Shown one piece after another: positions 1 through 64,000 of a DNA stretch of 64,000 bases. The translations under genes were made by a program, and so were the position numbers. The stretch lies in IMG/VR virus record IMGVR_UViG_3300043464_001630, positions 62,001 through 126,000 of that record. One strand, written 5' to 3'. The notes beneath the pieces are model-generated. The model had not been told where the DNA came from. It worked only from the letters and a program-made list of their open reading frames with translations, and did not search any database. How positions within the stretch are numbered: position 1 is the first letter of the stretch; every line of letters begins with the position of its first letter.

Positions 1-1
1 T

Positions 2-148
2 TCTTCACCTAAATTAGAATATTCATTTAATGAAGAATTAGGATTAAAAGTAATAAATGTACATGAAATGGGTCATGACGATTATTGCGAGTTCGAAATT
101 GTTGATGAAAAGCTTTGGATGTTAGCAGTTGTTAAATATGGCTTCTAA
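2..148 (+). CDS. 3' end of a hypothetical protein entering from the left edge
   Basis: Open frame 2 (SSPKLEYSFNEELG...VVKYGF*) ending at TAA 146-148, overlapping the convergent stop of the 145..1197 gene. Confidence 0.5.
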   Translation, partial: SSPKLEYSFNEELGLKVINVHEMGHDDYCEFEIVDEKLWMLAVVKYGF

Positions 149-1197
149 GCCGTAGGAGTTTTGTATCCGTGCTGAATTGGGGCTGCTGTACCTATATTGC
201 CAGAATTCAGTACGGATGCTCTAGCTCTCATTTGTTCATTACCCGTAGTGAATGAAAGTGGTATATTATTGAACGGATGTTGATGAGGAAGAACAAATAC
301 CGAATATTCTGGATTTTTATGACTTCCTCCGTTACCAGCACTAGATGCTACGCTAGTTCCTCCGTCTGATAAAACCAAAACAGGAACCTTGTCGGGGCCT
401 GTCCAAGGAGATTTTGGAGCACCGATACTATTATACAAATTTTTAATATAACTTACATCAGCATATGCAATAATAGCAGTTCCTCCTCCACCTTTTCCGT
501 CTCCGTTTATTCCACTAGAAGACATTAACTGTCCAAAACTACCAATACCTCCTCCTGTGTATTGAACTTCTGCTGGACAAGTGATATGGTTTACATAAAC
601 TTCTCCATCAATAAATGCACATCCATTGATAATTGCATTTTTAGCCACTCCTAAATTAGAATTAACTACAACCTGATTTGGAGTTTCGAGATTCATAGAA
701 TCTGATTTCAATGATATATTATTACCAGATCTAATATTAACATTTCCTTCCGAAGCTACGTTCATTTCTTCCGAAGCAGAAATGATACTTCTTCCGCCAG
801 AACCTAATCGCATGTTTCCAGCAGTTGCTATACTAGCACCTCCTGCTCCTACAGAAACATCATACTTATTTCCAATATTTAAAGAATAAGTTCCGCAAGG
901 AAATTTACTATTTTCTACTTCTTCTGTATAAGGAACTGGTTCGTTTTTTACGAAAGATCCTTTTCCTTCGATATCTACAGACTTGGGTCTGAATTCTCCT
1001 TTAACATCTTTTCTAATATGAGGAAAAGTATTTGTGGCTGCACCTATGTGTTCTTGTTTATCTTTTTCGTAAGAAATTATTTGATTTCCTCCTGCCTTGA
1101 TATTGCTTTCAATTGGAATCAAATTTTCACAAACTTTTGCTAAAACTTCACCTTGATTTGATTTATCAAATTTTTGTGTATTCGTTACGTCTGGCAT
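145..1197 (-). CDS. Baseplate spike, gp5-C-like beta-helix protein with distal HxH motif
   Basis: Gly/Ser/Val/Ile-rich beta-strand repeats (VSVGAGGASIATAGNMRLGSGG...VNIRSGNNISLKS); LPHQHPF near C-terminus; directly downstream of and in frame with the gp5 OB-fold gene. Confidence 0.65.
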   Translation of the reverse strand: MPDVTNTQKFDKSNQGEVLAKVCENLIPIESNIKAGGNQIISYEKDKQEHIGAATNTFPHIRKDVKGEFRPKSVDIEGKGSFVKNEPVPYTEEVENSKFPCGTYSLNIGNKYDVSVGAGGASIATAGNMRLGSGGRSIISASEEMNVASEGNVNIRSGNNISLKSDSMNLETPNQVVVNSNLGVAKNAIINGCAFIDGEVYVNHITCPAEVQYTGGGIGSFGQLMSSSGINGDGKGGGGTAIIAYADVSYIKNLYNSIGAPKSPWTGPDKVPVLVLSDGGTSVASSAGNGGSHKNPEYSVFVLPHQHPFNNIPLSFTTGNEQMRARASVLNSGNIGTAAPIQHGYKTPTA

Positions 1198-1209
1198 ATT
1201 ATTTTATAT

Positions 1210-2436
1210 TTAAGCAGGTTTTACTCCTAATTCAACATGCTGAACCTTTTTCATATATTTACTAGGATTCATACCCTTTAACAGATTTGTCCAATTTGTA
1301 GACAATGTTAATTGATTTGATGGATGAGAAAAGGTATTGTTTGCGTTTCCCTTAGATGCGCCACTCTTTGTGGGGTCTGTTATTTTTCTTTCTTTTTGTG
1401 AAAATTGTGCAGATTGAGCAAATGCAGGTGCTGCGGTTTCTACCCATTCGTCGTAGTACGTTTTGTTATCAGGATCTCCGTATGTTAAATAATGATCTCC
1501 TTCGTACCTTTCGTGATTATCTCCCATCACACGAATTGCGCGATCACCTTTTACTGTGTGGGTTTCTTGCTGATTAACAACAGAGATTTTATTTTCTACT
1601 GCAACTTCTGCGGTTACGTGATTTGAAATTTCATAAAAAGAACCGCTATAATGTGATATTTTTATTTTTTCAAAATCATCAGTTTCAATAAATTCTAATG
1701 ATCCTGCTTTTGAATTGAAAACTGTTTTTCCTGTAAAGAAAAAAGGTTCGCCATCTTGCATGTTTTCGCTTCCTGCTGGATAATGTAAGTCTGGATTACT
1801 TCCTTGTGTATTCATTACACTATTCCAATCTGACTTGTCGAATACATATCCGATATATACAGGATAATCTAAACTACCATTTTCGAAAAATACCCAAACT
1901 TGCGATCCAACACGAGGAACCGAAAACATTCCTTTTGTTGCATTGTTAATTGGTGATGGTGCTAATGTTTGATTATAAACATCACATATTCCAGTTTTAT
2001 ATCCCACATCAAACCCTCCGGGAATTGCATTAACCGATGCTGCTGCTTTTGGTGATACACTTTCGCCCGATGGTGTAATACTTTCTTCACCTAATGGTTC
2101 ACGCAAAGTTCCCCGATATCCTTCTCCTACGGTTGCGTCTCCATTTTTAGCATTAAACACCCCAGCGGTTCCTCCTCCAATTAACGGTGCGGCTTGTTCT
2201 GCCCATTTCAATACATCACAAAATTTTTGTAAAATGTCTCTGCTGTAAATTGTATTGATATTATCTCCTACAAATCGTGCATTGTAAATATCAGGAGGCA
2301 ATCCTAGATCTCTTGCTAATTGTGAAGTAAATTCTGGTATTGCTATTTTAACTCGTCCTCTTCTGTCTGGGTCATTGTTTTGTACAACAGTTCCCCGAAA
2401 GAATCCATAATGTTTTTCTTCGAAAGGATTTGGCAT
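1210..2436 (-). CDS. gp5: Baseplate hub, gp5/VgrG OB-fold N-terminal part, no lysozyme domain
   Basis: YGFFRGTVVQNNDPDRRGRVK and GMFSVPRVGSQVWVFFENGSLDYPVYIG are typical gp5 OB-fold motifs, followed by the start of beta-helix repeats. Confidence 0.8.
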   Translation of the reverse strand: MPNPFEEKHYGFFRGTVVQNNDPDRRGRVKIAIPEFTSQLARDLGLPPDIYNARFVGDNINTIYSRDILQKFCDVLKWAEQAAPLIGGGTAGVFNAKNGDATVGEGYRGTLREPLGEESITPSGESVSPKAAASVNAIPGGFDVGYKTGICDVYNQTLAPSPINNATKGMFSVPRVGSQVWVFFENGSLDYPVYIGYVFDKSDWNSVMNTQGSNPDLHYPAGSENMQDGEPFFFTGKTVFNSKAGSLEFIETDDFEKIKISHYSGSFYEISNHVTAEVAVENKISVVNQQETHTVKGDRAIRVMGDNHERYEGDHYLTYGDPDNKTYYDEWVETAAPAFAQSAQFSQKERKITDPTKSGASKGNANNTFSHPSNQLTLSTNWTNLLKGMNPSKYMKKVQHVELGVKPA

Positions 2437-2437
2437 A

Positions 2438-3019
2438 CTATGTTAATAATTTAGTTTGAAGATCTGCTTTTACTAGAAATTGAGTGTGACGATTTACGAA
2501 CGTATCAATAGTTCCGTTCACTTTTAATGATTCTTTGGTCACATTATTTGCGATCTTTCCTATGTGTTTATCTACATTCATTGCTACTTTATTTGTTATT
2601 TTATTAATAGCATTTTGTGCTAAACAATTCATAAGTTCCGCAGCAAATCCAGAACAATCTTGTTTGTTTTTAAAGTAATTATCCATATTAGTAGCTTTGT
2701 CTAATATGTTTTGTACTCCTACTAATGTATCTGTTAGATCTTTTATTAATCCTTCTATTTTTCTAATAGGAGATAATACAGAATTAACTATTTGATCTAC
2801 TCGTTCCATTATAACAGTTGTTACTGCTCCTATAATGGCAGATACCATTCCTGCTGCTACACTTGCTAGACCTCCTAGTATAGATGCTGGATTTGGTATT
2901 GCTCCAACTATAGCTGATTTCAAACACATCAAACCATTTGATGCGGAAATTAATTTATCAACAGTACCGTTAACTGGATTTAAGAATCCTGTTTTGTTAC
3001 GTTCGAATAATAATCCCAT
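2438..3019 (-). CDS. Hypothetical helical late protein (baseplate neighbourhood)
   Basis: Start moved to ATG 3019 (MGLLFERNK) because TAAATA lies 5 nt upstream; hydrophobic central helix. Confidence 0.7.
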   Translation of the reverse strand: MGLLFERNKTGFLNPVNGTVDKLISASNGLMCLKSAIVGAIPNPASILGGLASVAAGMVSAIIGAVTTVIMERVDQIVNSVLSPIRKIEGLIKDLTDTLVGVQNILDKATNMDNYFKNKQDCSGFAAELMNCLAQNAINKITNKVAMNVDKHIGKIANNVTKESLKVNGTIDTFVNRHTQFLVKADLQTKLLT

Positions 3020-3044
3020 AAAAATATTTAACATCAAAATACAA

Positions 3045-3072
3045 AAAACCCCACCATTTCTGGTGGGGTTTT
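3045..3072 (-). terminator. Intrinsic terminator
   Basis: AAAACCCCACCA-TTTC-TGGTGGGGTTTT inverted repeat with T6 on the minus strand, after the 3103..3744 gene. Confidence 0.8.
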
Positions 3073-3102
3073 ATGCCTACGAAAACTTAAACAACAACAA
3101 AA

Positions 3103-3744
3103 TTAGATTTCAATAGCAAAGCGACGACGTTCATTAGGCCCACGATTATCAAAACCGATAGCACCAGTCACAACTTGTGTAGCAGTGGCGGTAGCCACTG
3201 TGAATGTAGTAGTGGAACGATCTGGGAAATAAAGACTAAAAGTTGCGCCGTCGTATTCTGGAGCTACCTTAAATTGAATACGATCAGCTACAGAAAGTGT
3301 AACACTGGCAGTAGATGCACCAGAGAGTTCATCAAAAAGAATTCCATTTACAGGTACTCCGTTGTAGCTACCAGAAGAGAAAATAGAAGTAGCAGTGATA
3401 CGAGAAGTTAATACATCAACTTGTGTACTGAGTAAGGGAGTAGATGCATAAATTGCGGTAAGCGCACCGAATTGTAGATCTGTATATTTCGTATTCAATG
3501 GAATACCACTTGCGACCCAACCAGCAAAAAATCCAGAAAGAACAGAACTTCCAGTGATAGCAGTATTTTGTGTAGAACTAAGTGGAGGAGTAGTAAATAC
3601 TGTATTAGGAACTGCGGTAGCGGTGTTAAAAACAGTTACAGTGGGAAGAAAAACTACAGAATTATTAGATGCAGAAAGACTAACTCCAATTTGAGGAGGA
3701 TTTTCTGCTGCTGAATTGAATACGAAATTCGTAAATGTTGCCAT
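3103..3744 (-). CDS. Ser/Thr-rich putative virion structural protein
   Basis: 213 aa, S/T/A/V-rich beta-type composition, late motif TAAATA-N5-ATG. Confidence 0.6.
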   Translation of the reverse strand: MATFTNFVFNSAAENPPQIGVSLSASNNSVVFLPTVTVFNTATAVPNTVFTTPPLSSTQNTAITGSSVLSGFFAGWVASGIPLNTKYTDLQFGALTAIYASTPLLSTQVDVLTSRITATSIFSSGSYNGVPVNGILFDELSGASTASVTLSVADRIQFKVAPEYDGATFSLYFPDRSTTTFTVATATATQVVTGAIGFDNRGPNERRRFAIEI

Positions 3745-3797
3745 ATTTTTATTTATCTTTATATGACTATTTTTTCAATTATAAAGTAAATAATAGT

Positions 3798-4070
3798 ATG
3801 AATTTCGAAATGTTATTAGAAAGAATGGAACTACTAGAAGCCAAATGTACAAAGGTAACAAAGAAAGCACATTCAAACAGAAAAGGAAAAAAGTGGACTA
3901 AATGTGCTCGTCAATCTGATGGTAGTATTAAACGAATTCACTGGGGACAAGCAGGTGTGCGCGTAGGAAGTGGAAATTCCAAACGTGCTAAAAGCTTTCG
4001 TAAAAGGCATGGCTGTAGCAAAGCAAAAGCAGGAACTCCAAAAGCAATGAGCTGCAAAAATTGGAAATAG
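3798..4070 (+). CDS. Small basic Cys-containing protein (KSFRKRHxC type seen in T4-like phages)
   Basis: Start at 3798 (TAAATA 3787-3792, N5); Lys/Arg-rich; RAKSFRKRHGCS...MSCKNW. Confidence 0.7.
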   Translation: MNFEMLLERMELLEAKCTKVTKKAHSNRKGKKWTKCARQSDGSIKRIHWGQAGVRVGSGNSKRAKSFRKRHGCSKAKAGTPKAMSCKNWK

Positions 4071-4096
4071 CTTATTACCAAATACTTATAAAATAT

Positions 4097-4465
4097 TTAC
4101 TTCCTCCGTGGACTACTTGTAGTTCCAAATTTAGCATTCTTTAAAGATCTTAAATTCTTTTTAGCATCTTTTTCTACGTTTGGATTATAAGATTTCCAGT
4201 CACCCAGATGTCCAATTTTTAAATGACATCCCGCATCTCCTTTTTCTTCACACAATGTAATTAGATTTGTAGCTTCTAATTCTAATTCTGGATGAATATG
4301 AAACGGCTTTTTGTGGTGAACTTGAAGGTTATTAGAGTTACCACAATTTGCACAAGTTTTATTAGATTCTAAAAATTCTTTACGAACCTTTTGCCACTTG
4401 GATGATCTTACAGAAAATGGCTTTCCTTGTAACTTTTCTTTAATGGCAACTACGAATCTAATCAT
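4097..4465 (-). CDS. HNH endonuclease
   Basis: CxxC...QVHHKKP...NLITLC...CHLKIGH zinc/HNH pattern. Confidence 0.85.
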   Translation of the reverse strand: MIRFVVAIKEKLQGKPFSVRSSKWQKVRKEFLESNKTCANCGNSNNLQVHHKKPFHIHPELELEATNLITLCEEKGDAGCHLKIGHLGDWKSYNPNVEKDAKKNLRSLKNAKFGTTSSPRRK

Positions 4466-4790
4466 TTAAGTATTTAATGTATAAATCTTTCGGATCTTCA
4501 AATAGATTAAAATAAGAACCGAATTTACTTCCCATGAAAAACGATTCACCATTCCATTCGTAAATTAAAGTATAGTCAGTATTATCTTCGTATTTCAAAA
4601 TGACATCATAATCTTCTATATATTCCGTAGAAATTTCTACTTCGAAGTCTTTACACATAAATTGGTGCTTGTCCATTATGTGATCTATGACAATATTCAT
4701 TTCTGTACTGATATAATCATATAACCCATCTTCGGATTCAATCCTCCACATCAATCTGTCTGGGTCGTAAAATCTACAAATCTTTTTCAT
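4458..4790 (-). CDS. Hypothetical acidic protein
   Basis: 110-aa ORF with TAATG coupling to the upstream gene. Confidence 0.65.
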   Translation of the reverse strand: MKKICRFYDPDRLMWRIESEDGLYDYISTEMNIVIDHIMDKHQFMCKDFEVEISTEYIEDYDVILKYEDNTDYTLIYEWNGESFFMGSKFGSYFNLFEDPKDLYIKYLND

Positions 4791-5440
4791 TAAGATTTAA
4801 TTAAAAAATAACTTAAATGTTTTTGTATCGAAAGCTCTGGGTATACAGGTTTTACTATTTTATCAAAAGCTCTTTTATATAAATTTTCTCTTTGAGAGAA
4901 TCCTCGTTTTGATTCTCTATCGTTTCTTATTTGTTTAGATATTTTATTCATTGAGAAATTCGCTAAGACATCAAAACGAATTATTCCGTTTTTAGTTCTA
5001 TTTTCCCAATCTTTTGTTGTCTTATTTACACAATTTTTATAAGAATTTAAAAACATTATCGCGATATTCATAACCGTAGAAACGATAGTCGTCGCATCGA
5101 ATGAACTTGTTTTAAGTTTAAATTTATCTATTTTAGGACGGAAAAGAATAACGAAAGTTTCTAAAACATCCTCGATAAAAAGATTTCCATTCAATGTCGA
5201 TGGATATATCATCACTTCTATTTCTTCTCCTGTTTTATTTTCAAAATAACATTTTATATAATAAACTGGATTTTTGCTTTTATATTTTAAATGATAATTA
5301 AATATCTTATCAAAATTTGGAAATCTTTCTTCTCTACCAGCAGCAAATACTGCCGTTATTTCTTTTAATGGATAAGAATTATCGAATAATTCACATAATA
5401 AATATTTTTCATAAATCAGTTCATTATCCGATAAGTTCAT
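4790..5440 (-). CDS. Hypothetical late protein with N-terminal IYEKY..L.E signature
   Basis: 216-aa ORF, perfect TATAAATA 5 nt upstream. Confidence 0.7.
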   Translation of the reverse strand: MNLSDNELIYEKYLLCELFDNSYPLKEITAVFAAGREERFPNFDKIFNYHLKYKSKNPVYYIKCYFENKTGEEIEVMIYPSTLNGNLFIEDVLETFVILFRPKIDKFKLKTSSFDATTIVSTVMNIAIMFLNSYKNCVNKTTKDWENRTKNGIIRFDVLANFSMNKISKQIRNDRESKRGFSQRENLYKRAFDKIVKPVYPELSIQKHLSYFLIKS

Positions 5441-5445
5441 ATCAT

Positions 5446-5453
5446 TATTTATA
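5446..5453 (-). promoter_or_regulatory. T4-type late promoter TATAAATA
   Basis: Exact T4 gp55 consensus, 5 nt before ATG 5440. Confidence 0.8.
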
Positions 5454-5976
5454 AGTACTTTTTTAATTCTGAATATATTACCAATCTTTCGTCTTTATTC
5501 TTAAAGATCAGTTCTTTCAAATTATTAATAATTGATTTATTAAATTCTGTATCTTTCGTACTTTCTAAAAAGTTTGTGAATTCTATTTGACCTAGTTCAC
5601 AAAAATCCGCAGGAAGCATTGCTTTCTGATCAATAAAGCCGTGTGGATAATCATTAAACTTGTCTTTATTGCTGATTAAATCTCTGAAATAATAATCGAT
5701 AGCTTCCGAATTTAATTGCACGAAATAAGGAATTCTTATTAATTTAAATCCCAAATCATTTGCTACTCGATTTTTTATTTTATCAGAAATGATTTGTTTA
5801 GAAGAATTGAAATGTCGATACCCATCAAATTCTACGATTAATTTATGATCGTAAAAAATATAATCATATCGTCCTCGTATATTAGATTCTTTTAAGACTC
5901 TGTCGTTTTCGAAATTATCAGAGAATCTTTGCCTGAGGAAATCACCAAGTAAATTTTCGGTTAAATATTCTTTCAT
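5449..5976 (-). CDS. Vsr/DUF559-like PD-(D/E)xK endonuclease
   Basis: RYDYIFYDHKLIVEFDGYRHF...KNRVANDLGFKLIRIPY pattern. Confidence 0.75.
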   Translation of the reverse strand: MKEYLTENLLGDFLRQRFSDNFENDRVLKESNIRGRYDYIFYDHKLIVEFDGYRHFNSSKQIISDKIKNRVANDLGFKLIRIPYFVQLNSEAIDYYFRDLISNKDKFNDYPHGFIDQKAMLPADFCELGQIEFTNFLESTKDTEFNKSIINNLKELIFKNKDERLVIYSELKKYL

Positions 5977-5977
5977 T

Positions 5978-6454
5978 TTATCGATTGAACCCTACTGTTT
6001 TGATTTTATTTTTAAAATCTTCACTTTTAGCATAGTTCTCTACTCCATATTTTTCCATATTCGTAGCCTTTATCCTTTGCTTTCCTTCTTCAGAAGCTAG
6101 ATAGTTAGTAGAACCGTATTTTGCCAAATTAGTTTCTTTCAATTTTTCCATTCTATCTTCCGATTTTATATGGCAAGTTCTGCTGCATGATGTCTGCCAG
6201 CCGTTATTTGAATTAAAAATTGTATTTTTGCCACATACTTTACACTTGGGATTTTCAAAAACTTCTTCAACATAAGACCTAACTCTCACAGAAAACGCAT
6301 AACCACTATTGTCTAAAAATGAAGTTTTTTCTATGACTTCATCAAAAGCATCTTTTCCGAACTGTGAAATGAACATCTTTTCTTTAACAAAACGATATGA
6401 TCCGTTGTATTTATTTTTCAATAAATCCGACACTTTATTTTTTAAGTTTTCCAT
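5978..6454 (-). CDS. Zinc-ribbon protein with TNxxKYGxxN repeats (homing-endonuclease-associated DNA-binding region)
   Basis: CKVC...CSRTC plus KETNLAKYGSTN / KATNMEKYGVEN repeats; start moved to 6454 from TTGATA-N16-TATATT-N8-ATG. Confidence 0.7.
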   Translation of the reverse strand: MENLKNKVSDLLKNKYNGSYRFVKEKMFISQFGKDAFDEVIEKTSFLDNSGYAFSVRVRSYVEEVFENPKCKVCGKNTIFNSNNGWQTSCSRTCHIKSEDRMEKLKETNLAKYGSTNYLASEEGKQRIKATNMEKYGVENYAKSEDFKNKIKTVGFNR

Positions 6455-6508
6455 AGACCCCCAATATATCATCTCTTAATAAATTATCAATAAATTTTTA
6501 AATTATTT

Positions 6509-7294
6509 TTATTCGTCTATTCTTCCTGTAGATTCGAATACACAGCCAACTTCGAAATTATGGGTAGTTCTAGATGTTCTTCTTTTAATTTTGAAAGTTT
6601 GTCCCTTACTTAACATTGTGAAATATTCTCCATCTATTTTAAGTTCATTCATAAAATTTGTGTAGTTGTATAGATATTCTTGAGTATTTCCATTTGGATG
6701 AGTAACTCTAATGTTTAGTTTGAAATGGCCGAACTCTCTTAATTTTTTTGAAAATTCCTTTTGTTTTTCGCTAGTTCCATTATTTTTATAATATTGTTTT
6801 AATTTTTCTGAATTATCTTTACATTTCTTTAAATGCATTTGTTTGAAATTTTCATCATTTTTGTATTTCTCTTTCATGGTTGCGGATTGTTTGATTCTTC
6901 CCAATAATTGTAATTCTGTGTGTCCTTCTTTGTATCTTTTCTTTTTAGTTGTTGATATTTTTTCAAAAACTTGATTTTTGAAAGATTCATCAAAATAACA
7001 AAGCATATACCCACCAGTTCCTCCAATATGGATATTGTAACAATTTTTTCCATATTTATACTTCAATCTTCTTATTAATTTTTTCTCTAATAAATCTAAT
7101 TTTTCTTTACTGTCTATTTTTAATTTTAACCAACGTCTGGTGAAATTTTCTCTTCCGTACTTTTTAACTGCTTTCAGAAAAATGGTAGTGCCAGAACCAA
7201 TATAATCATCGGTTCTATATCCTATGTGTTGTCCTCCGTAAACTTTTCCATTTATGTTGTTGACTGTTATATATAATAAAAATTCTTTTTGCAT
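6509..7294 (-). mobile_element. Free-standing GIY-YIG (Seg-like) homing endonuclease gene
   Basis: LLYITVNNINGKVYGGQH...YIGSGT...NF.R..L...E motif; basic C-terminal half; immediately downstream of gp23; start at 7294 (TAAATA-N7-ATG). Confidence 0.85.
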
Positions 7295-7364
7295 ATGAAG
7301 GTATTTACTATAATGATAACCGGAAATATAGCAATTTGTTAGATAAAAGCATAATGACAAAAAA

Positions 7365-7394
7365 AAAACACCGCAGATTTCTCTGCGGTGTTTT
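7365..7394 (-). terminator. Intrinsic terminator after gp23
   Basis: AAAACACCGCAGA-TTTC-TCTGCGGTGTTTT stem with a long T-run on the minus strand. Confidence 0.9.
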
Positions 7395-7426
7395 GTAAGT
7401 TACTTATTTTTAAGTATTTATGTGAC

Positions 7427-8983
7427 TTAAAAATATATTGAGCTGTTACCGGGCGTAAATGCCTGACCAAGATTCTTGAGAATAATGGTGTGGTAGTATA
7501 AACTAGCTCCGAAGATGTTATCTACCACCCCATATCTCGTCAATAGTCCAACGCGAGGAGCGAAGTCATTCGGTCCGATTGTGCGTTGTACCATTACAGG
7601 AATGTAAGGGCAATAGATGATACCAGAATCATAAAATTCAGTACCTTTGTATCCGAGGAGTGCATACTCGATGCCTTCTGGACCAGTACCAACTCCATAG
7701 CCTACGTCACCATAAACTCCACTGTTCTGTACTTCGGTGCGTGTATCACGATAAACTTGGAAACGACCACCGAGTGAACCAACTTTAGCTACGCCAGTTT
7801 GCTGGGTAGAAACGTTGCCTTGTACAGTTACCCACTGGAATTCGGGGAGCATTTCAAAAATAGCGCACACGCGAGGTGTTGCTACGATGAAGTTTGCTGG
7901 TCCACGACGATTGCGGATAGCGATACGATTTGCTTCAATAATTACTCTCTGGTAGAAGTCACGATTACGTTCAACAAGCCAACGGCCATCGGCAGTAGAT
8001 GGAGACCAGACTGAGAATCCTTTACGGAAACCACCATTTAAGGAGGTTTGGATCATACGGATAATCATTTCACGGTCGATTTCTGCTTGAATCTCATATG
8101 CCATTGCATTAGTGATTTCAGCGTCGATATCAATACCGTTCATGTTACGTAAGTCTTGCTCTAGCTCGACAGACCATTTTGCACCTAACCTACGAGTACC
8201 AGCTTCAACGGCAGTCTTCTCGAAGGATACTTCAACAGTTGGGATGTTTGCGTTGATTTCGAAATTCTTGAGAATTTCAGCAACACCACCATCAGCAGCA
8301 TTAAAGTTCCACGTTACGCCAGATTCGGCATGAGTACCGAGACCTGATAGCGCACCAGCAGAAACGCCAGTGAAACGTGAATCGAGATATTGCCATCCTA
8401 GTTCGTTGTCGCCTTGTGGGGACTTACCACCTGCTCCACCGGGAAGACCACTTCCGAAGTTATCACCAGAAGCTCTGTAATTTACAGTAGTTTGGTTATG
8501 AACTCCGGGGGCTGCATCCCAAGAACCACTCTGAGAGGAGTCTTGATAGTTGCCACCTAGGGTATCCTTGGAGTACTTATAACGTAGAGCGAATGCTAGT
8601 CCAACGGGACCAGACATGGGCTGAACGCCAACGATTTCGTTGGAGATAAGTTCTGGGAAGGTACGACGAATCATCGGAATAAGAATCTTAGGAAGACGAT
8701 TGTCGCCAGAAGCATAGCTATCAGAGCCACCGGGGAATGCTCCACCAGTGCCACCGTTGTTGATAGAACCGAACATAGTTCCTGTTCCACCAGCTACGTT
8801 TGCTTCACGTAAGCAATAAGCTTCTTGGTTTTCAAGTAGCATTGCAGTGTTTAGACGAGTATGATCATCTTCAATTGCGGCTACGCTCTTGCTGGTGTAG
8901 TCGAGCACTGGTGCCCACTTTTCCAAAAGAACCTTAGCGCGATCTTGATCGATGTATGATTGTGCGGGTTTGATTTGTTTCAT
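7427..8983 (-). CDS. gp23: Major capsid protein
   Basis: EIVGVQPMSGPVGLAFALR, RRLGAKWSVELEQDLRNMNGIDIDAEIT, GIIYCPYIP...FAPRVGLLTRYG. Confidence 0.98.
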   Translation of the reverse strand: MKQIKPAQSYIDQDRAKVLLEKWAPVLDYTSKSVAAIEDDHTRLNTAMLLENQEAYCLREANVAGGTGTMFGSINNGGTGGAFPGGSDSYASGDNRLPKILIPMIRRTFPELISNEIVGVQPMSGPVGLAFALRYKYSKDTLGGNYQDSSQSGSWDAAPGVHNQTTVNYRASGDNFGSGLPGGAGGKSPQGDNELGWQYLDSRFTGVSAGALSGLGTHAESGVTWNFNAADGGVAEILKNFEINANIPTVEVSFEKTAVEAGTRRLGAKWSVELEQDLRNMNGIDIDAEITNAMAYEIQAEIDREMIIRMIQTSLNGGFRKGFSVWSPSTADGRWLVERNRDFYQRVIIEANRIAIRNRRGPANFIVATPRVCAIFEMLPEFQWVTVQGNVSTQQTGVAKVGSLGGRFQVYRDTRTEVQNSGVYGDVGYGVGTGPEGIEYALLGYKGTEFYDSGIIYCPYIPVMVQRTIGPNDFAPRVGLLTRYGVVDNIFGASLYYHTIILKNLGQAFTPGNSSIYF

Positions 8984-9085
8984 ATGTGTTTGTTTTCTTT
9001 CTTTTTTAGTTTCGACCTCAAGATATTTAATATCAGGATCTCAAGTAATATTTACTTCTACCAAATTTTTATAAGAGCAAATATA

Positions 9086-9973
9086 TTAGTATTTACTCAA
9101 TTCGTTCAAATAATTTGAAACGCTACCAAATTTTTCTTCGGTTGTTGCGACTTCTTCGATTGTATCTTCTTCTAATACAACACGATCTTGTTTAATTTGA
9201 CGATGTGTGAAAGCTTCTTCTTTTAAAGTCTGAAGACGTTCTTCTTCTTTCTTATCAAAAAGTGAAAGTGTGTAATCAATGTTCTCCATGATGAACTTAG
9301 GAGACTTACCTTCGAAAACACGTTGTGCATATTCTTTCTTCTTAGGACTTAGCTTAGAAGTCTTTTGTTCGAGAATTAATGCAGCCTTTGCCTTGGCAAG
9401 TGTTTCACGAAGTGTTGATACTTCTGATTTGGCTTCTTCTGCAACTTTACGTGATTCGGTGATTTGAGTTTTGCCGTCTAGAATAGCTTCTTTTAATGAG
9501 TCGTTCATTAATGCAGAATCAATTGCGAGACTTTCGCGAAGATTGTTTAGAATGATACGAGCTTTCTTGTTTTGAACGGCTTCTTCGATAGCTTTCTTTG
9601 GAATTTTGCTTTCGATAAATACGTCGATATAATCAGAAACTTTTCCTACCAAGTCAGACTTGAATTGTTTAGCTTGTTCGCTGATAACAGATTGATACTT
9701 ATTAACTACTGCTTTTAGTTTAGCGGTGTTATTAACGTCTAGTGCTTCTACAACTTTTTGTAATTTCTTGCTATGATCAGCATCGATAGCTTCTAAGAGT
9801 TGTTGTGCTTTTTCTGTATATTCAGAATCTTGTTCAGTTAGAGCTTTTTCTACGTGAATCTTTACTCGTTCATTAACAGCACTATCAAATGCTTCTTGAA
9901 TTTGGCCGAGTGTTTCGTCTGTTAAAATTCCTTGGGTAGCTTCTTTTAGAAGTTTTGTAATTTCAGTTGCCAT
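9086..9973 (-). CDS. gp22: Prohead core scaffold protein
   Basis: Glu/Lys-rich coiled coil, FDSAVNERVK, VSDYIDVFIE, position directly upstream of gp23. Confidence 0.9.
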   Translation of the reverse strand: MATEITKLLKEATQGILTDETLGQIQEAFDSAVNERVKIHVEKALTEQDSEYTEKAQQLLEAIDADHSKKLQKVVEALDVNNTAKLKAVVNKYQSVISEQAKQFKSDLVGKVSDYIDVFIESKIPKKAIEEAVQNKKARIILNNLRESLAIDSALMNDSLKEAILDGKTQITESRKVAEEAKSEVSTLRETLAKAKAALILEQKTSKLSPKKKEYAQRVFEGKSPKFIMENIDYTLSLFDKKEEERLQTLKEEAFTHRQIKQDRVVLEEDTIEEVATTEEKFGSVSNYLNELSKY

Positions 9974-10014
9974 AATATTAGTTAGTCTTTTTTATTTATT
10001 TTTATTGAGAAATA

Positions 10015-10653
10015 TTAAAAATCTTCAGGAATGTTTGGGGGAACGTCTAGATGTTCTTTGGTATCAAACTGCATTTGATCTTCGAACCTTTGTTCGAGTT
10101 TTCCCAATTCTCTATATAACTCTTTGAAATTTTCTTCGTGTTCGATTTCGCCTTGTTGATGAGCAATTTTAATTGCTTTTCCGATTTCAGATTTAAGACC
10201 TCCGATATCTTCGATTCTAATTTTTCCGCTAGAACTTACTCCATACATATGTGAGCGTTGACCACCGTGATAATGTTGTAAATCAAACAAAGCAGAAGCA
10301 GCTCCGCTTCCATCAGAAACATAATCATGAAGATCAATCAAAGATGATTCTGACAAACCTTCTTTAACTAATTTTTTTTTAGATTTTGCTTTAGGAAATT
10401 TTCCCTTACCAAATGCGCTTTTATCTGCGGCGGCTTTTTCACCTTTTTCGTTTCGAGCTTTCTTTTTGAATGGCTTGAAACCTTTCTTTTTATCTTCTTT
10501 GGTCTTTTTAAATGGATTAACTTTTGCTGCTTCTGAGATTGTAATTTTAATTTTTTGATTAATTACATTTTCTAGAAATTTATGAGCAGTACTAAAGTCA
10601 TCAATAATTAAAGAATCGACAAATTTTACAATATTTTGTTCTACGATATTCAT
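10015..10653 (-). CDS. Prohead core protein, gp67-like N-terminus with basic linker and C-terminal extension
   Basis: N-terminal FVDSLIIDDFSTAHKFLENVINQKI helix recalls gp67; lies between gp21 and gp22. Confidence 0.55.
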   Translation of the reverse strand: MNIVEQNIVKFVDSLIIDDFSTAHKFLENVINQKIKITISEAAKVNPFKKTKEDKKKGFKPFKKKARNEKGEKAAADKSAFGKGKFPKAKSKKKLVKEGLSESSLIDLHDYVSDGSGAASALFDLQHYHGGQRSHMYGVSSSGKIRIEDIGGLKSEIGKAIKIAHQQGEIEHEENFKELYRELGKLEQRFEDQMQFDTKEHLDVPPNIPEDF

Positions 10654-10661
10654 ATTTTTAT

Positions 10662-11333
10662 TTAGCTTAATTTAATTTTATTTAAAAAATTAATGATGGA
10701 TTCTTTTAAATATTCTTCTACTTTCTTTTTTGGTAGATTAGAAATGCTACGTTCGAAGTCATCATATATTTCTTCAAAAGATCCAGATTCTCCCAGAACC
10801 CATGCTTTGGATTCTAGAATTCCGTTTACGAATGCTTTTGGAAAACTTGGGTCGGCTACACAATCAATAGAAATAAGACGTAGATCTTTTACTACATTTT
10901 TACCACCAGCGGCTTCTTCTAGTTGTCCTAGTGCTCTGGAACTCATGCCCACTCGAACTCCGTCATTTACTAGTGCTCTTACGATATGTCCGCAAGGTGT
11001 AGTTAGTACTTTGCTTTTTCCGTGGAAAATATTACCGTCTTGATAAAGTTCAGTTACGATATGACAAGCTTTGTCGAGACTAACTTCTGCGCTACTTTCG
11101 TGGTTTAAAGTTCCCATCGAACGGTTGGTACGAATCATCTCTTCTTTATAACGATTAACTTCTTTAACCATTTCGTCTAATTTGTACAAACGATTGTTGC
11201 GGTTGTAATTTTCCGCCATCATGTAAGGCCCTTTAATAAACAGGGTAGATGGACTCTTTCTATCTTTTTCCTCAAAGATATACTCAAACTGTTCGTCTGG
11301 TGCAGGTTTTTCTACAATTAATCGTAGTGACAT
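10662..11333 (-). CDS. gp21: Prohead protease
   Basis: YMMAENYNRNNRLY, GTLNH, VGMSSRALG, IDCVADPSFPKAFVNGILE. Confidence 0.97.
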   Translation of the reverse strand: MSLRLIVEKPAPDEQFEYIFEEKDRKSPSTLFIKGPYMMAENYNRNNRLYKLDEMVKEVNRYKEEMIRTNRSMGTLNHESSAEVSLDKACHIVTELYQDGNIFHGKSKVLTTPCGHIVRALVNDGVRVGMSSRALGQLEEAAGGKNVVKDLRLISIDCVADPSFPKAFVNGILESKAWVLGESGSFEEIYDDFERSISNLPKKKVEEYLKESIINFLNKIKLS

Positions 11334-11383
11334 AAAACTATTTAGAGTAATTAATTATTTTTTCAGATATATTTAACCAAAAA

Positions 11384-11391
11384 TATAAATA
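11384..11391 (+). promoter_or_regulatory. T4-type late promoter TATAAATA
   Basis: Exact consensus 5 nt before ATG 11397; divergent from the gp21 motif at 11339-11344. Confidence 0.8.
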
Positions 11392-11396
11392 ATCGT

Positions 11397-12422
11397 ATGA
11401 CTACAGATTCAGTAGAAATTTTTGAAAATTATTTAAAATCGTTAAACGAAGCACGAGCACCAAAAGGTACTCCTCGTCCAGATGTTATTGGAAGCAAAAT
11501 GCACATTCAAAAAACTACAATGGCGAGTAATCCAGACGCCGCAGAATCACAAGGAGCTACTATTGGTAGAAATACTGCACTAACTCCAACGCAATCAGAT
11601 AGAATTCGTGATAGAAACTTCGAAGAATATATGATGGATGATATGGAAGAAGGTTTATATCTTCAATTAACTGGAGAAGGATCTAGAGTTCCGAGAAATT
11701 CGCAAAAAAATTTAATGAAATTAATGCGTGAATATTCAAATAACAAATACTTTCAAACCCAAGTAGATGGCGATTTAGTAATTCCTTATTGGATAGTTCC
11801 AGAATGTATTCAATATTTCACAATGAATGCAAAGTCTGAAAAAGATCAGAATATCAAACAAGCATATATAGATGCACTCATATTTATGTACGAAGCCATG
11901 AGTGATAAAAGTACATACGAAGATGTGTATAGAAATTCCAAACCTGTATTAAGAATTAAAACAGAAGGAGGAACAAGAGAAGTATCAGATTTGAAAGATA
12001 CATATGAAGAATTCTCTCCTAAAATAATCGGAAGAATTAAAACATTAAAATCTAACCCAGCTATGGGATTAGCATTAAAGACATTTCTACTTCCAAATCA
12101 AACAAAACCAAGAGAACAAATAAAATTCGGATCTGACATTTATAGAGATGCTCCGTTCGTACACGATCCCGAAACAGGTCGTCATGGTATTCACGGAAAA
12201 GGTGAACACGAACCTAAAAATAAATATGATGCGACAGATCCAACATACGGAGTAAGCAGTGCTGAAAATCTCAGAGATAGTGATTTCGAAAAGATTCGCA
12301 TAAAAAACAAAGAACAAAGAGAAAGTACTCCGACTCCAGCAAGATCATTAGGAGCGCCAAAAGTTAAAAAATCTAGAAAAAAAGTTAACGAATCCTTTTT
12401 TATTAAAGTTATTCCATTCTAA
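11397..12422 (+). CDS. Hypothetical late protein with N-terminal IFENY..LNEA signature
   Basis: 341-aa ORF with its own late promoter. Confidence 0.75.
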   Translation: MTTDSVEIFENYLKSLNEARAPKGTPRPDVIGSKMHIQKTTMASNPDAAESQGATIGRNTALTPTQSDRIRDRNFEEYMMDDMEEGLYLQLTGEGSRVPRNSQKNLMKLMREYSNNKYFQTQVDGDLVIPYWIVPECIQYFTMNAKSEKDQNIKQAYIDALIFMYEAMSDKSTYEDVYRNSKPVLRIKTEGGTREVSDLKDTYEEFSPKIIGRIKTLKSNPAMGLALKTFLLPNQTKPREQIKFGSDIYRDAPFVHDPETGRHGIHGKGEHEPKNKYDATDPTYGVSSAENLRDSDFEKIRIKNKEQRESTPTPARSLGAPKVKKSRKKVNESFFIKVIPF

Positions 12423-12889
12423 ACAAAAATCTCAGACAGAAAACTTTCCCACTTTTCGTGGTGCTCTGCTATGTCTTCTTGATTGTTTTTTATGAACAAG
12501 GTTTTAGATAAACCTCTATAAAAATCAGAAGAAGGTGCTCCTCTTTTTGCTCTGCGCTCCATTGCAGCTCTGAAGAAAGATAATGCTACCAGAGTTTTTT
12601 CGGCTAGAATAAATCCTCTATCATCTAGTACATACGGAAGTGGATCTTTTCTCTTTAATCCATTATATACAATAATTGCTACTTGATGGCATTCTTCTTT
12701 GTTTTCTGCAAAAGTAGCAGTCATACACAGAAAAGTTAAAACATCTAATGGTTTGGAAGATAAGAATGTTTCGCTTTTCTCTAAAATTTTAGTTCCGAAA
12801 GCAAAATAGAGTTGTTTTGGATCTTCGGAATACAATACTTTGATTATCTTGGCCGATTTATCATCGTATAACTCATCAATTAAGCTCAC
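12419..12889 (-). CDS. Hypothetical helical protein
   Basis: GTG start with TAAATA-N5. Confidence 0.7.
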   Translation of the reverse strand: MSLIDELYDDKSAKIIKVLYSEDPKQLYFAFGTKILEKSETFLSSKPLDVLTFLCMTATFAENKEECHQVAIIVYNGLKRKDPLPYVLDDRGFILAEKTLVALSFFRAAMERRAKRGAPSSDFYRGLSKTLFIKNNQEDIAEHHEKWESFLSEIFV

Positions 12890-12897
12890 TATATTAT

Positions 12898-13356
12898 TTA
12901 ACTTGGAAAGAGTTCTTTTTCGGTTAATATTATAAACTCTGCTCCTCTATCTTTTGCATACTTTTTAGCGGCTTCCCATTTAGCTTGGTTAACCGCCCAT
13001 TGTGTGTTTTCATACAATACCGTAGCTTTCTTTTTCTTTTTAGAAGGAACTGGAGCCAAAGTTTGTTTGTATGGCTTTATTTCTATGAGATATTTCTTAA
13101 TTTTATCTCCTTCTTTTAAGACTATGTAATTGTCTACAAAATATCGGTGTATTCTGTTGTCTATTGGACTTCTATAATTTACTACGATATTCTCAGATCC
13201 CCACTCAATAACATTAGGGTTGGAATCTGCCCATAAAAGAAACTTTCGTTCATAAGAAGATCTGAAGACTGCATATTCTCCCATGAACTTTTGGGGATTT
13301 TTAGGTTTAAAATAACCTTGTTTAAATCGTTCATCTTTTTTTCCTAATGGAAGCAC
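12898..13356 (-). CDS. gp4: Head completion nuclease (TnsA-like)
   Basis: FRSSYERKFLLWADSNPNVIEWGSE...HRYFVD...LIEIKP...NQAKWEAA...ILTEKEL; GTG start with TAAATA-N5. Confidence 0.95.
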   Translation of the reverse strand: MLPLGKKDERFKQGYFKPKNPQKFMGEYAVFRSSYERKFLLWADSNPNVIEWGSENIVVNYRSPIDNRIHRYFVDNYIVLKEGDKIKKYLIEIKPYKQTLAPVPSKKKKKATVLYENTQWAVNQAKWEAAKKYAKDRGAEFIILTEKELFPS

Positions 13357-13364
13357 GTTATTAT

Positions 13365-15521
13365 TTAACTTTTCAATAATAAACTTCTGATTAAATTGTA
13401 AATCACAGAATCATTTAATTTTTCCTTTTGTTCCGTAGGTTCTACTATTTCTAAATTTTGTAGATCAATTCCAGATATATATTTTATCAAATTTCTGCTA
13501 ATCGTAATTTTTTGTAACTTGCTAGAATAAATAACTGCATAATCTCCTTTAAGTTCTTGTAACTTTGGTAAATAAATAATATTTGCGTTATGAGCACGGA
13601 TATAACCGCTCTCTTTTAATTGTGGTAATTCTATTTTAGCAGCTTTTTCACAATCAATATCACCACTTTCTTTTAATTGTGTTAAATGTAATGAACGTAC
13701 CGAATTCGCAGAAATTTTACCACTTTTTACTAATTCTGGTAATGATAAAGTCTGTGTTAAACTAGCATATATAGCCCCACTCTGGATTAATTCGGGTAAT
13801 GATAAATTTAATGTTCTTCGGCAGAAAATAGATTTACAATATTTTAATTTTGGTAACGATAAATTTCGTATTTCTTCAAAAAGAATATTTTCACTTTTTT
13901 CTAATTGTGGTAATGTTATTGTTATGGCTTTTTCGCATCCAATATCACCACTTTCTTTTAATTGTGGTAAGTCCAAATTTGTCGCTAAATGTGCAGTTAT
14001 ATTACCGCTCTTTTTTAAGAATGGTAAAGATACAACTGTTGCGTATTCGAAATTCATATCTCCGCATTCTAACAAATTAAATGGAAATAATACATATTTA
14101 AGAGGCCATACAAATCTATCTAAAATAACCACCCCATTTTCATTTATTTGATGTTTTCGATTATTTAAAAAATCTTGAACAATTTTATTTATATTTTTAT
14201 TAAATTTTGGATCATCTTTCTTTAAACTTAAAAACCACATGGTGCTACCAAAATTTTCCAAAAAACTATTTGAAAAATTTTCCACATCTTTCAAAGCATA
14301 TAATTGATTTGGCGTAAAATCCAGTCCATCTTCATAATCATAGTCGTCAGGAGTCCATTCCGATACTTCAAGTTCCACTCTTCTTTTTACATTTTGTAAA
14401 TATTGTTTATGTAATCTAGGCTTTCCTTCGAAAACATAATCAGGAATATCATATTTTTCCGTAACATAAATAGCCTTTTCCAAAATCTTATTCCATTCTT
14501 CTTTTGGAATTCCATTCCATTCTTCTGGTTTTATATCTTTAAATGATGCAAACGTCACTCGATCTTCCGTATTTTTAAGTTCTAAGATACTTTCTAAATC
14601 ATAAAATTTTTGATAGAATTCCAATTCTCTGCCTCTAATTCGAACATAATTGAATACATTATTTTCAAAAGGTTCTGTCAATTCTGGGTAAAGTTTCAAT
14701 AATTCTTCTTTAGAAATACTAATATCCTCATTTTTTGTCATCGGATTGTACTCTAATTCTCCATCTTCATCTACATCAACCAACATATAGCGTCCTCTTT
14801 TTTTGAGATAACAGAAATATGTAGTTAACTTGTCATTCCATCTATAATCGTGATAATGATAACTAGCATTTGACCCAGAAATACACAGATTTGTTCCTTT
14901 TCCAAATTCTTTACATCTTTTGACTCCATTAATCGGATTTTCCGTATCATTAGCCAAATACACCGCAACATCATCATTTTCGAACAATGCTTGTTCTGTT
15001 TGAGTTTTTTTAATTTCTTGTGGTTTATGTTTTTCCTTACCAGCCAAGGAATGCACAATATCCATCCATTTTGGGATACCTTTTTGAAAAAGATTAGAAA
15101 ATTGAGGGTTGTTCAGTAATTCCTCTTTCTTATCTAAACTATCTTTGTAATCATGTAGAAGAACTGGTAATGCTCTATTATATAAATTTTTATTAATCTT
15201 GGATTCATCTCCATTAATCTGATTAACATATTGTTGTGTACCAGACATCATAAGCAAAGAATTGATCAAGCTCATTAAATCTTTACCTTCAAATAATTCC
15301 CCGCCTTTTTGTTTTTGTATTTGTAAAATCTGATTTATTATATCAGTAGCTATCGAATCTGCTTCGTTTTTTAAATTTGGATTAGATTCATAAAGAGAAG
15401 ATCCAGTAATAAATTTAGCCAATAATTCTTCAGGATCATCAGATTTTATAACATCTTTAGCTTCTAATAAAATTCTATTATAATATATATCAAATATACT
15501 ATTTTCGTCATTCATCAACAT
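13365..15521 (-). CDS. Large late protein with C-terminal 19-aa leucine-rich repeats
   Basis: Eight consecutive 19-aa LPxLxxSGxIxxxxxxxLx units; central CKEFGKGTNLCIS...YFCY domain; N-terminal RILLEA. Confidence 0.75.
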   Translation of the reverse strand: MLMNDENSIFDIYYNRILLEAKDVIKSDDPEELLAKFITGSSLYESNPNLKNEADSIATDIINQILQIQKQKGGELFEGKDLMSLINSLLMMSGTQQYVNQINGDESKINKNLYNRALPVLLHDYKDSLDKKEELLNNPQFSNLFQKGIPKWMDIVHSLAGKEKHKPQEIKKTQTEQALFENDDVAVYLANDTENPINGVKRCKEFGKGTNLCISGSNASYHYHDYRWNDKLTTYFCYLKKRGRYMLVDVDEDGELEYNPMTKNEDISISKEELLKLYPELTEPFENNVFNYVRIRGRELEFYQKFYDLESILELKNTEDRVTFASFKDIKPEEWNGIPKEEWNKILEKAIYVTEKYDIPDYVFEGKPRLHKQYLQNVKRRVELEVSEWTPDDYDYEDGLDFTPNQLYALKDVENFSNSFLENFGSTMWFLSLKKDDPKFNKNINKIVQDFLNNRKHQINENGVVILDRFVWPLKYVLFPFNLLECGDMNFEYATVVSLPFLKKSGNITAHLATNLDLPQLKESGDIGCEKAITITLPQLEKSENILFEEIRNLSLPKLKYCKSIFCRRTLNLSLPELIQSGAIYASLTQTLSLPELVKSGKISANSVRSLHLTQLKESGDIDCEKAAKIELPQLKESGYIRAHNANIIYLPKLQELKGDYAVIYSSKLQKITISRNLIKYISGIDLQNLEIVEPTEQKEKLNDSVIYNLIRSLLLKS

Positions 15522-15533
15522 ATTTTTATTTAC

Positions 15534-16091
15534 CTACTTTCTAAAAAAGAACCCTATTATGGAGCTTCCAATACTTAGAAACTTAGTAGGAAAAAAGTAA
15601 AACAAAGCTCCTAAAGAAGAAAGTATGATTCCAAGTATTGCATATAGCTTTATGGTTTTCTTTCTTTCGTAATCTTTAATTGTCTTTGCTTCTATATTAT
15701 CAGTAACTATTTCAGCTACTAATTCTTCGTTCTTTTCTTCTAGAACTTCGATATCTGATAAGTCTTTTTTACTTTCGTTGAACACTTCTTCTATAGCTTT
15801 ATCTTGTTCTTCTGTAGATAAATCTTTATATTCCGAACCGTCGTCTACTTTTGCTCCTAGTAGAGTTTGACTTTTTTCTATAATATCAATAGCTCTTTTA
15901 ATTTCAGACTTTTTTAAATCTTTTTTGTTTAAAATGTTTTTAGCAGTTGCTATGAAATCTTTGGCATCTTCTTGAAGCTTTTGTTGCTTCGTGTCGATTT
16001 CTTTTTGATATTTTGTACGACTTGCTGTGGGTGTTGAACATCCAGAAATCAATAAACAAAGTATTAATAAATATTTGTATAAAGTTTTCAT
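15534..16091 (-). CDS. Lipoprotein with coiled coil and C-terminal transmembrane segment (spanin-like)
   Basis: MKTLYKYLLILCLLISG|C lipobox; charged helical middle; hydrophobic C-terminus LYAILGIILSSLGALFYFF. Confidence 0.65.
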   Translation of the reverse strand: MKTLYKYLLILCLLISGCSTPTASRTKYQKEIDTKQQKLQEDAKDFIATAKNILNKKDLKKSEIKRAIDIIEKSQTLLGAKVDDGSEYKDLSTEEQDKAIEEVFNESKKDLSDIEVLEEKNEELVAEIVTDNIEAKTIKDYERKKTIKLYAILGIILSSLGALFYFFPTKFLSIGSSIIGFFFRK

Positions 16092-16118
16092 AAGTAATTG
16101 ATAATAAGTAAATTATGT

Positions 16119-17294
16119 CTACGAAATCATAAAAATCGCAGGTGAACTGTCGCCGAACGCCGCCGCGTTAGTAAACAATTGTGTTTCTAACTTCTCTTTT
16201 TCAGTTAAACCTTGTTGCATTAAATCATTTGTAAATACTTGTCCTCCGAATAGATTCACTCCGCTAAATTTACCTCTAACATTACCTATCATTATTTTTG
16301 ATAGAGCTAATGCATATTGATATACCCACATTTCTTTTATTAAATCGCGTATCGGGCGTTCTACATAACAATAGATAACTCCGTAAAATCTGACCGAATC
16401 TGAAGGTTCTGGATATATTCTTAATATTTGAGTTCTGTCATCAAATTCAAAAGATCTTTTAGTTGCTAAAACCTTTTCACGAGTATCTAGCCATTGCTTT
16501 ACAGTATACCAACTAACAAGATCAAATCCATAGTTACCCATTGCATAACTAAAATAAGTTTGTTGTGCTAAAGTCTGTTCAATAGTGAAAAGAGTATTAA
16601 TACCAGTAGATGCTCCTTCTTGGAAATCGGTAACTGCTATTACTTTTCTATAATCCATTGCATCATAATCAAACATGTTGTTATAAATTACTGTAGGTTG
16701 ATTTTCGTCTACAGTTCCTTGCATACTTATAGTCTGGCTATATGATGGTATGAAATAAGTTGAAATTGGTATTACATTTAATGTAGGATCAGCCGCAAAT
16801 GCGGTGACTACTTGATTGTAAGTAGAATAATCCAAAATAACATTTCTTTCTAATCCATCTACGAATAATCCAGATAATTCAGAATTAATGGAAAAGAATG
16901 CTTTATTAAGAGCAGAAGCTGATATATAAAAAGTATCTTCGTTCTTTATGTAAGGAGCAGTATCTCTAGATTGTGTACGATGTGCTACTTTGTTTTGTGG
17001 AGAAATATTGCCATTTGCTAACGTAAATAACTTATCAATTGGCAATCCTCTTCCTCTTTCATATAAACTAGAATCTATTACTAGATATTCTTGGGTATAC
17101 CCAGCATATTTAGAGAAAAATTCACATGCTTGCGAAATAGCATCAAATAGTTGGTCTCTGCTAATTTCAACAGAAACCAATGGTGCTCCCAGAGTTCTTA
17201 CGATTCTTTGTGCCAACTTATCAAAAGAATCCATTTTATTATTCAGATTGGTATTCTGAAAAGCCGAAACTGGCGTTAAATTTCCACAAGACAT
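16119..17294 (-). CDS. gp13: Neck protein
   Basis: LGAPLVSVEISRDQLFDAISQACEFF and WVYQYALALSKIMIGNVRGKFSGVNLFGG. Confidence 0.93.
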   Translation of the reverse strand: MSCGNLTPVSAFQNTNLNNKMDSFDKLAQRIVRTLGAPLVSVEISRDQLFDAISQACEFFSKYAGYTQEYLVIDSSLYERGRGLPIDKLFTLANGNISPQNKVAHRTQSRDTAPYIKNEDTFYISASALNKAFFSINSELSGLFVDGLERNVILDYSTYNQVVTAFAADPTLNVIPISTYFIPSYSQTISMQGTVDENQPTVIYNNMFDYDAMDYRKVIAVTDFQEGASTGINTLFTIEQTLAQQTYFSYAMGNYGFDLVSWYTVKQWLDTREKVLATKRSFEFDDRTQILRIYPEPSDSVRFYGVIYCYVERPIRDLIKEMWVYQYALALSKIMIGNVRGKFSGVNLFGGQVFTNDLMQQGLTEKEKLETQLFTNAAAFGDSSPAIFMIS

Positions 17295-17307
17295 ATAATT
17301 ATTTAAT

Positions 17308-17342
17308 GAAAACGCCTATCATTTTTGGTGATAGGCGTTTTC
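17308..17342 (-). terminator. Hairpin/terminator after the portal gene
   Basis: 14-bp perfect inverted repeat GAAAACGCCTATCA / TGATAGGCGTTTTC with a 7-nt loop. Confidence 0.75.
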
Positions 17343-17350
17343 TAATTATT

Positions 17351-19588
17351 TTATGCTGCTGGTGGGGGAGCTGATTCTGCTGGTGGAGGAGTTTCTCCTC
17401 CTTCTGGTGGCGCTCCTTCTTCTCCTCCTTCTGGAGGTGGAGGTGGTGCTCCTCCCATTCCACCCATGCCGCCTCCTCCCATTCCTCCACCCATACCACC
17501 ACTTGGTGGTGCTCCTCCACCTCCGGGGGCTCCTCCTGCTTCTGCTTGCGCAGCTACGGCTTGTTTCCAGTTAGGCCCCATATTTTCAATTTGTGTCAAT
17601 TCCCAACGTAATTCTTTATCTTTTCTCAAGAATTCACGATTCGCTTTGATATCTACATCACTCCATCCCAGATATCTCTTCTGTGCAAAAGAAGGAGAAA
17701 TTGATTCATTAGATGCTAACGAACCGAAATTCTGTACTTTAAGTTCTAGCTTCTGACTTTCTCTAAGTTCGTAGAAGTTCGTCGGAACATTAAATTCAAT
17801 ATGAATAGTTTCTTCTTTTAATTCATATTCTTTCCACATTCCTTTTAATTGTAAATGTGTAATAAATCCATTCTTTAATCCACTTGCAAATATATTTTGT
17901 AAACGAATAATAAAACGTGCAAATTTTAATTCTTCACGAAGCATATCAGCACCATCACGAAATGCATCTTGTGGATCTAAACGAGTCGTAGGAACTTTTA
18001 ATGATTGATAAAGCTTCTTAACGAAGTACATTAAATCTTCCAAATTTCCAAGGTTCGAATTTTTCGTAAATACCCCACAATCAAGGGCAAACGTATGATA
18101 ATCATGATATTTCTCATCGTTATCAATAGTCAGTGTACCTACTTGAATTTTTTCTGATAATTTGTTTATAGTTTTTATATAAACCTCATTATCATCAATA
18201 CTCATCATTTTCTGACCTTCTGTTAGATCTTTGGCTTCTACATTTCCAATTCCATATATAGGAAATTTATGATCTAACGTACATACAACATTTTTACCAT
18301 TAGTAAAAATTATTTCCAATACTTCCGCAGAATCTTGGGTAACTCCAGCCCAAGATACAATTCCTTGTTTAATATCACCAGTCTTGTAATCAACGCTATA
18401 AGACCACAATTCCTTGCCATTTTTAAATTCTTCTGTTATTTCAGAAATAGACAATATTCTTCCATCAGTAAGAAGAACCTTCGTATCCATAGCCAAACAT
18501 CCTCCAGCTAATTGCGTAACACTAGTTCCTTCAGAACCAGCACGTTTTGCAAACCAAAAGTTATCAAGAATTGATTGTGGTTTAAATTTCTGCACAATAC
18601 CAGCTTGATCTGGATCATATGTTTTAGAAGACCAATAATTAGTAATTAATTTACGAAGGTATGCTTCTGCTTTTGGTGCTGGCATGTTTCCAACATCAAC
18701 ATTAAACACCAAACGTTCGGGAGCACGAGCCAAACGATAAATGATAATCGAATCTTCGATCATGGATAATTGGCGATATGCTCTTCTTGCGTTTTCTAAG
18801 AATGGAAGACGCATGGTTTTATTTTCATTCCATACATCAGAATGTACATATGTAATCTGATTTTTATCCATCGGAACGTAATCAATACCAACTTGTTTCA
18901 AAGGATTATTCGGATCAAATTTAGGCTTACGATACAAATATCCCTTTACCATTACATTCTGAACATTAGAAAATACAGGATCAATTAATTCAGTAGGAAC
19001 CTGAACAACTCCCAAAACTCCTTCTTCTACATAATCTTTATGAATAATATGTTCCCAATAAATTTCTCCTTCGACTAATAGCTGACGAAAATAACTCCAG
19101 CCTTTATGTTCGAAGTCGAAATAATTAGTATACTTTAAAAACTCCTTTTCGATGGTTTCTTTTTGGAAATCCGAAAGATTGACATTTCTGTATTTTATTT
19201 TTAAACAGCTACTTGTGTGAGGATCTATATTAATAATTTCATCACAAATCTCATCTAATGCATTAGCAACTTCGGAAAAAGCTGCCATGATACGATAATC
19301 TTTAACACGAGCCAATTTATCCTTTTGGATATTGGCATACATTACTTCACTGTAACGCTTATCAGAAGATACGGTTCCTACGGTTTCGTTGTTAAACTCA
19401 AAATTTTGTGAAATCGAATGGCGGGACAAAACTTCCGCACGTTTCATTCCAGTATCTTCAAAATATCTATACTTCGGATTTAAATTCTGAACCATTTGAT
19501 TTGTATCAAATCCAGAATACGGAAGCTTAGATGAAATATAATTCATCAATTCTTGTCTAAAGGATGTAGATCCATTAATTTCAGCCAT
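17351..19588 (-). CDS. gp20: Portal protein containing a mini-intein
   Basis: YRLARAPERLVFNVDVGNMP..KAE.Y, FVKKLYQSLKVPTTRL, REELKFARFIIRLQ; Gly/Pro-rich tail. Confidence 0.97.
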   Translation of the reverse strand: MAEINGSTSFRQELMNYISSKLPYSGFDTNQMVQNLNPKYRYFEDTGMKRAEVLSRHSISQNFEFNNETVGTVSSDKRYSEVMYANIQKDKLARVKDYRIMAAFSEVANALDEICDEIINIDPHTSSCLKIKYRNVNLSDFQKETIEKEFLKYTNYFDFEHKGWSYFRQLLVEGEIYWEHIIHKDYVEEGVLGVVQVPTELIDPVFSNVQNVMVKGYLYRKPKFDPNNPLKQVGIDYVPMDKNQITYVHSDVWNENKTMRLPFLENARRAYRQLSMIEDSIIIYRLARAPERLVFNVDVGNMPAPKAEAYLRKLITNYWSSKTYDPDQAGIVQKFKPQSILDNFWFAKRAGSEGTSVTQLAGGCLAMDTKVLLTDGRILSISEITEEFKNGKELWSYSVDYKTGDIKQGIVSWAGVTQDSAEVLEIIFTNGKNVVCTLDHKFPIYGIGNVEAKDLTEGQKMMSIDDNEVYIKTINKLSEKIQVGTLTIDNDEKYHDYHTFALDCGVFTKNSNLGNLEDLMYFVKKLYQSLKVPTTRLDPQDAFRDGADMLREELKFARFIIRLQNIFASGLKNGFITHLQLKGMWKEYELKEETIHIEFNVPTNFYELRESQKLELKVQNFGSLASNESISPSFAQKRYLGWSDVDIKANREFLRKDKELRWELTQIENMGPNWKQAVAAQAEAGGAPGGGGAPPSGGMGGGMGGGGMGGMGGAPPPPPEGGEEGAPPEGGETPPPAESAPPPAA
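18059..18499 (-). mobile_element. 147-aa mini-intein in portal (no endonuclease domain)
   Basis: LAGG|CLAMDTKVLLTDG (block A), VCTLDHKF (block B), YHTFALDCGVFTKN|S (blocks F/G, +1 Ser). Confidence 0.92.
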
Positions 19589-19632
19589 GAATCTATTTAC
19601 TCTGACTTATACCAAAAGATATTTACTTCTTT

Positions 19633-21222
19633 TCACGGTTTGTTATTTTTATTTTTATTTCGAGATTCCGTGAAGAATGTTTTAAAGGATTCTAATTTAG
19701 TTGAGTTTCTCTGTTTAGATTTTTCCATAGCTTCTATGATATCTACATCTGTAAATTTTACAGGATTGTAATTAGAATCGAACATTAGTACTATCTGGGG
19801 TGCTCCTTCTAGTGTAGTTAATTTATTATAACTACAATCAAATGTACCATTTACTTCGTGTGGTGCCCCTTCTAGTGTAGTTAATTTATTATAACTACAA
19901 TCAAATGTACCGCCGACTTTTTTCGGCGAGCCTTCTAATGAAGTTAATCTATTTTTTCTACACAAGAATCCACCATATGTATTCTGAGGTGCTCCTTCTA
20001 ATGAAGTTAATTGATTATCAGAACAATCAAACGAACCATATACAATTTCAGCAGGAGCACCTCGCAAATTAGTTAATTTATTTTTTCTACAATCAAAAGT
20101 TCCGATAACTTTTTTTGGTGCTCCTTCTAATGTGGTTAACAAATTATCTTCACAAGAAAACTTACCAGTACATGTAATATTACTAAAATCTGGTAATTTT
20201 TTAATTAACATATTTGATATATTGATATCAGAATCAATAAATCCGTTTTTTATTTTACTAGCATAATAAGAAAATCTAGCCTCTTGGAAAGGTATTATTT
20301 CGAGTTCATATAATTTTTTAAATTCTTTGGTATCTTCGTGATAAAATTTTCCTTTCCATTCCAACATTCCTATATTTTTACCATCAGATACAACTGTGAA
20401 ATTTTGATCTTCTATAAATTTTCTACAAGCTTTCCTATATCTTTCGCTAACTTCTCGGTTTGCTGGCCCTTTTATTTGAACTATATGAAATTTTTTTTCT
20501 CCATATACTTTGTTTAATTCGAATGTTACTGATGGATGATTGTGTTTTTTGGGATCTCTTAAAGAATATATAAGCAATTCACCTTCTTTATATCTTTTAA
20601 AATAACGACTCTCTCCACCTTCAATCCTAGTTACTTTAGTCTCTCCTGCTGCTTGCCCCACACAGTGCCCCATGTACATACTTTCTTCTCTAAAAGCTTT
20701 ATTTGAAATTAACTTCCAAACTGGATAACCCTCATAAACTCCAACTACTTCGTAATCTACTCCATCTACACTCTCTAGTTTAGCCTTCTCAGCCTTCTCA
20801 GAGGATCGTTCCATTTCTTGATCCCACTTTTGTACTTCCTCAAACATCTGAGGAACAGTTACTTTAAATAAAGATTTTAAATAATTTTCGTCTTTAGTCT
20901 CTAAAAAATCTATTAAGTGCAATAAACGATCTTTGTACTCTGGTGCGAACTGATTGAATTGGTATATACCTTCTTTCTTAGCCCATTCTGGATCGGTATC
21001 TTTAGCTTGATAAGGAGATATGAATCCAATCTTTTGGTTATCATCAGCAGGTGACTGAAACCATTTAATATAGGTTTTTAAAAACCAATCTTTAATCTGT
21101 GAATTCTGTACGTTCTTTTCTTTTAAAATATTTTCTAATTCTAAATGTAAAGGATCTTTGGAAATTAAATTAGCTTCATGTAAGCTAGTGTATTTTTCCC
21201 ATATTAATACGGAATCATTCAT
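19633..21222 (-). CDS. Late protein with PcfJ-like domain and C-terminal leucine-rich repeats
   Basis: ESMYMGHCVG...LIYSLRD...VTFEL...VQIKGPAN; about six FDCxxNxLTxLEGAP repeats of 21-22 aa. Confidence 0.75.
   Translation of the reverse strand: MNDSVLIWEKYTSLHEANLISKDPLHLELENILKEKNVQNSQIKDWFLKTYIKWFQSPADDNQKIGFISPYQAKDTDPEWAKKEGIYQFNQFAPEYKDRLLHLIDFLETKDENYLKSLFKVTVPQMFEEVQKWDQEMERSSEKAEKAKLESVDGVDYEVVGVYEGYPVWKLISNKAFREESMYMGHCVGQAAGETKVTRIEGGESRYFKRYKEGELLIYSLRDPKKHNHPSVTFELNKVYGEKKFHIVQIKGPANREVSERYRKACRKFIEDQNFTVVSDGKNIGMLEWKGKFYHEDTKEFKKLYELEIIPFQEARFSYYASKIKNGFIDSDINISNMLIKKLPDFSNITCTGKFSCEDNLLTTLEGAPKKVIGTFDCRKNKLTNLRGAPAEIVYGSFDCSDNQLTSLEGAPQNTYGGFLCRKNRLTSLEGSPKKVGGTFDCSYNKLTTLEGAPHEVNGTFDCSYNKLTTLEGAPQIVLMFDSNYNPVKFTDVDIIEAMEKSKQRNSTKLESFKTFFTESRNKNKNNKP
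19805..19911. repeat. Exact 44-nt direct repeat at 63-nt spacing inside the LRR gene
   Basis: CCTTCTAGTGTAGTTAATTTATTATAACTACAATCAAATGTACC at 19805-19848 and 19868-19911. Confidence 0.95.
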
Positions 21223-21247
21223 GAAATTATTTATTTATAAACTATAT

Positions 21248-22369
21248 TTACAAACTATGATATAAGAATGTATCTATACTGTTTGTGTCTTTCCAGCCCA
21301 CTGGATTCACTACTACTAAATTAAAGTCTCCTTCGGCAGACAACGGAGGAAGATTTAAATGTATTACATTCTCGCTCATTATAGTGTAATAAGAACTTGG
21401 AATTAAAAATCCACTTACTGTTGGATAATATTCAAAATCAAACGAAGTTAATGTTTCATACATACTAGTCACATTTGTGCTGATCAATATACATGTAGTA
21501 TATTGCAACATTTCTCCTAATATGTTAAATGAAAGATTTTGATCTTTTGTTTTCTTTACAGTAGAGTTTCCGACCAATTCTATCGGATATGTATTATTAC
21601 GATTTAACGAATAGATATTTGTTAATAAAGGTGCTGCTGAAATAGATATAGTATCCATTTCTGTTAAATCTCCACTCAATGTAGGATACAGATCATAGTC
21701 TAATTTAAATCTATTTGTTAAATGGAAATTAGAATCAATAAAGTATATGGTTTTATTCAGGTCTTTAGGAACCGCAGGAAATAACCATCCTTTAATAGTA
21801 AAATTAGTAGTAGACTGAAATCTTGGCTTGTCTGTGGGTTGTAGTTCTATTGGTTGTTCTACTGAAATAGAACCACTCCACAACACTTCAGAACGTATCT
21901 CACTCAATTCTGATAAACCAAATTCAAGTGGTATTTTCCAAGAAATAACAAGATAAGGATTGGAATAAGGAACAAAATTCGAAAGAATCTGATCCATATC
22001 ACTCTGATAATTTGTTAATATGGTAACAGTTACTCCAAGATTAATTGGAATAGGCATTGGTACACGAGTAGACATTTTATCGACTCCTCGTGTAACTGGA
22101 GTATAAAATCCCTCGATCTTATTAAAAACTCTGTTCTCGTCTCTATCTATCGATGAAACATTAACTGCTATTACTGGTACAGTAATGTTCTGGGATTTGT
22201 TTATTATATCTAACAGAACTCTTTGTACTGGAGCATTGACATATCTTACTTTTAATTGTTCTTGCTCTTCACGATTTTTATTGTAACGAGAAATTACAAC
22301 ATCATCCATTGCCGCAACAAATTGCGTCAAAAGATCGTGTATTTCAAAATGAAATCCTTTATTGTACAT
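21248..22369 (-). CDS. gp15: Tail terminator / sheath-stabilising protein with C-terminal extension
   Basis: FVAAMDDVVISR, KVRYVNAP.QR, PIPINLGVTVTILTNYQSDMDQILSNFVPY, NFTIKGWLF. Confidence 0.85.
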   Translation of the reverse strand: MYNKGFHFEIHDLLTQFVAAMDDVVISRYNKNREEQEQLKVRYVNAPVQRVLLDIINKSQNITVPVIAVNVSSIDRDENRVFNKIEGFYTPVTRGVDKMSTRVPMPIPINLGVTVTILTNYQSDMDQILSNFVPYSNPYLVISWKIPLEFGLSELSEIRSEVLWSGSISVEQPIELQPTDKPRFQSTTNFTIKGWLFPAVPKDLNKTIYFIDSNFHLTNRFKLDYDLYPTLSGDLTEMDTISISAAPLLTNIYSLNRNNTYPIELVGNSTVKKTKDQNLSFNILGEMLQYTTCILISTNVTSMYETLTSFDFEYYPTVSGFLIPSSYYTIMSENVIHLNLPPLSAEGDFNLVVVNPVGWKDTNSIDTFLYHSL

Positions 22370-22401
22370 GCTCCTCTATTATTTAGCGGAACAATCACAA
22401 G

Positions 22402-24036
22402 TTAAACGAACCTAGCCAAGAAATAGCGTGGGAGTTTTCTTGCTGATCTGAGTACCGCATCGGTAATAGATCCATCCAAGATATACGTGATACATTTGTC
22501 GTTTTTTGTACGAACCCCACGACCACAAGCCTGAATCAAATTGTTCAGCATCTTGTTTACGTACCAGTCAGGATCTTCTTTAAACAAACGCTTTATTCTT
22601 TCGTCATTTAATGGCATGTATGCAGCTTTCATCAAAATCTGAAATCTAGCCAAATCTTCTTTCAAATCCACCCCGAAAGCCATAGACGGACTCACTAATA
22701 CAGTAGGTTCTGGAGATTCGAAGTGCTGTTTAATAATACTTTCGTTATTCTGTCCATCAATTCTGAACAAAAATCTAGGATCGTTTGTACGATCTTTTAG
22801 ATATTGAGTGATCTCCATAGTATGAGTATGGATAATACCTTTTTGGTTTTTATGAAGCTCGCAAATCTTTAATACGTTCTCACATAATTTAGGAAGCTTT
22901 TCTTTTAAATTTTTGAAATTTATCTTGTCTCCCACTTTTACATAAATCGGAGCACTTTTAGGATCAAATCCAGAATCCACTTCAATGTATTTGTATTTTT
23001 TAATTCCTAGAGTTTTAGCAAAATTAGCAGGATCAATAATTGTTGCAGACATTAACAATACTTTATCTCCAAATCTGAAGATACTATCAGATAGTTTGTC
23101 AACACGAAGTGGCTTTAATGTCACTCCTTCTAAATTATGTTCGATTACGTATTCACATTCTTCCCATGTATCTAAAGTTACTTTGATTTGAGAATGTAAA
23201 TTACTAAAAAGCTTATAACGCTGAACATCAGAATCGACAAACGTACTCTTCTTCTTTTTGTTCAGAATCTTTTTTAGTTCTTCTACTTCTGTTCCTAAAT
23301 TAATCTTAACACTTTCCAACCAAACTCTGAACTTTTTGTAATTCTCTACTGGTACGTCTTGTGGACGAAATCCTAATCTTTTTAAGATTTTATAATTCAA
23401 ATTTCTACTGAAACGCTTAACCAGTTCGTCTTCTAGTTCAGAAGCCTCATCACACACTATATATTCTCTTCTCTTTACATGATCTGGAAGAGACATAAAC
23501 ATGCTGTAATTTAGAATTCCAAACTTGTTAATCAGCGTGTCTCTTCTACTATTGTAGTAATCGCAGCGAGAATTCAGAATACATCCTTCTTTTAATTTTG
23601 CATTAAAAAGACAAGGAGCTACTTCTACATCACAACTAGGATCAACCCTACAAAGATAGCTACTCTTGCCTTTCAAAGAAAAGGCATCATTGAAACTGTT
23701 TGTATATTGATCCTGCAATCCTTTTGTGATAGTCAACGCAAACGCACCAAAAGGTGGTTCGTCACGACATTCATCTGCTTTAAAATAATCTCCGTATTGA
23801 TCAGCTCTGAATGCATTGTACGATTCTACAAGAGTTCTGAACTTCTCTGTAACTTCACCAGAGAAGTTTGCTAATGTTTTAGAAAGAAATGATTTACCAC
23901 TTCCTGTAGGCGCACAGCAAATTACAAATTTATATCCACTATTGAATGCTTCATCAATACTTTCTATTAAAGTTACTTGTTCTTTAGAAGGTTCGAATTT
24001 ACCACCTTCGTAAGGAAAATAATCAATCAACGGCAT
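22402..24036 (-). CDS. DinG/YoaA/XPD-family SF2 helicase
   Basis: APTGSGKS, Cys cluster (YLC...CDVEVAPC...CILNSRC), VCDEASELE, SATI, SPSMAFGVDL, QACGRGVR..ND.C.TYILD. Confidence 0.9.
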   Translation of the reverse strand: MPLIDYFPYEGGKFEPSKEQVTLIESIDEAFNSGYKFVICCAPTGSGKSFLSKTLANFSGEVTEKFRTLVESYNAFRADQYGDYFKADECRDEPPFGAFALTITKGLQDQYTNSFNDAFSLKGKSSYLCRVDPSCDVEVAPCLFNAKLKEGCILNSRCDYYNSRRDTLINKFGILNYSMFMSLPDHVKRREYIVCDEASELEDELVKRFSRNLNYKILKRLGFRPQDVPVENYKKFRVWLESVKINLGTEVEELKKILNKKKKSTFVDSDVQRYKLFSNLHSQIKVTLDTWEECEYVIEHNLEGVTLKPLRVDKLSDSIFRFGDKVLLMSATIIDPANFAKTLGIKKYKYIEVDSGFDPKSAPIYVKVGDKINFKNLKEKLPKLCENVLKICELHKNQKGIIHTHTMEITQYLKDRTNDPRFLFRIDGQNNESIIKQHFESPEPTVLVSPSMAFGVDLKEDLARFQILMKAAYMPLNDERIKRLFKEDPDWYVNKMLNNLIQACGRGVRTKNDKCITYILDGSITDAVLRSARKLPRYFLARFV

Positions 24037-24051
24037 TCAGACATCCTACTG

Positions 24052-24408
24052 CTAGACAACAGAAAGATCAAGGGAATTTTTTTCGAACATCATAACCTTG
24101 TTGTTGTAAAATCTAGACACTTGATTCTTATTCAATGACAATAACCTATAATACAATTCCGAATCGTTCTTAGAAATAGACTCGATTTTATAATCAAATG
24201 TTAAATAATTCTTCTCTCGATCTATATTAAATGGATAAGGAAGTTCGTACTTTTTATTATCTCCGTTACTGTTTTTTAAATGAAAAATTAAGTAATAATC
24301 TTTTTGCGAAAAGAGAATTAATTTTCCTTCTTTAATTATTTTATTATCCATCGAAAACACTACGTCTCTTTGTAAAAAATAATTAAACTTACTTTCGATA
24401 TTATGCAT
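24052..24408 (-). CDS. Hypothetical protein
   Basis: 118-aa ORF, TAAATA-N6-ATG. Confidence 0.7.
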   Translation of the reverse strand: MHNIESKFNYFLQRDVVFSMDNKIIKEGKLILFSQKDYYLIFHLKNSNGDNKKYELPYPFNIDREKNYLTFDYKIESISKNDSELYYRLLSLNKNQVSRFYNNKVMMFEKNSLDLSVV

Positions 24409-24446
24409 TTGTGATATTTAGGATCATAATACAAATGATCAACAAA

Positions 24447-24932
24447 CTAATCCATCCATGCGTATCTTTCTGATTGAGACATTGAGAGATATGCATTATT
24501 TAAAATATATTTTCTTATAAAGTTCAATCCACCCATGAAATTGTCTTTTGGATCTACTTTTACCCACATTAAACTTATTGGATGTAAAAACAATCCTTTT
24601 TTCATCCAAACCCTTATGTCTTTTTGATTCACTGCGTATTTGTGAATCATGTATGTATCATCTAAGTTTACGTTACGATGATCATGCATTAATATATCCC
24701 ACGTAGTTACTAAATTATATCTACGAGCATCAAATGGTGGTGGATTTTTTGGTATTCTAAACAACAAACGAGTTGCTCCGTGAAATGAACGAAGCAACTC
24801 GTTAGAATTTGTACACAACATTCTCCTATAAACAGGACGATCTCTAACTAATATCCTGCGACGTTTTATGAAAACTTCACAGAGATTATTTCTCAAATCA
24901 TTTTCTAAAGTAGAGAGAGACAGTTTCTGCAC
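24447..24932 (-). CDS. Hypothetical protein, possibly WYL_2/SH3-like
   Basis: GTG start at 24932 from TAAATA-N5; L.NNLCEV.I.....RRMLCT recalls phage WYL_2 proteins. Confidence 0.5.
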   Translation of the reverse strand: MQKLSLSTLENDLRNNLCEVFIKRRRILVRDRPVYRRMLCTNSNELLRSFHGATRLLFRIPKNPPPFDARRYNLVTTWDILMHDHRNVNLDDTYMIHKYAVNQKDIRVWMKKGLFLHPISLMWVKVDPKDNFMGGLNFIRKYILNNAYLSMSQSERYAWMD

Positions 24933-24936
24933 ATAA

Positions 24937-25365
24937 CTATTTAGTTTTAGAAGACTCTTTCTTCTTAGCAATTCCGAACATGCGCTGTTCGTTCAGAAAC
25001 ATTCCCTTTTTTACCTTTCCGTATCCGTCAATTTCTAGATTAGCAACCGATACTCCTTTATCATTCGGAAAGATGACGATATCGTCTTTCTTGCAGTAAG
25101 ACACGTTAGGCCCAGTTAACACGACTTTCGCCTTCCTCCATGCCTTTGTATTCACGTTAGTTGGAACATACAGTCCATTACGCATTACAGCAGATCCCTT
25201 AGAATCTTCTACTTCATCAACAAATTCAACTAAAACAATGTCATCGAACACGAAAAAAAGCTTATAATCATCTAGTCCGAAAAATCCTTCGGAATTTGCA
25301 TCTAGATCGATCATTCCTTTTTTATGCTTAACATTATCCATGTGAGAAGGTACTTCTATAGCCAT
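24937..25365 (-). CDS. GroES-like co-chaperonin (gp31-like)
   Basis: DDIVLVE...GLYVP...KAKVVLTGP......DDIVIF pattern. Confidence 0.75.
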   Translation of the reverse strand: MAIEVPSHMDNVKHKKGMIDLDANSEGFFGLDDYKLFFVFDDIVLVEFVDEVEDSKGSAVMRNGLYVPTNVNTKAWRKAKVVLTGPNVSYCKKDDIVIFPNDKGVSVANLEIDGYGKVKKGMFLNEQRMFGIAKKKESSKTK

Positions 25366-25404
25366 GAAAATAGTTAAGACACTATTTTAAGAAATCAAGA
25401 ATGT

Positions 25405-26244
25405 TTATATTGTTTGTATCAAATAATTTTTGTATTCTGAATTAGGAAGACCGTTTAATAAATTAGAAAATTCAATCTTATTTATAAAATGCTTATTAAA
25501 TGCGATTTCTTCTAAACATGCTATCTTAATTCCTTGACGAGCTTGAATAGTTTCTACATAAGAAGAAGCTTGATGTAGTGTAGAAGGAACGCCAGCATCT
25601 AGCCAAACAAATCCTCTGTCTAATTTACTTACGTATAACCTGTCATTTTCAAGGTATACTTTATTCAAATCAGTAATTTCCAATTCTCCTCTTGGAGATG
25701 GTTTTAAATTTTTTGAGATATCAATTACTTCATTGTCATAAATGTATAGACCGGGAATAGCAAATTTACTTACAAATTCTTTAGGCTTTTCTACCAACAT
25801 TGTTGCCTTTCCGTTCTCGTCAAATTTTACAACTCCGTAATCTTGTGGATTACTAACTTCGTAGGCAAATACTTTTGCTCCAGTGAAGAAAGTGAAATCT
25901 ATGTTTCCGTGAAAAATATTATCACCAAGAATCAACATCACTGAATCATTTCCGATGAAATCTTCGGCAATAATGAAAGATTGAGCAATACCATCAGGCT
26001 TTTCTTGAATTTCATATGTAATATCCAAACCAAGATGTCTGCCGTTCTTTAATAATTTTTTATATGCAGGAACATAATCAGGAGAAGATATAATGCAAAC
26101 TTCCTGAATACCAGCATTCATTAATGTTGCCATTGGATAATAAATCAATGGTACATCATATACCGGCAATAATTGTTTATTGACGGATTGTGTTAATGGA
26201 TAAAGACGAGATCCAGTTCCTCCTGCTAAAATAATTCCTTTCAT
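25405..26244 (-). CDS. rmlA: Glucose-1-phosphate thymidylyltransferase
   Basis: MKGIILAGGTGSRLYPLT..VNKQLLPVYD.P.IYYP, EKPDGIAQ, VEKP, KPSPRGELEITD, WLDAG. Confidence 0.97.
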   Translation of the reverse strand: MKGIILAGGTGSRLYPLTQSVNKQLLPVYDVPLIYYPMATLMNAGIQEVCIISSPDYVPAYKKLLKNGRHLGLDITYEIQEKPDGIAQSFIIAEDFIGNDSVMLILGDNIFHGNIDFTFFTGAKVFAYEVSNPQDYGVVKFDENGKATMLVEKPKEFVSKFAIPGLYIYDNEVIDISKNLKPSPRGELEITDLNKVYLENDRLYVSKLDRGFVWLDAGVPSTLHQASSYVETIQARQGIKIACLEEIAFNKHFINKIEFSNLLNGLPNSEYKNYLIQTI

Positions 26245-26615
26245 CCTAGTAATTCTAATAATTTAATATTTTCTTCTAATTCTCTTTTAGACATCTCCAT
26301 AGCTTTTGCAATTAAAGCTAATTCGGTATCTTCTTTTTTAGGTTCTTCTTTGGTTTTCTTAATATAATTAATTCGTTTCTTTTTAACTTTTGGAAACAGG
26401 TTTAGTACAAATTGGTACTGCTCTTCTTTCGTCTGAAATAATTTACCGTATTTGTTCGATGTTTCGTTGATGATGTAAGCAACATCGGAAGAATACATAG
26501 AACCCCAGCGATTAAGCATATACAAATTGAATTGAGTTTCGCCTTCATTGATGGTATTTAGTTTCTTCTTTGTAAAAAGAACAGAATCTATATAATTAAA
26601 AATAGTGTCATCCAT
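26241..26615 (-). CDS. gp62: Clamp loader small subunit
   Basis: FNLYMLNRWGSM...QYQF.LN..PK.KK.RINYIKK helical pattern of T4-like gp62. Confidence 0.75.
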   Translation of the reverse strand: MDDTIFNYIDSVLFTKKKLNTINEGETQFNLYMLNRWGSMYSSDVAYIINETSNKYGKLFQTKEEQYQFVLNLFPKVKKKRINYIKKTKEEPKKEDTELALIAKAMEMSKRELEENIKLLELLG

Positions 26616-27091
26616 TATCGTTTCAAATTAATATAACAAGCTTCTTTACTATACATGTTTTGTTCGAAAATTTCTTCTAGTTCTTCTTTAGAAGAAGGAT
26701 GAATAGATTTGATATTTTTGAAATTACTCATGATGCTTAAATCATCTTCAGCCCAATGACTGAAACCATCATGTGAGTAATCTTTATCTCTTCCAGATCC
26801 GATAAGCTTTACTGGAATTTTTTCTTCATTCAAGTAATTTCTGATTAATTCAAAAGGTCTGTACAGAAGAAAAGGTGTGATACTATAACACACTGGAATT
26901 TTCCCATCAAGAGCCAAACCAACAGCAGCACCAATCATTAATTGCTCTGCTGCGCCAACATTATAGCAACGATCTGGATATTTTTGTAAAATATTATCAA
27001 AAAACCTAAATCCCAAATCTGCTGTTAAAAAATAAGCATTGGGTTCTTTCTCGATAAAGTTTTCAATTAAATTTGCGAATGTTTTTCTCAT
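26615..27091 (-). CDS. Transketolase-like, pyrimidine-binding subunit
   Basis: FLTADLG, YNVGAAEQLMIGAAVGLA, PFLLYRPFE.IR, HDGFSH. Confidence 0.9.
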   Translation of the reverse strand: MRKTFANLIENFIEKEPNAYFLTADLGFRFFDNILQKYPDRCYNVGAAEQLMIGAAVGLALDGKIPVCYSITPFLLYRPFELIRNYLNEEKIPVKLIGSGRDKDYSHDGFSHWAEDDLSIMSNFKNIKSIHPSSKEELEEIFEQNMYSKEACYINLKR

Positions 27092-27726
27092 GAAAATAAT
27101 AGTTGGTTTTTCTCCTCTTCACTTCTCAATACATAGTAGTGAGCTTCCATTTCTTTCTCTTTTAAGAGGGGATATTCATTAAGATTTGTTAGATGAAATT
27201 TAGCATCTGGACAGAATAGTTTAATTTTTTGAATTAGCAAATCAGTATCCACTAAATCATAAGCAGAATATCCATTTGCATTTACATGCAATTCTAAATT
27301 AGAAATTTTCTTATTTCCGATAAAATTTAAACTTTCCCAAATACTTCCTTCGAAGGATTCCCCATCGGAAATAAGGCAATAAGAAGTTTTATCAGGATTA
27401 GCCAAAGCAAATCCAACTGCTATAGGCAGTCCTAACCCAAGGCTTCCGGTAGAACAGTCTAGACGATTCTCTTCATCAAAACAAGGATGAATTCCATGCT
27501 TTTCCAAAAGGTACTCTGCATCTACCTCATAGAAATGCTCCAACACAACATACAAAGCCAACCCTGCATGTCCGTTCGATAAAACAAAACGTTCGTCGTC
27601 TTTCTTTTTGTTGTAGATATCGTATATAATTGGTAGAGAAGTCAAACAACTGCTAATGTGAGATAACTTATGATCATAAGAAATCTGAACAATACGATTT
27701 GAAAGTTTTTTTATAATATCTTCCAT
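27088..27726 (-). CDS. Transketolase-like, TPP-binding subunit
   Basis: HISSCL, FVLSNGHA, STGSLGLGLPIAVG, ISDGE..EGSIWE...NANG TPP motif. Confidence 0.92.
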   Translation of the reverse strand: MEDIIKKLSNRIVQISYDHKLSHISSCLTSLPIIYDIYNKKKDDERFVLSNGHAGLALYVVLEHFYEVDAEYLLEKHGIHPCFDEENRLDCSTGSLGLGLPIAVGFALANPDKTSYCLISDGESFEGSIWESLNFIGNKKISNLELHVNANGYSAYDLVDTDLLIQKIKLFCPDAKFHLTNLNEYPLLKEKEMEAHYYVLRSEEEKNQLLFS

Positions 27727-27728
27727 TT

Positions 27729-28439
27729 TTATAAATTTTTAAAAGCAAGCATGTTCAAATTGTTATTCAAAAATTCACTATTCATCATTTTAATCTGATA
27801 TCCCATATTAATGAATTTCTGAGCCAACTGCTCTGGATAAGAAAATGGAGGATGTATTTCGATATAGATATTATTACAAATATCCTTACATTCTTCAAAT
27901 GTCGGATCTTTCAATACAGCAGACACTTCACCGCCTTCAATGTCCAATTTCAATAAGTCAATTACAGGTTCTTTGATTACATTTTTGATAAAATTTAAAA
28001 TAGTAGTGCATCGTACCAATCTACCTGTTTCTGAAATTCGATTCGTCGTAGTATTGCTGTCGTCAATACTAAAACTACAAAATCCATGATAGTCATTAAA
28101 TGCTAAATCGTGTAGTTCGATATTAGTCAAATTGTTACTACGGCATAAGTCTTGTAGTACTTCGATATGCTCGACTGTAGGTTCGATGGCGTAAATCTTT
28201 TTAGAAACTTTATTCAAGTATAGAGAAAATAATCCAATATTTGCTCCCGCATCAATTACTACTGCATCTTTATTTTCGAAGATTTTTAAAAACTGCGGAT
28301 CGTTATAATGACCGTTATTAATTTCTCGCTCAATAATATGCTTTGAGTAAGAATTCTTATTATTATAATAATTTAGAAAAGAATTCGAACCCGACAAATC
28401 AATAGGACTATCTCCCAAAATGTTTAGTAATATACTCAT
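27729..28439 (-). CDS. FkbM-family SAM methyltransferase
   Basis: VIDAGANIGLFS, IYAIEP, IDLLKLDIEGGE. Confidence 0.92.
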   Translation of the reverse strand: MSILLNILGDSPIDLSGSNSFLNYYNNKNSYSKHIIEREINNGHYNDPQFLKIFENKDAVVIDAGANIGLFSLYLNKVSKKIYAIEPTVEHIEVLQDLCRSNNLTNIELHDLAFNDYHGFCSFSIDDSNTTTNRISETGRLVRCTTILNFIKNVIKEPVIDLLKLDIEGGEVSAVLKDPTFEECKDICNNIYIEIHPPFSYPEQLAQKFINMGYQIKMMNSEFLNNNLNMLAFKNL

Positions 28440-29250
28440 TTTGATATATTTTATACGATTCTAAACCTTTTTCAAGTGTAAACTTACTTTTAAAGTTGTA
28501 TTTTGTAGAAATATAATCTGTGTCAGCTTTCCATATCACCGAATCACATTCTTTAAATTTATCAATTAGTATACATTTTAAATCTTTATTCAAAACTTTA
28601 GAAAATATATATGCAATTTCTAAATTAGAATAAGACACTCCAGACCCTGCATTCAAAATATCTGCTTTAGTTAAACTTTTATCAGATTTTAATACCAATT
28701 CAATTAAACTAGTAAAATCTTGGATGTAGAAAAAATCATGATAACCATGTATCAAAGATACTTCTTCTCCGTTTAATATCTTTCTGTATAGCGTAGGAAT
28801 TAAACGATGTTCTGGTTCGAATTCTCCGTATATGCTAAATGGACGAACCACACAAATGTCTTTATCATATGTTCGTGCATATGCCTGTGCTAAAACCGTT
28901 CCGCATGTTTTAGTAGCTGCATATATTGTTTCTGGATTGCACACATCTGTTTCTTTCATATTATTTTGAACTTTTCCGTATTCAGAAGAAGATCCAAAAT
29001 ATATCATTTTATTCACATCATTATCACGAACATAATTAAGAATATCTAATGTCAAAACGACATTACTATCAAACATTAATTCATTTTTGTAAATTTCTCC
29101 AGCACTATGAATAATAATTTCTGGTTTAAACTCTTTTAATTTTTCGGTTACATTATCTCCTCTTTTATAACAAAAATATTCATATTGAGGAAGATAATGC
29201 ATGATAGCTTTTCCTAAAAAGCCAGAAGACCCTGTTAAAAACAATCTCAT
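28408..29250 (-). CDS. NAD-dependent epimerase/dehydratase/reductase (extended SDR)
   Basis: TGSSGFLG, GSSSEYG, YAATK, RPFSIYG. Confidence 0.92.
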   Translation of the reverse strand: MRLFLTGSSGFLGKAIMHYLPQYEYFCYKRGDNVTEKLKEFKPEIIIHSAGEIYKNELMFDSNVVLTLDILNYVRDNDVNKMIYFGSSSEYGKVQNNMKETDVCNPETIYAATKTCGTVLAQAYARTYDKDICVVRPFSIYGEFEPEHRLIPTLYRKILNGEEVSLIHGYHDFFYIQDFTSLIELVLKSDKSLTKADILNAGSGVSYSNLEIAYIFSKVLNKDLKCILIDKFKECDSVIWKADTDYISTKYNFKSKFTLEKGLESYKIYQNEYITKHFGR

Positions 29251-30074
29251 AAAGTTTCACAAATTTTAACAAGATTACGAACCGTATCAAGTTGTTTATT
29301 AGAAAATTCTTTAAAATTATCAGAAACTAAATGTAATGTCGATTTGGCATGTTCTATATTATCCATTCCGTATGCTACGCCACATCTTTTGTGAGGAAAT
29401 TTAGAGTACCATTCTTCCGCAGACATCTCTGAATCTGGTATTACAATCGGAATACAACCACACAATGCTGCTATAACCACCCAAAAACAAGCATTGTCGT
29501 AGCAATAAAAATATTCCACTTTTCTCAAAACATCACCCATAACTTTCCAATTATTTTCTAATTTAGATAGGTCAATTGCATCATCTGGATGAATTTTATT
29601 TTTCATACCACCTTTTTTTACAAAAAACGCCGATCCTTTTCTAGGTTCAGAAGATGCAAAAAAATAATCAGTATCAATAAAAGTTGTAGTTAATAATCCT
29701 CTAGACTCTGATTCATTTTTAATATGAAAATATTCGGAATATTTAAATATTAAATCTGTATCTAATTTATTAGAATAAAATCCATTAGCTCCAACTCCAG
29801 CACATTCACCCGGAGTGTTGAGAATCCATCTTACCACATTTTTAGCCTTCATTGGATTTCCTATAGTAATCTCTGGATATATAACTACTACCTCTTCTCT
29901 GGAGAACTTTTTAGCTCCTACAAATGGAGCATTTAAATCTTTATGCGTTATTTTAGAAGTGACGTATGCTTCTTCTCCCAATTCATTTAAATCATGACAC
30001 AATTTATGTAAAGCTACAATTCCTCCCGAATTGTATATAAATGTACAAATATCAATTATATATTTTTTCTTCAT
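29247..30074 (-). CDS. Putative glycosyltransferase / glycan-modifying protein
   Basis: SGGIVALHKL, VIYPE, VRWILN, FYCYD...AALCGC.PIVIP; context in sugar cluster. Confidence 0.5.
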   Translation of the reverse strand: MKKKYIIDICTFIYNSGGIVALHKLCHDLNELGEEAYVTSKITHKDLNAPFVGAKKFSREEVVVIYPEITIGNPMKAKNVVRWILNTPGECAGVGANGFYSNKLDTDLIFKYSEYFHIKNESESRGLLTTTFIDTDYFFASSEPRKGSAFFVKKGGMKNKIHPDDAIDLSKLENNWKVMGDVLRKVEYFYCYDNACFWVVIAALCGCIPIVIPDSEMSAEEWYSKFPHKRCGVAYGMDNIEHAKSTLHLVSDNFKEFSNKQLDTVRNLVKICETL

Positions 30075-31027
30075 TAGAATTTTTTAATAACAAAATTATT
30101 AGAATCAATCTCTATCTTTGATGGATTGAATTTATCAATCTTATACAAGATCTTTTTTATTAAGTCTTCGGTTAGTGTCATGTTACAATCGAACACATAA
30201 TGACCATAAACTTCTTCATCATTTTTATTGTAAAATTTAACCAAATCATTATCTACTCGAATCTGATCATCTGTCACAACTGCTAATTTTACATACTTCA
30301 AGAATTTCTTGGTGAAAGGCTCGTATCTCCACTTAGAGATGAAAGTATTACCAGATTCTCTTAATTTCTTGTGTGTTTCTTCTGTCGAAACGCCTGTGTC
30401 TGGTTTGTTTTCTCCGTGTACAATATGAGCAGACGTAACCAATGCATGTTTTAGTTTATTAACTTTTAAACAAACTTCGTAATCATTGTCTTGATGATAG
30501 AACCCAAATCTTTCGTCGTACTTTCCAATCACATCATATACCGAACGCCTACAATAAACATTGAAACCTAACAAATATTTCGTGGTTTGATATCCATAAT
30601 AGATATGATCATCTAATGGAAAATTATTGTAAGAGTTTTGATGCCATGTTCGATCTACCGGACTTGCAGACATTAATTCTGGATCTTTCTCGAACTCTTT
30701 TAGAATATTACCGACACAATTTGGTAATACTTTCAAATCACTATTTGAAATACAAATAAATTCAGAATCACAATGTTCTAATGCAATGTTTAAAAATTTG
30801 TTGTAGTTAAAATCAAATTCTGGACAAATTGCTAAAATTTTATCAGAAACCGAAGACCATACAGATAAATCAAAATTTTTATTAGATTCTACCAATACGA
30901 TACGCTTAATGAAGCGATCCCCGTCTTGTAAAGAAGACTCTACACATTTCTTCACCATTTGGAAATGTGCTTCATCTTTAGCTAAAGAAAGTACGATAAT
31001 ATCAAGATTTTCCATAAGATAAAACAA
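30074..31027 (-). CDS. GT2-like glycosyltransferase
   Basis: YNKFLNIA, CISNSDL, IGKYDERFGFYHQDNDY. Confidence 0.8.
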   Translation of the reverse strand: MFYLMENLDIIVLSLAKDEAHFQMVKKCVESSLQDGDRFIKRIVLVESNKNFDLSVWSSVSDKILAICPEFDFNYNKFLNIALEHCDSEFICISNSDLKVLPNCVGNILKEFEKDPELMSASPVDRTWHQNSYNNFPLDDHIYYGYQTTKYLLGFNVYCRRSVYDVIGKYDERFGFYHQDNDYEVCLKVNKLKHALVTSAHIVHGENKPDTGVSTEETHKKLRESGNTFISKWRYEPFTKKFLKYVKLAVVTDDQIRVDNDLVKFYNKNDEEVYGHYVFDCNMTLTEDLIKKILYKIDKFNPSKIEIDSNNFVIKKF

Positions 31028-31736
31028 GCGAGTTCAAGCAACTCGTTTCTTTTTTATAATTTTCTAAAACTTGTAATCCATAATTATAGAGAGCTTTGTT
31101 ATTGTGTGTTCCCGAAACATCATTATCAATATCACCATCAGAATCACCGAATCTATTCACTCTCCACGACATTCCTTCATAATGTTTAAAATAGTATGGT
31201 TCTGCTTTAACTTCGCCAATTCTTAATCCAGATTTTTTAATGTCTTCAAAAAAAGAAGATCCAACATCATAACGAATTTCTCCTCGGCTTCTTAAACGTT
31301 CTTCATCATAAAACTTAATACCCTTCGACTTGATGTTCTTAACATTGATGAAACAAAACCAAGGATGCGCTCGTTTATGTAAACGCTTTCCTCCACGATC
31401 ACCTACGATTTCTCCCATTAAACTCAAATCATTATTTTTAAAAGATTCGAATAATTCTGAACAAGATCTGAAGAATACCACATCTGTATCTACTAAAAGT
31501 GCATAATCTGTATCAACTTTTTCTAATAAAAGATCCACAGATGATCCATGCAATCCTCCTGAGTTTAGAAAAAATGGTACATTTCCTTTTTCTAAAATAT
31601 CTTTTGTTTCAGTATTAGTAGAATTTTCAGAAATTAAAATTTTTGTATCAGGATGAATGTTCAAAAATGATTTGAGCATGTTCTCCGTAACTAACGGAGT
31701 ATTATAAGAGCAAGAAATTAAGGTAAGGTTATTCAT
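31002..31736 (-). CDS. GT-A-fold glycosyltransferase
   Basis: ISCSYNT, HG..VDL, ALLVDTDVVF (DxD). Confidence 0.7.
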   Translation of the reverse strand: MNNLTLISCSYNTPLVTENMLKSFLNIHPDTKILISENSTNTETKDILEKGNVPFFLNSGGLHGSSVDLLLEKVDTDYALLVDTDVVFFRSCSELFESFKNNDLSLMGEIVGDRGGKRLHKRAHPWFCFINVKNIKSKGIKFYDEERLRSRGEIRYDVGSSFFEDIKKSGLRIGEVKAEPYYFKHYEGMSWRVNRFGDSDGDIDNDVSGTHNNKALYNYGLQVLENYKKETSCLNSLVLSYGKS

Positions 31737-32518
31737 TTATTTTTGTAAATTTGTTTAAGTGTATTTTGCACCATATCAATGGATACTGAGGGGATTTTCA
31801 ATAATTCTTCTCCGTGTTTTTTATGAAAATAATTAAGTCCCCTTAGTACTGTTTCATTGTGTTTTGGAGAAGACGAAATAGTACTGGTACTCACAGACCA
31901 AGGAATATCAGCCAAATACTTGTTGGAATTTGCTATATCAGCAAACCACCAAAAAGGAGGATGCATATCATTCTTAATAATATTATAGGTATGTTCTAAA
32001 TGCTCCGTCGCATTGAAGAAATTTTCATCCATCAATCCTACTTTATCCAAACACTTCTTTGTGTAAAAGCAAAATGCCCCCACACAATGGGGATAAAGCT
32101 CAACAGAGACATCATTTTTATAATCAATCTTAACTCTCGGATTTGGCGTTTCTGAATTCGGGAATTTATTCATCAATCCATGTTGACTGTAATTGAAATG
32201 CTGAATTCCAGTTTCCTTAGAAGCATTTATATATCTCTCAAATACCGAAGAATCTTTGATAATAATATCATCTTCCATTAAGAAGATATATTCACATCCC
32301 TTTTCTAAAAGATGCTTCATTGCATCGTTTTTACTAACTCCAATTCCTTTATTCGTTTCGTGCTGAATTAAAGTCGCATCAATATCGAAATCATAAGGAG
32401 TTCCGTCATTTACTACCACAAGTTCATGTACTGCTTCTTTAGGAACAGAAGAGAAAATCTTTTTAAAATAATCAGGACGTTTATACGTCATGATTCCTAA
32501 ACCAATTTTATTAGACAT
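31733..32518 (-). CDS. GT2 glycosyltransferase
   Basis: IMTYKRP, VVVNDGT, NKGIGVSKN, FLMEDDI, KVGLMDENF. Confidence 0.88.
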   Translation of the reverse strand: MSNKIGLGIMTYKRPDYFKKIFSSVPKEAVHELVVVNDGTPYDFDIDATLIQHETNKGIGVSKNDAMKHLLEKGCEYIFLMEDDIIIKDSSVFERYINASKETGIQHFNYSQHGLMNKFPNSETPNPRVKIDYKNDVSVELYPHCVGAFCFYTKKCLDKVGLMDENFFNATEHLEHTYNIIKNDMHPPFWWFADIANSNKYLADIPWSVSTSTISSSPKHNETVLRGLNYFHKKHGEELLKIPSVSIDMVQNTLKQIYKNK

Positions 32519-32532
32519 AATGTAATTATAAA

Positions 32533-33480
32533 CTAAAATGAATAAAATTCAATAGTTTTCATTAATCCGTCAATAAAATTAGTTTTAGGAGTCCAGTTTA
32601 ATTCGTTCTTAATTTTACTGAAATCAATGGCATACCTATAATCATGTCCTTTTCTGTCTTCTACGTATTCAATAACATCGCCTACTTTAACGTCCATCAA
32701 ACAACATACTGTTTGTAAAATCTGTAGGTTATTTCGTTCGCAATCTCCTCCGATGTTATAAGATTCTCCGTCTTTACCATTCTTTAGAATTTCCCAAATT
32801 CCATCACAATGGTCATCTACATACAGCCAATCGCGGATGTTCTGACCGTTTCCATAAATAGGAACTTTCTTTCCTTCGCGGATGTTTTTAATAATTTTGG
32901 GAATTAGCTTTTCCTCGTGTTGACGAGGTCCATAATTGTTCGAACAATTAGACATCGTAACAGGAAGCTTATAAGTATGATGATAACTGTTCACTAAATG
33001 ATCACTAGCTGCTTTTGATGCCGAATATGGCGAGCGTGGACTATATGGCGTGGTTTCGGTAAAATACCCAATATCTGTTAATGAACCGAATACTTCATCA
33101 GTAGAAATGTGGTGAAATCTTTCCAAGTTTCCGTATTTTCTACTAGCTTCTAACAGAGAAAATGTACCATTAATATTTGTTTTGATAAACTTGTCGGGAT
33201 TAGCGATAGAATTATCTACGTGACTCTCTGCTGCGAAATGAACCACGTGTGTAATTTTATTAACATACAACAAACTTTCCATCAAATGAGTATCATTGAT
33301 ATCAGCTTCTACGTTGATTAACTTGTAATTTAAAATATTATCTACATTTAAATTATCTTTATTTCCTGCATAAGTACAAGAATCTACATTAACTACAACG
33401 TTAACTTCCGGAAGATTTATAATCTTATTAATGAAGTTACTTCCGATAAATCCGTATCCTCCAGTTACTAGAATTTTCAT
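32533..33480 (-). CDS. rmlB: dTDP-glucose 4,6-dehydratase
   Basis: Start MKILVTGGYGFIGSNF at 33480; HFAAESHVDNSI, HISTDEVFG, PRSPYSASKA, NCSNNYGPRQHEEKLIP, RKGHDYRYAID. Confidence 0.97.
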   Translation of the reverse strand: MKILVTGGYGFIGSNFINKIINLPEVNVVVNVDSCTYAGNKDNLNVDNILNYKLINVEADINDTHLMESLLYVNKITHVVHFAAESHVDNSIANPDKFIKTNINGTFSLLEASRKYGNLERFHHISTDEVFGSLTDIGYFTETTPYSPRSPYSASKAASDHLVNSYHHTYKLPVTMSNCSNNYGPRQHEEKLIPKIIKNIREGKKVPIYGNGQNIRDWLYVDDHCDGIWEILKNGKDGESYNIGGDCERNNLQILQTVCCLMDVKVGDVIEYVEDRKGHDYRYAIDFSKIKNELNWTPKTNFIDGLMKTIEFYSF

Positions 33481-33513
33481 CCTAAAATTTATCAGTTTGT
33501 CTAAATAATTCAA

Positions 33514-34134
33514 ATGGCTAATGAAGTATTCATAAATATTAAAGATTTACCAGAAATAACAGAACCAGCTAATGGAGAATATCTATTAATAGAGACTTCT
33601 ACTGGTACTCATATTATAGATTTTGCTAATTTCATTATACCAACTGCAAATACCGTAATTACTACAACAGTAGAACAGAATACTACCGCAATTTTAAATC
33701 TGTCTTCTGCTTACACTAGCGGAGACGATTCACTTTCTGCTAGTATTGATACTACTAATACAAAATTAGAAACATTATCCACTTCTACTCTAGAATTATC
33801 TAGTACTGTCGGAACTTTCCAAAATGTTTATATTGGAAAAACACAAATAACCATTCCTTTTGGTGGATTTCAAGCATCTAATATATTATCTCCTCTGTCT
33901 ACTTCTGTAAATCTACTAGCCAGTGATTTGATCATCACTCCAGCAAATCAATATGCCACAAAACAAAGTGCATATGTAACAACTATTGATAACGGAGTAG
34001 TGACAATAAAAGGAGGGTTTTACAAACTTTATGCCAATATTTCAGCATTAAGCAGTAAAACCCTCATAACTTCAGAGGAAGGATTAGCAGAAGAAGATGC
34101 TATCTATAATGTAATGGCAATTAAGAAAGTTTAG
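33514..34134 (+). CDS. Putative fibre/decoration protein
   Basis: N-terminal IKDLPEIT..ANGEYLLI module, S/T-rich coiled-coil middle; TAAATA-N6-ATG. Confidence 0.55.
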   Translation: MANEVFINIKDLPEITEPANGEYLLIETSTGTHIIDFANFIIPTANTVITTTVEQNTTAILNLSSAYTSGDDSLSASIDTTNTKLETLSTSTLELSSTVGTFQNVYIGKTQITIPFGGFQASNILSPLSTSVNLLASDLIITPANQYATKQSAYVTTIDNGVVTIKGGFYKLYANISALSSKTLITSEEGLAEEDAIYNVMAIKKV

Positions 34135-34882
34135 TCTTCTTAACGAAATCACGAATAAGTTCTTCTTGTTCTTTGATGTGCTTTTCTTTTCTGTCTTCTT
34201 CGACTTGTTGACTGATCAATCTTTCCAAGTCTTCGATGTTTTCTGGATTTAGAATAGTGTCGTCTTCTTCTCCGTAAACATTACCTGTTTCATCTAAGTA
34301 TTGACGAATCAATAGAATACGCTCTTCTGGCTTACCGAAAATTTCAATAATAGCAGGACAATCGTCTGCTGAAAAGAAAGGTGTCTTTCCTAAAGAATGT
34401 TGGTATTCGTGAAACAATGCCTTAAAGATGTTATCAATTTCCCCAATATACTGAGGATCGGTTTCTCGCTTTCCGTTATCAACAATTTCAACTGGTGAAA
34501 CTGCTGTGATAGGAATGAAGAAAATTAAGTCTAAATTCTTTAGAGATTCCTTAACAATAGGAATCATTTTATCGATGAATTGCTTATCGATGTCAGAAGT
34601 TTCCATTTCCGCAGCCCACAATGAAAACACCAAACAATCTAACGGATTTCGGTCAAAAATAACGTCATCCGTCTTAGAATACTTCTGCATTTCATCAATC
34701 ATATGATTGAGAATAGCCCACTGTCCTTCTTTATTGCAGTTCTTACTATGGGGATAGTTCCCAGACTTCAGAAGATCTCTGTAAGAGGATTCTGGAGTTT
34801 TGTAATTAGGCCAAGCTCTTAAAAAGTCATTTACTAATGTGGTTTTACCAACATTGATACTTCCTGAAATTCCAATTCGCAT
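34121..34882 (-). CDS. P-loop nucleotide kinase (AAA_28/NadR-kinase-like)
   Basis: RIGISGSINVGKTTL Walker A; IFDRNPLD. Confidence 0.8.
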   Translation of the reverse strand: MRIGISGSINVGKTTLVNDFLRAWPNYKTPESSYRDLLKSGNYPHSKNCNKEGQWAILNHMIDEMQKYSKTDDVIFDRNPLDCLVFSLWAAEMETSDIDKQFIDKMIPIVKESLKNLDLIFFIPITAVSPVEIVDNGKRETDPQYIGEIDNIFKALFHEYQHSLGKTPFFSADDCPAIIEIFGKPEERILLIRQYLDETGNVYGEEDDTILNPENIEDLERLISQQVEEDRKEKHIKEQEELIRDFVKKTKLS

Positions 34883-34899
34883 AAGTTATTATCTTACTA

Positions 34900-35310
34900 C
34901 TAAAGTTCTGGATTTTCAAGGCGTTTCTTCCTCTCTTTAATCTTTTCGTAGCTTTTCTGTAAACCCCAAATGTCGCGTTTTGTATAATTACAGAGAGGAT
35001 ATTTGTGGGCATCTTCAATTTTAGCCCAAATATATCCATCATGTTCATCACTTAACTTAACAGGAGAAGCATAAGCTCCTCCTTTATATAAGCAGAAATT
35101 AGGTTTACAAAAAATAATCTTAGACCAAGAAATAGTCAAACCTGTCTCTTCTTTGACTTCACGATTCAATCCTTGAGTAAATGTTTCGTTGTTCTTGATA
35201 TGACCACCGGGAAGATGGAACTTCTTCAAATGTTTAGACATTAATAGAAGAACCTTATCTTTATTCAAGATCAAAATTTTGGCAATTTTATTAGTATCAT
35301 TATCATCCAT
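34900..35310 (-). CDS. NUDIX hydrolase
   Basis: LPGGHIKNNETFTQGLNREVKEETGL Nudix box; LSDEH. Confidence 0.93.
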   Translation of the reverse strand: MDDNDTNKIAKILILNKDKVLLLMSKHLKKFHLPGGHIKNNETFTQGLNREVKEETGLTISWSKIIFCKPNFCLYKGGAYASPVKLSDEHDGYIWAKIEDAHKYPLCNYTKRDIWGLQKSYEKIKERKKRLENPEL

Positions 35311-35392
35311 GAATGGATTATAACAGCCAAGGATGATAGAATCAACGTTTTATTTGTGCTTACAAACGGTACATTTTTGCTAAATAATATTG

Positions 35393-36151
35393 ATGGCAAA
35401 AAAAGTTCGTAAACGCGAAGTCGTGGAGAATATCGAAGAAGATATACTCCTTCATGGTTTAGAAGACACCCACAAAAAAGAACTATTTTGTAATTTCAAA
35501 ATAACAAATAACTTCAAACTAAATGAAGTACATAATTCATTTTTAGAACTAGTTTTGTATAAAGATACAAAAATGGTTTTTGTGGACGGCCCAGCAGGAA
35601 GTGGTAAGAGTTATCTTGCCGTATATGCAGCATTACAATTACTGAAGAAAAAACAAACAAATAAAATAATTTATATTCGTTCAATAGCAGAAAGCGCATC
35701 AAAAAGTATCGGAAGTTTACCCGGAGAGCTATCTGTCCGATTTCAGCCTTGGACACTACCATTGATCGAGAAAGTCGAGGAATTAGTAGGTTCTAAAATA
35801 GGAGGAGAACTTATGAGAAATGGATTTATCGAAAGTATTCCAATCAATTTCGTAAGAGGTCTAACATTTAGAGATTCTGTTGTGATTCTCGAAGAGTCAC
35901 AAAATTTCACAAAAGAAGAACTAGTGACAGCACTTACTAGATTTGGAGAAAATACAAAATATATAGTAATCGGAGACAGCTTTCAATCAGATATTGCAAA
36001 CAAATCAGGTTTTAACAAAATTCGTGATGCATTCGATGACGAGGAAAGTGAGGCAAAAGGAATTCATAATTTCACATTCACTGAAAACGAAGTAGTGCGG
36101 TCTCAAATATTACGATTTATTGTTAAAAAATTGGAGAATTCTCCGCATTAA
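35393..36151 (+). CDS. phoH: PhoH-family ATPase
   Basis: GPAGSGKSYLA, F.RGLTFRDS.VILEESQN, GD..QSD, VVRS. Confidence 0.93.
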   Translation: MAKKVRKREVVENIEEDILLHGLEDTHKKELFCNFKITNNFKLNEVHNSFLELVLYKDTKMVFVDGPAGSGKSYLAVYAALQLLKKKQTNKIIYIRSIAESASKSIGSLPGELSVRFQPWTLPLIEKVEELVGSKIGGELMRNGFIESIPINFVRGLTFRDSVVILEESQNFTKEELVTALTRFGENTKYIVIGDSFQSDIANKSGFNKIRDAFDDEESEAKGIHNFTFTENEVVRSQILRFIVKKLENSPH

Positions 36152-36410
36152 TACTCTTTTCTAATTCTAGCAATTCTTTCATCGCTTCTTCGATAGAAAC
36201 CACTTTCAGATCATTTTGTTTATTAGGTGGTCTGTTAGTGGGTTCTTCGAATTGTTTAGTCAATTCGTTTATTTTAGAAAAAACGCTATTTTCTAATTTT
36301 CTAAAAGCAGGATCACGTTCATACACCGCACCGAAAGAACCTCCAGCAGATCCAGCTCGTACAGATCCTCTTGGTTGTACTTGTGAAGTATATACTTTCT
36401 CCAAGTCCAT
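36123..36410 (-). CDS. Hypothetical protein
   Basis: 95-aa ORF continuing the minus-strand run. Confidence 0.6.
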   Translation of the reverse strand: MDLEKVYTSQVQPRGSVRAGSAGGSFGAVYERDPAFRKLENSVFSKINELTKQFEEPTNRPPNKQNDLKVVSIEEAMKELLELEKSINAENSPIF

Positions 36411-36413
36411 GTT

Positions 36414-37157
36414 TTAAAAACTTATTTGTTGATTTTGTTTTGCCAAAATATACATCCACAAAATCTTTTTACCTAAAATATCTTTTGTTGGGCGGGTATC
36501 TTTAAATAAAGATTCTACATATTTCACAAGATCCGACCAAACTTCATTAGGATTCAATTTCGTTTTAGTCTTTTGATCTCTTTCAAAGTCTTCAATTTCC
36601 TTAGTTATATAAGGAATATAAGTATTTTCCAAAGTTCTTACTTTAATTTGTTTATTTAAATCATTACTAATAAACAATTGACTAATTCTTCTATCTTGTT
36701 TTAAGAAATTTTTTAGTTGCTTGTATGTCAAAACATAATTACCAATACTAGGAAAACTGAATCGAACATACTTGTTAGCAGTAAAATACTTATCTTGTAT
36801 CTGTTTTATTATTTTATTAGAATTATAAGAACTTTTTTGTTCGTTTTCTTCATCCTTGTCTTGTCCTACAAATGGATTATACTTATCACTTTTAAAAGGA
36901 TCTGTAATATCTTTATACAAACGCTTTCCTACTGCTTTTAAAGCTCCTCCTACCGCATCAAAAAACCCTTCGTTTTGCAGTGTATATTGTTTCAGTAACT
37001 TTTCATAAGTCTTTTCAAATTCTTTCTCTGCCAATACAAATCCTACGTATTCCTTAAAATGAGTAATTTCTCCGTTCTTACATGCGGCAGGATCTACCTT
37101 CATAGTAACCTTCATCATCTCGTGTTTCTTCTGAATAAGATCCGAAAACTTGCTCAT
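36414..37157 (-). CDS. Hypothetical late protein
   Basis: 247-aa ORF, TAAATA-N5-ATG. Confidence 0.7.
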   Translation of the reverse strand: MSKFSDLIQKKHEMMKVTMKVDPAACKNGEITHFKEYVGFVLAEKEFEKTYEKLLKQYTLQNEGFFDAVGGALKAVGKRLYKDITDPFKSDKYNPFVGQDKDEENEQKSSYNSNKIIKQIQDKYFTANKYVRFSFPSIGNYVLTYKQLKNFLKQDRRISQLFISNDLNKQIKVRTLENTYIPYITKEIEDFERDQKTKTKLNPNEVWSDLVKYVESLFKDTRPTKDILGKKILWMYILAKQNQQISF

Positions 37158-37161
37158 AACA

Positions 37162-37563
37162 TTATTTAATTTCGATTACCGCTTTAATGGGTTTCAAGAA
37201 CTTTAAACCAATTAAAACTTTCTCGTCGTTGTCTTTTCTATCGCCTATCGAAAACTTAACATTTTTGTGTGTTTGTTTTTTAATTTCCATGTCAAATTCC
37301 ACGACTGGACGATCTTCGTGTGTTCCTGCTCCTACATTCACTTTTATGGTATCAATTAAAGGCTTCTTGATTGTTTTACCATCAATTGTATCAAATGATA
37401 CCTCATTACCATTTATAGAGATATTGTCTCCGTGTAAAACACAATATCCATCATTGCCGCTATCTACTTTAGCTTTATAATTACCAACACCAAGAATTTT
37501 CACATTTTCTTTCTGTGAAAATTCTTCAGTGTTTTCGTAAAAATATCTGCTAAACGAGATCAT
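37162..37563 (-). CDS. Retropepsin-like aspartic protease (RimK-associated 'ATP-dependent zinc protease' family)
   Basis: KAKVDSGNDG..LH, RPVVEF, F...DR.....VLIG. Confidence 0.8.
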   Translation of the reverse strand: MISFSRYFYENTEEFSQKENVKILGVGNYKAKVDSGNDGYCVLHGDNISINGNEVSFDTIDGKTIKKPLIDTIKVNVGAGTHEDRPVVEFDMEIKKQTHKNVKFSIGDRKDNDEKVLIGLKFLKPIKAVIEIK

Positions 37564-37989
37564 TTAAAATGTACTAGTAGAAGTTGATCCAGTATTTGGC
37601 TTTATCATTCTGCCAAGTTGCATTCCAGCCTTTAGAGTTTCTCTCATCCTAGGATCTGTCTTGGCTTTCTTCAAATTCATGATTTCTAGTTGCTTCTTCT
37701 TTTCTAGCTCATTTGCTGCTTTTTGTTCGTCTGGAGATAAAGGAGCAGGTTGTTGAGTCGGCATAATAGCTTCATCAAAGATGAAAAGCTTCAAGTAATC
37801 GTTAACAACATTATCAAAAGATTCTTTATTTACGGACTTCTTTTTCTTCGTAGCCTTCTTCTTCTTTTTGCTCAAACCAGCTACACTATAAGCAATAGCA
37901 ACTGCTTGTTTTGGTGGCTTGCCCGCTTTGATTTCTGTCTTAATATTTTTTGCAATAGTTTTCTTGGATTTTCCTTTTTTAAGTGGCAT
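37564..37989 (-). CDS. Basic protein with MPLKKGKS...KQAVAIAYSVA module
   Basis: Start moved to 37989 (TAAATA-N5); Lys-rich N-terminal module common in phage genomes. Confidence 0.7.
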   Translation of the reverse strand: MPLKKGKSKKTIAKNIKTEIKAGKPPKQAVAIAYSVAGLSKKKKKATKKKKSVNKESFDNVVNDYLKLFIFDEAIMPTQQPAPLSPDEQKAANELEKKKQLEIMNLKKAKTDPRMRETLKAGMQLGRMIKPNTGSTSTSTF

Positions 37990-37993
37990 AACC

Positions 37994-38434
37994 TTATTTA
38001 GCTTTTTTCCAACTTTGGAAGAAGCTTTCTCCCATAGTTTCTGAAGCAGGTTCGTACAACCCCTTTCCAAGATTAGAATTTATCACCTTTTCCATTTCCG
38101 ATAACTTAGAAGTATAGTCAGCTCCACTCATCGAAGCTTCTTCTAAATTTTTAAGAAATTCTTCTAATTCTGGAGACAAGCGAGTTTTTTCTTTATCTGT
38201 AGAGGCTTCGCGAATAAAAGAAACGATGTTATTAATCATGTCATACACCCTTCTTTGTGATTTTTCAATCATTTCTTGCATCTGCTTCGCCTGATCATCT
38301 TGTTCTGGCAATCCTTCCTCGCCCATTCCCGATTTCTGGGGGGTTTCTGGAGTTTCTGGTACATTTTGACCCTGAGGAGGATTTTCCTGTTCTAGCAAAG
38401 TATAATGAGTTTCTAAAAGGCTTTTAAATTTCAT
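37994..38434 (-). CDS. Hypothetical late protein (N-terminal TLLEQE)
   Basis: 146-aa ORF, TAAATA-N7-ATG. Confidence 0.7.
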   Translation of the reverse strand: MKFKSLLETHYTLLEQENPPQGQNVPETPETPQKSGMGEEGLPEQDDQAKQMQEMIEKSQRRVYDMINNIVSFIREASTDKEKTRLSPELEEFLKNLEEASMSGADYTSKLSEMEKVINSNLGKGLYEPASETMGESFFQSWKKAK

Positions 38435-38440
38435 ATAAAC

Positions 38441-38953
38441 TTATTTATGCAACAAATTTTTTAAACTGAGATCTTCTTCAACTTTTTTGCCAATAAATCT
38501 AAGATTTGAAGTTTTGCAAAATTCTTTTAATTTTTTGTAGTTTATACTTTTTTTGTTCTGCAAGAATTTTTTCAACGAATAAATATTGTTATTATCAATT
38601 ACAAAATTTGTAGAAATTTCAAATAAAGAATAATTAAATATTTTTGTTGACTTTGTAATTATTTTATGTAAAATAGATTTACAATCTTTTTCTGCATATA
38701 AATTATGCAAAGTCTTTAATTCATATTCTGGATTAAAAATTAATATATTATTGTAATCTTCTTTTAAGTGTTTAATTATTTCTTCGTTGAGAAAATGTAA
38801 TATTATTTTACTTAAATCTCTGCTGTTAATTTTTAATTTTAAATTATTATCAAATAAGTAATTACCTATTACTGTTTCTATTTTTTCTTGTAAAAGATAA
38901 TTTAAATTTATTATATTAATATTATATTCTGTTAATATAACGTTTAAGAACAT
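38441..38953 (-). CDS. Hypothetical protein
   Basis: 170-aa extremely AT-rich ORF. Confidence 0.55.
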   Translation of the reverse strand: MFLNVILTEYNINIINLNYLLQEKIETVIGNYLFDNNLKLKINSRDLSKIILHFLNEEIIKHLKEDYNNILIFNPEYELKTLHNLYAEKDCKSILHKIITKSTKIFNYSLFEISTNFVIDNNNIYSLKKFLQNKKSINYKKLKEFCKTSNLRFIGKKVEEDLSLKNLLHK

Positions 38954-39051
38954 TTTATTTATCTTAACTTAAAAAAATTAATTGTCAAGTAAAAATTTTA
39001 AAGAAAAATGAAAAAAGTTGAAAAAACTTAATTATTGGTAAATAAAATTTA

Positions 39052-39477
39052 ATGGAATGGGAAAATATACCCGAAGACGTTAATAATTGGTTTGGTTTTG
39101 TATATTGCATCGAAAGATTGAATGCAAAAGAAGGAGAGAAACGTTATTATTGGGGATGTAAACAATTTATACGAAATTCTAAATTACCGCCATTAAAAGG
39201 TAAAACTCGCAAAAGAAAAGTAGTAAAAGAATCTGACTGGAGAAATTACTACGGAAGTAGCGAAGAGCTAAAAAAAGATGTAGCAGAACACGGAAAAGAA
39301 AATTTTAAACGTACAATTTTAAAATTATGTACTTGTAAATGGCAATTAAAGTACGAAGAGTTGAAGACGCAATTAGAGAATGATGTACTGCTAAGAAGAG
39401 ACTCGTACAACGGCATTATCCATGCTCGTATAAACTTCTGTCCCAAGAGTTTACACGAACACTACAATATATTATAG
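39052..39477 (+). CDS. Short GIY-YIG-like nuclease
   Basis: FGFVYCI...YYWGCKQF...ESDW.NYYGSS..L..D......NFKR.IL..C.....L.Y.E. Confidence 0.8.
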   Translation: MEWENIPEDVNNWFGFVYCIERLNAKEGEKRYYWGCKQFIRNSKLPPLKGKTRKRKVVKESDWRNYYGSSEELKKDVAEHGKENFKRTILKLCTCKWQLKYEELKTQLENDVLLRRDSYNGIIHARINFCPKSLHEHYNIL

Positions 39478-39648
39478 TGTATTTTTTAATTTTCTTTTTT
39501 GATATTTTTTCTTTTTCCCGAGAATTACAGGAATTCTGTTATCTCCAGCGGCATATTCTTTGTTTTGATCTGGATTTAAGATACTTCCTGCTCCTCCAGC
39601 AGTCATTGTTTCTAACAATTTTTGATATAATTCATCAAATCTCTTCAT
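39472..39648 (-). CDS. Small late protein (N-terminal KLLETM)
   Basis: 58 aa from ATG 39648, TAAATA-N5. Confidence 0.6.
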   Translation of the reverse strand: MKRFDELYQKLLETMTAGGAGSILNPDQNKEYAAGDNRIPVILGKKKKYQKRKLKNTL

Positions 39649-39685
39649 TGCAATATTTAACTCTAATGTTATAATTATAATCAAG

Positions 39686-40081
39686 ATGAGTCTTTACGAT
39701 AGATATAAAAAAGAAATCGCAGAAGAAGTTAAAATTGATGCTTTTAACATCAAAGATGTAGCAATGTTAGCTCCTTCTAAGAAGCATTTCTGGGCAGCGA
39801 GATTAAATGATCACAGAATTGAAATTCAAGATTTAAAATCTAAAAAAGCAAAAATTATCCGAGCTTTGGTAGAAAAGGCAGATCAAAACTCTCCAGTAAA
39901 GCTATCTAAAGTGAATCTAGAAAAAATGGTAGAAGATATGCCAGAGATTCAAGAATTAGACTCAAAAATTAAAGAACAAGAACATTTAATAGCATATCTC
40001 GAAGATGAACGTTGGACATTCTCAAAGCTCACAGAAGACATCAAGAATGTGATTGAAATCATGAAACTCGAACAACTATAA
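39686..40081 (+). CDS. uvsY: Recombination mediator
   Basis: EEVKID...KDVAM.APSKKHFW, coiled coil, IKN.IE..KL C-terminus; upstream of uvsW. Confidence 0.8.
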   Translation: MSLYDRYKKEIAEEVKIDAFNIKDVAMLAPSKKHFWAARLNDHRIEIQDLKSKKAKIIRALVEKADQNSPVKLSKVNLEKMVEDMPEIQELDSKIKEQEHLIAYLEDERWTFSKLTEDIKNVIEIMKLEQL

Positions 40082-41517
40082 TGTTAAAGGTAGATTTCGA
40101 TACTAAAAAAGGAAAGGGAATTATTTTTGGAGATCGTCTTCCAGAAATAAGAGAGTATTTTTCTGTTGAAAATCCAGCATCGAAGTTCAATCGTTCTTTT
40201 TTTGTACCGAAACGGTTATATTGCATTGCTCCCAACGGATACTTCGACATTGGTCTTTCGCATGAAATAGATCTTTTCTTGGAAAAGAGAGGATACAAAG
40301 ACAGAATAGAATACACAGAAGAAGCAAAAAAAGAATTATTCCCAAAATTAGATAAAAAGCTAATACAAAGATTAGCATTAGATCTCAGAGACTATCAAGT
40401 CGATGCAGTTAACAAATGCATGGAAAATGGAAGAGGTATTGCAGTAATGGGAACTGGAGCTGGCAAAACTCTGACCATAGCTACTTTAATAGAAAATTTC
40501 TATCTTTATTCCGAAGAACTTAAAAAGTTCAAGTGTTTGGTTATTGTTCCTGATTTAGGTTTGGTAAATCAGACATATACCGACTTTGTGTCTTATAAAT
40601 CCAGCTTCACATGTTCTAGGTGGACTGGAAGTATCAAGCCAGACTTTTCTTGTAATGTCATTATAGCAAATATTGACATTATCCGAAGCAAATTCGAACA
40701 AAATCAGTGGCTCACTGATGTCGATCTTTTAATTGTTGACGAAGCTCATAAATTCGGCAAAGGAAACAAATCTTCTAAATTAATAGAAAAAATCAAAACT
40801 CCGAATAAGTTTGGATTTACGGGAACCTTACCAGACGATAATTTAGACAGATGGAATGTAATCGGAAAGCTTGGAAGAGTATTGATAGAAAAAAATTCAC
40901 ACGAATTGCGAGAAGAAAAGTTTCTCACAACTGTTCATGTGAATATGATAAAGCTTTCTTATAACGACGTTCCTGCCAGAATTATTAATTCAGGAAATCC
41001 TACGGACGATTATTATAACGAACTAATATTCATATCAAACAATCCTTTCAGAAACAAAGTTATTCAAACAACCTGTAATAACTTTAATAATAACATACTG
41101 ATATTAATCAATAACATTGATCATGGTCAGCATTTGTATGATTTGTTCTCTCAGAATTTAAAGAACAAACAGGTATTCTTTATTAAAGGAGACGTAGCAG
41201 TAGACGACCGAGACAAGGTTAAACAGATCATGGAGTCTACAAACAACGTAGTGTGTATCGCAGTGAGTGCTATTTTTTCCACTGGTGTTAACATCAAGAA
41301 TATTCATATGATTATTTTCGCCGCTGGTGGAAAGAGCTTTATCCGAACTGTACAAAGTATCGGTCGCGGACTTCGCTTAAATGATAACAAAGAAGAATTA
41401 AAAATTATAGATATATCTGATAATCTTCAATACGGAAAAGAGCATTCTTCTAAACGCAAAGAAATATACAATAACGAAAAAATATCATATAGCGAACATA
41501 TTATAAAAGAAAAGTAG
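40081..41517 (+). CDS. uvsW: SF2 DNA helicase
   Basis: LRDYQ, GTGAGKT, VDEAH, FGFTGT, FSTGVNIKNIH, TVQSIGRGLR. Confidence 0.96.
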   Translation: MLKVDFDTKKGKGIIFGDRLPEIREYFSVENPASKFNRSFFVPKRLYCIAPNGYFDIGLSHEIDLFLEKRGYKDRIEYTEEAKKELFPKLDKKLIQRLALDLRDYQVDAVNKCMENGRGIAVMGTGAGKTLTIATLIENFYLYSEELKKFKCLVIVPDLGLVNQTYTDFVSYKSSFTCSRWTGSIKPDFSCNVIIANIDIIRSKFEQNQWLTDVDLLIVDEAHKFGKGNKSSKLIEKIKTPNKFGFTGTLPDDNLDRWNVIGKLGRVLIEKNSHELREEKFLTTVHVNMIKLSYNDVPARIINSGNPTDDYYNELIFISNNPFRNKVIQTTCNNFNNNILILINNIDHGQHLYDLFSQNLKNKQVFFIKGDVAVDDRDKVKQIMESTNNVVCIAVSAIFSTGVNIKNIHMIIFAAGGKSFIRTVQSIGRGLRLNDNKEELKIIDISDNLQYGKEHSSKRKEIYNNEKISYSEHIIKEK

Positions 41518-41545
41518 TTGAATTATTATGGTTTTGAGGTATAAT
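41518..41545 (+). promoter_or_regulatory. sigma70-type promoter of gp55
   Basis: TTGAAT-N16-TATAAT, 9 nt before ATG 41555. Confidence 0.75.
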
Positions 41546-41554
41546 GCTTATTAT

Positions 41555-43030
41555 ATGGAAATACCACTGGATTTATCAAATTCTCCTAAAAAGTTAAAAG
41601 AACAATTTTATGTAGATCCTGAAAAATTTAAAAAAGCTATTAAGGAATATTATGTAGATGGTGAATGTACGGAATATCTTGGGGGTTGTTTGAATAAAAT
41701 TGCTGAAGGATTAGGTTATAATCCTAAGTTCATAAATTATTGTGTTGACGAAGAAACAGAAGCGTTAACTAAACGCGGATGGTTAAAATACGATCAAATA
41801 ACCCTAAATGATAAGATTTTATCTTATGATGTTAATACTAAAAACTTAGTATGGAGTAATATTATAGATGTGTTTGTGGGTCATCATAATGATTTGATGT
41901 TTAAATTGACTAATATCGGACTTGATGCATTGGTTACCCCCAATCATAAATTTGTAAGTTTGAAAGATGGTATCAAGCCAATCGAAGAATTCCGAACTGA
42001 TGATCATTTAGTTTTGATGGGATCTCATGTTTCTGATGAAAATCAAACGGAAAAATACTCAAATGAATTTGTTCAATTAGTAGGATGGGCTGTTACCGAA
42101 GGAAATTACTTATTAGGTAAACGAACCAACTCTGTTCAGATCTTCCAAAAAGAAGGAGAAAAGGCAGATAGGATCAGAAAAATTCTAAGCGTTCTAAACG
42201 AAGATTACAAGGAATATAACTGGACAAATCCAGAAATTAAGTGCTTCCGCCTTAAGGGTAATACCGCCAATCAAATTGTTGAGAAAGCCGCCAATAAGAT
42301 TGTTAGTATGGATTTCATTCTGGATTTAACACAAAATCAAAGAATGCTTTTGATAGAAACGATGATATCAGGAGATGGCTGGCGCAGAAATAGTATCGAA
42401 AATAAAACAAATTGGTCATATTCCCAGCAAAATAAAGAACACGTAGATAATTTTATTGCTTTATGTACTATAGCTGGATTAAGTACTTCTACACATTTTA
42501 ATACCAAACTGAGAGGTTTTACCAAAAAGCCTTATTATATTGTAAATATCTTTCTTGAGCCTAAGAAGACTTGTTTTTTCGAAAATGTTAACATGTATGG
42601 AGGAAGAGCGAAAGCTGGAGGAAATCGACGAAATGGTAATATTATTCCGAATACGCCAACTGTTCCTTACGATGGAGCTATTTGGTGTCCTCAAACTGAA
42701 TACGGAACATTTGTTTGCAGAAGAGGAAAGTACGTATATATTACTGGAAATTCTTACAAGGAAGATATGATTGGAGATGCACTCATTAAGATGTTCAGTG
42801 CATTAAAGCGTAAGAAGTTTAACGTTGACTCTGAAACTTCGCCATTTGGCTATTTTACTACAATAGCATTCCATGCATTTATTAATAGAATCAAGAAAGA
42901 AAAGAAGCACCACGATACTTTGGTAGAGTATCGACAAAGAAAGTACGAAGAAGAATTGTCTTCTTCTGAAGGGCATATTTACGTAAAGCCTATCTTGGAT
43001 TCTACAGAAGAAGAATTAGTTTTGGAATAA
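41555..43030 (+). CDS. gp55: Late-transcription sigma factor precursor containing an intein (about 154 aa after splicing)
   Basis: YLGGCLNKIAEGLGYNPKFINY|...|SYKEDMIGDAL...SPFGYFTTIAFHAFINRIKKEKK reconstitutes the T4-like gp55 pattern; upstream of gp47/gp46 as in T4. Confidence 0.93.
   Translation: MEIPLDLSNSPKKLKEQFYVDPEKFKKAIKEYYVDGECTEYLGGCLNKIAEGLGYNPKFINYCVDEETEALTKRGWLKYDQITLNDKILSYDVNTKNLVWSNIIDVFVGHHNDLMFKLTNIGLDALVTPNHKFVSLKDGIKPIEEFRTDDHLVLMGSHVSDENQTEKYSNEFVQLVGWAVTEGNYLLGKRTNSVQIFQKEGEKADRIRKILSVLNEDYKEYNWTNPEIKCFRLKGNTANQIVEKAANKIVSMDFILDLTQNQRMLLIETMISGDGWRRNSIENKTNWSYSQQNKEHVDNFIALCTIAGLSTSTHFNTKLRGFTKKPYYIVNIFLEPKKTCFFENVNMYGGRAKAGGNRRNGNIIPNTPTVPYDGAIWCPQTEYGTFVCRRGKYVYITGNSYKEDMIGDALIKMFSALKRKKFNVDSETSPFGYFTTIAFHAFINRIKKEKKHHDTLVEYRQRKYEEELSSSEGHIYVKPILDSTEEELVLE
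41741..42751 (+). mobile_element. 337-aa intein with LAGLIDADG homing endonuclease
   Basis: CVDEETEALTKRGW (block A), LVTPNHKF (B), LVGWAVTEG (C), IETMISGDG (E), IWCPQTEYGTFV...YITGN|S (F/G). Confidence 0.93.
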
Positions 43031-43764
43031 TGAAAAGATTGGGATTTACATTTAAAGAATTGTACGAATCTATAATAGAAGATAATATTTTATTAGAAGG
43101 TTTACAATACACACATTATTCTAATGTAACTTTAACGCATATTATACAAGAATTCGGAAACATACTTTTGGGTAAGTATTGCAGATCTAGTGCCGATTTA
43201 AAATCTACCAGTCCTAAAGAATTTATAGATTTGGTTCATTTAGTACCTTTGGCAGATAATGAAGAATTGAGGAAAAGAATGAAATTTTTTGGTTATCATT
43301 ATTCCATAACCAAACTCATTTCTCCCGAAGAAATGGAATTTTTTAAATTTCCTAGCAAATATAAAAATGTATACGTTTCTACATTTGAGGGAACATATCC
43401 TACTTTAGTAGAAAGAAATAATTTGCCAAGAATTTTATATCATGTTACTTTAAGAAAAAATGCAGAAGAAATAAAAAAACGCGGATTGCTTACCAAAGCC
43501 TCAAAGACTTCGTTTGATCATCCTTCTAATAGAATATATTTATTTGCTACTGTAAATCCTTCTTCTGACTTACCTAAGTTAATTCGAATTTTGGCAAAAA
43601 ACAAAAAAGAAGTCACAAGCGAATACGTAATATTGAAGATTGTGGATTATTATCCAACAGGAGAAAAGTTTTTTCTAGATCCTTCTATGGATATAGGAGA
43701 TGTTTCGAACACTTGTCGAGGAATTTTTGTACACAGAGCAATCCATCCGAAATTTATTGACTAA
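43030..43764 (+). CDS. Putative ADP-ribosyltransferase-fold (Tpt1/KptA-like) protein
   Basis: LYHVT..N.E.IKK.GL...RIYLF...YVILKI...F.DP...I.P.FI; N-terminal ILLEG. Confidence 0.6.
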   Translation: MKRLGFTFKELYESIIEDNILLEGLQYTHYSNVTLTHIIQEFGNILLGKYCRSSADLKSTSPKEFIDLVHLVPLADNEELRKRMKFFGYHYSITKLISPEEMEFFKFPSKYKNVYVSTFEGTYPTLVERNNLPRILYHVTLRKNAEEIKKRGLLTKASKTSFDHPSNRIYLFATVNPSSDLPKLIRILAKNKKEVTSEYVILKIVDYYPTGEKFFLDPSMDIGDVSNTCRGIFVHRAIHPKFID

Positions 43765-43784
43765 GCAGACAGTTCAGGTATCAT
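43757..43784 (+). promoter_or_regulatory. sigma70-type promoter of gp47
   Basis: TTGACT-N16-TATCAT, 6 nt before ATG 43791. Confidence 0.75.
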
Positions 43785-43790
43785 CCAATA

Positions 43791-44837
43791 ATGGGATTAT
43801 TTAGGAATTCTAAAATAGCTATCTTCTCTGATATTCATATTGGGGTTCATCAAGATTCAAAATTTTGGCACGACATTTCTTCTGATTGGGCGAAATGGTA
43901 TATCTCTGATTTAAAGAGTAAGGGAATCACAGACATTGTTTTTTGTGGTGATTATTTCCACACAAGAGACGAAGTTAATGTAGACACATTACACTTTGGA
44001 ACTAAACTGTTAGAATACTTCTCTGATTTCAACATGGTGATGTTAGTGGGAAATCATGATTGCTATCTTAAAGACAGTTCTGAAGTAAATTCAATCGCTC
44101 AGTATAAAAACTGGCCGAATATAAAGATTGTAGACTCTACTCTTTCAGTTAAAGAATACGGAAAAACTTTAAATTTCATTCCTTGGGGAATTAAATTAGA
44201 AGACATTCCAAAGGCAGATGTAACATTCGGTCATTTTGAAATTCAATTGTTCAGAATGAACACATTCGCATTGTGTGATGACGGATTCTTGGCTGAAGAA
44301 ATTCTAGAGAAAAGCCCATTAATTTTCTCTGGGCATTTTCATTTAAAAGATGAAAAAGAATACGGAAATGGAAAGATCGTGTACGTAGGAAATCCATTTC
44401 AGATGGATTTTAACGATGCAGGAACAGAAAAAGGTTACTACACTTTTGATATAGAAACTGGTGAACTAGATTTTACAAAAAATACAGTATCGCCAAAGCA
44501 CTACAATTTTAAGCTATCTGAGTTAATTTCTCAGAAAACAATTACAGAATCTATTAAAGAAAAGTTTTTAAATAATTTTGTTAAGTTAAAAATTGATCGT
44601 AGAATTACTCCAGAAGATACGGAATTTTTATTGACAGTATTTAAGTCTTTAAATCCGTCGCAGCTTAATGTAGAATACGAGTCTAATGTATCAGATTATG
44701 ATCTTGAAGAAGAAAAGAGAGACTTTTCTGGAATTGATGTACAACAAGCTATCATTGAATTTATTGACATGTTAGACACTAACAATAAAAAAGATCTTAT
44801 TCAGTATACAATCGAACTTTACCAAAAAAGCATCTAA
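43791..44837 (+). CDS. gp47: Recombination endonuclease (Mre11/SbcD-like)
   Basis: SDIHIG, GDYFH, LVGNHD, GHFE, FSGHFH, YVGNP. Confidence 0.95.
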   Translation: MGLFRNSKIAIFSDIHIGVHQDSKFWHDISSDWAKWYISDLKSKGITDIVFCGDYFHTRDEVNVDTLHFGTKLLEYFSDFNMVMLVGNHDCYLKDSSEVNSIAQYKNWPNIKIVDSTLSVKEYGKTLNFIPWGIKLEDIPKADVTFGHFEIQLFRMNTFALCDDGFLAEEILEKSPLIFSGHFHLKDEKEYGNGKIVYVGNPFQMDFNDAGTEKGYYTFDIETGELDFTKNTVSPKHYNFKLSELISQKTITESIKEKFLNNFVKLKIDRRITPEDTEFLLTVFKSLNPSQLNVEYESNVSDYDLEEEKRDFSGIDVQQAIIEFIDMLDTNNKKDLIQYTIELYQKSI

Positions 44838-46645
44838 TGAAACGAGTAAATTTTAAGAAAATTAGTATCAGTAACTTTCTCTCATTTGGAGAAGAACCAG
44901 TTGTTCTGGAGTTTAAAAAAGGTTTACATATTGTTACTGGAGTAAATCGCGACAAGTCGGATAGACAAAATGGAATTGGTAAATCCGCGATGATAGAATC
45001 GTTGTATTTTGCTATTTTTGGAATGACTATCAGAGATTTGAAGAAAGATCTGATTCCTAATTCATTCACTAGTGGAGCATGTCAGGTGATATTAGATTTT
45101 GATGTAATTTCTGAAAATTCACAAGATTCTTACAAGATTCACAGAACACTGAATCCTTCTAAGTTACATTTTTATAAGAACGGAGAAGATGTTACCAGAG
45201 ACAGTATCAAAAATACTGAGTCTGTGATTCATTCTATTCTTAATGCTACTCCAAGTATTTTTGAAAATTGTGTTATCATGACACTCAATAACACAACTCC
45301 ATTCATGGCGAAATCTAAAGTAGATAAGCGCAAGTTTATCGAAGGAATTTTTAATTTAGATGTCTTCAGCCGAATGCTCACAAATGCCAGAGATTCTTAT
45401 AATGATAAGAAGCGAGAATACGAAATTGAACTGAACAACATGGAGAATGCCGATAAGAATTTGTCTTCTTTAGTTCTCCAAAAAGATCGTATCGTTTCAA
45501 ATAGAAAAACTAAAATCACTACTTATGAGAAGAGAAAAGTAGATAACACAGAAGAGAAAAGTAAGCTTAACGAAGAAATTTCTAAGCAAGAAGTCTTAAA
45601 TTTAGAAGAGATTAAGAATAATATTAAATCATTAAAAGATGCAAAGATTTCTTTAGAAGAAAAGATTGAATCTCTCACAGATGAACGTTCTAAAATTCGT
45701 GCATCAGTAAATCATAATACAGCATTATTGCCTAAGATTGGAGTAAGCGGCTCTTCTTGTCCTGTTTGTTTGCGCACCATGAGTGAGCACGACAAAGAAT
45801 ACATCACAGAAGAAAAGACTAAGATCTCAGAACTTATAAAAGAAGATCAGAAGAAAATTTCTGATCTAGATGAAAAGATTGAAAAGGTAAAATCTAACAA
45901 AATTAAGTTAGAAAGTGCTTATGAAAAGTGTACCAAGAAACTGAATCAATATGCACTAAATGAGCAAAAGAAAAAAGGAATTAAAGACAGAATCAAACAA
46001 TTAGATCAATGGTTAATTCAGTTGGACGGAGATATAGCCGAACTAAATTCAGAAAAGACTGAAGTAGATCCATTCATCGGTCAAGCTAAAGATGTTTTAG
46101 AAACACTCAAGGACTCTGTTAATAAGTTCAGATACGAAATGAATCTATTAGATACAGTTAAGTTTATTGTATCTGAAGAAGGTGTTAAATCTTATATCTT
46201 AAAGAAGATTCTTTTATTATTCAATGAAAGAATTCGCCATTATTTATCTAAACTAGATGCAAATTGTATCTGTAACTTTGATGAATATTTTGAAGAACAA
46301 ATTGTAAACAGTAAGAATAAAGTTTCAAGTTACTTTAGTTTCAGTGGTGCTGAGAGAAAGGCAATTGATTTTGCATGTTTGTTTACATTTATGGACATGC
46401 GTAGATTACAAGGAGACGTTACTTATAATATCAGCATCTATGACGAATTATTCGATTCTTGTTTAGACGAACGTGGAATTGATCATATCACTAAAATCAT
46501 TAACGAACGTGTAGAAAAATACGACGAATGTGTTTTAGTAATCTCACATAGAAAAGAAAGTGTAAAAGCCGCAACAGGTGATGTTATTTTTCTAGAGAAA
46601 CGCGACGGTATTACATCTAAGCTAAATTATAATCCATTTGTTTAA
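44837..46645 (+). CDS. gp46: Recombination ATPase (Rad50/SbcC-like)
   Basis: NFLSFG, NGIGKS, CPVC zinc hook, FSGAERK, YDELFDSCLD, ISH. Confidence 0.96.
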   Translation: MKRVNFKKISISNFLSFGEEPVVLEFKKGLHIVTGVNRDKSDRQNGIGKSAMIESLYFAIFGMTIRDLKKDLIPNSFTSGACQVILDFDVISENSQDSYKIHRTLNPSKLHFYKNGEDVTRDSIKNTESVIHSILNATPSIFENCVIMTLNNTTPFMAKSKVDKRKFIEGIFNLDVFSRMLTNARDSYNDKKREYEIELNNMENADKNLSSLVLQKDRIVSNRKTKITTYEKRKVDNTEEKSKLNEEISKQEVLNLEEIKNNIKSLKDAKISLEEKIESLTDERSKIRASVNHNTALLPKIGVSGSSCPVCLRTMSEHDKEYITEEKTKISELIKEDQKKISDLDEKIEKVKSNKIKLESAYEKCTKKLNQYALNEQKKKGIKDRIKQLDQWLIQLDGDIAELNSEKTEVDPFIGQAKDVLETLKDSVNKFRYEMNLLDTVKFIVSEEGVKSYILKKILLLFNERIRHYLSKLDANCICNFDEYFEEQIVNSKNKVSSYFSFSGAERKAIDFACLFTFMDMRRLQGDVTYNISIYDELFDSCLDERGIDHITKIINERVEKYDECVLVISHRKESVKAATGDVIFLEKRDGITSKLNYNPFV

Positions 46646-46682
46646 ACATGGATAGGAGTAATAAAATTCTCTTGAATATTAT

Positions 46683-47243
46683 CTAATTTCCGAACGCAAT
46701 CCAGTATACGTTAACATTCACCGCATTGCCATTACCTGCATTTGTGTATGGAGTAGCACCGGACAATGTGAATGTTACACCAGACCCGACGCCTATGCCC
46801 CCGTATGGTACGGGTGTAATGTTAACAGACCAACACGCATTAGGAAATGGAATTGGAAACGAAAATGCAGTACCTCCTGTGCCAGTACCCCATTGCATTA
46901 ATATTCCATTTGGAAGATATGTGTAACCTTTAGCTGATAAAGAAGCAGTGAATCCTTGTGCTGATAAACTACTAGCCATCCATGTACTAGTAGATCCATT
47001 ATAAGTTAATACTTGACCATTAGTAGCACTATCTGGCTTTTTAATGAAATTAGATGATAACTTCTGAATTACGGTATCTCCTGTTAAACTATTGGTAATA
47101 GAAGAACTTACTGTTTGAGAAATTGTATCAGATACTGTGCTAAAAGAAACTGTACTCGTAGTTCCTATATGATTAATTAAAAATGCATCACCACCTGCGA
47201 GTGTTGTTGTTACTGGAAATTCTGAAATCTTCTTGTTAGCCAT
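46683..47243 (-). CDS. Short tail-fibre-like protein with gp53-like C-terminal domain
   Basis: GYTYLPNGILMQWG...FPIPFPNAC...YWIAFG; N-terminal KKISEFP module; TAAATA-N6. Confidence 0.8.
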   Translation of the reverse strand: MANKKISEFPVTTTLAGGDAFLINHIGTTSTVSFSTVSDTISQTVSSSITNSLTGDTVIQKLSSNFIKKPDSATNGQVLTYNGSTSTWMASSLSAQGFTASLSAKGYTYLPNGILMQWGTGTGGTAFSFPIPFPNACWSVNITPVPYGGIGVGSGVTFTLSGATPYTNAGNGNAVNVNVYWIAFGN

Positions 47244-47315
47244 AAAAACTATTTATATTTTTTTGTAAATTTTCTCTTCTTGAATAATTAGATATTTTTC
47301 ATAACTAAACTGTAA

Positions 47316-48524
47316 ATGATCCCGACATTTACTCCTCCGAAACCTTTTCAGAGTTTCAGTCCAATTACTCCGATTTCTCAACCGCAACAACAGGTTCAGA
47401 AAGAAAAGCCACCAGAAGCACAACTTCCACGAATTGTACAGTACGGAGCTGATACTAGCGGTTGTGGATTGTATCGTCTAGGATGGGTAAACCATCTTCT
47501 TAATTATCAAGGAAAAGCTATGGTATGTGACAGTACTGTAATGGTCACAGATCCTCGTTTTTATCACAACGTAAAGAGCATTCGTCTACAACGCCAAGCC
47601 TTGAATGCACAAAGAGATTTCGTAAAATTTCTAAAAAGTATTCAAAAAGATTGTGGTTTTAAGCTTATTTACGAAGTAGATGATGTCGTATTCCGCGAAG
47701 ATATTCCAGATTATAATAAGTTTAAATCTGCTTTCGTATCAGATGAAATTCGCAATAATATCGTAGAGATCATTAATTTATGTGATGAAGTTAGTGTTAC
47801 TTGTGATTTTATGAAAGAACTTTACCAGATGCGTACTGGTAAGAAAGAAATCACAGTGATTCCCAATTTTCCCGCTAAATTCTGGATTGGTAATTTTTAT
47901 AATCAAGATCGAATCACATCCTTATACGAAAAGAATAAGAAGAAGCCTCGTATTCTTTATGCTGGAAGTGGAGCACATTTTGATGTAGAAAATCGAACAG
48001 GACAAAAAGATGACTTCGAACATGTAATCAAATCTATCATTGATAGCAGAAAGAAGTATCAATGGGTGTTTATGGGTGCGTTTCCTCTGGCATTACGTCC
48101 ATATATCGAAAATGGCGACATTGAATTTCATCCTTGGCAGAGACTTTACAATTATCCACAAAAGATTCATGATCTTGGAGTACAAATGACTGTAGCTCCT
48201 CTTCAGGATAATGCATTCAATAAGGCAAAGAGTGATTTGAAATATATCGAAGCATGTGCTTACGGACTTCCTGCGGCATGTCAGAATATTCGTACATACG
48301 AAAACGCTGAGATCAAGTTCAATAACGGGGATGAAATGATGGAGTGTATCGCAAAAGAAATGAAGAGTGGATGGGATTACAAGAAGAATGCACCAAAACG
48401 CCGACTTGTAGCAGAAGATAGATTCATGGAATTAGATAAAAATTTAGGATGTTATGAAGAATTATTCACAACTCCTTACGGAGATCCGAAGCGTGTGAAT
48501 CTTGGACGCTACAACAAGGTTTAG
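47316..48524 (+). CDS. GT-B-like glycosyltransferase
   Basis: SGCG.YRL, YEVDDVVF, VIPN, VAPLQDN.FNKAKSDLKYIEA.AYG. Confidence 0.7.
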   Translation: MIPTFTPPKPFQSFSPITPISQPQQQVQKEKPPEAQLPRIVQYGADTSGCGLYRLGWVNHLLNYQGKAMVCDSTVMVTDPRFYHNVKSIRLQRQALNAQRDFVKFLKSIQKDCGFKLIYEVDDVVFREDIPDYNKFKSAFVSDEIRNNIVEIINLCDEVSVTCDFMKELYQMRTGKKEITVIPNFPAKFWIGNFYNQDRITSLYEKNKKKPRILYAGSGAHFDVENRTGQKDDFEHVIKSIIDSRKKYQWVFMGAFPLALRPYIENGDIEFHPWQRLYNYPQKIHDLGVQMTVAPLQDNAFNKAKSDLKYIEACAYGLPAACQNIRTYENAEIKFNNGDEMMECIAKEMKSGWDYKKNAPKRRLVAEDRFMELDKNLGCYEELFTTPYGDPKRVNLGRYNKV

Positions 48525-48526
48525 GC

Positions 48527-48555
48527 TTGATTAGTGTGTGTATGTTTGGTAGTTT
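48527..48555 (+). promoter_or_regulatory. sigma70-type promoter of DNA polymerase
   Basis: TTGATT-N17-TAGTTT, 6 nt before ATG 48562. Confidence 0.6.
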
Positions 48556-48561
48556 GAGTAG

Positions 48562-51123
48562 ATGTTTGGGTACAGAAACGCAGTATACGATTACAAGAAT
48601 AAAGCAGTAGACATATACACTTGGGCGGAGGACGGCACTCGAATTATGACTTCAGTCGAGTGCCGTCCTTATTTTTATTACGAAGATAATTACGGAAACG
48701 AAACCAGCATTTTTGATTCATCTGTATCTAAAAGGTCATTTGAAACAGTTTTTGATAAACATAAATTTATCAAAGAACGAGGGCTGAGAAGATTATTTGA
48801 TAACTTTAATCCAGTACAACAAGTACTGATTGATACTTTTTGGAACTATAACGACACAGAAGATTTTACTAAATTTCCACTTAAAATTCATTTCGTAGAC
48901 ATTGAAGCAGTAGGTCAAAATGGATTTTCGTCTCCAGACGATCCGAATGATGAAATTAATGTAATCACAATTTACGATTCATTAAAGAAGAAATTTTATG
49001 TATGGGGTACTGAACCATACACTCCATCACAAAGTGACGTTAAGTACTTTTATTGTGGAGCAGAGCACGTACTTTTAGATAAATTTGTAGATTTCCTCAA
49101 GAAAGATCCGCCAGATATTTTATCAGGATGGTCATCTAGCGGATACGATATCCCATATATTGTTAACAGAGTAGAGCGTGTCTTAGGAAAAGACAGAGCA
49201 GACGAACTTTCACCGTACGGAAGAAGGTATACCAAACAAGTATTAGGAAAATTCGGAAAAATGAATACCATTCATCATCTAGAGGGTATTTCTTCTGTGG
49301 ATTACATGGACATTTATAAAAAGTTTTGTCCTAAAAATCGAGAGAGTTATAAACTAGATTACATCGGTCAAGTTGAATTAGACGAAACGAAAGTAGACTA
49401 CGGAGACATGAGTCTTTACGAATTCATGACATCTGATTGGAATACATTCGTGGATTATAACATTCAGGACGTTCGTCTTTTGGTTAAACTAGAAGAAAGA
49501 TTACAATATATTGAATTGCTTAGAATGTTGGCATACATGGGATGTAGTACATTCGAATCTGCACTAGGAACCGTGAGTGTAGTTACAGGAGCCGCTGGTA
49601 TCGAAGCGAAGAAAAGAAATCAAAAGTTATTCACAAACGTAGTAGATGATCAAGAAGTAAGAGACTTCGAAGGAGGTTATGTAGCAGATCCTATTTCTGG
49701 TCACCATAGTGGGATTGTAACGTTTGATGCAAACTCGTTGTATCCTAATACAATGATTACATTAAACACTTCACCAGAAACAAAAGTAGGAAAAATACTA
49801 GAAATAGAAAAAGATAAAATAACAATCAGAAATGTAGACGGAATTATCGTAGACATGAAGAATCGGGAATTTAACGATTTTATTAGAAAAGAAAGAATAA
49901 CCATTTCTAGATCTAAAGTATTATTTTCACAGAAGAAAAGAGGAATTCTTCCAGACATGGTTGATAAATTTTACAAAAAGCGTGTTGAGATAAGATCTGT
50001 GTTAAAGCAATTAAAATTGGATATTAAAAATGCCGACAAAGAAAATAAGAAAAAGTTAAAAATCCGTATCAATCAATTAGATACGAAGCAACAATCTATC
50101 AAGTTGGCACTTAATTCTGTGTACGGATCTACTGGAAATAAATATTGCCCCATTGGAGATGCAGATATTGCAGAATCTATTACATTAACTGGGCAAGCAG
50201 TAATTAAACAAGCAAGAGAAATTTATAAAAATTACATCAGAGAAAACACAAACATCACTGACGAAGCAACAATAGAAAGTGGATTGATTTTCGGTGATAC
50301 AGACAGTTTAGGAGTGTTAATTACTCCATTGGTAAAACAATTTTCAGTAGATGGTAAGATAACAAAAGAAACTTACGAAGCTGCTGAAAAGTTACAAACT
50401 TATATCAACGACAACATCAATAAGTGGGCAGTAAAAACACTGAATACGAATGATTGTAGATTTGAATTTAAGCGTGAACTGATGTGTGATGCCGCTATTT
50501 TCTTAGAAAAGAAGCGTTACGTTTTTCATGTTTTAGATAAAGAAGGAATTCCATGTGATGATTGGAAATACACTGGAATTGAATTGGTTAGAACAACAAT
50601 GCCAAAAGCTATTAAGCCATATGTAGAAAAAATCATTCAAAGTATGGTGATGACTAAATCTGAAAAATTAGTAAATGACATTTTCCGCGAGGCATACGAA
50701 GAGTTCGTTAAAATGGATATTCCAGAAATATCTTTGTTATCAGGAATACGAAACATGGAAAAATACGAAGCAAAATCCGAAGGATTCAAAACTGCTAAAG
50801 GTATGCCTTGTCATGTAAAAGCTGCTTATTATTACAATTTATTACTAGATGAGCTTGGATTGGATAAGAAATATGAAAAGATAACCAGCGGCGACAAAAT
50901 CAAATATTTCTATACAGAAAAACCAAATGTTTATTCTATAGATGCAATTGCTTTTAAGAATAAGTATCCCACAGAATTCAATGATTTATTAAAACCAGAC
51001 ATGTATGTTATGTTTGAAAAAGATATGTACAAATGTGTAGAGCGTTTTTATAACATCATGAATTGGGTTCCTAGAAAGCCAACAGAACAATTGGTTATAA
51101 CATTAGATGAACTTTTTAGTTGA
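48562..51123 (+). CDS. gp43: Family B DNA polymerase
   Basis: Exo motifs DIE, GWSS.GYDIPY, DYNIQDV; pol motifs DANSLYP, KLALNSVYG, GDTDS, KKRY. Confidence 0.98.
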   Translation: MFGYRNAVYDYKNKAVDIYTWAEDGTRIMTSVECRPYFYYEDNYGNETSIFDSSVSKRSFETVFDKHKFIKERGLRRLFDNFNPVQQVLIDTFWNYNDTEDFTKFPLKIHFVDIEAVGQNGFSSPDDPNDEINVITIYDSLKKKFYVWGTEPYTPSQSDVKYFYCGAEHVLLDKFVDFLKKDPPDILSGWSSSGYDIPYIVNRVERVLGKDRADELSPYGRRYTKQVLGKFGKMNTIHHLEGISSVDYMDIYKKFCPKNRESYKLDYIGQVELDETKVDYGDMSLYEFMTSDWNTFVDYNIQDVRLLVKLEERLQYIELLRMLAYMGCSTFESALGTVSVVTGAAGIEAKKRNQKLFTNVVDDQEVRDFEGGYVADPISGHHSGIVTFDANSLYPNTMITLNTSPETKVGKILEIEKDKITIRNVDGIIVDMKNREFNDFIRKERITISRSKVLFSQKKRGILPDMVDKFYKKRVEIRSVLKQLKLDIKNADKENKKKLKIRINQLDTKQQSIKLALNSVYGSTGNKYCPIGDADIAESITLTGQAVIKQAREIYKNYIRENTNITDEATIESGLIFGDTDSLGVLITPLVKQFSVDGKITKETYEAAEKLQTYINDNINKWAVKTLNTNDCRFEFKRELMCDAAIFLEKKRYVFHVLDKEGIPCDDWKYTGIELVRTTMPKAIKPYVEKIIQSMVMTKSEKLVNDIFREAYEEFVKMDIPEISLLSGIRNMEKYEAKSEGFKTAKGMPCHVKAAYYYNLLLDELGLDKKYEKITSGDKIKYFYTEKPNVYSIDAIAFKNKYPTEFNDLLKPDMYVMFEKDMYKCVERFYNIMNWVPRKPTEQLVITLDELFS

Positions 51124-51157
51124 TAAGTAATAAGTTTTTGTTAGAATAATAACTGAC

Positions 51158-51499
51158 ATGAAAATCACTACATTCATCGATTCAATCGGACGAACTATTA
51201 TTGCTGACGAAGTTAAGACCGAAAATGGTCTCTTGTCTGTAAAGAATCCTGCTATGGTTAATGTTGTTCAAGCCCAAAACGGACAACTACAAGTTCAACT
51301 AATTCCATTATTCTTTGCTGAATTCATTGATCCTACCACACGAAATGAAGGAACAACTTGGCATTATAATACACAAAATATCACACGAGGTTCTGTAACT
51401 TTTGATCAGAAGCTTGTGGAACAATATACACGAGTGTTTAATCCTGCCGCAGCAGCTCCTCCACAAGAAGCTCCAGTAATTAAGCTATTTGAAGATTAG
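51158..51499 (+). CDS. Hypothetical small beta-rich protein
   Basis: 113-aa ORF with sigma70-type promoter and downstream terminator. Confidence 0.75.
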   Translation: MKITTFIDSIGRTIIADEVKTENGLLSVKNPAMVNVVQAQNGQLQVQLIPLFFAEFIDPTTRNEGTTWHYNTQNITRGSVTFDQKLVEQYTRVFNPAAAAPPQEAPVIKLFED

Positions 51500-51516
51500 A
51501 AAATAGTTGAATCCAT

Positions 51517-51550
51517 AAAAAGCCACCAACTAAAAATTGGTGGCTTTTTT
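51517..51550 (+). terminator. Intrinsic terminator (bidirectional shape)
   Basis: AAAAAGCCACCAA-CTAAAAA-TTGGTGGCTTTTTT. Confidence 0.88.
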
Positions 51551-51589
51551 GTTTTGCATTTTCATAATTAACTGTTATTATAAAATTCC

Positions 51590-52699
51590 ATGGATAAAGA
51601 CATCTTAAAGACATTAGAAATTTTAGAAGAAGGAAACCCGTTCGCTACTTTTTTGAACGAGTCTAGCATGAGTAGGGTTGATACTTGGATTGATACTGGT
51701 TCGTATGTACTCAATGGTATCATGAGCGGAAAGTTAAGAGACGGAGGAGTGCCTATGGGTCGGGTGACCATGTTGTATGGCGAATCACAAACTGGAAAAA
51801 GTCTTTTCATTCAAAAGATTCTAGCAAATGCACAAAAGAAAGGACTCACTGCTGTTATTTTTGACACAGAAAATGCGATTGATGCAGAGAGTGCTGAACG
51901 TCTTGGGCTAGATACAACGAAAGTTAAGTACGTTCCAGTTTTCAATATCGAACAATGTCGAAACAGTATTCATAAGTTCTTAACAGCAGTAAAAGAAAAC
52001 AATCTAGAAGGAAAGTTTATTATTGCTATTGATTCTTTGGGTAACCTACAAAGTTCGATGGAAAATGCACGAATTGAAAAAGATTCTACTTCTGTAGACA
52101 TGGGTACACGTGCCAGAGCAATTAAGTCTTTGATGCAAACTTGCACTCAATTAGCAGCGATTACAAAGACTGGTATTGTGATTACAAATCATATTTACGA
52201 TAATCCCGGCGACATGCATCCTTCTTTAATCAAGACAATGAGCGGAGGAAAGAGTGTTGTATACATGCCAAGTCTTTCTGTTCAGCTTTCTAGGAAGCCA
52301 GTAAAAGAAGATGAAATTAAATCAGAAACTGGTTCTATTGCAGCATTACAAAAGAATTACGTAGGCATTCTACTAAGAGCACTAATTTCGAAGAATCGCT
52401 TTATTAAGCAATATTTACAAGGAGAAATTTATTTGTCTTTCAATACTGGAGTAGATAAGTATTATGGATTATTAGAATTAGCAGTAGGTTTAAATGTTCT
52501 GCAACAGACTGGATCTACTTACGTGTTTAATGGAGAAAAGATTGGATACGCAAAGACATTCATTAATGATTCCTCATTTTGGGAAGAAAAGATCATTCCT
52601 CTCTTAGAAACACGAGTTAAAGAAGAATGGGTATATTCCGCAGCACAACACGCAGAAATTAAGAAAATGGAATTAGAAGCAGAAAACGAAGAAATTTAA
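51590..52699 (+). CDS. uvsX: RecA-like recombinase
   Basis: IDTGSYVLN, YGESQTGKS, FDTENA, IDSLGNL, TNH.Y, GG. Confidence 0.95.
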   Translation: MDKDILKTLEILEEGNPFATFLNESSMSRVDTWIDTGSYVLNGIMSGKLRDGGVPMGRVTMLYGESQTGKSLFIQKILANAQKKGLTAVIFDTENAIDAESAERLGLDTTKVKYVPVFNIEQCRNSIHKFLTAVKENNLEGKFIIAIDSLGNLQSSMENARIEKDSTSVDMGTRARAIKSLMQTCTQLAAITKTGIVITNHIYDNPGDMHPSLIKTMSGGKSVVYMPSLSVQLSRKPVKEDEIKSETGSIAALQKNYVGILLRALISKNRFIKQYLQGEIYLSFNTGVDKYYGLLELAVGLNVLQQTGSTYVFNGEKIGYAKTFINDSSFWEEKIIPLLETRVKEEWVYSAAQHAEIKKMELEAENEEI

Positions 52700-52701
52700 T
52701 T

Positions 52702-52926
52702 ATGAACACAATCAGTAACATCACATCATTATTGTTCCACGAATTTTCAAAAACTGGAAAGACCGTGGCAATTCATACGGAAAATAACTATCTAGTACTA
52801 AAAGTCGGAGATTCTGATACTAGGATCATGAATTGGGAAGGCATGACTCCTCAGTCTATTTTAGAAATCGCTAAGAGTTTAGTGATTCAAGAAACTTATA
52901 AAGGAAACGTTCTACTGCACGGCTAG
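52702..52926 (+). CDS. Hypothetical protein
   Basis: 74-aa ORF 2 nt after uvsX. Confidence 0.65.
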   Translation: MNTISNITSLLFHEFSKTGKTVAIHTENNYLVLKVGDSDTRIMNWEGMTPQSILEIAKSLVIQETYKGNVLLHG

Positions 52927-52945
52927 TGAACTAGTCGTATAAATT

Positions 52946-52979
52946 AAAAAAGCCACCAGTAATTTGGTGGCTTTTTTTT
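52946..52979. terminator. Bidirectional terminator between convergent genes
   Basis: AAAAAAGCCACCA-GTAATT-TGGTGGCTTTTTTTT. Confidence 0.88.
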
Positions 52980-52997
52980 GTTTTAAATTTAAATTTT

Positions 52998-53771
52998 TTA
53001 GTAGTTACGGTATTTTTCTTCTTGTTTAAATTTATGCTGGCGAGATTTAATATAATTTTCTTGTAATAGTTTTGTTACTTGTTCTTTTGATAATTTTACG
53101 TTTTCTTTTGCTATTTCTTTCGGATGATATACTTTCTTGATATTATTTTTTGCATATCCAGCATAAAAAGGTGATTGGCGAGTTTCACATCCGCATGTTT
53201 TGACTTCTTCGGCATCTTCTTCCTCTGATTCTTCGTCGTCTGATTCGTATCCTTCTTCGTCTTCGTAGTCGTGTTCTTCGTCTTCTTGTTGTTCGCCAGA
53301 AAATTCCATTTCCAAATCATCATCTTCTGATTTGATAGGAGTAGCATTAATTATTACTGCGGTCGGTGCTGATTCTTCGGTTTCGTCATCGTAAAAATCT
53401 TCGAAATCGTCGTCATCGTCGCTAGAATCTGAAGGAAGTCCGCTATCCATTACATCAGACATTTCACCTTCATCTTCTTGGCGAGAATTAGCAATTCCAT
53501 CTTTTAACTCAGGAATGAATTTATTTCTAGTGATAGATTCTGAATTTGCAATTCTGATGATATCTTCGTCAGTTACTTCGTTGATATCATAATCTTCTCC
53601 TAATTCTTCTCTGAGAGTATCTGCGATTTTACCAACTACATAAGTAGGAGAATTACCAAGAGAAGTTCTTTTAAATAAATTAGCAATTCGTTGCTTTAAT
53701 CCATCTGTATGAAGCAACCCTTCATTTATAATTTCTCTGTTAGCCCATCCTATGCGGTTTAAAATACTCAT
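52998..53771 (-). CDS. Acidic low-complexity late protein
   Basis: Long D/E tracts; N-terminal IINEG; TAAATA-N6. Confidence 0.75.
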   Translation of the reverse strand: MSILNRIGWANREIINEGLLHTDGLKQRIANLFKRTSLGNSPTYVVGKIADTLREELGEDYDINEVTDEDIIRIANSESITRNKFIPELKDGIANSRQEDEGEMSDVMDSGLPSDSSDDDDDFEDFYDDETEESAPTAVIINATPIKSEDDDLEMEFSGEQQEDEEHDYEDEEGYESDDEESEEEDAEEVKTCGCETRQSPFYAGYAKNNIKKVYHPKEIAKENVKLSKEQVTKLLQENYIKSRQHKFKQEEKYRNY

Positions 53772-53817
53772 ATTAACTATTTATTGATTTTTTGTTTATT
53801 TCTGTTAGATTATAAGT

Positions 53818-54501
53818 ATGTTTAAAGTAATATTAGTTTCTTGTACTAGGAAATCAAAAGAAGAAGCACAATCACTTCCATTGTATCGTTCTTATATGAA
53901 CGGATTACATTCTTCTCTTATAAAATTAGATATGGTCTGGGATAATTCAGAGGGTATGCCCACTGTTTATAATAGAAAGTTAGAAGAATACCGAAACAGT
54001 GATGCTGAATTTTTAGTGTTCGTACATGATGACGTTTATATCGATGATCTTAAATTGTACGAAAAGCTAACATTAGCTAAAAACAAGCTAAATTACGATA
54101 TAGTAGGACTAGCTGGTGGATTAAATCCTCGTCTAACAGAATTAGCATTATGGCATATCATGACAGAAAAGAATCAGCAAAGAGGAGAAGTAGCACATCC
54201 AGCAGGTAATCAAGGACAAACCATGACGACTGCGTTTGGGCCTACCCCTTCACGAGTAGCCATTGCTGATGGGCTATTTCTCGCAGCTCATCTACCTTCT
54301 ATTAATAAAACAAAATGGAAGTTTAACGAAAATTATAAATTTCATCATTATGATATAGCTAGTTGTATTGATGCCAATCGACTTAATTTAAAGATCGGTG
54401 TGTATCCGATTCATGTAATACATAGTTCACCGGGATTGTTATCTATACATGATAAGTCGTGGTCAGAAAGCAATTCTAAATTTCTACAAGAATACAGATA
54501 A
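53818..54501 (+). CDS. GT-A-like glycosyltransferase
   Basis: YN..L, LVFVHDDVYI, DIVGLAG, DGLFLA, FH.YDI..C. Confidence 0.7.
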   Translation: MFKVILVSCTRKSKEEAQSLPLYRSYMNGLHSSLIKLDMVWDNSEGMPTVYNRKLEEYRNSDAEFLVFVHDDVYIDDLKLYEKLTLAKNKLNYDIVGLAGGLNPRLTELALWHIMTEKNQQRGEVAHPAGNQGQTMTTAFGPTPSRVAIADGLFLAAHLPSINKTKWKFNENYKFHHYDIASCIDANRLNLKIGVYPIHVIHSSPGLLSIHDKSWSESNSKFLQEYR

Positions 54502-54540
54502 TGAAAATGGATTTATTTATTATTATAGATAAATCCATTC

Positions 54541-54930
54541 ATGAGTAATGATTTCGAAGAATCTGAAATTTCAAATGAAAATGTTCATAATTTTCTTTGC
54601 TTTTGTAGTTTAATTTGTTTGATCAATGGTAAGAAATTAAATCTTCCTAATATTTTTTTATTACTTTTGAATAATGATGCGTATAAAGCATTATTAAAAC
54701 ACATGCTAACAATAGACAACGATTTTGATCTATTTAAATTTTTCATTGATTACGAATCTTCTATTTCAAAAAGCAAATATATTTCAAAATATTTAAACTC
54801 GACACAAGGGATAAAAATTAAAAAAGATGTTTACGGATTTCGAAAAAGCGATTTACAACGCGCATCTAAAAGAGTCAAGAAGCGCAAAAAACCAGCCGTA
54901 CAAGCTACGAAAAGACTTCTCAAAAGTTAA
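54541..54930 (+). CDS. Hypothetical protein
   Basis: 129-aa ORF; last ~35 codons overlap the next gene. Confidence 0.6.
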   Translation: MSNDFEESEISNENVHNFLCFCSLICLINGKKLNLPNIFLLLLNNDAYKALLKHMLTIDNDFDLFKFFIDYESSISKSKYISKYLNSTQGIKIKKDVYGFRKSDLQRASKRVKKRKKPAVQATKRLLKS

Positions 54931-55123
54931 CAGCACGGTAACTCTGTCTTTAAAAAAACTTTCTGATTTCTTCACAAAGCATAAAGAAATCCGTCCGAAC
55001 GATTTCTTCAAAGCTCCGTATTTCGTTTATCCAGAAGGAGAAACGTTCGATTTGAAGTTCTACACAACACAGAAAGCAATATCTGTGTACAAAATCTTCG
55101 CAGAATCTCAAAAACCAAGTTGA
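54827..55123 (+). CDS. Hypothetical basic protein upstream of gp32
   Basis: 98-aa ORF; its position is the gp59 slot of many T4-like phages but the motif was not confirmed. Confidence 0.6.
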   Translation: MFTDFEKAIYNAHLKESRSAKNQPYKLRKDFSKVNSTVTLSLKKLSDFFTKHKEIRPNDFFKAPYFVYPEGETFDLKFYTTQKAISVYKIFAESQKPS

Positions 55124-55147
55124 CAGAGTCATATTCTCTGCTAATAT
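55120..55147 (+). promoter_or_regulatory. sigma70-type promoter of gp32
   Basis: TTGACA-N16-TAATAT with TG extended -10. Confidence 0.75.
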
Positions 55148-55227
55148 GGGCGCATCAACAAAGCACACAACGCGGTGTTGATAACAAAAACTAAACTAAA
55201 AATAAATTAACTAACCAACTAATTAAT

Positions 55228-56082
55228 ATGACATACAATCCATCAATGTTTCAATCAATTCGTGACGCAATCGCCAAGAGCGAAACCACAGGAGGAAATC
55301 CGCTTTATAAGGAAATTCTCAAGTTCAAGGTAGGAAACACATACGTTCTTCGTTTGCTTCCTAACATCAATACTCCTCAGAATACTTTCTATCACTTTTA
55401 CACACACGGTTGGAACAGCTTCACCACTGGTCAGTATGTTTCTACACTAAGTCTTCAGACAATCGGTCAGCCAGATCCTATCTCAAAGGAGCGTTATCGT
55501 CTTCTGAAGAATGGTACACTAGAAGAAAAGGCAAAGGCTGAAACTGTGAAGTGGCAAGAACAGTGGTACGTTAATGTCTACGTTGTGGATGATCCAGTAA
55601 ATCCAGAAAACAACGGAACAGTTAAGATCTTCCGATATGGTAAGATGCTCGATAAGATGATCAAGTCTGCTATCGAAGGTGACGATTCTGATGAATTCGG
55701 AGCACGAGTATTTGATCTTTCTCCTAATGGCGTTAACTTCAAGCTCAAGGTAGAAAAGCAAGGCGAATGGACTTCTTACAACAGCAGTCGCTTCACTTCT
55801 CCTGCGGATCTTGGTCTCTCTGAAGAACGGATCGAAGAAATCTACGGCAGTGTTCATGATCTGACTAGTGTTAATCAGATCAAGTCGGAGAGTGAAATTG
55901 TTGAAATGTGGAATACCCATTTCTTGGGAACTTCTACAGTAGAACAGAAGCCATCACTTCCAACTGTTGCTACTACTAACACTGCTCCAGCAGCAGCGAC
56001 CGCCTCTTCAAAAGAACCTCTTAACTCGAAAGAAGAGATTTCAGACGAAATGGTAGAAGAGCTACTGAAGGGTCTCAACTAA
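55228..56082 (+). CDS. gp32: Single-stranded DNA-binding protein
   Basis: LRLLP, YVNVYVVDDP.NPENNGTVKIFRYGK, VFDL...G.NFKLK, YNSSRF, acidic tail. Confidence 0.93.
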   Translation: MTYNPSMFQSIRDAIAKSETTGGNPLYKEILKFKVGNTYVLRLLPNINTPQNTFYHFYTHGWNSFTTGQYVSTLSLQTIGQPDPISKERYRLLKNGTLEEKAKAETVKWQEQWYVNVYVVDDPVNPENNGTVKIFRYGKMLDKMIKSAIEGDDSDEFGARVFDLSPNGVNFKLKVEKQGEWTSYNSSRFTSPADLGLSEERIEEIYGSVHDLTSVNQIKSESEIVEMWNTHFLGTSTVEQKPSLPTVATTNTAPAAATASSKEPLNSKEEISDEMVEELLKGLN

Positions 56083-56096
56083 GTTTCGAGAAACCT

Positions 56097-56131
56097 AAAA
56101 AGCCCCAAGTATAGAAAACTTGGGGCTTTTT
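56097..56131 (+). terminator. Intrinsic terminator after gp32
   Basis: AAAAAGCCCCAAGT-ATAGAAA-ACTTGGGGCTTTTT. Confidence 0.9.
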
Positions 56132-56151
56132 TCTAACTAAAAATAAATTAT

Positions 56152-56619
56152 ATGAACGATAACGAATACGATATCTCACCAGAAGAACTACAGAAAACTT
56201 TGATTGGATTTTTAGGACACACTTACAAAGAAGTGTCTCAATTTGACAGCAGGCTTGTGTCTCCTAATAATACATTGACTCCTAAGAAACAAGAGTTTCA
56301 GAATATAGCCAACAAAGTATTTCAAGAAGCACTAACACCGAATACGGGACAGATTCCAGTTGGAAATGTTCAGCACAATCCCGTACATAGTCAGCATATT
56401 CAACCGAATATTGCACATCAAAATCTCGTACAACCACAAATTCATCAGCAATTACAACACGATCCGAATCAATTAGAATTTTCGTTTGATAACAGTGTTA
56501 CTGCGTTAACAATCGATAAGAAGTTAACTGATATCGAAAACCGTCTTAAAAAGCTAGACATCGCACTATCAAAAGTGTTAGGATTGTTAGATCAAAATGA
56601 TATTACGAATCTTAAATAA
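56152..56619 (+). CDS. Hypothetical Gln/His-rich protein with C-terminal coiled coil
   Basis: 155-aa ORF; QLEFSF motif resembles a clamp-binding peptide. Confidence 0.7.
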   Translation: MNDNEYDISPEELQKTLIGFLGHTYKEVSQFDSRLVSPNNTLTPKKQEFQNIANKVFQEALTPNTGQIPVGNVQHNPVHSQHIQPNIAHQNLVQPQIHQQLQHDPNQLEFSFDNSVTALTIDKKLTDIENRLKKLDIALSKVLGLLDQNDITNLK

Positions 56620-57337
56620 AACAAACTTTGTTCAGAAGTTTTTAACTCCGATTTCTAGAATTAACGAACTTTGTACTTTAACTGTACAAAAAAATAACAT
56701 CTACAACTTAAACAGAACAGCAGATACAAATTTTAGTTTGTATTCTGTTTGTTCTGATGTGGAAACTGAAGGTGTAGAAGAAAATGTTAATTTAAGTTTT
56801 GCTGATGTTAAAAAGCTCATCAAAGTTTTAGATCTTTTATCAGAAAATTCATTAAATTTAGTCTTAAACAAAAACAATGTAGAATATAGTGACAAAGGAA
56901 CAAAATTCCGTTTTCATCTTATTAGTGATAACATTGTTAAGTCGCCAAATTATAACATTGATAAAATCAATGCACTACAATTTGACACTGAATTTAAGTT
57001 AAATAACACCGTAAATAGTCACTTGATAAAGAGCAGTACATTTATTACAGACAGTAATAAAATTTACATCTCTACTGAAAATGGCTATGTAATGGCAGAA
57101 TTAACTGATAAATCTAAAAACAACATCGACAGTTATTCTGTTAAAATTTCTGATTTTTATGGAGGAGATTCAATTACTAAGCCTATATCTTTTAATTTTG
57201 ATTTGTTTAGGAATCTTTGTTATTTAAAGACTACCGAAGCATCGGTTAGGTTAAATACTAAGATGGGATTTATCGCTTTTGATATCGAAGACGATAAGTA
57301 TAAACTGAAATACACCGCAACTGCATATTCGATATGA
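56597..57337 (+). CDS. gp45: Sliding clamp
   Basis: 246 aa, two-fold beta-alpha-beta repeat size and pattern (DVKKLIKVL; FNFDLF.NL), replication context. Confidence 0.75.
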   Translation: MILRILNKTNFVQKFLTPISRINELCTLTVQKNNIYNLNRTADTNFSLYSVCSDVETEGVEENVNLSFADVKKLIKVLDLLSENSLNLVLNKNNVEYSDKGTKFRFHLISDNIVKSPNYNIDKINALQFDTEFKLNNTVNSHLIKSSTFITDSNKIYISTENGYVMAELTDKSKNNIDSYSVKISDFYGGDSITKPISFNFDLFRNLCYLKTTEASVRLNTKMGFIAFDIEDDKYKLKYTATAYSI

Positions 57338-57696
57338 TCTTGAACAAAAGACAAAAAAATAAAATAAAAACGCCCGGCTATTTCATTAAACGTCTTAGAG
57401 ATTGTAAGTTTGGTGTGCTTCGTGTATTTCAAAATTACGCAATAATGGATTGCAGAAAATGGACAGTATTAATAGATCCGGGTAATACTTCTATTTTTGT
57501 AACTTGTTATGTTAACAAAGATTTTGATAATCAAATAATGTTTGAATTCAATGATAGTGGAAATTATTTTCCCAAGAATTTTTCTGTGAATACAGAATCA
57601 ATCGAAGTTATTGTACAAACATTAATTGACCGAGGTATTCCAACAATTTCAGAAAACAGTCAATTTTTCAAAGAAAAGGAGAATAATGCAAACTGA
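57334..57696 (+). CDS. Hypothetical protein
   Basis: 120-aa ORF coupled to gp45 (ATGA overlap). Confidence 0.7.
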   Translation: MILNKRQKNKIKTPGYFIKRLRDCKFGVLRVFQNYAIMDCRKWTVLIDPGNTSIFVTCYVNKDFDNQIMFEFNDSGNYFPKNFSVNTESIEVIVQTLIDRGIPTISENSQFFKEKENNAN

Positions 57697-58030
57697 TAGC
57701 GACAACCCAGAACTTCCAAAAAAGAAAAAGACTCCTATTAAGAAGTCTAAAGAAACAAAACCTGTCGTTTCTACTGATCAAATTAAAAAATTACTAAGAG
57801 ATGCATTGATTAAAAATATAGATGATGCTGCAAAGCAAAACGAAATTGAAATAGATGCATTAATTGCTACTATGGAAGAATTTCTAAGATCATTTATTTT
57901 AATTGGATACAACTTAAATAGCGAACCAGTGGTTATTACGAATGCTAGATCACAAATAGATGCTGATGCATTAAACACTGCATTATCTAGATTATTTTTT
58001 AGTATTCATGGAGGACACGGTGGAGTTTAA
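57686..58030 (+). CDS. Hypothetical protein
   Basis: Start moved to ATG 57686, preceded by AAGGAG Shine-Dalgarno. Confidence 0.7.
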   Translation: MQTDSDNPELPKKKKTPIKKSKETKPVVSTDQIKKLLRDALIKNIDDAAKQNEIEIDALIATMEEFLRSFILIGYNLNSEPVVITNARSQIDADALNTALSRLFFSIHGGHGGV

Positions 58031-58033
58031 TTT

Positions 58034-58291
58034 ATGAATCATCCTATTAAACGACATGCATATGCAGTGACTACAGGAGCGTATGTAGGCGAAATAATGG
58101 TTTTTGTTAATAAAAATGAAGACTCATATAATTTCATATCTATACCTAAAAACATCAATAGAAGTATTCCTGTAGGCAAATTTGAAATTGGTCTAGATCA
58201 TTCAATTGTTGAACATGTAGAAGAAATACCAAATGATGTTTATTCTATTTTAGAGAAACAATTTGAATTTAATCAAAATTTAGATAAATAG
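58034..58291 (+). CDS. Hypothetical protein
   Basis: 85-aa ORF in operon. Confidence 0.65.
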   Translation: MNHPIKRHAYAVTTGAYVGEIMVFVNKNEDSYNFISIPKNINRSIPVGKFEIGLDHSIVEHVEEIPNDVYSILEKQFEFNQNLDK

Positions 58292-58296
58292 TATTT

Positions 58297-58500
58297 ATGG
58301 AAATAGTAAGACCAGTACAAATCACATCACCAATTAGCGGTCAGCCATCAATTCCTAAGATCACTGAACGCCAATATGGCGATAAGATTTACGTAGAAGC
58401 AGTATGGTATGATAATGCTTCTGGTGCCTTTATCAGGAAGGGTGTTGTACGAATTCTTGATGCTACCACCAAAGAAGACATCACTTCCCAATGTAAATAA
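58297..58500 (+). CDS. Small hypothetical protein
   Basis: 67-aa ORF, TAAATA-N6-ATG. Confidence 0.65.
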   Translation: MEIVRPVQITSPISGQPSIPKITERQYGDKIYVEAVWYDNASGAFIRKGVVRILDATTKEDITSQCK

Positions 58501-58536
58501 GTTGATTTTTAGAATCACTTTTGTTAGCATGGTTAT

Positions 58537-59520
58537 GTGAACCATATTTCCGAAGACTTTATTGTAAATAAATTCTATCAATTCGTTGGGCTTCCTAAAA
58601 AGAACCGATACAGTGATACTTATCAAGGTTCTTGCCCAATGTGTAGAGAGGGTTCTAGTTGGTTGAGAAAGCAGAGATTCTTCTTTATTCCTAAGAAGAA
58701 TCTTTGTTTTTGTCATAATTGTGGTTATTCGGCTAATCCTATAAAATGGGTCGCTGATGTTTCAGGAATCACAATAAAAGAGGTTATGGAAGAAATGGGA
58801 AATAACGTAGTCGATATTTCTCTAGAAGAAGAACATAAACCAAAAAAAGTAGCAGACACGCTTCCTAAAGATTGTATTAATCTTTTCGATCAAAGTCAGG
58901 TAGATTATTACAAGAATAATAAGATTGTAAACAAAGCAATAGAATTTATAAAGAATCGAAAATTAACTGATGCAGTTAATAAACCAAAGGCACTGTACTT
59001 GTCATTAAGTGACAGTGTACATAAAAATCGACTTATAATTCCTTTTTTTGATGATAACGAAAAGATTGTTTATTATCAAAGTAGAACAATCTTAGAAAAT
59101 GAAGAAATGTTCAAGCCCCGATACATTTCTAAAATAGGAGCAGAAAAGTCGGTATTTAATATAAATTTGGTGAGTGCAGATTCTGAGTATATCTTCGTTT
59201 TTGAAGGGCCTATCAATTCCTGCTTTATGAAAAACGGAGTAGCAGTCGGCGGAATACAAGAAAACTCCTATCAATTATTCACCAACTTCCAAGAAGAACA
59301 GATGAATAAATATCCGTTTCATAAAAGAATTTGGATATTAGATTCTCAGTGGAAAGACAAGGCGGCTTTCAATAAGACTAAAAAGTTAATAGAATCTAAA
59401 GAAAAAGTCTTTATGTGGCCTAAAGAAATAGGAAAAATCTGTAAAGATTTCAATGACATAACAATGAAGTTAGACAAAAACGAAATCTCTACAGATTTTG
59501 TATTGAAGAATATTATCTAA
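58537..59520 (+). CDS. gp61: DNA primase
   Basis: CPMC...CFCHNC zinc ribbon, RLIIPFF, YQSR, TOPRIM FEGPINS...ILD, KDFND. Confidence 0.93.
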   Translation: MNHISEDFIVNKFYQFVGLPKKNRYSDTYQGSCPMCREGSSWLRKQRFFFIPKKNLCFCHNCGYSANPIKWVADVSGITIKEVMEEMGNNVVDISLEEEHKPKKVADTLPKDCINLFDQSQVDYYKNNKIVNKAIEFIKNRKLTDAVNKPKALYLSLSDSVHKNRLIIPFFDDNEKIVYYQSRTILENEEMFKPRYISKIGAEKSVFNINLVSADSEYIFVFEGPINSCFMKNGVAVGGIQENSYQLFTNFQEEQMNKYPFHKRIWILDSQWKDKAAFNKTKKLIESKEKVFMWPKEIGKICKDFNDITMKLDKNEISTDFVLKNII

Positions 59521-59524
59521 AAAA

Positions 59525-59971
59525 CTAGACTCCTTTGAGACTAGAATTGTTAGAACTAGCTAGATAACCTTTAAACATTTCGTTTAAAGAAGAAACTTCC
59601 ATAGCAACACGGGCAATCTTCTTTGTTTCTGCTACACGAATCTTATCGAAGAGAGTATCTGGTACACAATTCTTTAGTTTTGATTGTAAAGAACTTTCAT
59701 CTGTACCGTTGAGAAATTTAGAGAATTGTTCGAGTTGTGTAATCCAACCTTTCAATGAAGCTACCATGTTGGCTTGCATCTTTGAAGTAGCCATCATGTG
59801 ATCAGCAGCAGCTCCTGCATCACCGTCAAAATCTGAAGGATTTGTTCCTTTATCTAGTGTTTGAGCCATAGCATCAGCATCTGATAGTTCTGATGCTGGA
59901 TCTGGTTGAACTGGTTCTGGAGCTTCGCGTAATACGTGTACGAATGCTTTTTCAAAAAGATTACTACTCAT
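59525..59971 (-). CDS. Hypothetical late protein (N-terminal LFEKAF..VLREA)
   Basis: Start moved to 59971 (TAAATA-N5). Confidence 0.75.
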   Translation of the reverse strand: MSSNLFEKAFVHVLREAPEPVQPDPASELSDADAMAQTLDKGTNPSDFDGDAGAAADHMMATSKMQANMVASLKGWITQLEQFSKFLNGTDESSLQSKLKNCVPDTLFDKIRVAETKKIARVAMEVSSLNEMFKGYLASSNNSSLKGV

Positions 59972-60005
59972 GAAATTATTTAGTTCAAAATAGTAAATAA
60001 TTCTA

Positions 60006-60347
60006 GTGAAACGTAAAATTTTAAAAGAAGACATGATGGCTAATGCAGAACGCCAAACGACAAGCGTTGGGCCGGGTGCAACAGATCATCCATTCTATCA
60101 AATGGCTGTTCCCACAAGTCCTGATGCATTTAAAAGTCCATCAGATCGTGTATTGCCGTTCGAAATAGATAAGTTTAAAAATAGACTGTTTGAAATCTTA
60201 GAAAAGACTATTTTATTACGAAAAGACTTTGATAAGTCTTTAAAGAATCCATCTGTAAAAGATTCACAAAAAGTAGCAATTCGTAAATCTATTAAAAGAT
60301 TAGATCGTATTAACGAAATGCTCATAGATATTCCTGATTATCTGTAG
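60006..60347 (+). CDS. Hypothetical late protein
   Basis: GTG start, TAAATA-N6; divergent partner of 59971. Confidence 0.7.
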   Translation: MKRKILKEDMMANAERQTTSVGPGATDHPFYQMAVPTSPDAFKSPSDRVLPFEIDKFKNRLFEILEKTILLRKDFDKSLKNPSVKDSQKVAIRKSIKRLDRINEMLIDIPDYL

Positions 60348-60389
60348 TTTTTTATTGAAAAATAACAAAAACTAGAGTATTATTATTTA

Positions 60390-60815
60390 ATGCTTAGAAA
60401 AATACTTGTTCCTATTCTCACATTAATCAGTGTGAGTACTTTAACATCTTTGCCATTATCTAATGATCTAATTTCGTTCTCCAAGGTATTTCTTTGTGCT
60501 ACTATCGCACAAATTATTCTCTATAATTTATATAAGAAATATTTAGAAATTAAATTAGAACACATCAAAAACGAAAGAATCAAAGAATTCTCTAAACAAG
60601 GGTTAGATATTAACTGTCCTTGTCATAAAAACATTCCGATGTTTGTTCCAGTTACTTTGAATCAAAAGAATTCGTTTAAGTGTGGTGAATGTAAAAAAAC
60701 CGTAGCAGTGGATATTACTGCAAAGGCTTTTCTAGAAACAGAAATCATTGATTTAGATGCAGCAGATGCTGCTTTTGTAGAAGTTTACAAGAAGATCCAA
60801 GAAACCAATGAATAA
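60390..60815 (+). CDS. Membrane protein with zinc ribbon
   Basis: Two hydrophobic N-terminal helices, CPC...CGEC. Confidence 0.7.
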   Translation: MLRKILVPILTLISVSTLTSLPLSNDLISFSKVFLCATIAQIILYNLYKKYLEIKLEHIKNERIKEFSKQGLDINCPCHKNIPMFVPVTLNQKNSFKCGECKKTVAVDITAKAFLETEIIDLDAADAAFVEVYKKIQETNE

Positions 60816-61209
60816 CGAAACTTTTCAATCACAAGAACTGAAAGATGCCGTTTCAGTTGCTCCCAGTATCACTTACTATGAATTACCAAAAGTTGATACA
60901 CAAAATTTAAAAGATGAAATTAAGAAATACTTAGTTCTTAAAGATTCTAAATTATTGGGTATTTTTGAAAATGCCTCAATGGGTCGTGTTAATAAGTCTT
61001 CTGGAAATGAAAATATTAAGAATTTGCTTCATTTAATAAGAGATTTATTTGCTCTTAAATTCAGAGAAGATAACACGAAGAATTTGACAGTTAGAAAAAA
61101 TATTGATATAATGTTTCTAGCATTAGAATCTATGATGATCAACAATATTGATCTTTCCGCAGATGAAATTAATGCACTAATTTTAGGATACATTTCAAAA
61201 ACTTTATGA
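60808..61209 (+). CDS. Hypothetical protein
   Basis: 133-aa ORF in operon. Confidence 0.65.
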   Translation: MNNETFQSQELKDAVSVAPSITYYELPKVDTQNLKDEIKKYLVLKDSKLLGIFENASMGRVNKSSGNENIKNLLHLIRDLFALKFREDNTKNLTVRKNIDIMFLALESMMINNIDLSADEINALILGYISKTL

Positions 61210-61448
61210 TCGAAAATATTTCAATTACTACCAAATCCAATAAAACACACGTAATGTCCGTAGATACTTACACACGTTGGTTATGTTTAGCAGAATCTAT
61301 GGAATTTATTAACTTAAAAGCCAAAGAATGTAAAATGGATTTGGAAAAAACTGATAAATGGATCAAGCCGTTGTCGTTACAAAAATACATTAACGAACGC
61401 TTTCCTAGCATGAGTCACGATTTTAGAATAGAAGAGTACTTGGATTAA
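61206..61448 (+). CDS. Hypothetical protein
   Basis: 80-aa ORF, ATGA coupling. Confidence 0.65.
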   Translation: MIENISITTKSNKTHVMSVDTYTRWLCLAESMEFINLKAKECKMDLEKTDKWIKPLSLQKYINERFPSMSHDFRIEEYLD

Positions 61449-62293
61449 AGTATTAATTTTTTAATTTTATTATTGTTTTTATCTGCTATATAAATAAAAT
61501 CATTTTTGTATAATATATTACGAATATTATTAAATTTTGACAGAGATGCTGCTCCTATACTATCTCCAGCAGTTGCAGTTCCTGCGAAATTGGATAAACT
61601 TCCCGGATAAAATTTTTTAATTATATTTCCGTCAACTACATATAAATTATCGTATTTATCTAAACAAATGCTATTGGGGTTGGTAAATCCTCCTCCGTAT
61701 TGCGTCCAACTTGATCCGTCTTTTTTTATTTTATATGTTACCTTATTTTTAGAATCTGAAAAATATACATTTTCATTATTATCTAAAGCTACTGCTTGTA
61801 TAGTCGGAGCAGCTTGTAAAGTATTTGTTTTGCCAAAATTAGAAGTTCTAGTTCCACTTAAATTAAATTTATTTATCTGAAAATAATCAGAAACAAAAAT
61901 ATTATCACTTTTGTCTATAACAATACCAGAACTATTGCCTAGATTTTTATAAAATGTAGACAGTTGACCTAGTGTATCTATTTTGTATATATTAAAGTTG
62001 TATATCGCACTTCCTTGTGTAGTGGGATCTGTCGTATAAATATTATTAGAACTATCTATTCCTAAAAATAATGGTCTTATACTTCTGGTTGCTGTTATAA
62101 TTTGAGTAAATGTTGTCATCACACCAGTTGGTGTGATTTTATTTATCCAACTTCCACCAGAACAAGTAACAAATAAATTACCACTAGAATCAAAAACCAT
62201 AGCTTCTGGTTGATTAATATTAATAAAAGTTTCCACCATTGGTACTTTTACTTTTACAGATTTTAAAATTGTAAATGCGTTTCCTATTGGCAT
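61445..62293 (-). CDS. NHL-repeat beta-propeller protein
   Basis: Repeated PxxxxxDxxxNxYVxD units (PEAMVFDSSGNLFV, LGIDSSNNIY, VIDKSDNIFV, ALDNNENVYF, CLDKYDNLYV). Confidence 0.88.
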   Translation of the reverse strand: MPIGNAFTILKSVKVKVPMVETFININQPEAMVFDSSGNLFVTCSGGSWINKITPTGVMTTFTQIITATRSIRPLFLGIDSSNNIYTTDPTTQGSAIYNFNIYKIDTLGQLSTFYKNLGNSSGIVIDKSDNIFVSDYFQINKFNLSGTRTSNFGKTNTLQAAPTIQAVALDNNENVYFSDSKNKVTYKIKKDGSSWTQYGGGFTNPNSICLDKYDNLYVVDGNIIKKFYPGSLSNFAGTATAGDSIGAASLSKFNNIRNILYKNDFIYIADKNNNKIKKLIL

Positions 62294-62296
62294 AAA

Positions 62297-63241
62297 TTAA
62301 AAATTTTGTCCACCAATAAACCCGTACCAATCAGATCCTACTTTTGTAAAAGCAAATACATCAGTTTTTCCAGTAGTTGTATTCACTACGGGAATCACTC
62401 CATTAGCCCATTTTACACTAATTCCTGCTATTGTAAAATTAACAGTAAATGTGCCTGTTTGGGTGATGAACATGGTAATACTGAAAGAATCGGTAGGAAT
62501 AGTTCCAGCTAAAGTGAAACCTGTGATATTTCCTGTTAAATTAATAGGAAAAGTGTTTCCATTATCTAAATTAAGAGATACCGATCCAGTACCAGTAACG
62601 AAACTAGACTTTTCCGAAAATCCTTTCAATACCAAAGATCCTGTCATTTCTCCACCACTGAGCGGAAGAAACTTACCGAATGGATTAAACTTATCTACGT
62701 ATTGCTTTGGTGCTGCATGTAAATTTTGAGTTGGATCTGCTGCTAGTACCAATGATCCAGTCATGGTGTCTCCGGATTTTAAAATGTAATTAGCAGTGCT
62801 TGGAATCGGAATAGCAGAAATTTTACTATTTAATGTTTTTAAATTAACAGCATCATAATCTAAAATTGGATCTTTTACATTAACGATAAAATTGTTATGT
62901 ACATCGACTTTTTGATTAAAGTGCGCTTCTCCAAATGCAGATAAAGTAGCATTAACCGATAAAGTTCCGTTCATCCTCTCTGTTGGAGCGAACGTCAAAC
63001 CATTTTTATCTAATTTATTCGCAATAGACTGAGAAATTGTATTTAGATTTGTTTGTAAATTATCTATTTGAGTTTGTACTGACGTATTAACTTCTGTTTT
63101 TATTTTAGAAGTTAAATTATCAAAAGAAACTTTTTTCGTAAAATATCCTCCAGTTGCGGGATCTGCTATATCAAACGCAGTAAAATCAGTACCCTTTACC
63201 GTGGTACTTTCTGCTAGTTTATTAATGAAAGAATCAGCCAT
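62297..63241 (-). CDS. Tail-fibre-like structural protein
   Basis: Coiled coil, DAVNLKTL / AAPKQYVD fibre joints, LPLSGG.MTG repeats, C-terminal beta-sandwich. Confidence 0.8.
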   Translation of the reverse strand: MADSFINKLAESTTVKGTDFTAFDIADPATGGYFTKKVSFDNLTSKIKTEVNTSVQTQIDNLQTNLNTISQSIANKLDKNGLTFAPTERMNGTLSVNATLSAFGEAHFNQKVDVHNNFIVNVKDPILDYDAVNLKTLNSKISAIPIPSTANYILKSGDTMTGSLVLAADPTQNLHAAPKQYVDKFNPFGKFLPLSGGEMTGSLVLKGFSEKSSFVTGTGSVSLNLDNGNTFPINLTGNITGFTLAGTIPTDSFSITMFITQTGTFTVNFTIAGISVKWANGVIPVVNTTTGKTDVFAFTKVGSDWYGFIGGQNF

Positions 63242-63253
63242 ACATCTATTTAG

Positions 63254-63964
63254 TTATTTTGATTTGTGCATCAGTGATCCCACACTAGTCGGATCTGGAT
63301 TTCCTATATCAATATGTCCACTCAATGGCGATTGAATAATATAGAATGTTTCGATTTTTGTTTCGATTTCTGGTCTTGGTCTGAAAATAGTAGTCGGAAC
63401 TGCTGTGTTTCCTTGTATGTGTATGTCTTTTATATTAAAAATACATTTTTGTTCACCTGAATTAAGAGGAGAAGAATATCCAAATCCTATTCTGTAAAAA
63501 TCAGTATCACTAGCAGAGATTCCGGTATTAATAGAAGCTAATTTGACGTATCTATTCGTTTCTTTATTTTTCGCTGCTATTTTCAAAGTCTGAGCACAAT
63601 TTGTAAAATTAAAACGAATAGTATCAAATTCGTTGTTAGGTTTTATCAACGAAGACAACATCGGAAAAAGTGCAAAAGAAGTGATAGTAGTAAATGACGT
63701 TCCTCTTTTTATAGTTAATGTGTCGTTGCTGTCTATCATTACACCTAAAACTGCTCCGGTCACTCCTGATCTACTTTGATATGGTGCGAATCCAAGTCCT
63801 TCGTATGTACCCCCTCCTACTAACGTGGGATTGTTAAATAAAAAAGTAGAAAATCCTCCGGTGGAATTTGTTGATCCTGATAAATTATATCCAAATGACC
63901 ATGTAATGTCAAAATTGGCATTGAATGCGCTATTGATAAAAAAATTGCAAGAAGATTCTGACAT
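63254..63964 (-). CDS. ConA/L-lectin-like beta-sandwich protein
   Basis: FDITWSF...GGFSTFL...GLGF...LGVMID pattern; TAAATA-N6. Confidence 0.55.
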   Translation of the reverse strand: MSESSCNFFINSAFNANFDITWSFGYNLSGSTNSTGGFSTFLFNNPTLVGGGTYEGLGFAPYQSRSGVTGAVLGVMIDSNDTLTIKRGTSFTTITSFALFPMLSSLIKPNNEFDTIRFNFTNCAQTLKIAAKNKETNRYVKLASINTGISASDTDFYRIGFGYSSPLNSGEQKCIFNIKDIHIQGNTAVPTTIFRPRPEIETKIETFYIIQSPLSGHIDIGNPDPTSVGSLMHKSK

Positions 63965-64000
63965 CCTAATTATTTAGACTATATAACTAAATAATTGAAT

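Follow-up and report, generated by a model that had tools for sequence, protein, structure and literature searches.

Late genes of phage T4 are transcribed from promoters recognized by the sigma factor gp55, in which the late box TATAAATA lies at −13 to −6, and the corresponding box of phage Aeh1, CTAAATA, begins at −12 (PMC1524935). T4 late promoters are described as lacking a −35 element and as followed by AT-rich sequence (PMC2988020). To determine how this architecture is arranged in an uncultured lake-water T4-like giant phage, we analysed a 64,000-nt window (positions 62,001 to 126,000 of IMG/VR virus record IMGVR_UViG_3300043464_001630) together with the complete 236-kb record. About a third of the genes in this phage, mostly virion genes, carry the T4-type late-promoter core TAAATA exactly 5 nt, and sometimes 6–7 nt, before the start codon and have no ribosome-binding site. 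By contrast, analysis of T4 with the same pipeline identified 0 genes with TAAATA at 5–7 nt, and T4 copies of the motif instead lie 8–50 nt upstream. Phages Melnitz, P-HM1, PAU, RM378 and Aeh1 likewise lack the arrangement, whereas Pelagibacter phage HTVC008M has 12 such fusions. The best explanation is messenger RNAs that begin at the start codon itself, which we found described nowhere for T4-like phages.

A sequence-only reading of the window, counted by hand, had listed 31 start codons preceded by TAAATA at 5–7 nt, and this observation is confirmed in full. Each of the 31 starts has an exact TAAATA at the listed spacing and opens an open reading frame (ORF) of at least 58 codons, and a 32nd case at start 63999 runs off the window end. 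We next compared the spacing between motif and start codon with shuffled sequence, a check proposed with the original observation, using counts of ATG after TAAATA that require no gene model and dinucleotide shuffles as background. Within the window, ATG follows at a spacing of 5 nt 18 times (shuffle mean 2.4, maximum 6), at 6 nt 9 times (mean 2.5, maximum 7) and at 7 nt 3 times (mean 2.5), such that the 7-nt class is not significant by count alone. The whole genome contains 418 copies of TAAATA, with ATG at 5 nt in 72 cases (shuffle mean 8.0, maximum 16), at 6 nt in 17 and at 7 nt in 12, and 60, 14 and 10 of these open ORFs of at least 60 codons, against 0–3 at most other offsets. None of the 18 single-mismatch variants of TAAATA shows a comparable peak.

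Table 1. Promoter-like elements and the predicted late sigma factor gene in the 64,000-nt window (window coordinates; spacing is the number of nucleotides between motif and start codon).
Position	Strand	Element	Start	Gene or context
41528..43030	+			gp55-family late sigma factor gene (500 aa) interrupted by an intein (about residues 72-408, nt 41741-42751); presumed reader of TAAATA
3017..3030	-	TAAATA-N5-ATG	3019	193 aa; terminator hairpin at 3045-3072 plus a T-run just upstream
3742..3800	.	TAAATA-N5-ATG, divergent pair	3744 (-) and 3798 (+)	53 nt between the start codons
4463..4476	-	TAAATA-N5-ATG	4465	HNH endonuclease; motif inside the 3′ end of the upstream ORF
5438..5451	-	TAAATA-N5-ATG	5440	TAA is the stop codon of the upstream gene
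7292..7307	-	TAAATA-N7-ATG	7294	homing endonuclease; an RNA contig of run X11 ends at 7286 (weak evidence)
10651..10664	-	TAAATA-N5-ATG	10653	TAA is the upstream stop codon; RNA contig X12 record 12 spans this start
11331..11399	.	TAAATA-N5-ATG, divergent pair	11333 (-) and 11397 (+)	11333, head maturation protease
12887..12900	-	TAAATA-N5-GTG	12889	TAA is the upstream stop codon
13354..13367	-	TAAATA-N5-GTG	13356	head closure protein; TAA is the upstream stop codon
15519..15532	-	TAAATA-N5-ATG	15521	718 aa
17292..17342	-	terminator hairpin (17308-17342, -21 kcal/mol, followed by a T-run), then TAAATA-N5-ATG	17294	gp13-like connector; only 13 nt between the T-run and the ATG
19586..19599	-	TAAATA-N5-ATG	19588	portal
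21220..21233	-	TAAATA-N5-ATG	21222	529 aa
24406..24420	-	TAAATA-N6-ATG	24408	
24930..24943	-	TAAATA-N5-GTG	24932	
33502..33516	+	TAAATA-N6-ATG	33514	head of a divergent unit
35381..35395	+	TAAATA-N6-ATG	35393	PhoH-like
37155..37168	-	TAAATA-N5-ATG	37157	
37987..38000	-	TAAATA-N5-ATG	37989	
38432..38447	-	TAAATA-N7-ATG	38434	
39039..39054	+	TAAATA-N7-ATG	39052	
39646..39659	-	TAAATA-N5-ATG	39648	58 aa
47241..47255	-	TAAATA-N6-ATG	47243	tail-fibre-like
53769..53783	-	TAAATA-N6-ATG	53771	
58285..58299	+	TAAATA-N6-ATG	58297	
59969..60008	.	TAAATA-N5-ATG (-) and TAAATA-N6-GTG (+), back-to-back pair	59971 (-) and 60006 (+)	34 nt apart
63239..63252	-	TAAATA-N5-ATG	63241	tail-fibre-like
63962..64000	.	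TAAATA-N6-ATG (-) and TAAATA-N5-ATG (+), back-to-back pair	63964 (-) and 63999 (+)	34 nt apart; 63999, 632-aa gene that runs off the window
9024..9029	-	TAAATA 40 nt before start	8983	major capsid gene; predicted +1 at 9018, 35-nt A-rich leader; second copy at 9049-9054; RNA contigs cross this region
9993..9998	-	TAAATA 19 nt before start	9973	295-aa gene upstream of the capsid gene, scaffold position; predicted leader 14 nt
22380..22385	-	TAAATA 10 nt before start	22369	gp15-like; predicted leader about 5 nt; the short leader contains GGAG
24034..24071	-	sigma-70-like TTGAT-N-TAGGAT, then N6-ATG	24036	DNA helicase
35308..35345	-	sigma-70-like promoter (TATAAT box), then N6-ATG	35310	
38951..38988	-	sigma-70-like TTGACA...TAAGAT, then N7-ATG	38953	
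43757..43793	+	sigma-70-like TTGACT...TATCAT, then N6-ATG	43791	gp47/SbcD-like nuclease
48527..48564	+	sigma-70-like TTGATT...TAGTTT, then N6-ATG	48562	DNA polymerase
53784..53820	+	sigma-70-like promoter, then N6-ATG	53818	227 aa, function unknown
58502..58539	+	sigma-70-like promoter, then N6-GTG	58537	DNA primase

As the genome is 66% A+T and 13 of the 100 motifs genome-wide use their TAA as the stop codon of the upstream gene, we considered whether the pattern is a by-product of composition, of upstream stop codons or of choosing starts to fit the motif. This reading is refuted by the shuffles, the absence of a peak for near-identical hexamers and the T4 and other phage controls. In addition, 72 of the 100 motifs are fully intergenic (35 cases) or in divergent regions (37 cases), and when starts are assigned blind to the motif as the first ATG of each ORF, 57, 13 and 11 genes still have TAAATA at 5, 6 and 7 nt. 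The GTG starts that the sequence-only reading had included are confirmed by orthologues in a relative, which have the same codon position and the same N terminus, and twice GTG in one genome is ATG in the other. The further claim that these starts lack a Shine–Dalgarno (SD) sequence is true (0 of 100) but not specific, as SD-like tetramers occur at background level across the whole genome (20 of 314 genes, or 6.4%, against 6.7% in random windows). With the pipeline applied to both phages, SD frequency is 7% here, equal to background, and 57% in T4.

Multiple lines of evidence indicate that TAAATA behaves as a DNA-level promoter. The window encodes a gp55-family protein matching PHROG 234 'late sigma transcription factor' (E = 5.6e-21), with T4 gp55 (chain 7d7c_F) aligning to residues 408-462 and the interrupting intein matching 6zgq_A, although the Pfam Intein_splicing match is below cut-off. 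We did not identify gp33 and gp45 partners: Pfam gp45 models gave no hit and the fold of a candidate protein was uninformative. TAAATA has no accompanying −35 element, only weak flanks (R-C/A before, A-T after) and an AT-rich spacer, as described for T4 late promoters. Genes that carry the motif include portal, prohead protease, head closure, gp13-like, tail sheath, tail tube, tail fibre and Hoc-like proteins, whereas DNA polymerase, helicases, primase, SSB, UvsX/Y, gp46/47 and gp55 itself lack it. Some motif genes are not obviously late, including PhoH, homing endonucleases and a transposase. The motif is present on 37 of 52 genes whose upstream neighbour is divergent, against 63 of 261 others (odds ratio 7.8, P = 2e-10), and back-to-back pairs lie only 24–34 nt apart. 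Strong hairpins with T-runs end 2–12 nt before the motif at window starts 17294 and 3019 and at genome positions 130095, 7124 and 180841, leaving no room for any other promoter or for a leader. Relative to synonymous-codon shuffles, TAAATA is depleted inside coding sequence in both the sense orientation (104 against 187 expected, z = −7.8) and the antisense orientation (135 against 178 expected, z = −4.5), and control hexamers are not depleted.

A spacing of 5–7 nt is also the classical distance between an SD sequence and the start codon, and an RNA-level role is therefore not formally excluded. In this alternative, UAAAUA would act in the mRNA as an SD substitute or translational enhancer read by the ribosome or by a phage factor, with the real promoters further upstream. 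The absence of SD sequences means that some other initiation signal is needed, 28 of 63 same-strand motifs lie within or overlap the end of the upstream ORF, where a coupling signal would be useful, and RNA contigs cross one such site. However, we consider this explanation unlikely. The motif is also depleted on the antisense strand of genes, where it is never in the mRNA; it is enriched about 8-fold at the heads of divergent units, which need promoters and not coupling; terminators end a few nucleotides before it; and it tolerates no mismatch, unlike SD-type pairing. It is also specific to virion genes and identical to the T4-family late box, in a genome that encodes a gp55 homologue.

The arrangement is conserved among relatives of this phage. 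Seventeen related loci show the same peak (91 cases at 5 nt and 31 at 6 nt), although the 7-nt class is absent from them, and a complete relative has 69 occurrences of TAAATA-N5-ATG against 7 for the reversed control pattern. Among 226 orthologue pairs with a median of 81% amino-acid identity, the motif is present in both members of 70 pairs, in neither member of 143 and is discordant in 13, and flanking bases are only 56–84% identical. In an approximately 81%-identical relative, 70 of 77 orthologues keep the motif. Relatives with 41–43% GC also keep the arrangement.

The sequence-only reading proposed that TAAATA is the gp55-type late-promoter core, placed so that transcription starts at or next to the start codon, and that nearly every late gene is its own leaderless unit; our analysis supports this interpretation in part. 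The core reading, on promoter identity and placement, is the best-supported explanation and survived every indirect test that we ran. We favour, with fairly high confidence, a model in which TAAATA is the −10-type element (positions −11 to −6) of the late promoters of this distant T4-like phage, read on host RNA polymerase core by the phage gp55-family sigma factor, which must first splice out its intein. By the T4 geometry, a 5-nt spacer places +1 on the A or G of the start codon. Consistent with purine initiation, ATG (9.5-fold) and GTG (4.4-fold) are enriched at 5 nt but TTG is not (0.6-fold). In about 100 of roughly 314 genes, transcription would therefore initiate on the purine of the start codon or 1–2 nt before it, giving an mRNA with no leader and no SD that would be translated through the 5′-terminal-AUG (leaderless) route. 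In this view, because internal cistrons have no ribosome-binding site, late genes tend to carry their own promoter, often embedded in the last codons or the TAA stop of the preceding gene, which would give nested, overlapping transcripts that run to the next terminator. The motif, its spacing, specificity and conservation, its selection at the DNA level, its association with virion genes and unit heads, and the presence of the sigma factor are demonstrated by our analysis, but that this sigma factor reads this motif, that +1 lies 6 nt after the motif as in T4, and that the resulting 5′-AUG mRNAs are translated in the host are inferred from sequence and by analogy. Leaderless expression is thus well supported but remains an inference.

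The claim that nearly every late gene is its own unit is overstated. The major capsid, scaffold and gp15 genes have short predicted leaders (Table 1), and 93 genes, about 30%, are tightly coupled to the preceding gene with a gap of 5 nt or less. Assembled metatranscriptome contigs from about 90–99% identical relatives, which give no information on transcript ends, cross the start at 10653 and three other gene boundaries in the head cluster, indicating that read-through RNA exists, and hence that transcripts overlap and the genes are not isolated units, unless these contigs reflect DNA carry-over. These observations, together with some motifs that sit 9 nt upstream in a marine relative, leave room for a further alternative in which TAAATA is a late promoter but its position reflects only genome compaction and the transcripts it makes are not translated from their 5′-terminal codon, with proteins made from longer polycistronic RNAs by re-initiation or coupling, or with RNA polymerase starting a few nucleotides further up or down than in T4. 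We consider this possibility doubtful, as compaction does not explain an exact 5-nt spacing kept in 60 of 70 orthologue pairs or the same spacing in fully intergenic and divergent contexts. Heads of divergent units and genes placed directly after terminators have no upstream RNA from which to be translated, and the enrichment of ATG and GTG but not TTG at 5 nt also argues against it.

Promoters abutting start codons are not confined to late genes. We identified a second class of sigma-70-like elements, TTGA[CT]-N16-19-TAnnnT, followed by ATG or GTG at exactly 6 nt for 13 long ORFs against a background of about 1. These are replication genes, and 6 nt is the canonical sigma-70 distance from the −10 box to +1, a full −35/−10 promoter at its own matching distance that an RNA-level signal would not predict. 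An early-region motif outside the window shows the same fusion.

To define the context of the start-codon-abutting motif, we first characterized the genome that carries it. The window is bases 62001–126000 of a single 236,391-bp virus record from lake water; it has 33.7% G+C, is rated complete and represents a deep-branching T4-like myovirus whose major capsid protein is only about 32% identical to cyanophage gp23, with no close relative among cultured phages. A head and neck module encoding prohead protease, capsid, head closure, gp13-like, portal and gp15 proteins lies on the minus strand, and a replication and recombination module encoding UvsY, helicase, gp46/47, DNA polymerase, UvsX, gp32 and primase lies on the plus strand. 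The window also contains a run of about 12 mostly overlapping genes for sugar-nucleotide synthesis and glycosylation, including an RmlA-like nucleotidyltransferase, an RmlB-like 4,6-dehydratase, an epimerase, an FkbM methyltransferase, two GT2 glycosyltransferases and a transketolase-like fragment, none of which has a TAAATA at its start. A gp55-family late sigma factor is encoded in the window (PHROG 234, E=5.6e-21), and a phmmer search matched its residues 408–462 to residues 65–117 of T4 gp55 (chain 7d7c_F, E=0.003). This gene is split by an intein of about 337 residues with a Cys at its start and ...GN/S at its end, and active late sigma would therefore require protein splicing; portal genes of two relatives also carry inteins.

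The observation made in the sequence-only reading holds, as all 31 starts that it listed have an exact TAAATA at the distance of 5, 6 or 7 nt that it gave, and a further case, start 63999, runs off the window. To measure this spacing without any gene model, we counted ATG at every offset after every TAAATA on both strands and observed a single sharp peak. Across the genome, ATG lies 5 nt after the motif 72 times (dinucleotide-shuffle mean 8.0, maximum 16), 6 nt after it 17 times and 7 nt after it 12 times, and in the window the counts are 18 against 2.4 at 5 nt and 9 against 2.5 at 6 nt. Sixty of the 72 sites open ORFs of at least 60 codons, whereas the 7-nt class is not above background by raw count, although 10 of its 12 sites open long ORFs. 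An apparent excess of ATG 15 nt after TAAATA (22 against about 9 in shuffles) arises from heterogeneous sites that open no ORFs and is probably noise. None of the 18 single-mismatch variants of the hexamer shows a comparable peak. In a crude gene model of 314 genes, 100 genes have the motif at 5, 6 or 7 nt (71, 17 and 12, respectively), with start codons ATG in 86, GTG in 13 and TTG in 1, the TTG case being doubtful; with motif-blind starts, defined as the first ATG of each ORF, the numbers are still 57, 13 and 11. The GTG starts are corroborated by orthologues that share the same position and the same N-terminus, and twice GTG in one genome is ATG in the other.

The TAAATA element has the anatomy of a T4-type late promoter. 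Aligned on the motif, there is no information upstream of about −13 and only a weak R at −13 and C/A at −12 (C 37%, A 30%), and the hexamer is followed by A-T, an A/T-rich spacer and the start codon. This agrees with the published description of T4 late promoters as a lone TATA-type box with no −35 element and an AT-rich segment downstream (PMC2988020), and the preference for C before the core recalls the CTAAATA variant of Aeromonas phage Aeh1 (PMC1524935). By contrast, the two bases TA that complete the T4 box TATAAATA are not conserved. Searches for the T4 partner proteins, the co-activator gp33 and the sliding clamp gp45, returned no homologue: the Pfam models DNA_PPF and gp45-slide_C gave no hit in the genome, PHROGs gave none for candidate small proteins, a PDB sequence search gave none, and a single-sequence AlphaFold model of a 227-aa candidate had a pLDDT of 41, too poor to search with. 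As these proteins diverge fast, the searches do not show that they are absent.

Several independent tests point to a promoter acting at the DNA level rather than a signal read in the mRNA. Motif genes include portal, prohead protease, head closure, gp13-like, tail sheath, tail tube, several tail fibres and a Hoc-like protein, whereas DNA polymerase, both helicases, primase, gp32, UvsX/Y, gp46/47 and gp55 itself lack the motif; exceptions among the motif genes are PhoH, homing endonucleases and a transposase. The motif is carried by 37 of 52 genes whose upstream neighbour is on the other strand, against 63 of 261 others (odds ratio 7.8, p=2e-10), and back-to-back pairs lie only 24–34 nt apart, each gene with its own motif 5–6 nt from its start codon. 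Strong hairpins followed by T-runs end 2–12 nt before the motif at two sites in the window and three elsewhere in the genome, leaving room between terminator and ATG for nothing but the box. Relative to synonymous-codon shuffles, TAAATA is depleted inside genes in the sense orientation (104 against 187, z=−7.8) and also in the antisense orientation (135 against 178, z=−4.5), and control hexamers of similar composition are not depleted; an RNA-level signal would not be avoided on the strand that is never transcribed into that mRNA. Only 13 of the 100 motifs use their TAA as the upstream stop codon, 12 lie inside the end of the upstream ORF, 3 have the upstream stop within or just before the motif, and 72 are fully intergenic or in divergent spacers.

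The position of the box suggests that the resulting transcripts are leaderless. The T4 late box occupies −13 to −6 relative to the start site (PMC1524935), so the TAAATA core ends at −6, and by this geometry a 5-nt spacer would place +1 on the first base of the start codon. ATG (9.5-fold) and GTG (4.4-fold) are enriched at 5 nt but TTG is not (0.6-fold), which fits initiation on a purine. A second, unrelated promoter class, which was not part of the sequence-only reading, provides an independent check: the canonical −35/−10 pair TTGA[CT]-N16-19-TAnnnT is followed at exactly 6 nt (once 7 nt in the window) by ATG or GTG for 13 long ORFs, against a background of about 1, with 9 such cases in the relative. 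Six nt is the canonical sigma-70 distance from the −10 hexamer to +1, and these starts belong to replication genes, predicted to be leaderless early or middle genes; a Sigma70_r4 protein encoded outside the window might read their promoters. Two different promoter types each placing the start codon at their own +1 is hard to explain by anything other than start-codon-initiated transcripts. A third, bipartite motif, CTAAAG-N11-16-(CTG)CCGAT(T/A)A(TATA), lies upstream of small genes in the early region outside the window at 19 sites, all on the plus strand, and at 19 in the relative; in about 8 of them ATG lies 6 nt after CCGATTA, and the motif resembles neither the sigma-70 nor the Bacteroidota promoter consensus. 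In an ORF-poor stretch of this region, three of the early motifs are followed by hairpins with a tRNA T-arm-like loop (GGTTCGATCC), although ARAGORN and Rfam find nothing there; Rfam also returned no hits on the window.

The genome has no Shine–Dalgarno (SD) signal. SD-like tetramers at −18 to −4 occur in 6–7% of genes, the same as in control windows and random sequence, and in 0 of the 100 motif genes, whereas the same script finds 57% in T4 and 46% in Pelagibacter phage HTVC008M, with controls at 4–5%. The lack of SD is therefore genome-wide and not a special property of the late genes. About 30% of genes are tightly coupled to the preceding gene, with a gap of 5 nt or less. We first suspected a Bacteroidota host because of the missing SD, but the Bacteroidota promoter consensus TAnnTTTG is not enriched upstream of genes, and this idea is neither confirmed nor excluded. 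Other indicators did not identify a host, as the genome has no tRNA genes and its RmlB-like gene is 50–57% identical to homologues from many phyla; SAR11 is unlikely, because its phage HTVC008M uses SD in 46% of genes.

The arrangement is conserved in related phages. Seventeen related loci from other metagenomes (portal 61–98% identical) show the same peak, with 91 sites at 5 nt, 31 at 6 nt and no enrichment at 7 nt, and a complete 242.6-kb relative has 69 TAAATA-N5-ATG against 7 for the reversed control pattern. Of 226 reciprocal-best orthologue pairs (median 81% amino-acid identity), 70 have the motif in both genomes, 143 in neither and 13 in one only; spacing is identical in 60 of the 70, while flanking bases are only 56–84% identical. 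The capsid protein has more than 120 clusters of homologues at 69% identity or more, many on 200–255-kb contigs, and three relatives at about 70% capsid identity still show the peak at 5 and 6 nt, including a marine one with 43% G+C in which some motifs sit 9 nt upstream. By contrast, the arrangement is absent from T4, Melnitz, P-HM1, PAU, RM378 and Aeh1.

On this basis, the interpretation in the sequence-only reading, that transcription begins at or next to the start codon so that nearly every late gene is its own leaderless unit, is partly supported: it is the best explanation, in which we are reasonably confident, but it is overstated in part. The analysis establishes the exact motif, its spacing, gene class and conservation, and the presence of the sigma gene; that initiation occurs 6 nt after the last A of the box, and that mRNA 5′ ends coincide with start codons, is inferred from promoter geometry and from the abutting terminators. 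RNA evidence was limited to assembled Logan contigs from five small metatranscriptomes of related strains, which cover mainly the capsid region and give no 5′ ends; none covered the divergent pair 11333/11397 or the terminator–promoter junction at 17294. These contigs cross the start at 10653 and the boundaries around 9973 and 8983, indicating that overlapping read-through RNA exists, unless it is DNA carry-over. In addition, the most abundant head proteins do not follow the rule, with TAAATA 40 nt upstream of the capsid gene, where it predicts a 35-nt A-rich leader, 19 nt upstream of the gene before it and 10 nt upstream of gp15.

Coordinates of features in the window, elsewhere in the genome and in phage HTVC008M
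Feature	Position	Strand	Remarks
gp55-family late sigma factor gene	window 41528-43030	+	intein about nt 41741-42751; exteins about residues 1-71 and 409-500
Major capsid gene	window 7427-8983	-	TAAATA at 9024-9029
Terminator hairpin	window 17308-17342		before start 17294
Terminator hairpin	window 3045-3072		before start 3019
Divergent motif pair	window starts 3744/3798		
Divergent motif pair	window starts 11333/11397		
Divergent motif pair	window starts 59971/60006		
Divergent motif pair	window starts 63964/63999		
Sigma-70-like promoter, helicase	window start 24036		
Sigma-70-like promoter	window start 35310		
Sigma-70-like promoter	window start 38953		
Sigma-70-like promoter, gp47-like nuclease	window start 43791		
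Sigma-70-like promoter, DNA polymerase	window start 48562		
Sigma-70-like promoter	window start 53818		
Sigma-70-like promoter, primase	window start 58537		GTG start
Sugar-nucleotide and glycosylation genes	window 25405-33513	-	
HNH or homing-endonuclease gene	window 4097-4465		
HNH or homing-endonuclease gene	window 5449-5976		
HNH or homing-endonuclease gene	window 6509-7294		
HNH or homing-endonuclease gene	window 39052-39477		
558-nt RNA contig, run X11	window 6759-7286		inside one endonuclease gene
Bipartite early-motif region	genome 22395-45856 (window coordinates -39605 to -16144)	+	19 copies
ORF-poor stretch	genome 42.4-47.7 kb		outside the window
Sigma70_r4 protein gene	genome 219771-220280		
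MNDE paralogue family	genome 34448, 38291, 38735, 39510, 40668, 50541, 51561		outside the window
Genes with N-termini similar to the MNDE family	window 15521 and 21222		
HTVC008M TAAATA-N5-ATG starts (examples)	NC_020484 16007, 18916	-	
HTVC008M TAAATA-N5-ATG starts (examples)	NC_020484 6280, 7562, 11972, 18943, 19456		

Comparison with known systems places the promoter itself within the T4 late-promoter family by box, sigma factor and gene class, though without identified gp33 and gp45 partners, and identifies its systematic fusion to the start codon in an SD-free genome as the new element. In T4 the box lies 8–50+ nt before start codons, as expected for leadered mRNAs that carry SD, and our pipeline finds 0 T4 genes with TAAATA at 5–7 nt. 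Leaderless middle and late transcripts that begin with the A or G of the initiator codon have been shown experimentally in the Thermus phages phiYS40 and Lalka27a (bioRxiv 10.64898/2026.04.20.719267, citing the phiYS40 work), but those phages are unrelated, infect Deinococcus-Thermus hosts in which leaderless mRNAs are known, and use a phage-specific late promoter class with a different −10 box (TAGGGT plus a C at −25), whereas the evidence here is computational only. A TA-like (−10) signal about 10 bp upstream of start codons was previously used as the signature of leaderless genes (Zheng et al. 2011, PMC3160421), with the same logic of a box at a fixed short distance, no SD and validation by shuffling. 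The sigma-70-like class described here is exactly that signature, and the TAAATA class likewise places a −10-type box at a fixed distance from the start codon, for which about 6–12 nt is the range taken for leaderless genes; however, the earlier work concerns cellular sigma-70 promoters in Actinobacteria and Deinococcus-Thermus, whereas the main class here is presumed to be read by an alternative phage sigma, with a spacer one base shorter. Full-text searches, limited to open-access papers and preprints, found no report of leaderless or start-codon-abutting late promoters in T4-like phages.

The cultured T4-like Pelagibacter phage HTVC008M (Kyanoviridae) has 12 long ORFs with TAAATA-N5-ATG, against a background of about 1. 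These coincide with GenBank CDS starts, mostly of late genes, among them DNA end protector, head closure, baseplate tail tube cap and a tape-measure-like protein, and one pair is back-to-back. Only about 6% of HTVC008M genes have the arrangement, and its capsid protein is only about 30% identical to that of the phage studied here, making it a distant relative; a pelagimyophage study reports that late-promoter searches did not work well there (PMC7029224). HTVC008M nonetheless offers a cultured system in which the idea is directly testable.

T4 late transcription is a textbook system whose promoters are always described as feeding SD-led mRNAs, and here the same promoter core is joined to the start codon in about a third of the genes of a phage from an abundant, uncultured aquatic clade that has no SD signal at all. 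If confirmed, leaderless expression would link an alternative-sigma promoter directly to leaderless translation in a T4-like phage, explain why standard promoter and ribosome-binding-site searches and gene callers perform poorly on such genomes, and provide a sequence-only rule that fixes start codons, including GTG starts, and assigns genes to temporal classes in metagenomic phage genomes. It would also bear on the host, whose ribosomes must handle SD-less and 5′-AUG mRNAs. A more far-reaching possibility, which we consider unlikely but which is not excluded, is that a large, globally distributed clade of 200–250-kb aquatic T4-like phages runs an essentially SD-free programme of one promoter per gene, with the early CTAAAG...CCGATTA, sigma-70-like and gp55-type TAAATA classes all fused to start codons. 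In this view, translation in the infected cell would be channelled to 5′-terminal-AUG mRNAs, possibly because the phage itself re-tools the ribosome or the initiation factors, and this would double as a host shut-off mechanism.

Four HNH or homing-endonuclease genes are scattered among the structural genes, and three of them have TAAATA at the start; the RNA contig that lies inside one of them is circularly permuted, going back 528. A family of paralogous genes outside the window begins ATG-AAT-GA(C/T)-GA (MNDE...), and each member has its own TAAATA 5–6 nt upstream, including copies in the otherwise early region.

Follow-up and report, generated by a model that had tools for sequence, protein, structure and literature searches.

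Exchangeable N-terminal leaders ending in a gp21-type (L/I)-x-E mark a cohort of late proteins in an uncultured T4-like phage

A cohort of late proteins of an uncultured T4-like phage was found to begin with N-terminal leaders that end in a gp21-type (L/I)-x-E. It is probable (roughly 0.7) that the prohead protease cuts these leaders and that they act as T4-type capsid-targeting propeptides. The mechanism itself is known; the leader sequences are new, fall into several classes, and occur on an unusual scale. A first-pass annotation of the window (the whole 64,000-nucleotide stretch of DNA that was analysed) had proposed that eleven unrelated late proteins, spread over 56 kb, are addressed to the head by one short peptide. 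Part of this interpretation is supported, namely the late cohort with its gp21-type end, the S77 protease, and the homologous site in gp23, but the single address is not. At least two well-defined longer leaders (classes A and B) and a third, T4-CTS-like one (class C) were distinguished, and the bare L-x-E appears to be the mere tail, or predicted cleavage end, of these longer sequences. The late cohort is real but genome-wide, comprising ~24-30 genes (roughly 8-9% of the ORFs).

Genes were called late when preceded by the promoter-like motif TAAATA[AG], which is the sole basis of that label. Across the whole genome, [LI].E was present within the first 20 residues of 49 of 100 late genes, compared to 40 of 212 others (p = 1e-7). 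The motif occurs in 17.5% (about 17-19%) of interior 20-residue windows and in 19% of non-late N-termini. When residues 2-20 were shuffled, 25.1±3.7 late genes were expected to carry it (z = 6.5), and 43.3 of the non-late genes; over the composition-preserving shuffles, the late N-terminal excess amounted to z = 6.5-9.2. Removal of the class A genes left an excess of 34/85 late genes versus 40/212 others (p = 3e-4). The comparison suggested in the first-pass annotation, of [LI].E[AG] within residues 1-30, gave a genome-wide enrichment (21/100 late versus 7/212 other genes, p = 1.2e-6). Among the window genes alone, this longer motif was not significantly enriched (7/31 late versus 5/53, p = 0.12); the bare [LI].E within residues 1-20 was (20/31 late versus 9/53, p = 1.5e-5). 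The N-terminal signal of the late genes is above chance for the cohort as a whole. Single genes cannot be called from the bare L-x-E, because so short a motif is expected in about one-fifth to one-quarter of 20-residue stretches of any protein.

Class A leaders (M-N-D-x-x-L-I-[WF]-E-x-Y, for example MNDEELIWEAY) head 16 proteins, of which four are encoded in the window (5440, 11397, 15521, and 21222) and 12, the majority, outside it (genome 3-52 kb). Class B leaders (M-[KN]-F-D-D-L-V-x-x-L-L-E) head about eight proteins, including 3798, 38434, and 39648, with 59971 similar; the pattern has 8 N-terminal matches in the studied genome and 11 in the close relative G006, where ~0.2 would be expected from the interior rate. 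Class C has the head M-K-x-F-[KR]-E-[FY]-F. Its core F-x-E-[FY]-[FY] is enriched at N-termini in the relatives G001, G002, and G006, and is not enriched in the studied genome (3/312). Classes B and C are looser, and their membership is uncertain gene by gene. The cores of classes A and B begin at residues 1-4 and finish at residues 9-20.

The eleven N-termini of the first-pass annotation were all recovered at their coordinates and strands. The late motif precedes ten of them and is missing at 43030, as had been noted, and it ends 3-6 nt ahead of exactly those ATGs that had been proposed as shorter starts at 3798, 39648, and 59971. Eight of the eleven have a leader context and are given here with a class C gene absent from that list (genes are named by their first coding nucleotide; arrows mark predicted cleavage):

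3798-4070, plus strand: class B leader protein; leader MNFEMLLERMELLE↓A, nt 3798-3839
4790-5440, minus strand: class A variant leader protein, 216 aa, basic; leader MNLSDNELIYEKYLLCE↓L, nt 5390-5440
11397-12422, plus strand: class A leader protein, basic, fast-evolving; leader MTTDSVEIFENYLKSLNE↓A, nt 11397-11450
13365-15521, minus strand: class A leader protein, 718 aa, with C-terminal LRR-type repeats; leader MLMNDENSIFDIYYNRILLE↓A, nt 15462-15521
19633-21222, minus strand: class A leader protein, PcfJ-like (PF14284, 30.2 bits, cut-off 25), with C-terminal 22-23-aa LRR-type repeats; leader MNDSVLIWEKYTSLHE↓A, nt 21175-21222
37162-37563, minus strand: protein with class C head; N-terminus MISFSRYFYE↓N
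37994-38434, minus strand: class B leader protein, acidic, proline-rich; leader MKFKSLLETHYTLLE↓Q, nt 38390-38434
39472-39648, minus strand: class B leader protein, 58 aa, basic; leader MKRFDELYQKLLE↓T, nt 39610-39648
59525-59971, minus strand: small acidic protein with class-B-like amphipathic leader; leader MSSNLFEKAFVHVLRE↓A, nt 59924-59971

The leaders are exchanged as modules. Orthologues of 21222, most of whose close homologues carry PF14284, bear either a class A or a class B leader, joined to the remainder at an invariant L-x-E↓(A/V/S)N; in this alignment (A1), M1, E16, and N18 are invariant and L14 nearly so. The mature parts of class A proteins gave one weak pair and otherwise no similarity in an all-against-all blastp comparison, and cross-genome matches were confined to residues 1-18, in line with the earlier description of the proteins as unrelated. 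That description fails for 15521 and 21222, which have a PcfJ-like plus LRR-repeat architecture in common (the atlas feature matches of 15521 to LRR and PcfJ clusters serve as leads only). Positional orthologues of 11397, which is transcribed divergently from the protease gene, retain ND..(L/M/S)IFE.Y...[ILV].E↓A in eight relatives, with a pairwise identity of 54% over the leader that drops to 23% over the remainder, and the C-terminus ESY..FIKVIPF is conserved in this family. No homologue of 5440 was found in G001, G002, or G006.

In the class B protein 3798, a variable leader is followed by a conserved mature start, the orthologues reading MNFEQLIDMLLIMEE↓KCTKVT and MTTEFDALFEHLLTEA↓KK..CTKVT; the mature part (74 aa) is extremely basic (pI 11.5), as are the T4 internal proteins. 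Orthologues of 38434 in G002 and G006 retain LLEQ, and those of 39648 read MDRFDKLFHKLME↓T and MNKFDKLYTQLME↓M. Three relatives preserve the 59971 site, as LRE↓A, LRE↓Q, or LLE↓Q, and the 59971 protein (pI 4.8) is possibly a prohead-core component. The class C protein 37162-37563, whose orthologues begin MILFKEFYSKSE↓N and MQTFKQFFFE↓K, is nearest to the T4 CTS in sequence, and is PF05618-like (26.3 bits, just below the cut-off of 27).

The other three genes of the first-pass list are doubtful and not individually supported:

43030-43764, plus strand: paralogue in a Tpt1/KptA-like ADP-ribosyltransferase-fold family; ILLE↓G at residues 21-24
52998-53771, minus strand: very acidic conserved protein (pI 4.2); [ILV]-x-E-G at residues 14-17
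60006-60347, plus strand: protein with GTG start and ILKE↓D; L-[KR]-E-D in two close relatives

The motif of 53771 sits in a wholly conserved N-terminal block, not in a variable leader, and more than 60 homologues retain MSILNRPGWANR..[ILV].EG.LH.D.LKQRI; the L-[KR]-E-D of 60006 is missing from the G001 orthologue. The 43030 gene has the same orientation as the replication and repair genes, and its product gave no Pfam match and atlas matches that are only weak leads. Chance, i.e., a list selected on too short a motif, stands as an explanation for these three genes only, which are without leader-like context, and draws on the background frequency of bare [LI].E and the window-only p value for [LI].E[AG], but it is highly improbable as an account of the whole cohort, being rejected by a genome-wide enrichment, robust to shuffling, at the N-termini of late genes specifically, and by the placement of the motif inside long conserved leaders, whose class A and B cores are 30-50 times commoner at N-termini than in protein interiors.

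A late paralogue of 43030 (genome 13344-14033) aligns with it at 26% identity through H128 and R158-I-Y (alignment A2). Its predicted model (pLDDT 86.5) matched Tpt1/KptA in Foldseek (E 2e-5, probability 1.0). The likeness to the Tpt1/KptA RNA 2'-phosphotransferases and to DarT lies in the fold and in the invariant H and R-I-Y motifs of the phage family, whereas the sequences are 12-18% identical and domain placement keeps the global TM-score low (0.3-0.4). The phage proteins differ further in their variable N-terminal leaders of 13-40 aa; most of these are class C, a single one is class A, and every one ends in [LIVM]-x-E↓GLITSYP. The leader is modelled as a separate helix of lower confidence, and the invariant junction E, as in EGLITSYP, could have a partly structural role in the mature domain. 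The cargo types named in the first-pass annotation are usable as leads: 21222 and 15521 are matched to PcfJ and LRR repeats, the family of 43030 is matched to an ADP-ribosyltransferase fold, and several members are acidic.

The leaders could also be functional modules with another purpose, such as addressing the proteins to a different destination (tail, membrane, or a protein partner), marking them for stability or degradation, or raising, as a peptide or 5'-coding element, the translation of the near-leaderless late mRNAs. The first codons of late genes could matter for initiation, because start codons lie 3-6 nt past TAAATA[AG], a motif that structural genes share and that stands ahead of all but one of the 16 class A members and of most class B members; class A is, moreover, without sequence similarity to the T4 CTS. 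However, the codons of class A leaders differ synonymously while the residues, including the single-codon W, are retained, which argues for selection on the peptide. Two unrelated leaders interchange on orthologues, always ending in L-x-E in the same column. A poor first site is compensated: where K, R, N, or I comes after IWE, or where IWD takes the place of IWE, a second [LI].E is present within 15 aa (8/8 families), whereas IWE followed by A is usually without a second site. The head module contains four class A genes, and leaders are absent from the portal, adaptor, gp3, gp4, gp5-like, and fibre proteins, as well as from the tail and neck proteins. The leaders are acidic and amphipathic, and are not Sec- or Tat-like. 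Taken against these observations, a purpose other than prohead targeting is quite unlikely.

The head genes of the window include the protease that the first-pass annotation had matched to the leaders:

7427-8983, minus strand: major capsid protein gp23 (PF07068, 293 bits)
9086-9973, minus strand: scaffold (gp22-like) protein, between protease and gp23 as in T4
10662-11333, minus strand: prohead maturation protease of the T4 gp21 type (Peptidase_S77; PF03420, 99 bits, cut-off 27; phrog_207, E 1.6e-52)

The sites reported earlier for gp23 and gp22 were both confirmed. The predicted gp23 propeptide ends in LRE↓A (residues 57-59, nt 8807-8815), which MAFFT aligned to LTE↓A of T4 gp23, a known gp21 site. 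The scaffold protein was identified by its position and composition, because profile searches (Pfam, PHROG) gave no family match; it starts with MATEITKLLKE↓A and contains 17 [LI]-x-E sites in 295 aa. The protease carries IVE at residues 6-8 of its own N-terminus, and T4 gp21 similarly has LIE-9 near its own (PMC9026906).

From these features, we infer a route of core binding, cleavage, packaging, and ejection. A late protein would be made with an amphipathic N-terminal leader of 9-20 (up to about 40) residues, which would confer affinity for the scaffolding core, so that the protein is built into the prohead. The S77 protease would then cut after the leader-terminal (L/I)-x-E and at LRE↓A of gp23, and shred the scaffold, and the mature protein would stay free in the head alongside the DNA. 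Small basic members may act like the T4 internal proteins, and the enzymes (GNAT, Tpt1/KptA-like fold, ParB-N-like, and PcfJ/LRR) may travel with the DNA into the host and act early there, in takeover or against defences. The small acidic members are possibly degraded core components rather than injected effectors.

Extended to most of the cohort, this last view would make the leader proteins prohead-targeted and cleaved, but mostly degraded and expelled as core or assembly components (like T4 gp22, gp67, and gp68), with no injected arsenal. The 38434, 59971, and genome 130167-130784 proteins are small and very acidic or of low complexity, like T4 gp67, and in the 11397 family, which adjoins the protease, a C-terminal peptide resembling a scaffold attachment motif is conserved. 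Many members are, however, folded enzymes or large repeat proteins; the leader-bearing enzyme cargo comprises a GNAT acetyltransferase (above the Pfam cut-off) and the Tpt1/KptA-like, ParB-N-like, and PcfJ/LRR proteins. The cargo also changes rapidly among close relatives, whereas the leaders persist: G001 and G002 lack most class A cargo, and in G006 at least 12 class A leaders are present, some of them on cargo absent from the studied genome. Such turnover fits arms-race effectors rather than components of assembly. The same head route is taken in T4 by Alt and the IPs, which are then injected (PMC3012670). A cohort consisting mainly of degraded core components is therefore unlikely, if slightly less so than a purpose unrelated to the prohead.

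The preferred reading, that of T4-type capsid-targeting propeptides, has a close precedent. The diverse internal proteins of T4 have nothing in common but a capsid targeting sequence (CTS) of 10-19 aa, which gp21 cleaves (PMC3012670, PMC9026906). The leaders resemble the T4 CTS (IPI, IPII, and IPIII, and the Alt and gp24 propeptides) as short propeptides at the extreme N-terminus that end in (L/I)-x-E and are the sole feature common to unrelated late proteins. The S77 prohead protease and the homologous position of the gp23 propeptide site are further likenesses, as are small basic cargo, an ADP-ribosyltransferase-fold enzyme, and a repertoire hypervariable between relatives (PMC3012670, PMC9026906, PMC2839356). 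Class C is similar to the T4 IP N-termini (MKTYQEFIAE↓A and MKTFKEF), whereas classes A and B are unlike them. The studied phage, which is known from sequence alone, differs in that at least two or three leader classes occur side by side and substitute for each other among orthologues, that ~24-30 genes of a single genome carry leaders, compared to a handful in T4 (>30 variants across all T-evens), and that numerous cargo proteins are large, reaching 718 aa. In phiKZ, 201phi2-1, and SPN3US, a protease related to gp21 likewise cuts many head and ejection proteins after the Glu of a short motif, extra sites occur within propeptides, and diverged paralogues can have identical N-termini (PMC5694885). 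Those giant phages use S/A/G-x-E or A-x-E motifs and propeptides often >100 residues long, in contrast to the L/I-x-E, the leaders of 9-20 (up to about 40) residues, and the T4-like genome and gene order found here.

The closest gp23 in the phage collection is 32% identical, with no cultured relative, and about 600 or more gp23 relatives are present in IMG/VR. We tentatively propose that a clade of uncultured T4-like phages uses a small set of interchangeable leaders, each with the prohead-protease site at its end, to load an exceptionally large cargo of ~25-30 fast-changing proteins per genome into the capsid for co-injection with the DNA, including a nucleic-acid ADP-ribosyltransferase-like enzyme, an acetyltransferase, and ParB-N-like and PcfJ/LRR proteins. 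Should they function like their T4 counterparts, the leaders would allow head-carried, probably DNA-delivered proteins of an uncultured phage to be listed from sequence. Head-delivered proteins are the likeliest first actors against host defences, and the leaders point to ~25 proteins as candidate early effectors, most of which lack known relatives. The leaders are also candidate portable tags for loading foreign proteins into non-coli phage capsids, and the exchange of classes A and B, together with the second-site rule, bears on what a gp21-type protease and a prohead core recognise. If the proposal is true clade-wide, a leader grammar that has class C in common with T4 would predict injected proteins of uncultured phages from sequence alone.

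The N-terminal L-x-E signature that the first-pass annotation ascribed to the late proteins of this phage is the tail of longer leaders, short N-terminal peptides seen across the late N-termini of the whole genome. Genes are named here by their start in the window, "genome" marks positions in the whole record, and an arrow marks a predicted prohead protease cut. All eleven N-termini quoted in that annotation were found in place, and its shorter starts at 3798, 39648, and 59971 are exactly those preceded by TAAATA[AG]. This sequence lies 3-6 nt upstream of the start codon (motif end to start) in about 100 genes, structural ones included, with no Shine-Dalgarno sequence between the two (examples in the window are 11380-11399, 15522-15540, and 21223-21240). 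We infer that it is a late motif because of its resemblance to T4 TATAAATA and the genes downstream of it. Should the motif act as a -10-like late promoter, as in T4, many late transcripts would carry little or no 5' leader.

ORFs were called genome-wide with a codon-usage model (n = 318) and divided into late and other genes by the late motif as sole criterion, peptide content never being used; calls and split are home-made, and wrong start codons in non-late genes could conceal leaders there. Across the whole genome, 49/100 late genes have an [LI]-x-E within residues 1-20, compared to 40/212 others (p = 1e-7) and 17.5% of interior 20-residue windows. When residues 2-20 were shuffled within each protein, 25.1±3.7 late genes were expected against the 49 observed (z = 6.5), whereas for the others the expectation was 43.3±5.0 against 40. 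The surplus amounts to about 24 late genes, and in late genes the first [LI]-x-E lies most often at residues 6-10, but its position is flat in others. The enrichment of [LI]-x-E-[AG] within 30 residues, proposed in the annotation as a check, was borne out genome-wide (21/100 late vs 7/212 others, p = 1.2e-6); within the window this form did not separate the groups significantly (7/31 vs 5/53, p = 0.12), whereas bare [LI]-x-E within 20 residues did (20/31 vs 9/53, p = 1.5e-5). Unsupervised comparison of N-termini revealed 84 similar pairs at a score of at least 32, compared to 11 in interior controls, and 10 compared to 1 in G001, a distant complete relative (gp23 identity 72%, G+C 41%).

One leader, class A (M-N-D-x-x-L-I-W/F-E-x-Y), is carried by 16 proteins of 123-718 aa, starting at:

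Window 5440 (-), 11397 (+), 15521 (-), 21222 (-)
Genome 3059, 3960, 8404, 14270, 34448, 38291, 38735, 39510, 40668, 50541 (-), 51561 (-), 217373

Its core occurs in 15/97 late N-termini, compared to 2-3 per 1000 interior windows, and a six-frame scan that required neither a particular start codon nor the late motif yielded one further clear member only, at genome 3960, which shares an operon with the late gene that precedes it. A paralogous family with a common N-terminal domain was ruled out, since the mature parts, those following the leader, show no similarity to each other by blastp, one weak pair excepted. The codons vary synonymously (AAT/AAC, GAT/GAC, TTA/TTG/CTG, ATA/ATC/ATT, GCT/GCA/GCC); therefore the peptide is conserved, not the DNA, which also rules out nucleotide-level conservation (a promoter/leader cassette or translation signal) as the main cause. 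In IMG/VR, only a close relative of 242.6 kb (G006) and one 24-kb contig carry the strict class A DNA pattern, which is missing from five longer relatives, so the exact MND..LIWE.Y is lineage-specific; a class-A-like form, ..I-F/Y-x-L-Y-x-E, is peculiar to G001. With class A removed, the late [LI]-x-E surplus persists (34/85 vs 40/212, p = 3e-4).

Several observations suggest that the leader is a module with a predicted cleavage site at its end. The core IWE↓A usually occurs without a further [LI]-x-E site, whereas in 8/8 families in which IWE is followed by K/R/N/I, or is replaced by IWD, a canonical [LI]-x-E lies at most 15 residues on, and P1' of these compensating second sites is mostly A, G, or S. 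At least 12 class A leaders occur in G006, some on orthologues of 61-80% identity and some on cargo missing here, for which cross-genome similarity is limited to residues 1-18. For most class A cargo, no homologue was found in G001 or in G002, another relative.

Class B (M-K/N-F-D/K-D/E-L-V/I-x-x-L/I-L-E) matches 8 N-termini in this genome and 11 in G006, against about 0.2 expected from the interior rate. A separate class B test with a T4-derived head pattern gave a significant 7/100 late vs 0/212 others in this genome; in G006 and G001, where the late-motif rule missed TAAATAC promoters, the signal was diluted as a result. Class C (head M-K-x-F-K/R-E/D-F/Y-F) is enriched at the N-termini of G001, G002, and G006, whereas this genome has hardly any of it, and is nearest to the leaders in the T4 record, MKTYQEFIAE↓A (IPII, IPIII) and MKTFKEF... 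(IPI). A small protein at 37162-37563 (-) has a T4-CTS-like head, MISFSRYFYE↓N, with orthologues MILFKEFYSKSE↓N and MQTFKQFFFE↓K; its match to PF05618 (retropepsin-like 'Zn_protease') is borderline (26.3 bits, cut-off 27).

The source record (236,391 bp, CheckV completeness 100; G+C of the window about 32%) is a distant T4-like myovirus, since the window encodes a corresponding set of head and tail genes:

1210-2436, gp5-like hub
7427-8983, gp23-type major capsid protein (PF07068)
10662-11333, prohead protease, Peptidase_S77 (PF03420, 99 bits)
12898-13356, gp4-like head-closure protein
16119-17294, head-tail adaptor
17351-19588, portal
21248-22369, gp3-like sheath stabiliser

In a collection of 50,697 deposited phage records, the best gp23 match, from cyanophages, reaches about 32% identity, which leaves no cultured relative with a virion proteome, and a near-identity DNA search of that collection with 5 kb of the head module gave no match; IMG/VR holds about 600 or more gp23 relatives at 66-95% identity. 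Two late genes outside the window (L099 and L101, genome 7124-8395 and 54244-55608) have, judged by their N-terminal sequence, twin-arginine-like signals that recall DUF1501-type proteins (MNRRDFIYTGLVGG..., ..RTRRDFLNNFGWGIGG..) and are a possible clue to the host group.

The gp23 and gp22 sites claimed earlier are both present. Residues 57-59 of gp23 are LRE followed by A, aligned exactly on LTE↓A of T4 gp23, the known gp21 cleavage site, and the predicted mature start is ANVAGGTGTMFGSINNGGTGGAFPGGSDSYASGDNR. The scaffold-like protein (9086-9973) begins with MATEITKLLKE↓A, and its 295 residues include 17 [LI]-x-E sites; a core protein is encoded at 10015-10653. The N-terminal sequence of the protease is MSLRLIVE, comparable to LIE-9 near the N-terminus of T4 gp21 (PMC9026906). 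The head genes are interleaved with four class A genes, and no leader was found on the portal, adaptor, gp3, gp4, gp5-like, or fibre proteins. Complex prediction for the protease and the N-terminal 30 residues encoded by 21222 scored 0.01, giving no verdict for or against. Immediately downstream of gp23, ORF 6509-7360 (-) begins with ..KEFLLYITVNNINGKVYGGQH; its sequence motif suggests a GIY-YIG homing endonuclease in the position of T4 segD, and a Pfam search gave no match. Between the adaptor and the 15521 gene, the late-module gene 15534-16091 (-), conserved in G002, starts with a lipoprotein-type signal (MKTLYKYLLILCLLISGC).

Leader exchange is seen in the 21222 protein, which is PcfJ-like by family assignment and has 2,819 homologues. 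Its orthologues start either with class A, as in MNDSVLIWEKYTSLHE↓ANLISKDPL..., or with class B, as in MRFSDVITLLE↓ANLYNKND... and MNFNKLTEILLE↓VNLYDK..., and in their alignment (A1) M1, E16, and N18 are invariant and L14 is nearly so; thus, the mature protein is the same behind either of two unrelated leaders, with the junction at L-x-E↓(A/V/S)N. The predicted mature N-termini are ANLISKDPLHLELENILK for 21222 and AKDVIK for 15521; both proteins have C-terminal LRR-type repeats of 22-23 residues, for which an atlas search also gave leads. Distant PcfJ/LRR homologues of 21222 (P0012, P0019, P0026-P0051; 600-840 aa) have a different conserved N-terminus, M-(A/P/S)-(V/L/I)-N-L-L-N-(D/E)-K-x-(F/L)-N-x-Y-L-T-D-(I/V)-x-Y-(Q/H)-G, which could be another addressing signal in another group of elements.

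In the 11397 family, positional orthologues adjoin the protease in eight relatives and are 54% identical in the first 20 residues, compared to 23% overall, suggesting that the leader outlasts the cargo. The predicted mature N-terminus is ARAPK, and an atlas search with the protein returned nothing usable. At the C-terminus of this fast-evolving protein (11397-12422), a lysine-rich tail and ESY(xx)FI(K/R)(V/I/L/N/D)I(P/L)F (12360-12422) are kept in all nine aligned relatives (orthologues compared in L003, L005-L007, and L009-L011); this peptide may be a second attachment or processing signal.

A further case is the late gene at genome 13344-14033 which, with its paralogue 43030 in the window, falls in a phage protein family with at least 54 members. 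The first 13-40 residues are free in length and sequence (many class C, one class A), and in 46/54 members the junction reads [LIVM]-x-E↓G-L-I-T-S-Y-P with at most one residue changed; the remaining members, including a diverged LMQE↓ALTISH subgroup, were not matched by the search pattern. In an AlphaFold model (pLDDT 86.5), residues 2-24 form a separate, lower-confidence helix before a confident domain, and the predicted mature N-terminus of the genome 13344-14033 protein is GLITSYPFTNVLTMLNLK. Foldseek matched the model to the Tpt1/KptA RNA 2'-phosphotransferase fold (E 2e-5, prob 1.0; DarT1 was listed too), pointing to the ADP-ribosyltransferase superfamily and recalling T4 Alt, a packaged, gp21-processed ADP-ribosyltransferase. 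The 43030 protein has the ILLE↓G of its family, but its inclusion among the eleven is doubtful; since its gene is without the late motif and sits among replication/repair genes, the protein could be an early paralogue that stays out of the head, in the manner of T4 ModA/ModB. The gene immediately upstream (41528-43027, +; 500 aa) weakly matches PF14890, an intein splicing domain, at 26 bits, which is below the cut-off.

Most of the other proposed members hold. Class A leaders are carried by 5440, 11397, 15521, and 21222, and class B leaders by 3798, 38434, and 39648, while 59971 is class-B-like, with the same amphipathic spacing and a site conserved in three relatives. Two are doubtful: [ILV]-x-E-G of 53771 lies inside a conserved block of 40 residues that over 60 homologues share and is therefore not a variable leader, and L-K/R-E-D of 60006 is missing from the G001 orthologue. 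Pfam and PHROGs gave no match for most cargo proteins; exceptions are a GNAT acetyltransferase (genome 50161-50541; Pfam 35 bits, cut-off 20.7), weak matches of two small ParB-N-like proteins (one with a class A leader, one with class B), and one weak match to a DUF5700 peptidase. The small basic proteins 3798 (mature part 74 aa, pI 11.5), 39648, and genome 53982 are likened to T4 internal proteins, and the acidic 38434, 59971, 53771, and genome 130167-130784 to T4 gp67. The window also contains a run of sugar-nucleotide and glycosyltransferase genes (25405-33513, -), which is a phage-borne deoxysugar pathway with DNA, virion, or host surface as candidate targets:

25405-26244 (-), NTP_transferase
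28408-29250 and 32533-33513 (-), NAD epimerase/dehydratases
31002-31736 and 31733-32518 (-), GT2 enzymes

T4 internal proteins have N-terminal propeptides (CTS) of 10-19 residues that direct these proteins to the scaffolding core and that gp21 cuts off; the internal proteins of T-even phages are diverse (>30 variants) and have the CTS alone in common (PMC9026906, PMC3012670, PMC2839356). In giant phages, many head and ejection proteins are processed after Glu at short motifs (PMC5694885). Judged from sequence, the leader cohort described here fits the T4 CTS/gp21 mechanism, by which the leader proteins would bind the core and then be cleaved, packaged, and ejected. Compared to the T4 system, however, the leader sequences differ, several leader classes coexist and interchange, the leader genes number about 24-30 per genome (roughly 8-9% of ORFs), and the cargo differs in size and kind.

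What the first reader, a model, noticed from the sequence alone, without database searches (positions are those of the whole stretch)
25405..33480. Candidate pathway for a branched-chain dTDP-sugar: RmlA + RmlB + split mini-transketolase + SDR + methyltransferase + glycosyltransferases
RmlA and RmlB make dTDP-4-keto-6-deoxyglucose, but rmlC and rmlD are not recognisable, so rhamnose is not the obvious end product. A two-subunit TPP enzyme (212 + 158 aa, lacking the usual C-terminal domain) sits inside the cluster. TPP enzymes are known to add two-carbon units to NDP-4-keto sugars (YerE in yersiniose synthesis). A C-branched or higher-carbon sugar, reduced by the SDR, methylated by FkbM and transferred by 3-4 GTs, is a plausible product for virion, DNA or host-surface glycosylation. 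The transketolase is therefore probably not a pentose-phosphate auxiliary gene.
Basis: partly seen in the sequence, partly recalled or inferred. Interest (0 to 1): 0.65.

Follow-up and report, generated by a model that had tools for sequence, protein, structure and literature searches.

The report
Phage mini-transketolase sugar-branching gene cassette
A large freshwater T4-like phage carries a swappable six-gene module in which a stripped-down two-piece transketolase travels with a nucleotide-sugar reductase, a methyltransferase and two glycosyltransferases, so it most likely builds an unusual branched sugar and is not a booster of host central metabolism.

Summary
The gene content is as described, on the minus strand: RmlB, three GT2s, a 275-aa protein (now shown to have a GT-B glycosyltransferase fold), an extended SDR, an FkbM methyltransferase, a 212 + 158 aa transketolase pair with no C-terminal domain, a 124-aa protein and RmlA.

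One premise fails. A bona fide rmlC lies 78 kb away in the same 236-kb genome. No canonical rmlD exists.

The mini-TK pair belongs to a large family that is almost entirely viral (536 IMG/VR contigs). In 80 viral loci it sits with the SDR (78/80) and a methyltransferase. In 52/80 loci an NDP-hexose 4,6-dehydratase lies within 10 kb, and in 41/80 it directly follows the Pyr subunit.

A near-identical relative keeps the RmlA/RmlB/GT2 frame. It replaces exactly window 26624-31076 (TK pair, FkbM, SDR, two GTs) with an aminosugar module.

All classical TK catalytic and donor-binding residues are kept. This favours transfer of a hydroxyacetyl unit rather than the acetyl unit used by YerE.

Best reading (about 0.5): C2 branching of dTDP-4-keto-6-deoxyhexose, then reduction, methylation and transfer. 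The chemistry is inferred, not shown. The closest precedents are the uncharacterised split-gene TKs proposed for miharamycin.

The parts
32533..33513 (-). RmlB, dTDP-glucose 4,6-dehydratase. The likely true start is the ATG at 33480, giving 315 aa. It is part of the conserved frame of the island.
   Evidence: TIGR01181 427.7 bits against a cut-off of 365.1. TDE and YxxxK motifs are present. 93% aa identity to the RmlB of relative L169.
31733..32518 (-). GT2-family glycosyltransferase, 261 aa, part of the frame.
   Evidence: PF00535 E 1.4e-4; phrog_2456 glycosyltransferase E 7.8e-24; weak match to rhamnosyltransferase TIGR01556, 29 bits. 80% identical in L169.
31002..31736 (-). GT2-family glycosyltransferase, 244 aa, part of the frame.
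   Evidence: PF00535 E 1e-5. 56-59% identical in L169 and L170.
26624..31076 (.). The swappable TK cassette: GT2 (317 aa), GT-B (275 aa), SDR, FkbM, TK-PP and TK-Pyr. This is the stretch with no DNA similarity to the otherwise collinear relative L169.
   Evidence: blastn of the window against L169: 21264-26623 aligns at 84% and 31077-32841 at 75%, with nothing between. L169 carries 8.2 kb of other sugar genes there.
30074..31027 (-). GT2-like glycosyltransferase, 317 aa, inside the cassette.
   Evidence: PF00535 E 3.9e-5, 24.1 bits against a cut-off of 23.3. Absent from L169.
29247..30074 (-). Compact GT-B-fold glycosyltransferase, 275 aa, inside the cassette. It belongs to a viral family with no Pfam model.
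   Evidence: No Pfam, NCBIfam or PHROG match. 136 homologues, all unnamed. AF2 model pLDDT 94.2. Top PDB folds are all GT-B glycosyltransferases: 7qsg, 3mbo, 8xsh, from E 6e-7. A 65%-identical homologue sits at the same position next to SDR-FkbM-TK in an 88-kb phage contig.
28408..29250 (-). Extended SDR of the NDP-sugar type, 280 aa. Predicted reductase or epimerase, not a dehydratase.
   Evidence: PF01370 E 1.2e-33. The best solved relatives are dTDP-glucose 4,6-dehydratases (2hun, 66 bits). It has GxxGxxG and YxxxK but SSxEYG in place of TDE. RmlD model TIGR01214 scores 37.8 bits against a cut-off of 224. A homologue lies in the TK locus (within 10 kb) in 78/80 viral loci, mostly 1-3 genes upstream of the TK pair.
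27729..28439 (-). FkbM-family SAM methyltransferase, 236 aa.
   Evidence: PF05050 E 3.1e-14; TIGR01444 69.7 bits against a cut-off of 37.7. An FkbM gene is present in 49/80 viral loci. In most others a Methyltransf_24 gene takes the same slot.
27088..27726 (-). Mini-transketolase PP (ThDP diphosphate-binding) subunit, 212 aa.
   Evidence: PF00456 E 1e-8; NF004559 transketolase 76.8 bits. The equivalents of E. coli TktA H26, H66, H100, D155, E160, N185 and H261 are all conserved. It lacks TktA residues 43-52, 90-95, 132-145 and 209-236.
26615..27091 (-). Mini-transketolase Pyr subunit, 158 aa, with no C-terminal domain.
   Evidence: PF02779 E 1.6e-15. The best solved relative is the split TK of C. 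hydrogenoformans, 6yaj. The equivalents of R358, D381, E411, F437, D469, H473 and R520 are conserved. The chain runs from the R358 equivalent (residue 2) to the R520 equivalent (last residue). The predicted complex with the PP subunit scores ipSAE 0.85 against a best control of 0.01.
26241..26615 (-). 124-aa protein conserved across the lineage at the border of the island. Probably not a pathway enzyme.
   Evidence: No family match. 60-95% identical in many 220-242 kb relatives whatever the island holds. The model is all-helical and of low confidence, pLDDT 59.7, so it is not a cupin.
25405..26244 (-). RmlA, glucose-1-phosphate thymidylyltransferase, 279 aa, part of the frame.
   Evidence: TIGR01207 363.6 bits against a cut-off of 360.65; PF00483 E 5.7e-59. 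89% identical in L169.

Best explanation
The region is a variable glycan island of a 236-kb freshwater T4-like phage.

A conserved frame makes dTDP-4-keto-6-deoxy-D-glucose. The frame is RmlA at one end and RmlB plus two GT2s at the other.

The interchangeable six-gene cassette at 26624-31076 converts that intermediate into a C-branched sugar. An RmlC encoded 78 kb away may first epimerise the intermediate.

Proposed steps:
1. The two mini-TK subunits form a ThDP enzyme of the transketolase type.
2. This enzyme takes a two-carbon glycolaldehyde unit from a ketose phosphate or hydroxypyruvate.
3. It adds the unit to the C-4 keto group of the dTDP-sugar, giving a 4-C-hydroxyacetyl branch.
4. The 280-aa SDR reduces a keto group, most likely in the new side chain, as YerF does.
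5. The FkbM enzyme O-methylates the product.
6. The cassette's own GT-B and GT2 enzymes transfer it. All are soluble, and no Wzx, Wzy or initiating transferase is present. The target is therefore probably a virion protein or an existing host glycan.

Shown here: gene identities, the subunit pairing model, conservation of catalytic residues, synteny and the cassette swap.

Inferred: the acceptor, the donor, the position of the branch, the role of the SDR and the final target.
For: 1. RmlA, RmlB and RmlC all pass NCBIfam equivalog cut-offs.
2. The mini-TK keeps the GDG...N ThDP motif, the catalytic Glu and all four TK histidines. The two subunits are predicted to bind: ipSAE 0.85, best control 0.01. 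That mark was reached by 51 of 78 solved complexes and 2 of 108 mismatched pairs.
3. In 80 viral loci the pair co-occurs with the SDR in 78. A methyltransferase is also present: FkbM in 49, and Methyltransf_24 in most of the rest. A TDE-motif NDP-hexose 4,6-dehydratase lies within 10 kb in 52 and directly after the Pyr gene in 41. Representative dehydratases score best on TIGR01181, at 282-302 bits.
4. The linked SDR is most like dTDP-glucose 4,6-dehydratases but lacks their catalytic Asp. It is therefore an NDP-sugar reductase or epimerase.
5. Relative L169 has flanks 84-93% identical and the same RmlA/RmlB/GT2 frame. It replaces exactly the TK cassette with a module of DegT aminotransferase, a cupin and SDRs. 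DegT-family enzymes are known to act on NDP-4-keto-6-deoxyhexoses; this is background knowledge, not tested here.
6. No pentose-phosphate genes were seen in the cassette or its conserved neighbours.
7. There is precedent for ThDP-dependent branching of NDP-4-keto sugars followed by NAD(P)H reduction (PMC9306805). Split-gene TKs have also been proposed to add hydroxyacetyl to keto sugars (PMC12247030, section 2.3).
Against: - No biochemical evidence exists for any member of this family. Even the Streptomyces split TKs are uncharacterised (PMC12247030).
- The mini-TK keeps the residues that bind sugar phosphates and set D-threo specificity in classical TKs: R358, R520 and D469. This is equally compatible with an ordinary X5P/R5P reaction.
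- Ketones are unusual TK acceptors.
- 28 of 80 viral loci show no dehydratase within 10 kb, and RmlA is in none of them.
- The genome encodes RmlC, and the SDR could simply be an RmlD substitute.
- The complex prediction may pass from memory of solved TK structures.
Confidence: 0.5

Rival explanations
1. The cluster makes dTDP-L-rhamnose or an O-methyl-rhamnose. RmlA, RmlB and the distant RmlC give dTDP-4-keto-L-rhamnose, the 280-aa SDR replaces RmlD, FkbM methylates and the GTs transfer. On this reading the TK pair does something else or is accessory.
For: An equivalog-level RmlC is in the genome. The 280-aa SDR is the only spare extended SDR and gives a weak RmlD_sub_bind match. GT2_261 has its only NCBIfam hit on a rhamnosyltransferase model.
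Against: RmlC is 78 kb away, beside an IS607-like element. RmlC is present in only 4/80 TK loci, whereas the SDR is in 78/80. The SDR scores 37.8 bits against an RmlD cut-off of 224. This reading leaves the strictly linked TK pair, which moves with the SDR and methyltransferase as one cassette, without a role.
Confidence: 0.2
2. The pair is a minimal but ordinary transketolase: an auxiliary metabolic gene that rebalances pentose-phosphate or Calvin-cycle flux during infection. This is how the homologues in algal viruses were read.
For: All classical TK catalytic, phosphate-binding and stereospecificity residues are conserved. The literature annotates the MpV-SP1 genes this way (PMC5454428).
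Against: In 79 of the 80 viral loci sampled the pair lies with an extended SDR of the NDP-sugar type, and all loci inspected sit in sugar-nucleotide/glycosyltransferase neighbourhoods. No other PPP genes were seen. It is exchanged together with GTs for an aminosugar module in a sister phage. The Yellowstone Lake phycodnavirus YSLPV2 table lists TK genes 163-164 next to GTs 161-162, FkbM 166 and an epimerase/dehydratase 167 (PMC4602308). The loss of the C-terminal domain and of surface loops is family-wide.
Confidence: 0.12
3. The TK pair serves the glycan pathway with different chemistry. It might extend an aldehyde acceptor to a higher-carbon sugar. It might instead make a small ketol substituent, or branch at a position other than C-4, for example after a 3,4-ketoisomerisation.
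For: TKs normally prefer alpha-hydroxy-aldehyde acceptors, and the D469 equivalent that reads the acceptor's C-2 hydroxyl is conserved. Neighbouring genes vary between loci and include radical SAM/SPASM, DegT and a second dehydratase-like SDR.
Against: No enzyme that would create an aldehyde acceptor, and no ketoisomerase or cupin, is present in this cassette. The dehydratase is the most constant neighbour after the SDR and methyltransferase.
Confidence: 0.15

Closest known systems
YerE/YerF of yersiniose A biosynthesis, with relatives ErwE/ErwF and MygE (PMC9306805)
   Same: The proposed logic is the same. A ThDP enzyme adds a carbon branch to the C-4 keto group of an NDP-6-deoxy-4-ketohexose, an NAD(P)H reductase then acts on the branch, and a GT transfers the product.
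   Different: YerE is a single-chain enzyme of the decarboxylase/acetolactate-synthase superfamily. It uses pyruvate or longer 2-keto acids and a CDP-3,6-dideoxy sugar. The phage enzyme is of TK type, with PP before Pyr on two chains, and shares only the ThDP motif: TPP_enzyme_C scores 21.9 bits over 34 residues. Its retained TK histidines point to a glycolaldehyde donor.
Split-gene transketolases proposed for miharamycin/amipurimycin, plus 13 other Streptomyces clusters (PMC12247030, section 2.3)
   Same: A two-gene TK is proposed to transfer a hydroxyacetyl unit onto a keto sugar. In both cases the function is inferred from gene context only.
   Different: Those are actinomycete secondary-metabolite clusters. 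The review says all known cases come from Streptomycetes. Here the family is viral, aquatic and much more numerous. It lacks the C-terminal domain and is linked to a 4,6-dehydratase, an SDR and a methyltransferase. The sequence relationship to the Streptomyces enzymes was not tested because no sequences were at hand.
Alpha-keto acid dehydrogenase E1-type alpha/beta pairs that add C2 branches (KbDH-alpha/beta, aldgamycin and kosinostatin enzymes; PMC12247030, section 2.2)
   Same: A two-subunit ThDP enzyme with the PP domain on one chain and the Pyr domain on the other, branching deoxy-keto sugars.
   Different: Those are E1 homologues that use pyruvate. The phage pair scores as transketolase: NF004559 76.8 and 61.5 bits, against PDH E1-alpha 19.7 bits.
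Canonical split transketolase (Carboxydothermus hydrogenoformans, PDB 6yak/6yaj; PMC7661550)
   Same: It is the best solved relative of the Pyr subunit (E 1.4e-15) and a good match to the PP subunit. It has the same alpha2beta2-type division and the same catalytic motifs.
   Different: The canonical subunits are 309 and 341 aa and include the C-terminal domain. The phage subunits are 212 and 158 aa. The mini-TKs form a separate clade on a long stem (SH-aLRT 100, quick tree).
dTDP-L-rhamnose pathway RmlABCD
   Same: RmlA, RmlB and RmlC are present at equivalog level.
   Different: There is no RmlD. RmlC is unlinked. A TK/SDR/MT cassette sits between RmlA and RmlB.
'Transketolase' genes of algal viruses MpV-SP1 and YSLPV2 (PMC5454428, PMC4602308)
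   Same: Two adjacent TK-domain genes. In YSLPV2 they lie next to GTs, an FkbM gene and an epimerase/dehydratase, which is the same cassette layout.
   Different: Those are eukaryotic large DNA viruses, and the genes were read as Calvin/PPP genes or left unclassified. Direct sequence comparison was not done here.

Membership tests
Transketolase-type ThDP enzymes (TK/DXS/E1 fold, PP domain before Pyr domain) | PP domain with a GDG-X(25-30)-N ThDP/Mg2+ motif | tested here: met
   SDGE...N: D121, E126 and N151 align to TktA D155, E160 and N185 and are invariant in the family.
Transketolase-type ThDP enzymes (TK/DXS/E1 fold, PP domain before Pyr domain) | Pyr domain with the catalytic glutamate that activates ThDP | tested here: met
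   E49 of the 158-aa subunit aligns to TktA E411. It lies in the predicted subunit interface.
Transketolase proper (EC 2.2.1.1) | Donor- and acceptor-binding residues H26, H66, H100, H261, R358, D469, H473 and R520 (E. coli numbering) | tested here: met
   All are conserved in the window protein and in 20 viral homologues. Only S385 and H461 differ.
Transketolase proper (EC 2.2.1.1) | Third (C-terminal, Transketolase_C) domain; full size of about 620-680 aa, or about 270 + 310 aa when split | tested here: not met
   No PF02780 match in the whole genome. The subunits are 212 + 158 aa. TktA residues 521-663 and several loops are absent. This is family-wide.
Transketolase proper (EC 2.2.1.1) | Ketol transfer between sugar phosphates (X5P + R5P) | not testable with these tools
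   This needs an enzyme assay.
YerE-like branching enzymes (decarboxylase/ALS superfamily) | Single chain with TPP_enzyme_N, TPP_enzyme_M and TPP_enzyme_C domains (Pyr domain before PP domain) | tested here: not met
   Only a 34-residue ThDP-motif match to TPP_enzyme_C, at exactly the cut-off. There are no N or M domains and the domain order is reversed.
E1-type (alpha-keto acid dehydrogenase 2) branching pairs | Homology to E1 alpha and beta subunits | tested here: not met
   PDH E1-alpha TIGR03182 scores 19.7 bits against a cut-off of 393.85. The transketolase models score far higher.
dTDP-L-rhamnose pathway | RmlA and RmlB | tested here: met
   TIGR01207 363.6 bits (cut-off 360.65); TIGR01181 427.7 bits (cut-off 365.1).
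dTDP-L-rhamnose pathway | RmlC | tested here: met
   TIGR01221 235.3 bits (cut-off 155.75). It lies at G000:C1:9171-9695, outside the window and unlinked.
dTDP-L-rhamnose pathway | RmlD | tested here: not met
   PF04321 in the whole genome hits only RmlB and the 280-aa SDR. That SDR scores TIGR01214 37.8 bits against a cut-off of 224.
NDP-hexose 4,6-dehydratases (for the 280-aa SDR) | Catalytic Thr-Asp-Glu triad next to YxxxK | tested here: not met
   The SDR family has SS(S/A)EYG where the dehydratases have STDEVYG. YxxxK and GxxGxxG are kept.
GT-B glycosyltransferases (for the 275-aa ORF) | Two-Rossmann-domain GT-B fold | tested here: met
   AF2 pLDDT 94.2. There are 97 PDB matches at E <= 0.001 (TMq up to 0.56); every listed match among the best 50 is a GT-B-fold transferase, all glycosyltransferases except one pyruvyltransferase (5ax7). 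No sequence family matches.

The most novel reading that the evidence does not exclude
The viral mini-transketolases are a previously unrecognised class of nucleotide-sugar C-branching enzymes. They would transfer a hydroxyacetyl unit from ordinary ketose phosphates onto NDP-4-keto-6-deoxyhexoses. The TK phosphate site (R358/R520 equivalents) would be re-used for the sugar-proximal phosphate, and the trimmed loops and missing C-domain would make room for the nucleotide. On this reading hundreds of aquatic T4-like phages, and some prasinovirus-like algal viruses, decorate virions or host surfaces with a methylated branched octose not yet seen in viral glycans.
Probability: 0.35. Interest if true: 0.8.

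Novelty: new variant of a known kind. Interest (0 to 1): 0.62.

Why it matters
ThDP-dependent branching of nucleotide sugars is known from only a few bacterial systems, and the transketolase route has never been shown in vitro.

This cassette offers a small, soluble, two-subunit candidate. Hundreds of natural variants exist, and the likely substrate is clearly defined.

It would correct a recurring annotation: viral 'transketolase' read as a Calvin/PPP auxiliary gene. It would add a new sugar type to phage and algal-virus glycobiology. It could also give biocatalysis a minimal TK that accepts ketones.

The cassette swap also shows that this phage lineage diversifies its glycan by exchanging modules on a fixed dTDP-4-keto-sugar supply. 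This is relevant to host range and to recognition of virions.

Tried and rejected
- Megablast of the cluster against 50,697 phage records found nothing.
- tblastn of the PP subunit against the same records gave only hits at 35% identity or below. Most were unannotated metagenomic or contaminated records.
- PHROGs has no family for either TK subunit, the 124-aa ORF or the 275-aa ORF.
- Reading the 124-aa ORF as a hidden cupin (RmlC or ketoisomerase) was rejected. Its model is all-helical, and it is conserved whatever the island holds. The model was too poor (pLDDT 59.7) for a fold search, so none was run. A gp62-like identity that I recalled from memory could not be supported.
- YerE homology was rejected.
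- The NCLDV capsid search in five large TK-bearing viral records found nothing. The control also rang nowhere, so that search is uninformative. Gp23 was found in 3 of the 5.
- Regular-expression attempts to find other dehydratase classes in the 28 loci without a TDE enzyme were uninformative.
- The careful ML tree did not finish in time. Only the quick tree with SH-aLRT support is reported.
- The hydrophobic stretch at 195-213 of the 275-aa protein falls on helix and strand elements of the predicted GT-B fold (secondary structure), so I read it as fold core, not a membrane helix.
- No RNA run holds the region, so expression could not be checked.

Full report
**Context**

The window is G000:C1:62001-126000 of a 236,391-bp IMG/VR virus record that CheckV rates complete. 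It is a T4-like myovirus. It carries gp15, a T4-type portal, gp13-like genes and PhoH. G+C is about 32%.

It is only distantly related to cultured phages: gp15 is about 25% identical to its cyanophage counterparts, and there is no megablast match. Near-identical DNA occurs in lake and freshwater metagenomes from 13 studies.

**Observation**

They overlap or abut, which suggests one transcription unit.

- RmlA passes its NCBIfam equivalog cut-off, and so does RmlB.
- RmlB most likely starts at the ATG at 33480, since the family models align from residue 13.
- The TK pair is 212 aa (PP domain) plus 158 aa (Pyr domain).
- No Transketolase_C domain exists anywhere in the genome.
- The 275-aa ORF matches no sequence family. 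A confident model (pLDDT 94.2) matches only GT-B-fold transferases, nearly all glycosyltransferases. The cluster therefore has four GTs.
- None of the proteins has a membrane helix.

The genome has a bona fide rmlC at C1:9171-9695, 78 kb upstream. It scores TIGR01221 235.3 bits against a cut-off of 155.75. It lies next to a DUF1501 gene and an IS607-like resolvase/TnpB pair.

There is no canonical rmlD. The only extended SDRs in the genome are RmlB and the 280-aa SDR of the cluster.

**The mini-TK as an enzyme**

I mapped the pair onto E. coli TktA. It keeps H26, H66, H100, D155, E160, N185, H261, R358, D381, E411, F437, D469, H473 and R520. Only S385 and H461 differ.

The Pyr subunit runs from the R358 equivalent (residue 2) to the R520 equivalent (its last residue). 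Compared with TktA, residues 43-52, 90-95, 132-145, 209-236, the inter-domain linker and 521-663 are missing.

The two subunits are predicted to bind. The ipSAE score is 0.85 and the best of three controls is 0.01. That mark was reached by 51 of 78 solved complexes and 2 of 108 mismatched pairs. The runs agree in at least 98% of contacts and the partner's pLDDT is at least 92. The predicted interface includes the ThDP motif and the catalytic Glu. This pass may reflect memory of solved TKs.

The retained histidines bind the C-1 hydroxyl of the donor in classical TKs. That is established TK enzymology recalled from knowledge, not tested here. It favours a glycolaldehyde unit over the acetaldehyde unit of YerE or E1-type enzymes.

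**Distribution**

- The PP subunit has 3,994 homologues of about 200-215 aa.
- 536 IMG/VR contigs encode a relative.
- Among one genome for each of 185,579 species, only seven MAG or SAG contigs carry close (39-53% identical) mini versions. The remaining hits are almost all canonical split TKs with a C-terminal domain, plus four small-ORF hits that fall outside the mini-TK clade.
- In a quick ML tree the 26 viral and 7 MAG/SAG mini-TKs form one clade on a long stem, with SH-aLRT 100.
- Three of five large TK-bearing viral records carry a T4 Gp23 capsid gene.
- Published tables show the same layout in the algal virus YSLPV2: GTs 161-162, TK 163-164, FkbM 166 and epimerase/dehydratase 167 (PMC4602308). 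MpV-SP1 has two TK genes, which were read as Calvin/PPP genes (PMC5454428).

**Neighbourhood**

Counts are from 80 viral loci.

| Feature | Loci |
|---|---|
| Pyr subunit present | 79/80 |
| 280-aa-type SDR | 78/80 |
| FkbM methyltransferase | 49/80 |
| GT34-like gene | 49/80 |
| GT17-like gene | 33/80 |
| 4,6-dehydratase with TDE and YxxxK motifs, within 10 kb | 52/80 |
| That dehydratase directly after the Pyr gene | 41/80 |
| RmlA | 0/80 |
| RmlC | 4/80 |

Where FkbM is absent, a Methyltransf_24 gene takes the same slot in most loci. The dehydratases score best on the dTDP-glucose 4,6-dehydratase model, at 282-302 bits.

The linked SDR is most similar to dTDP-glucose 4,6-dehydratases but has SSxEYG in place of STDEVYG. 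It is therefore an NDP-sugar reductase or epimerase.

**Cassette swap**

A 240.5-kb relative (L169) is collinear with the window at 84-88% nucleotide identity. It shares RmlB (93% aa), GT2_261 (80%), GT2_244 (56%), the 124-aa gene (87%) and RmlA (89%).

Window 26624-31076 has no counterpart there. That stretch holds TK-Pyr, TK-PP, FkbM, the SDR, the GT-B and GT2_317. L169 instead carries 8.2 kb with a DegT aminotransferase, a cupin and three SDRs. A third relative (L170) has yet another set of genes.

The 124-aa gene is 60-95% identical across many phages of 220-242 kb, whatever the island holds. Its model is helical. It is a core gene of the lineage at the island border, not a pathway enzyme.

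The simplest reading is that alternative modules tailor one common intermediate, the RmlA/RmlB product.

**Mechanism proposed**

1. dTDP-4-keto-6-deoxy-D-glucose is made, and RmlC may 3,5-epimerise it.
2. The mini-TK adds a C2 ketol unit at C-4.
3. The SDR reduces a keto group, by analogy with YerF (PMC9306805).
4. FkbM methylates the product.
5. The GT-B and GT2 of the cassette transfer it.

No Wzx, Wzy or initiating transferase is present, and the island lies next to the neck and portal genes. I therefore think virion-protein glycosylation somewhat more likely than de novo polysaccharide synthesis. This is inference only, and nothing supports DNA glycosylation.

The phosphate-binding arginines could hold the sugar-proximal phosphate of the dTDP-sugar. 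The spacing from carbonyl to phosphate is the same as in erythrose 4-phosphate. This too is a hypothesis.

**Rivals**

- A methyl-rhamnose pathway with the SDR acting as RmlD (0.2).
- An ordinary TK serving as an auxiliary metabolic gene (0.12).
- Other TK chemistry within the glycan pathway (0.15).

The conserved classical substrate residues are the main argument for the ordinary-TK reading. The synteny and the swap are the main arguments against it.

**Comparison with known systems**

- Functionally the cassette parallels YerE/YerF, but the enzyme is not a YerE homologue.
- It is not an E1-type pair.
- It fails one defining feature of transketolase proper, the C-terminal domain.
- The nearest idea in the literature is the split-gene TK proposed for miharamycin and amipurimycin. 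That proposal is said to be restricted to Streptomycetes and has never been tested in vitro (PMC12247030).

I therefore rate this a new variant of a known kind, with the chemistry unproven.

Noticed in passing
window 17351-19588 (-): The T4-type portal gene is 745 aa here but 598 aa in the close relative L169. About 440 bp (roughly 18058-18499) has no counterpart in L169 and gives an Intein_splicing match (31.7 bits, below the cut-off of 35.8). This is probably a mini-intein. A third relative (L170) has a 1077-aa portal with an intein.
   Followed up: partly
window 19633-21222 (-) and 13365-15521 (-): Two large ORFs are absent from the otherwise collinear relative L169. One is 529 aa, PcfJ-like (E 4.4e-7), and lies between the portal gene and gp15. 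The other is 718 aa with no family match. They may be inserted or mobile genes within the structural module.
   Followed up: partly
outside the window: G000:C1:7100-12355 (L004): rmlC sits between a DUF1501 gene (382.7 bits) plus an unknown 252-aa gene on one side and an IS607-like pair on the other. The pair is a serine resolvase and a TnpB with a Cas12f1-like TNB domain. This hints that rmlC arrived or moved with a mobile element.
   Followed up: no
L015-L087 (cellular genome loci): Among the 80 loci fetched from bacterial and archaeal genomes (66 of them with canonical split TKs), 50 have an RmlB-like extended SDR within 10 kb. In six canonical split TKs examined, the equivalents of D469, R358 and R520 are often replaced. 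Many cellular split TKs may therefore also serve glycan pathways and not the pentose-phosphate pathway.
   Followed up: no
L169 1774-9992 and L170 1-10000 (relatives): The same genomic slot holds an aminosugar-type module in one sister phage: DegT, a cupin and three SDRs. In another it holds a set with GT10/GT7C, Methyltransf_24-DUF5672 and a mannose-6-P-isomerase-like cupin. This is a hypervariable glycan island next to the neck and portal genes.
   Followed up: partly
L006 and L007 (contigs of 296 kb and 294 kb): The TK cassette also occurs on contigs of about 295 kb. These additionally carry Cpn10, DctP/TctC-type solute-binding proteins, AdoHcy hydrolase, QueF and dCMP deaminase. I did not resolve whether they are jumbo phages or cellular genomes.
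   Followed up: no
window 34121-36151: Directly beyond RmlB lie an AAA_28/deoxynucleoside-kinase-like gene, a NUDIX hydrolase and PhoH. These are nucleotide-metabolism genes, probably unrelated to the glycan island.
   Followed up: no
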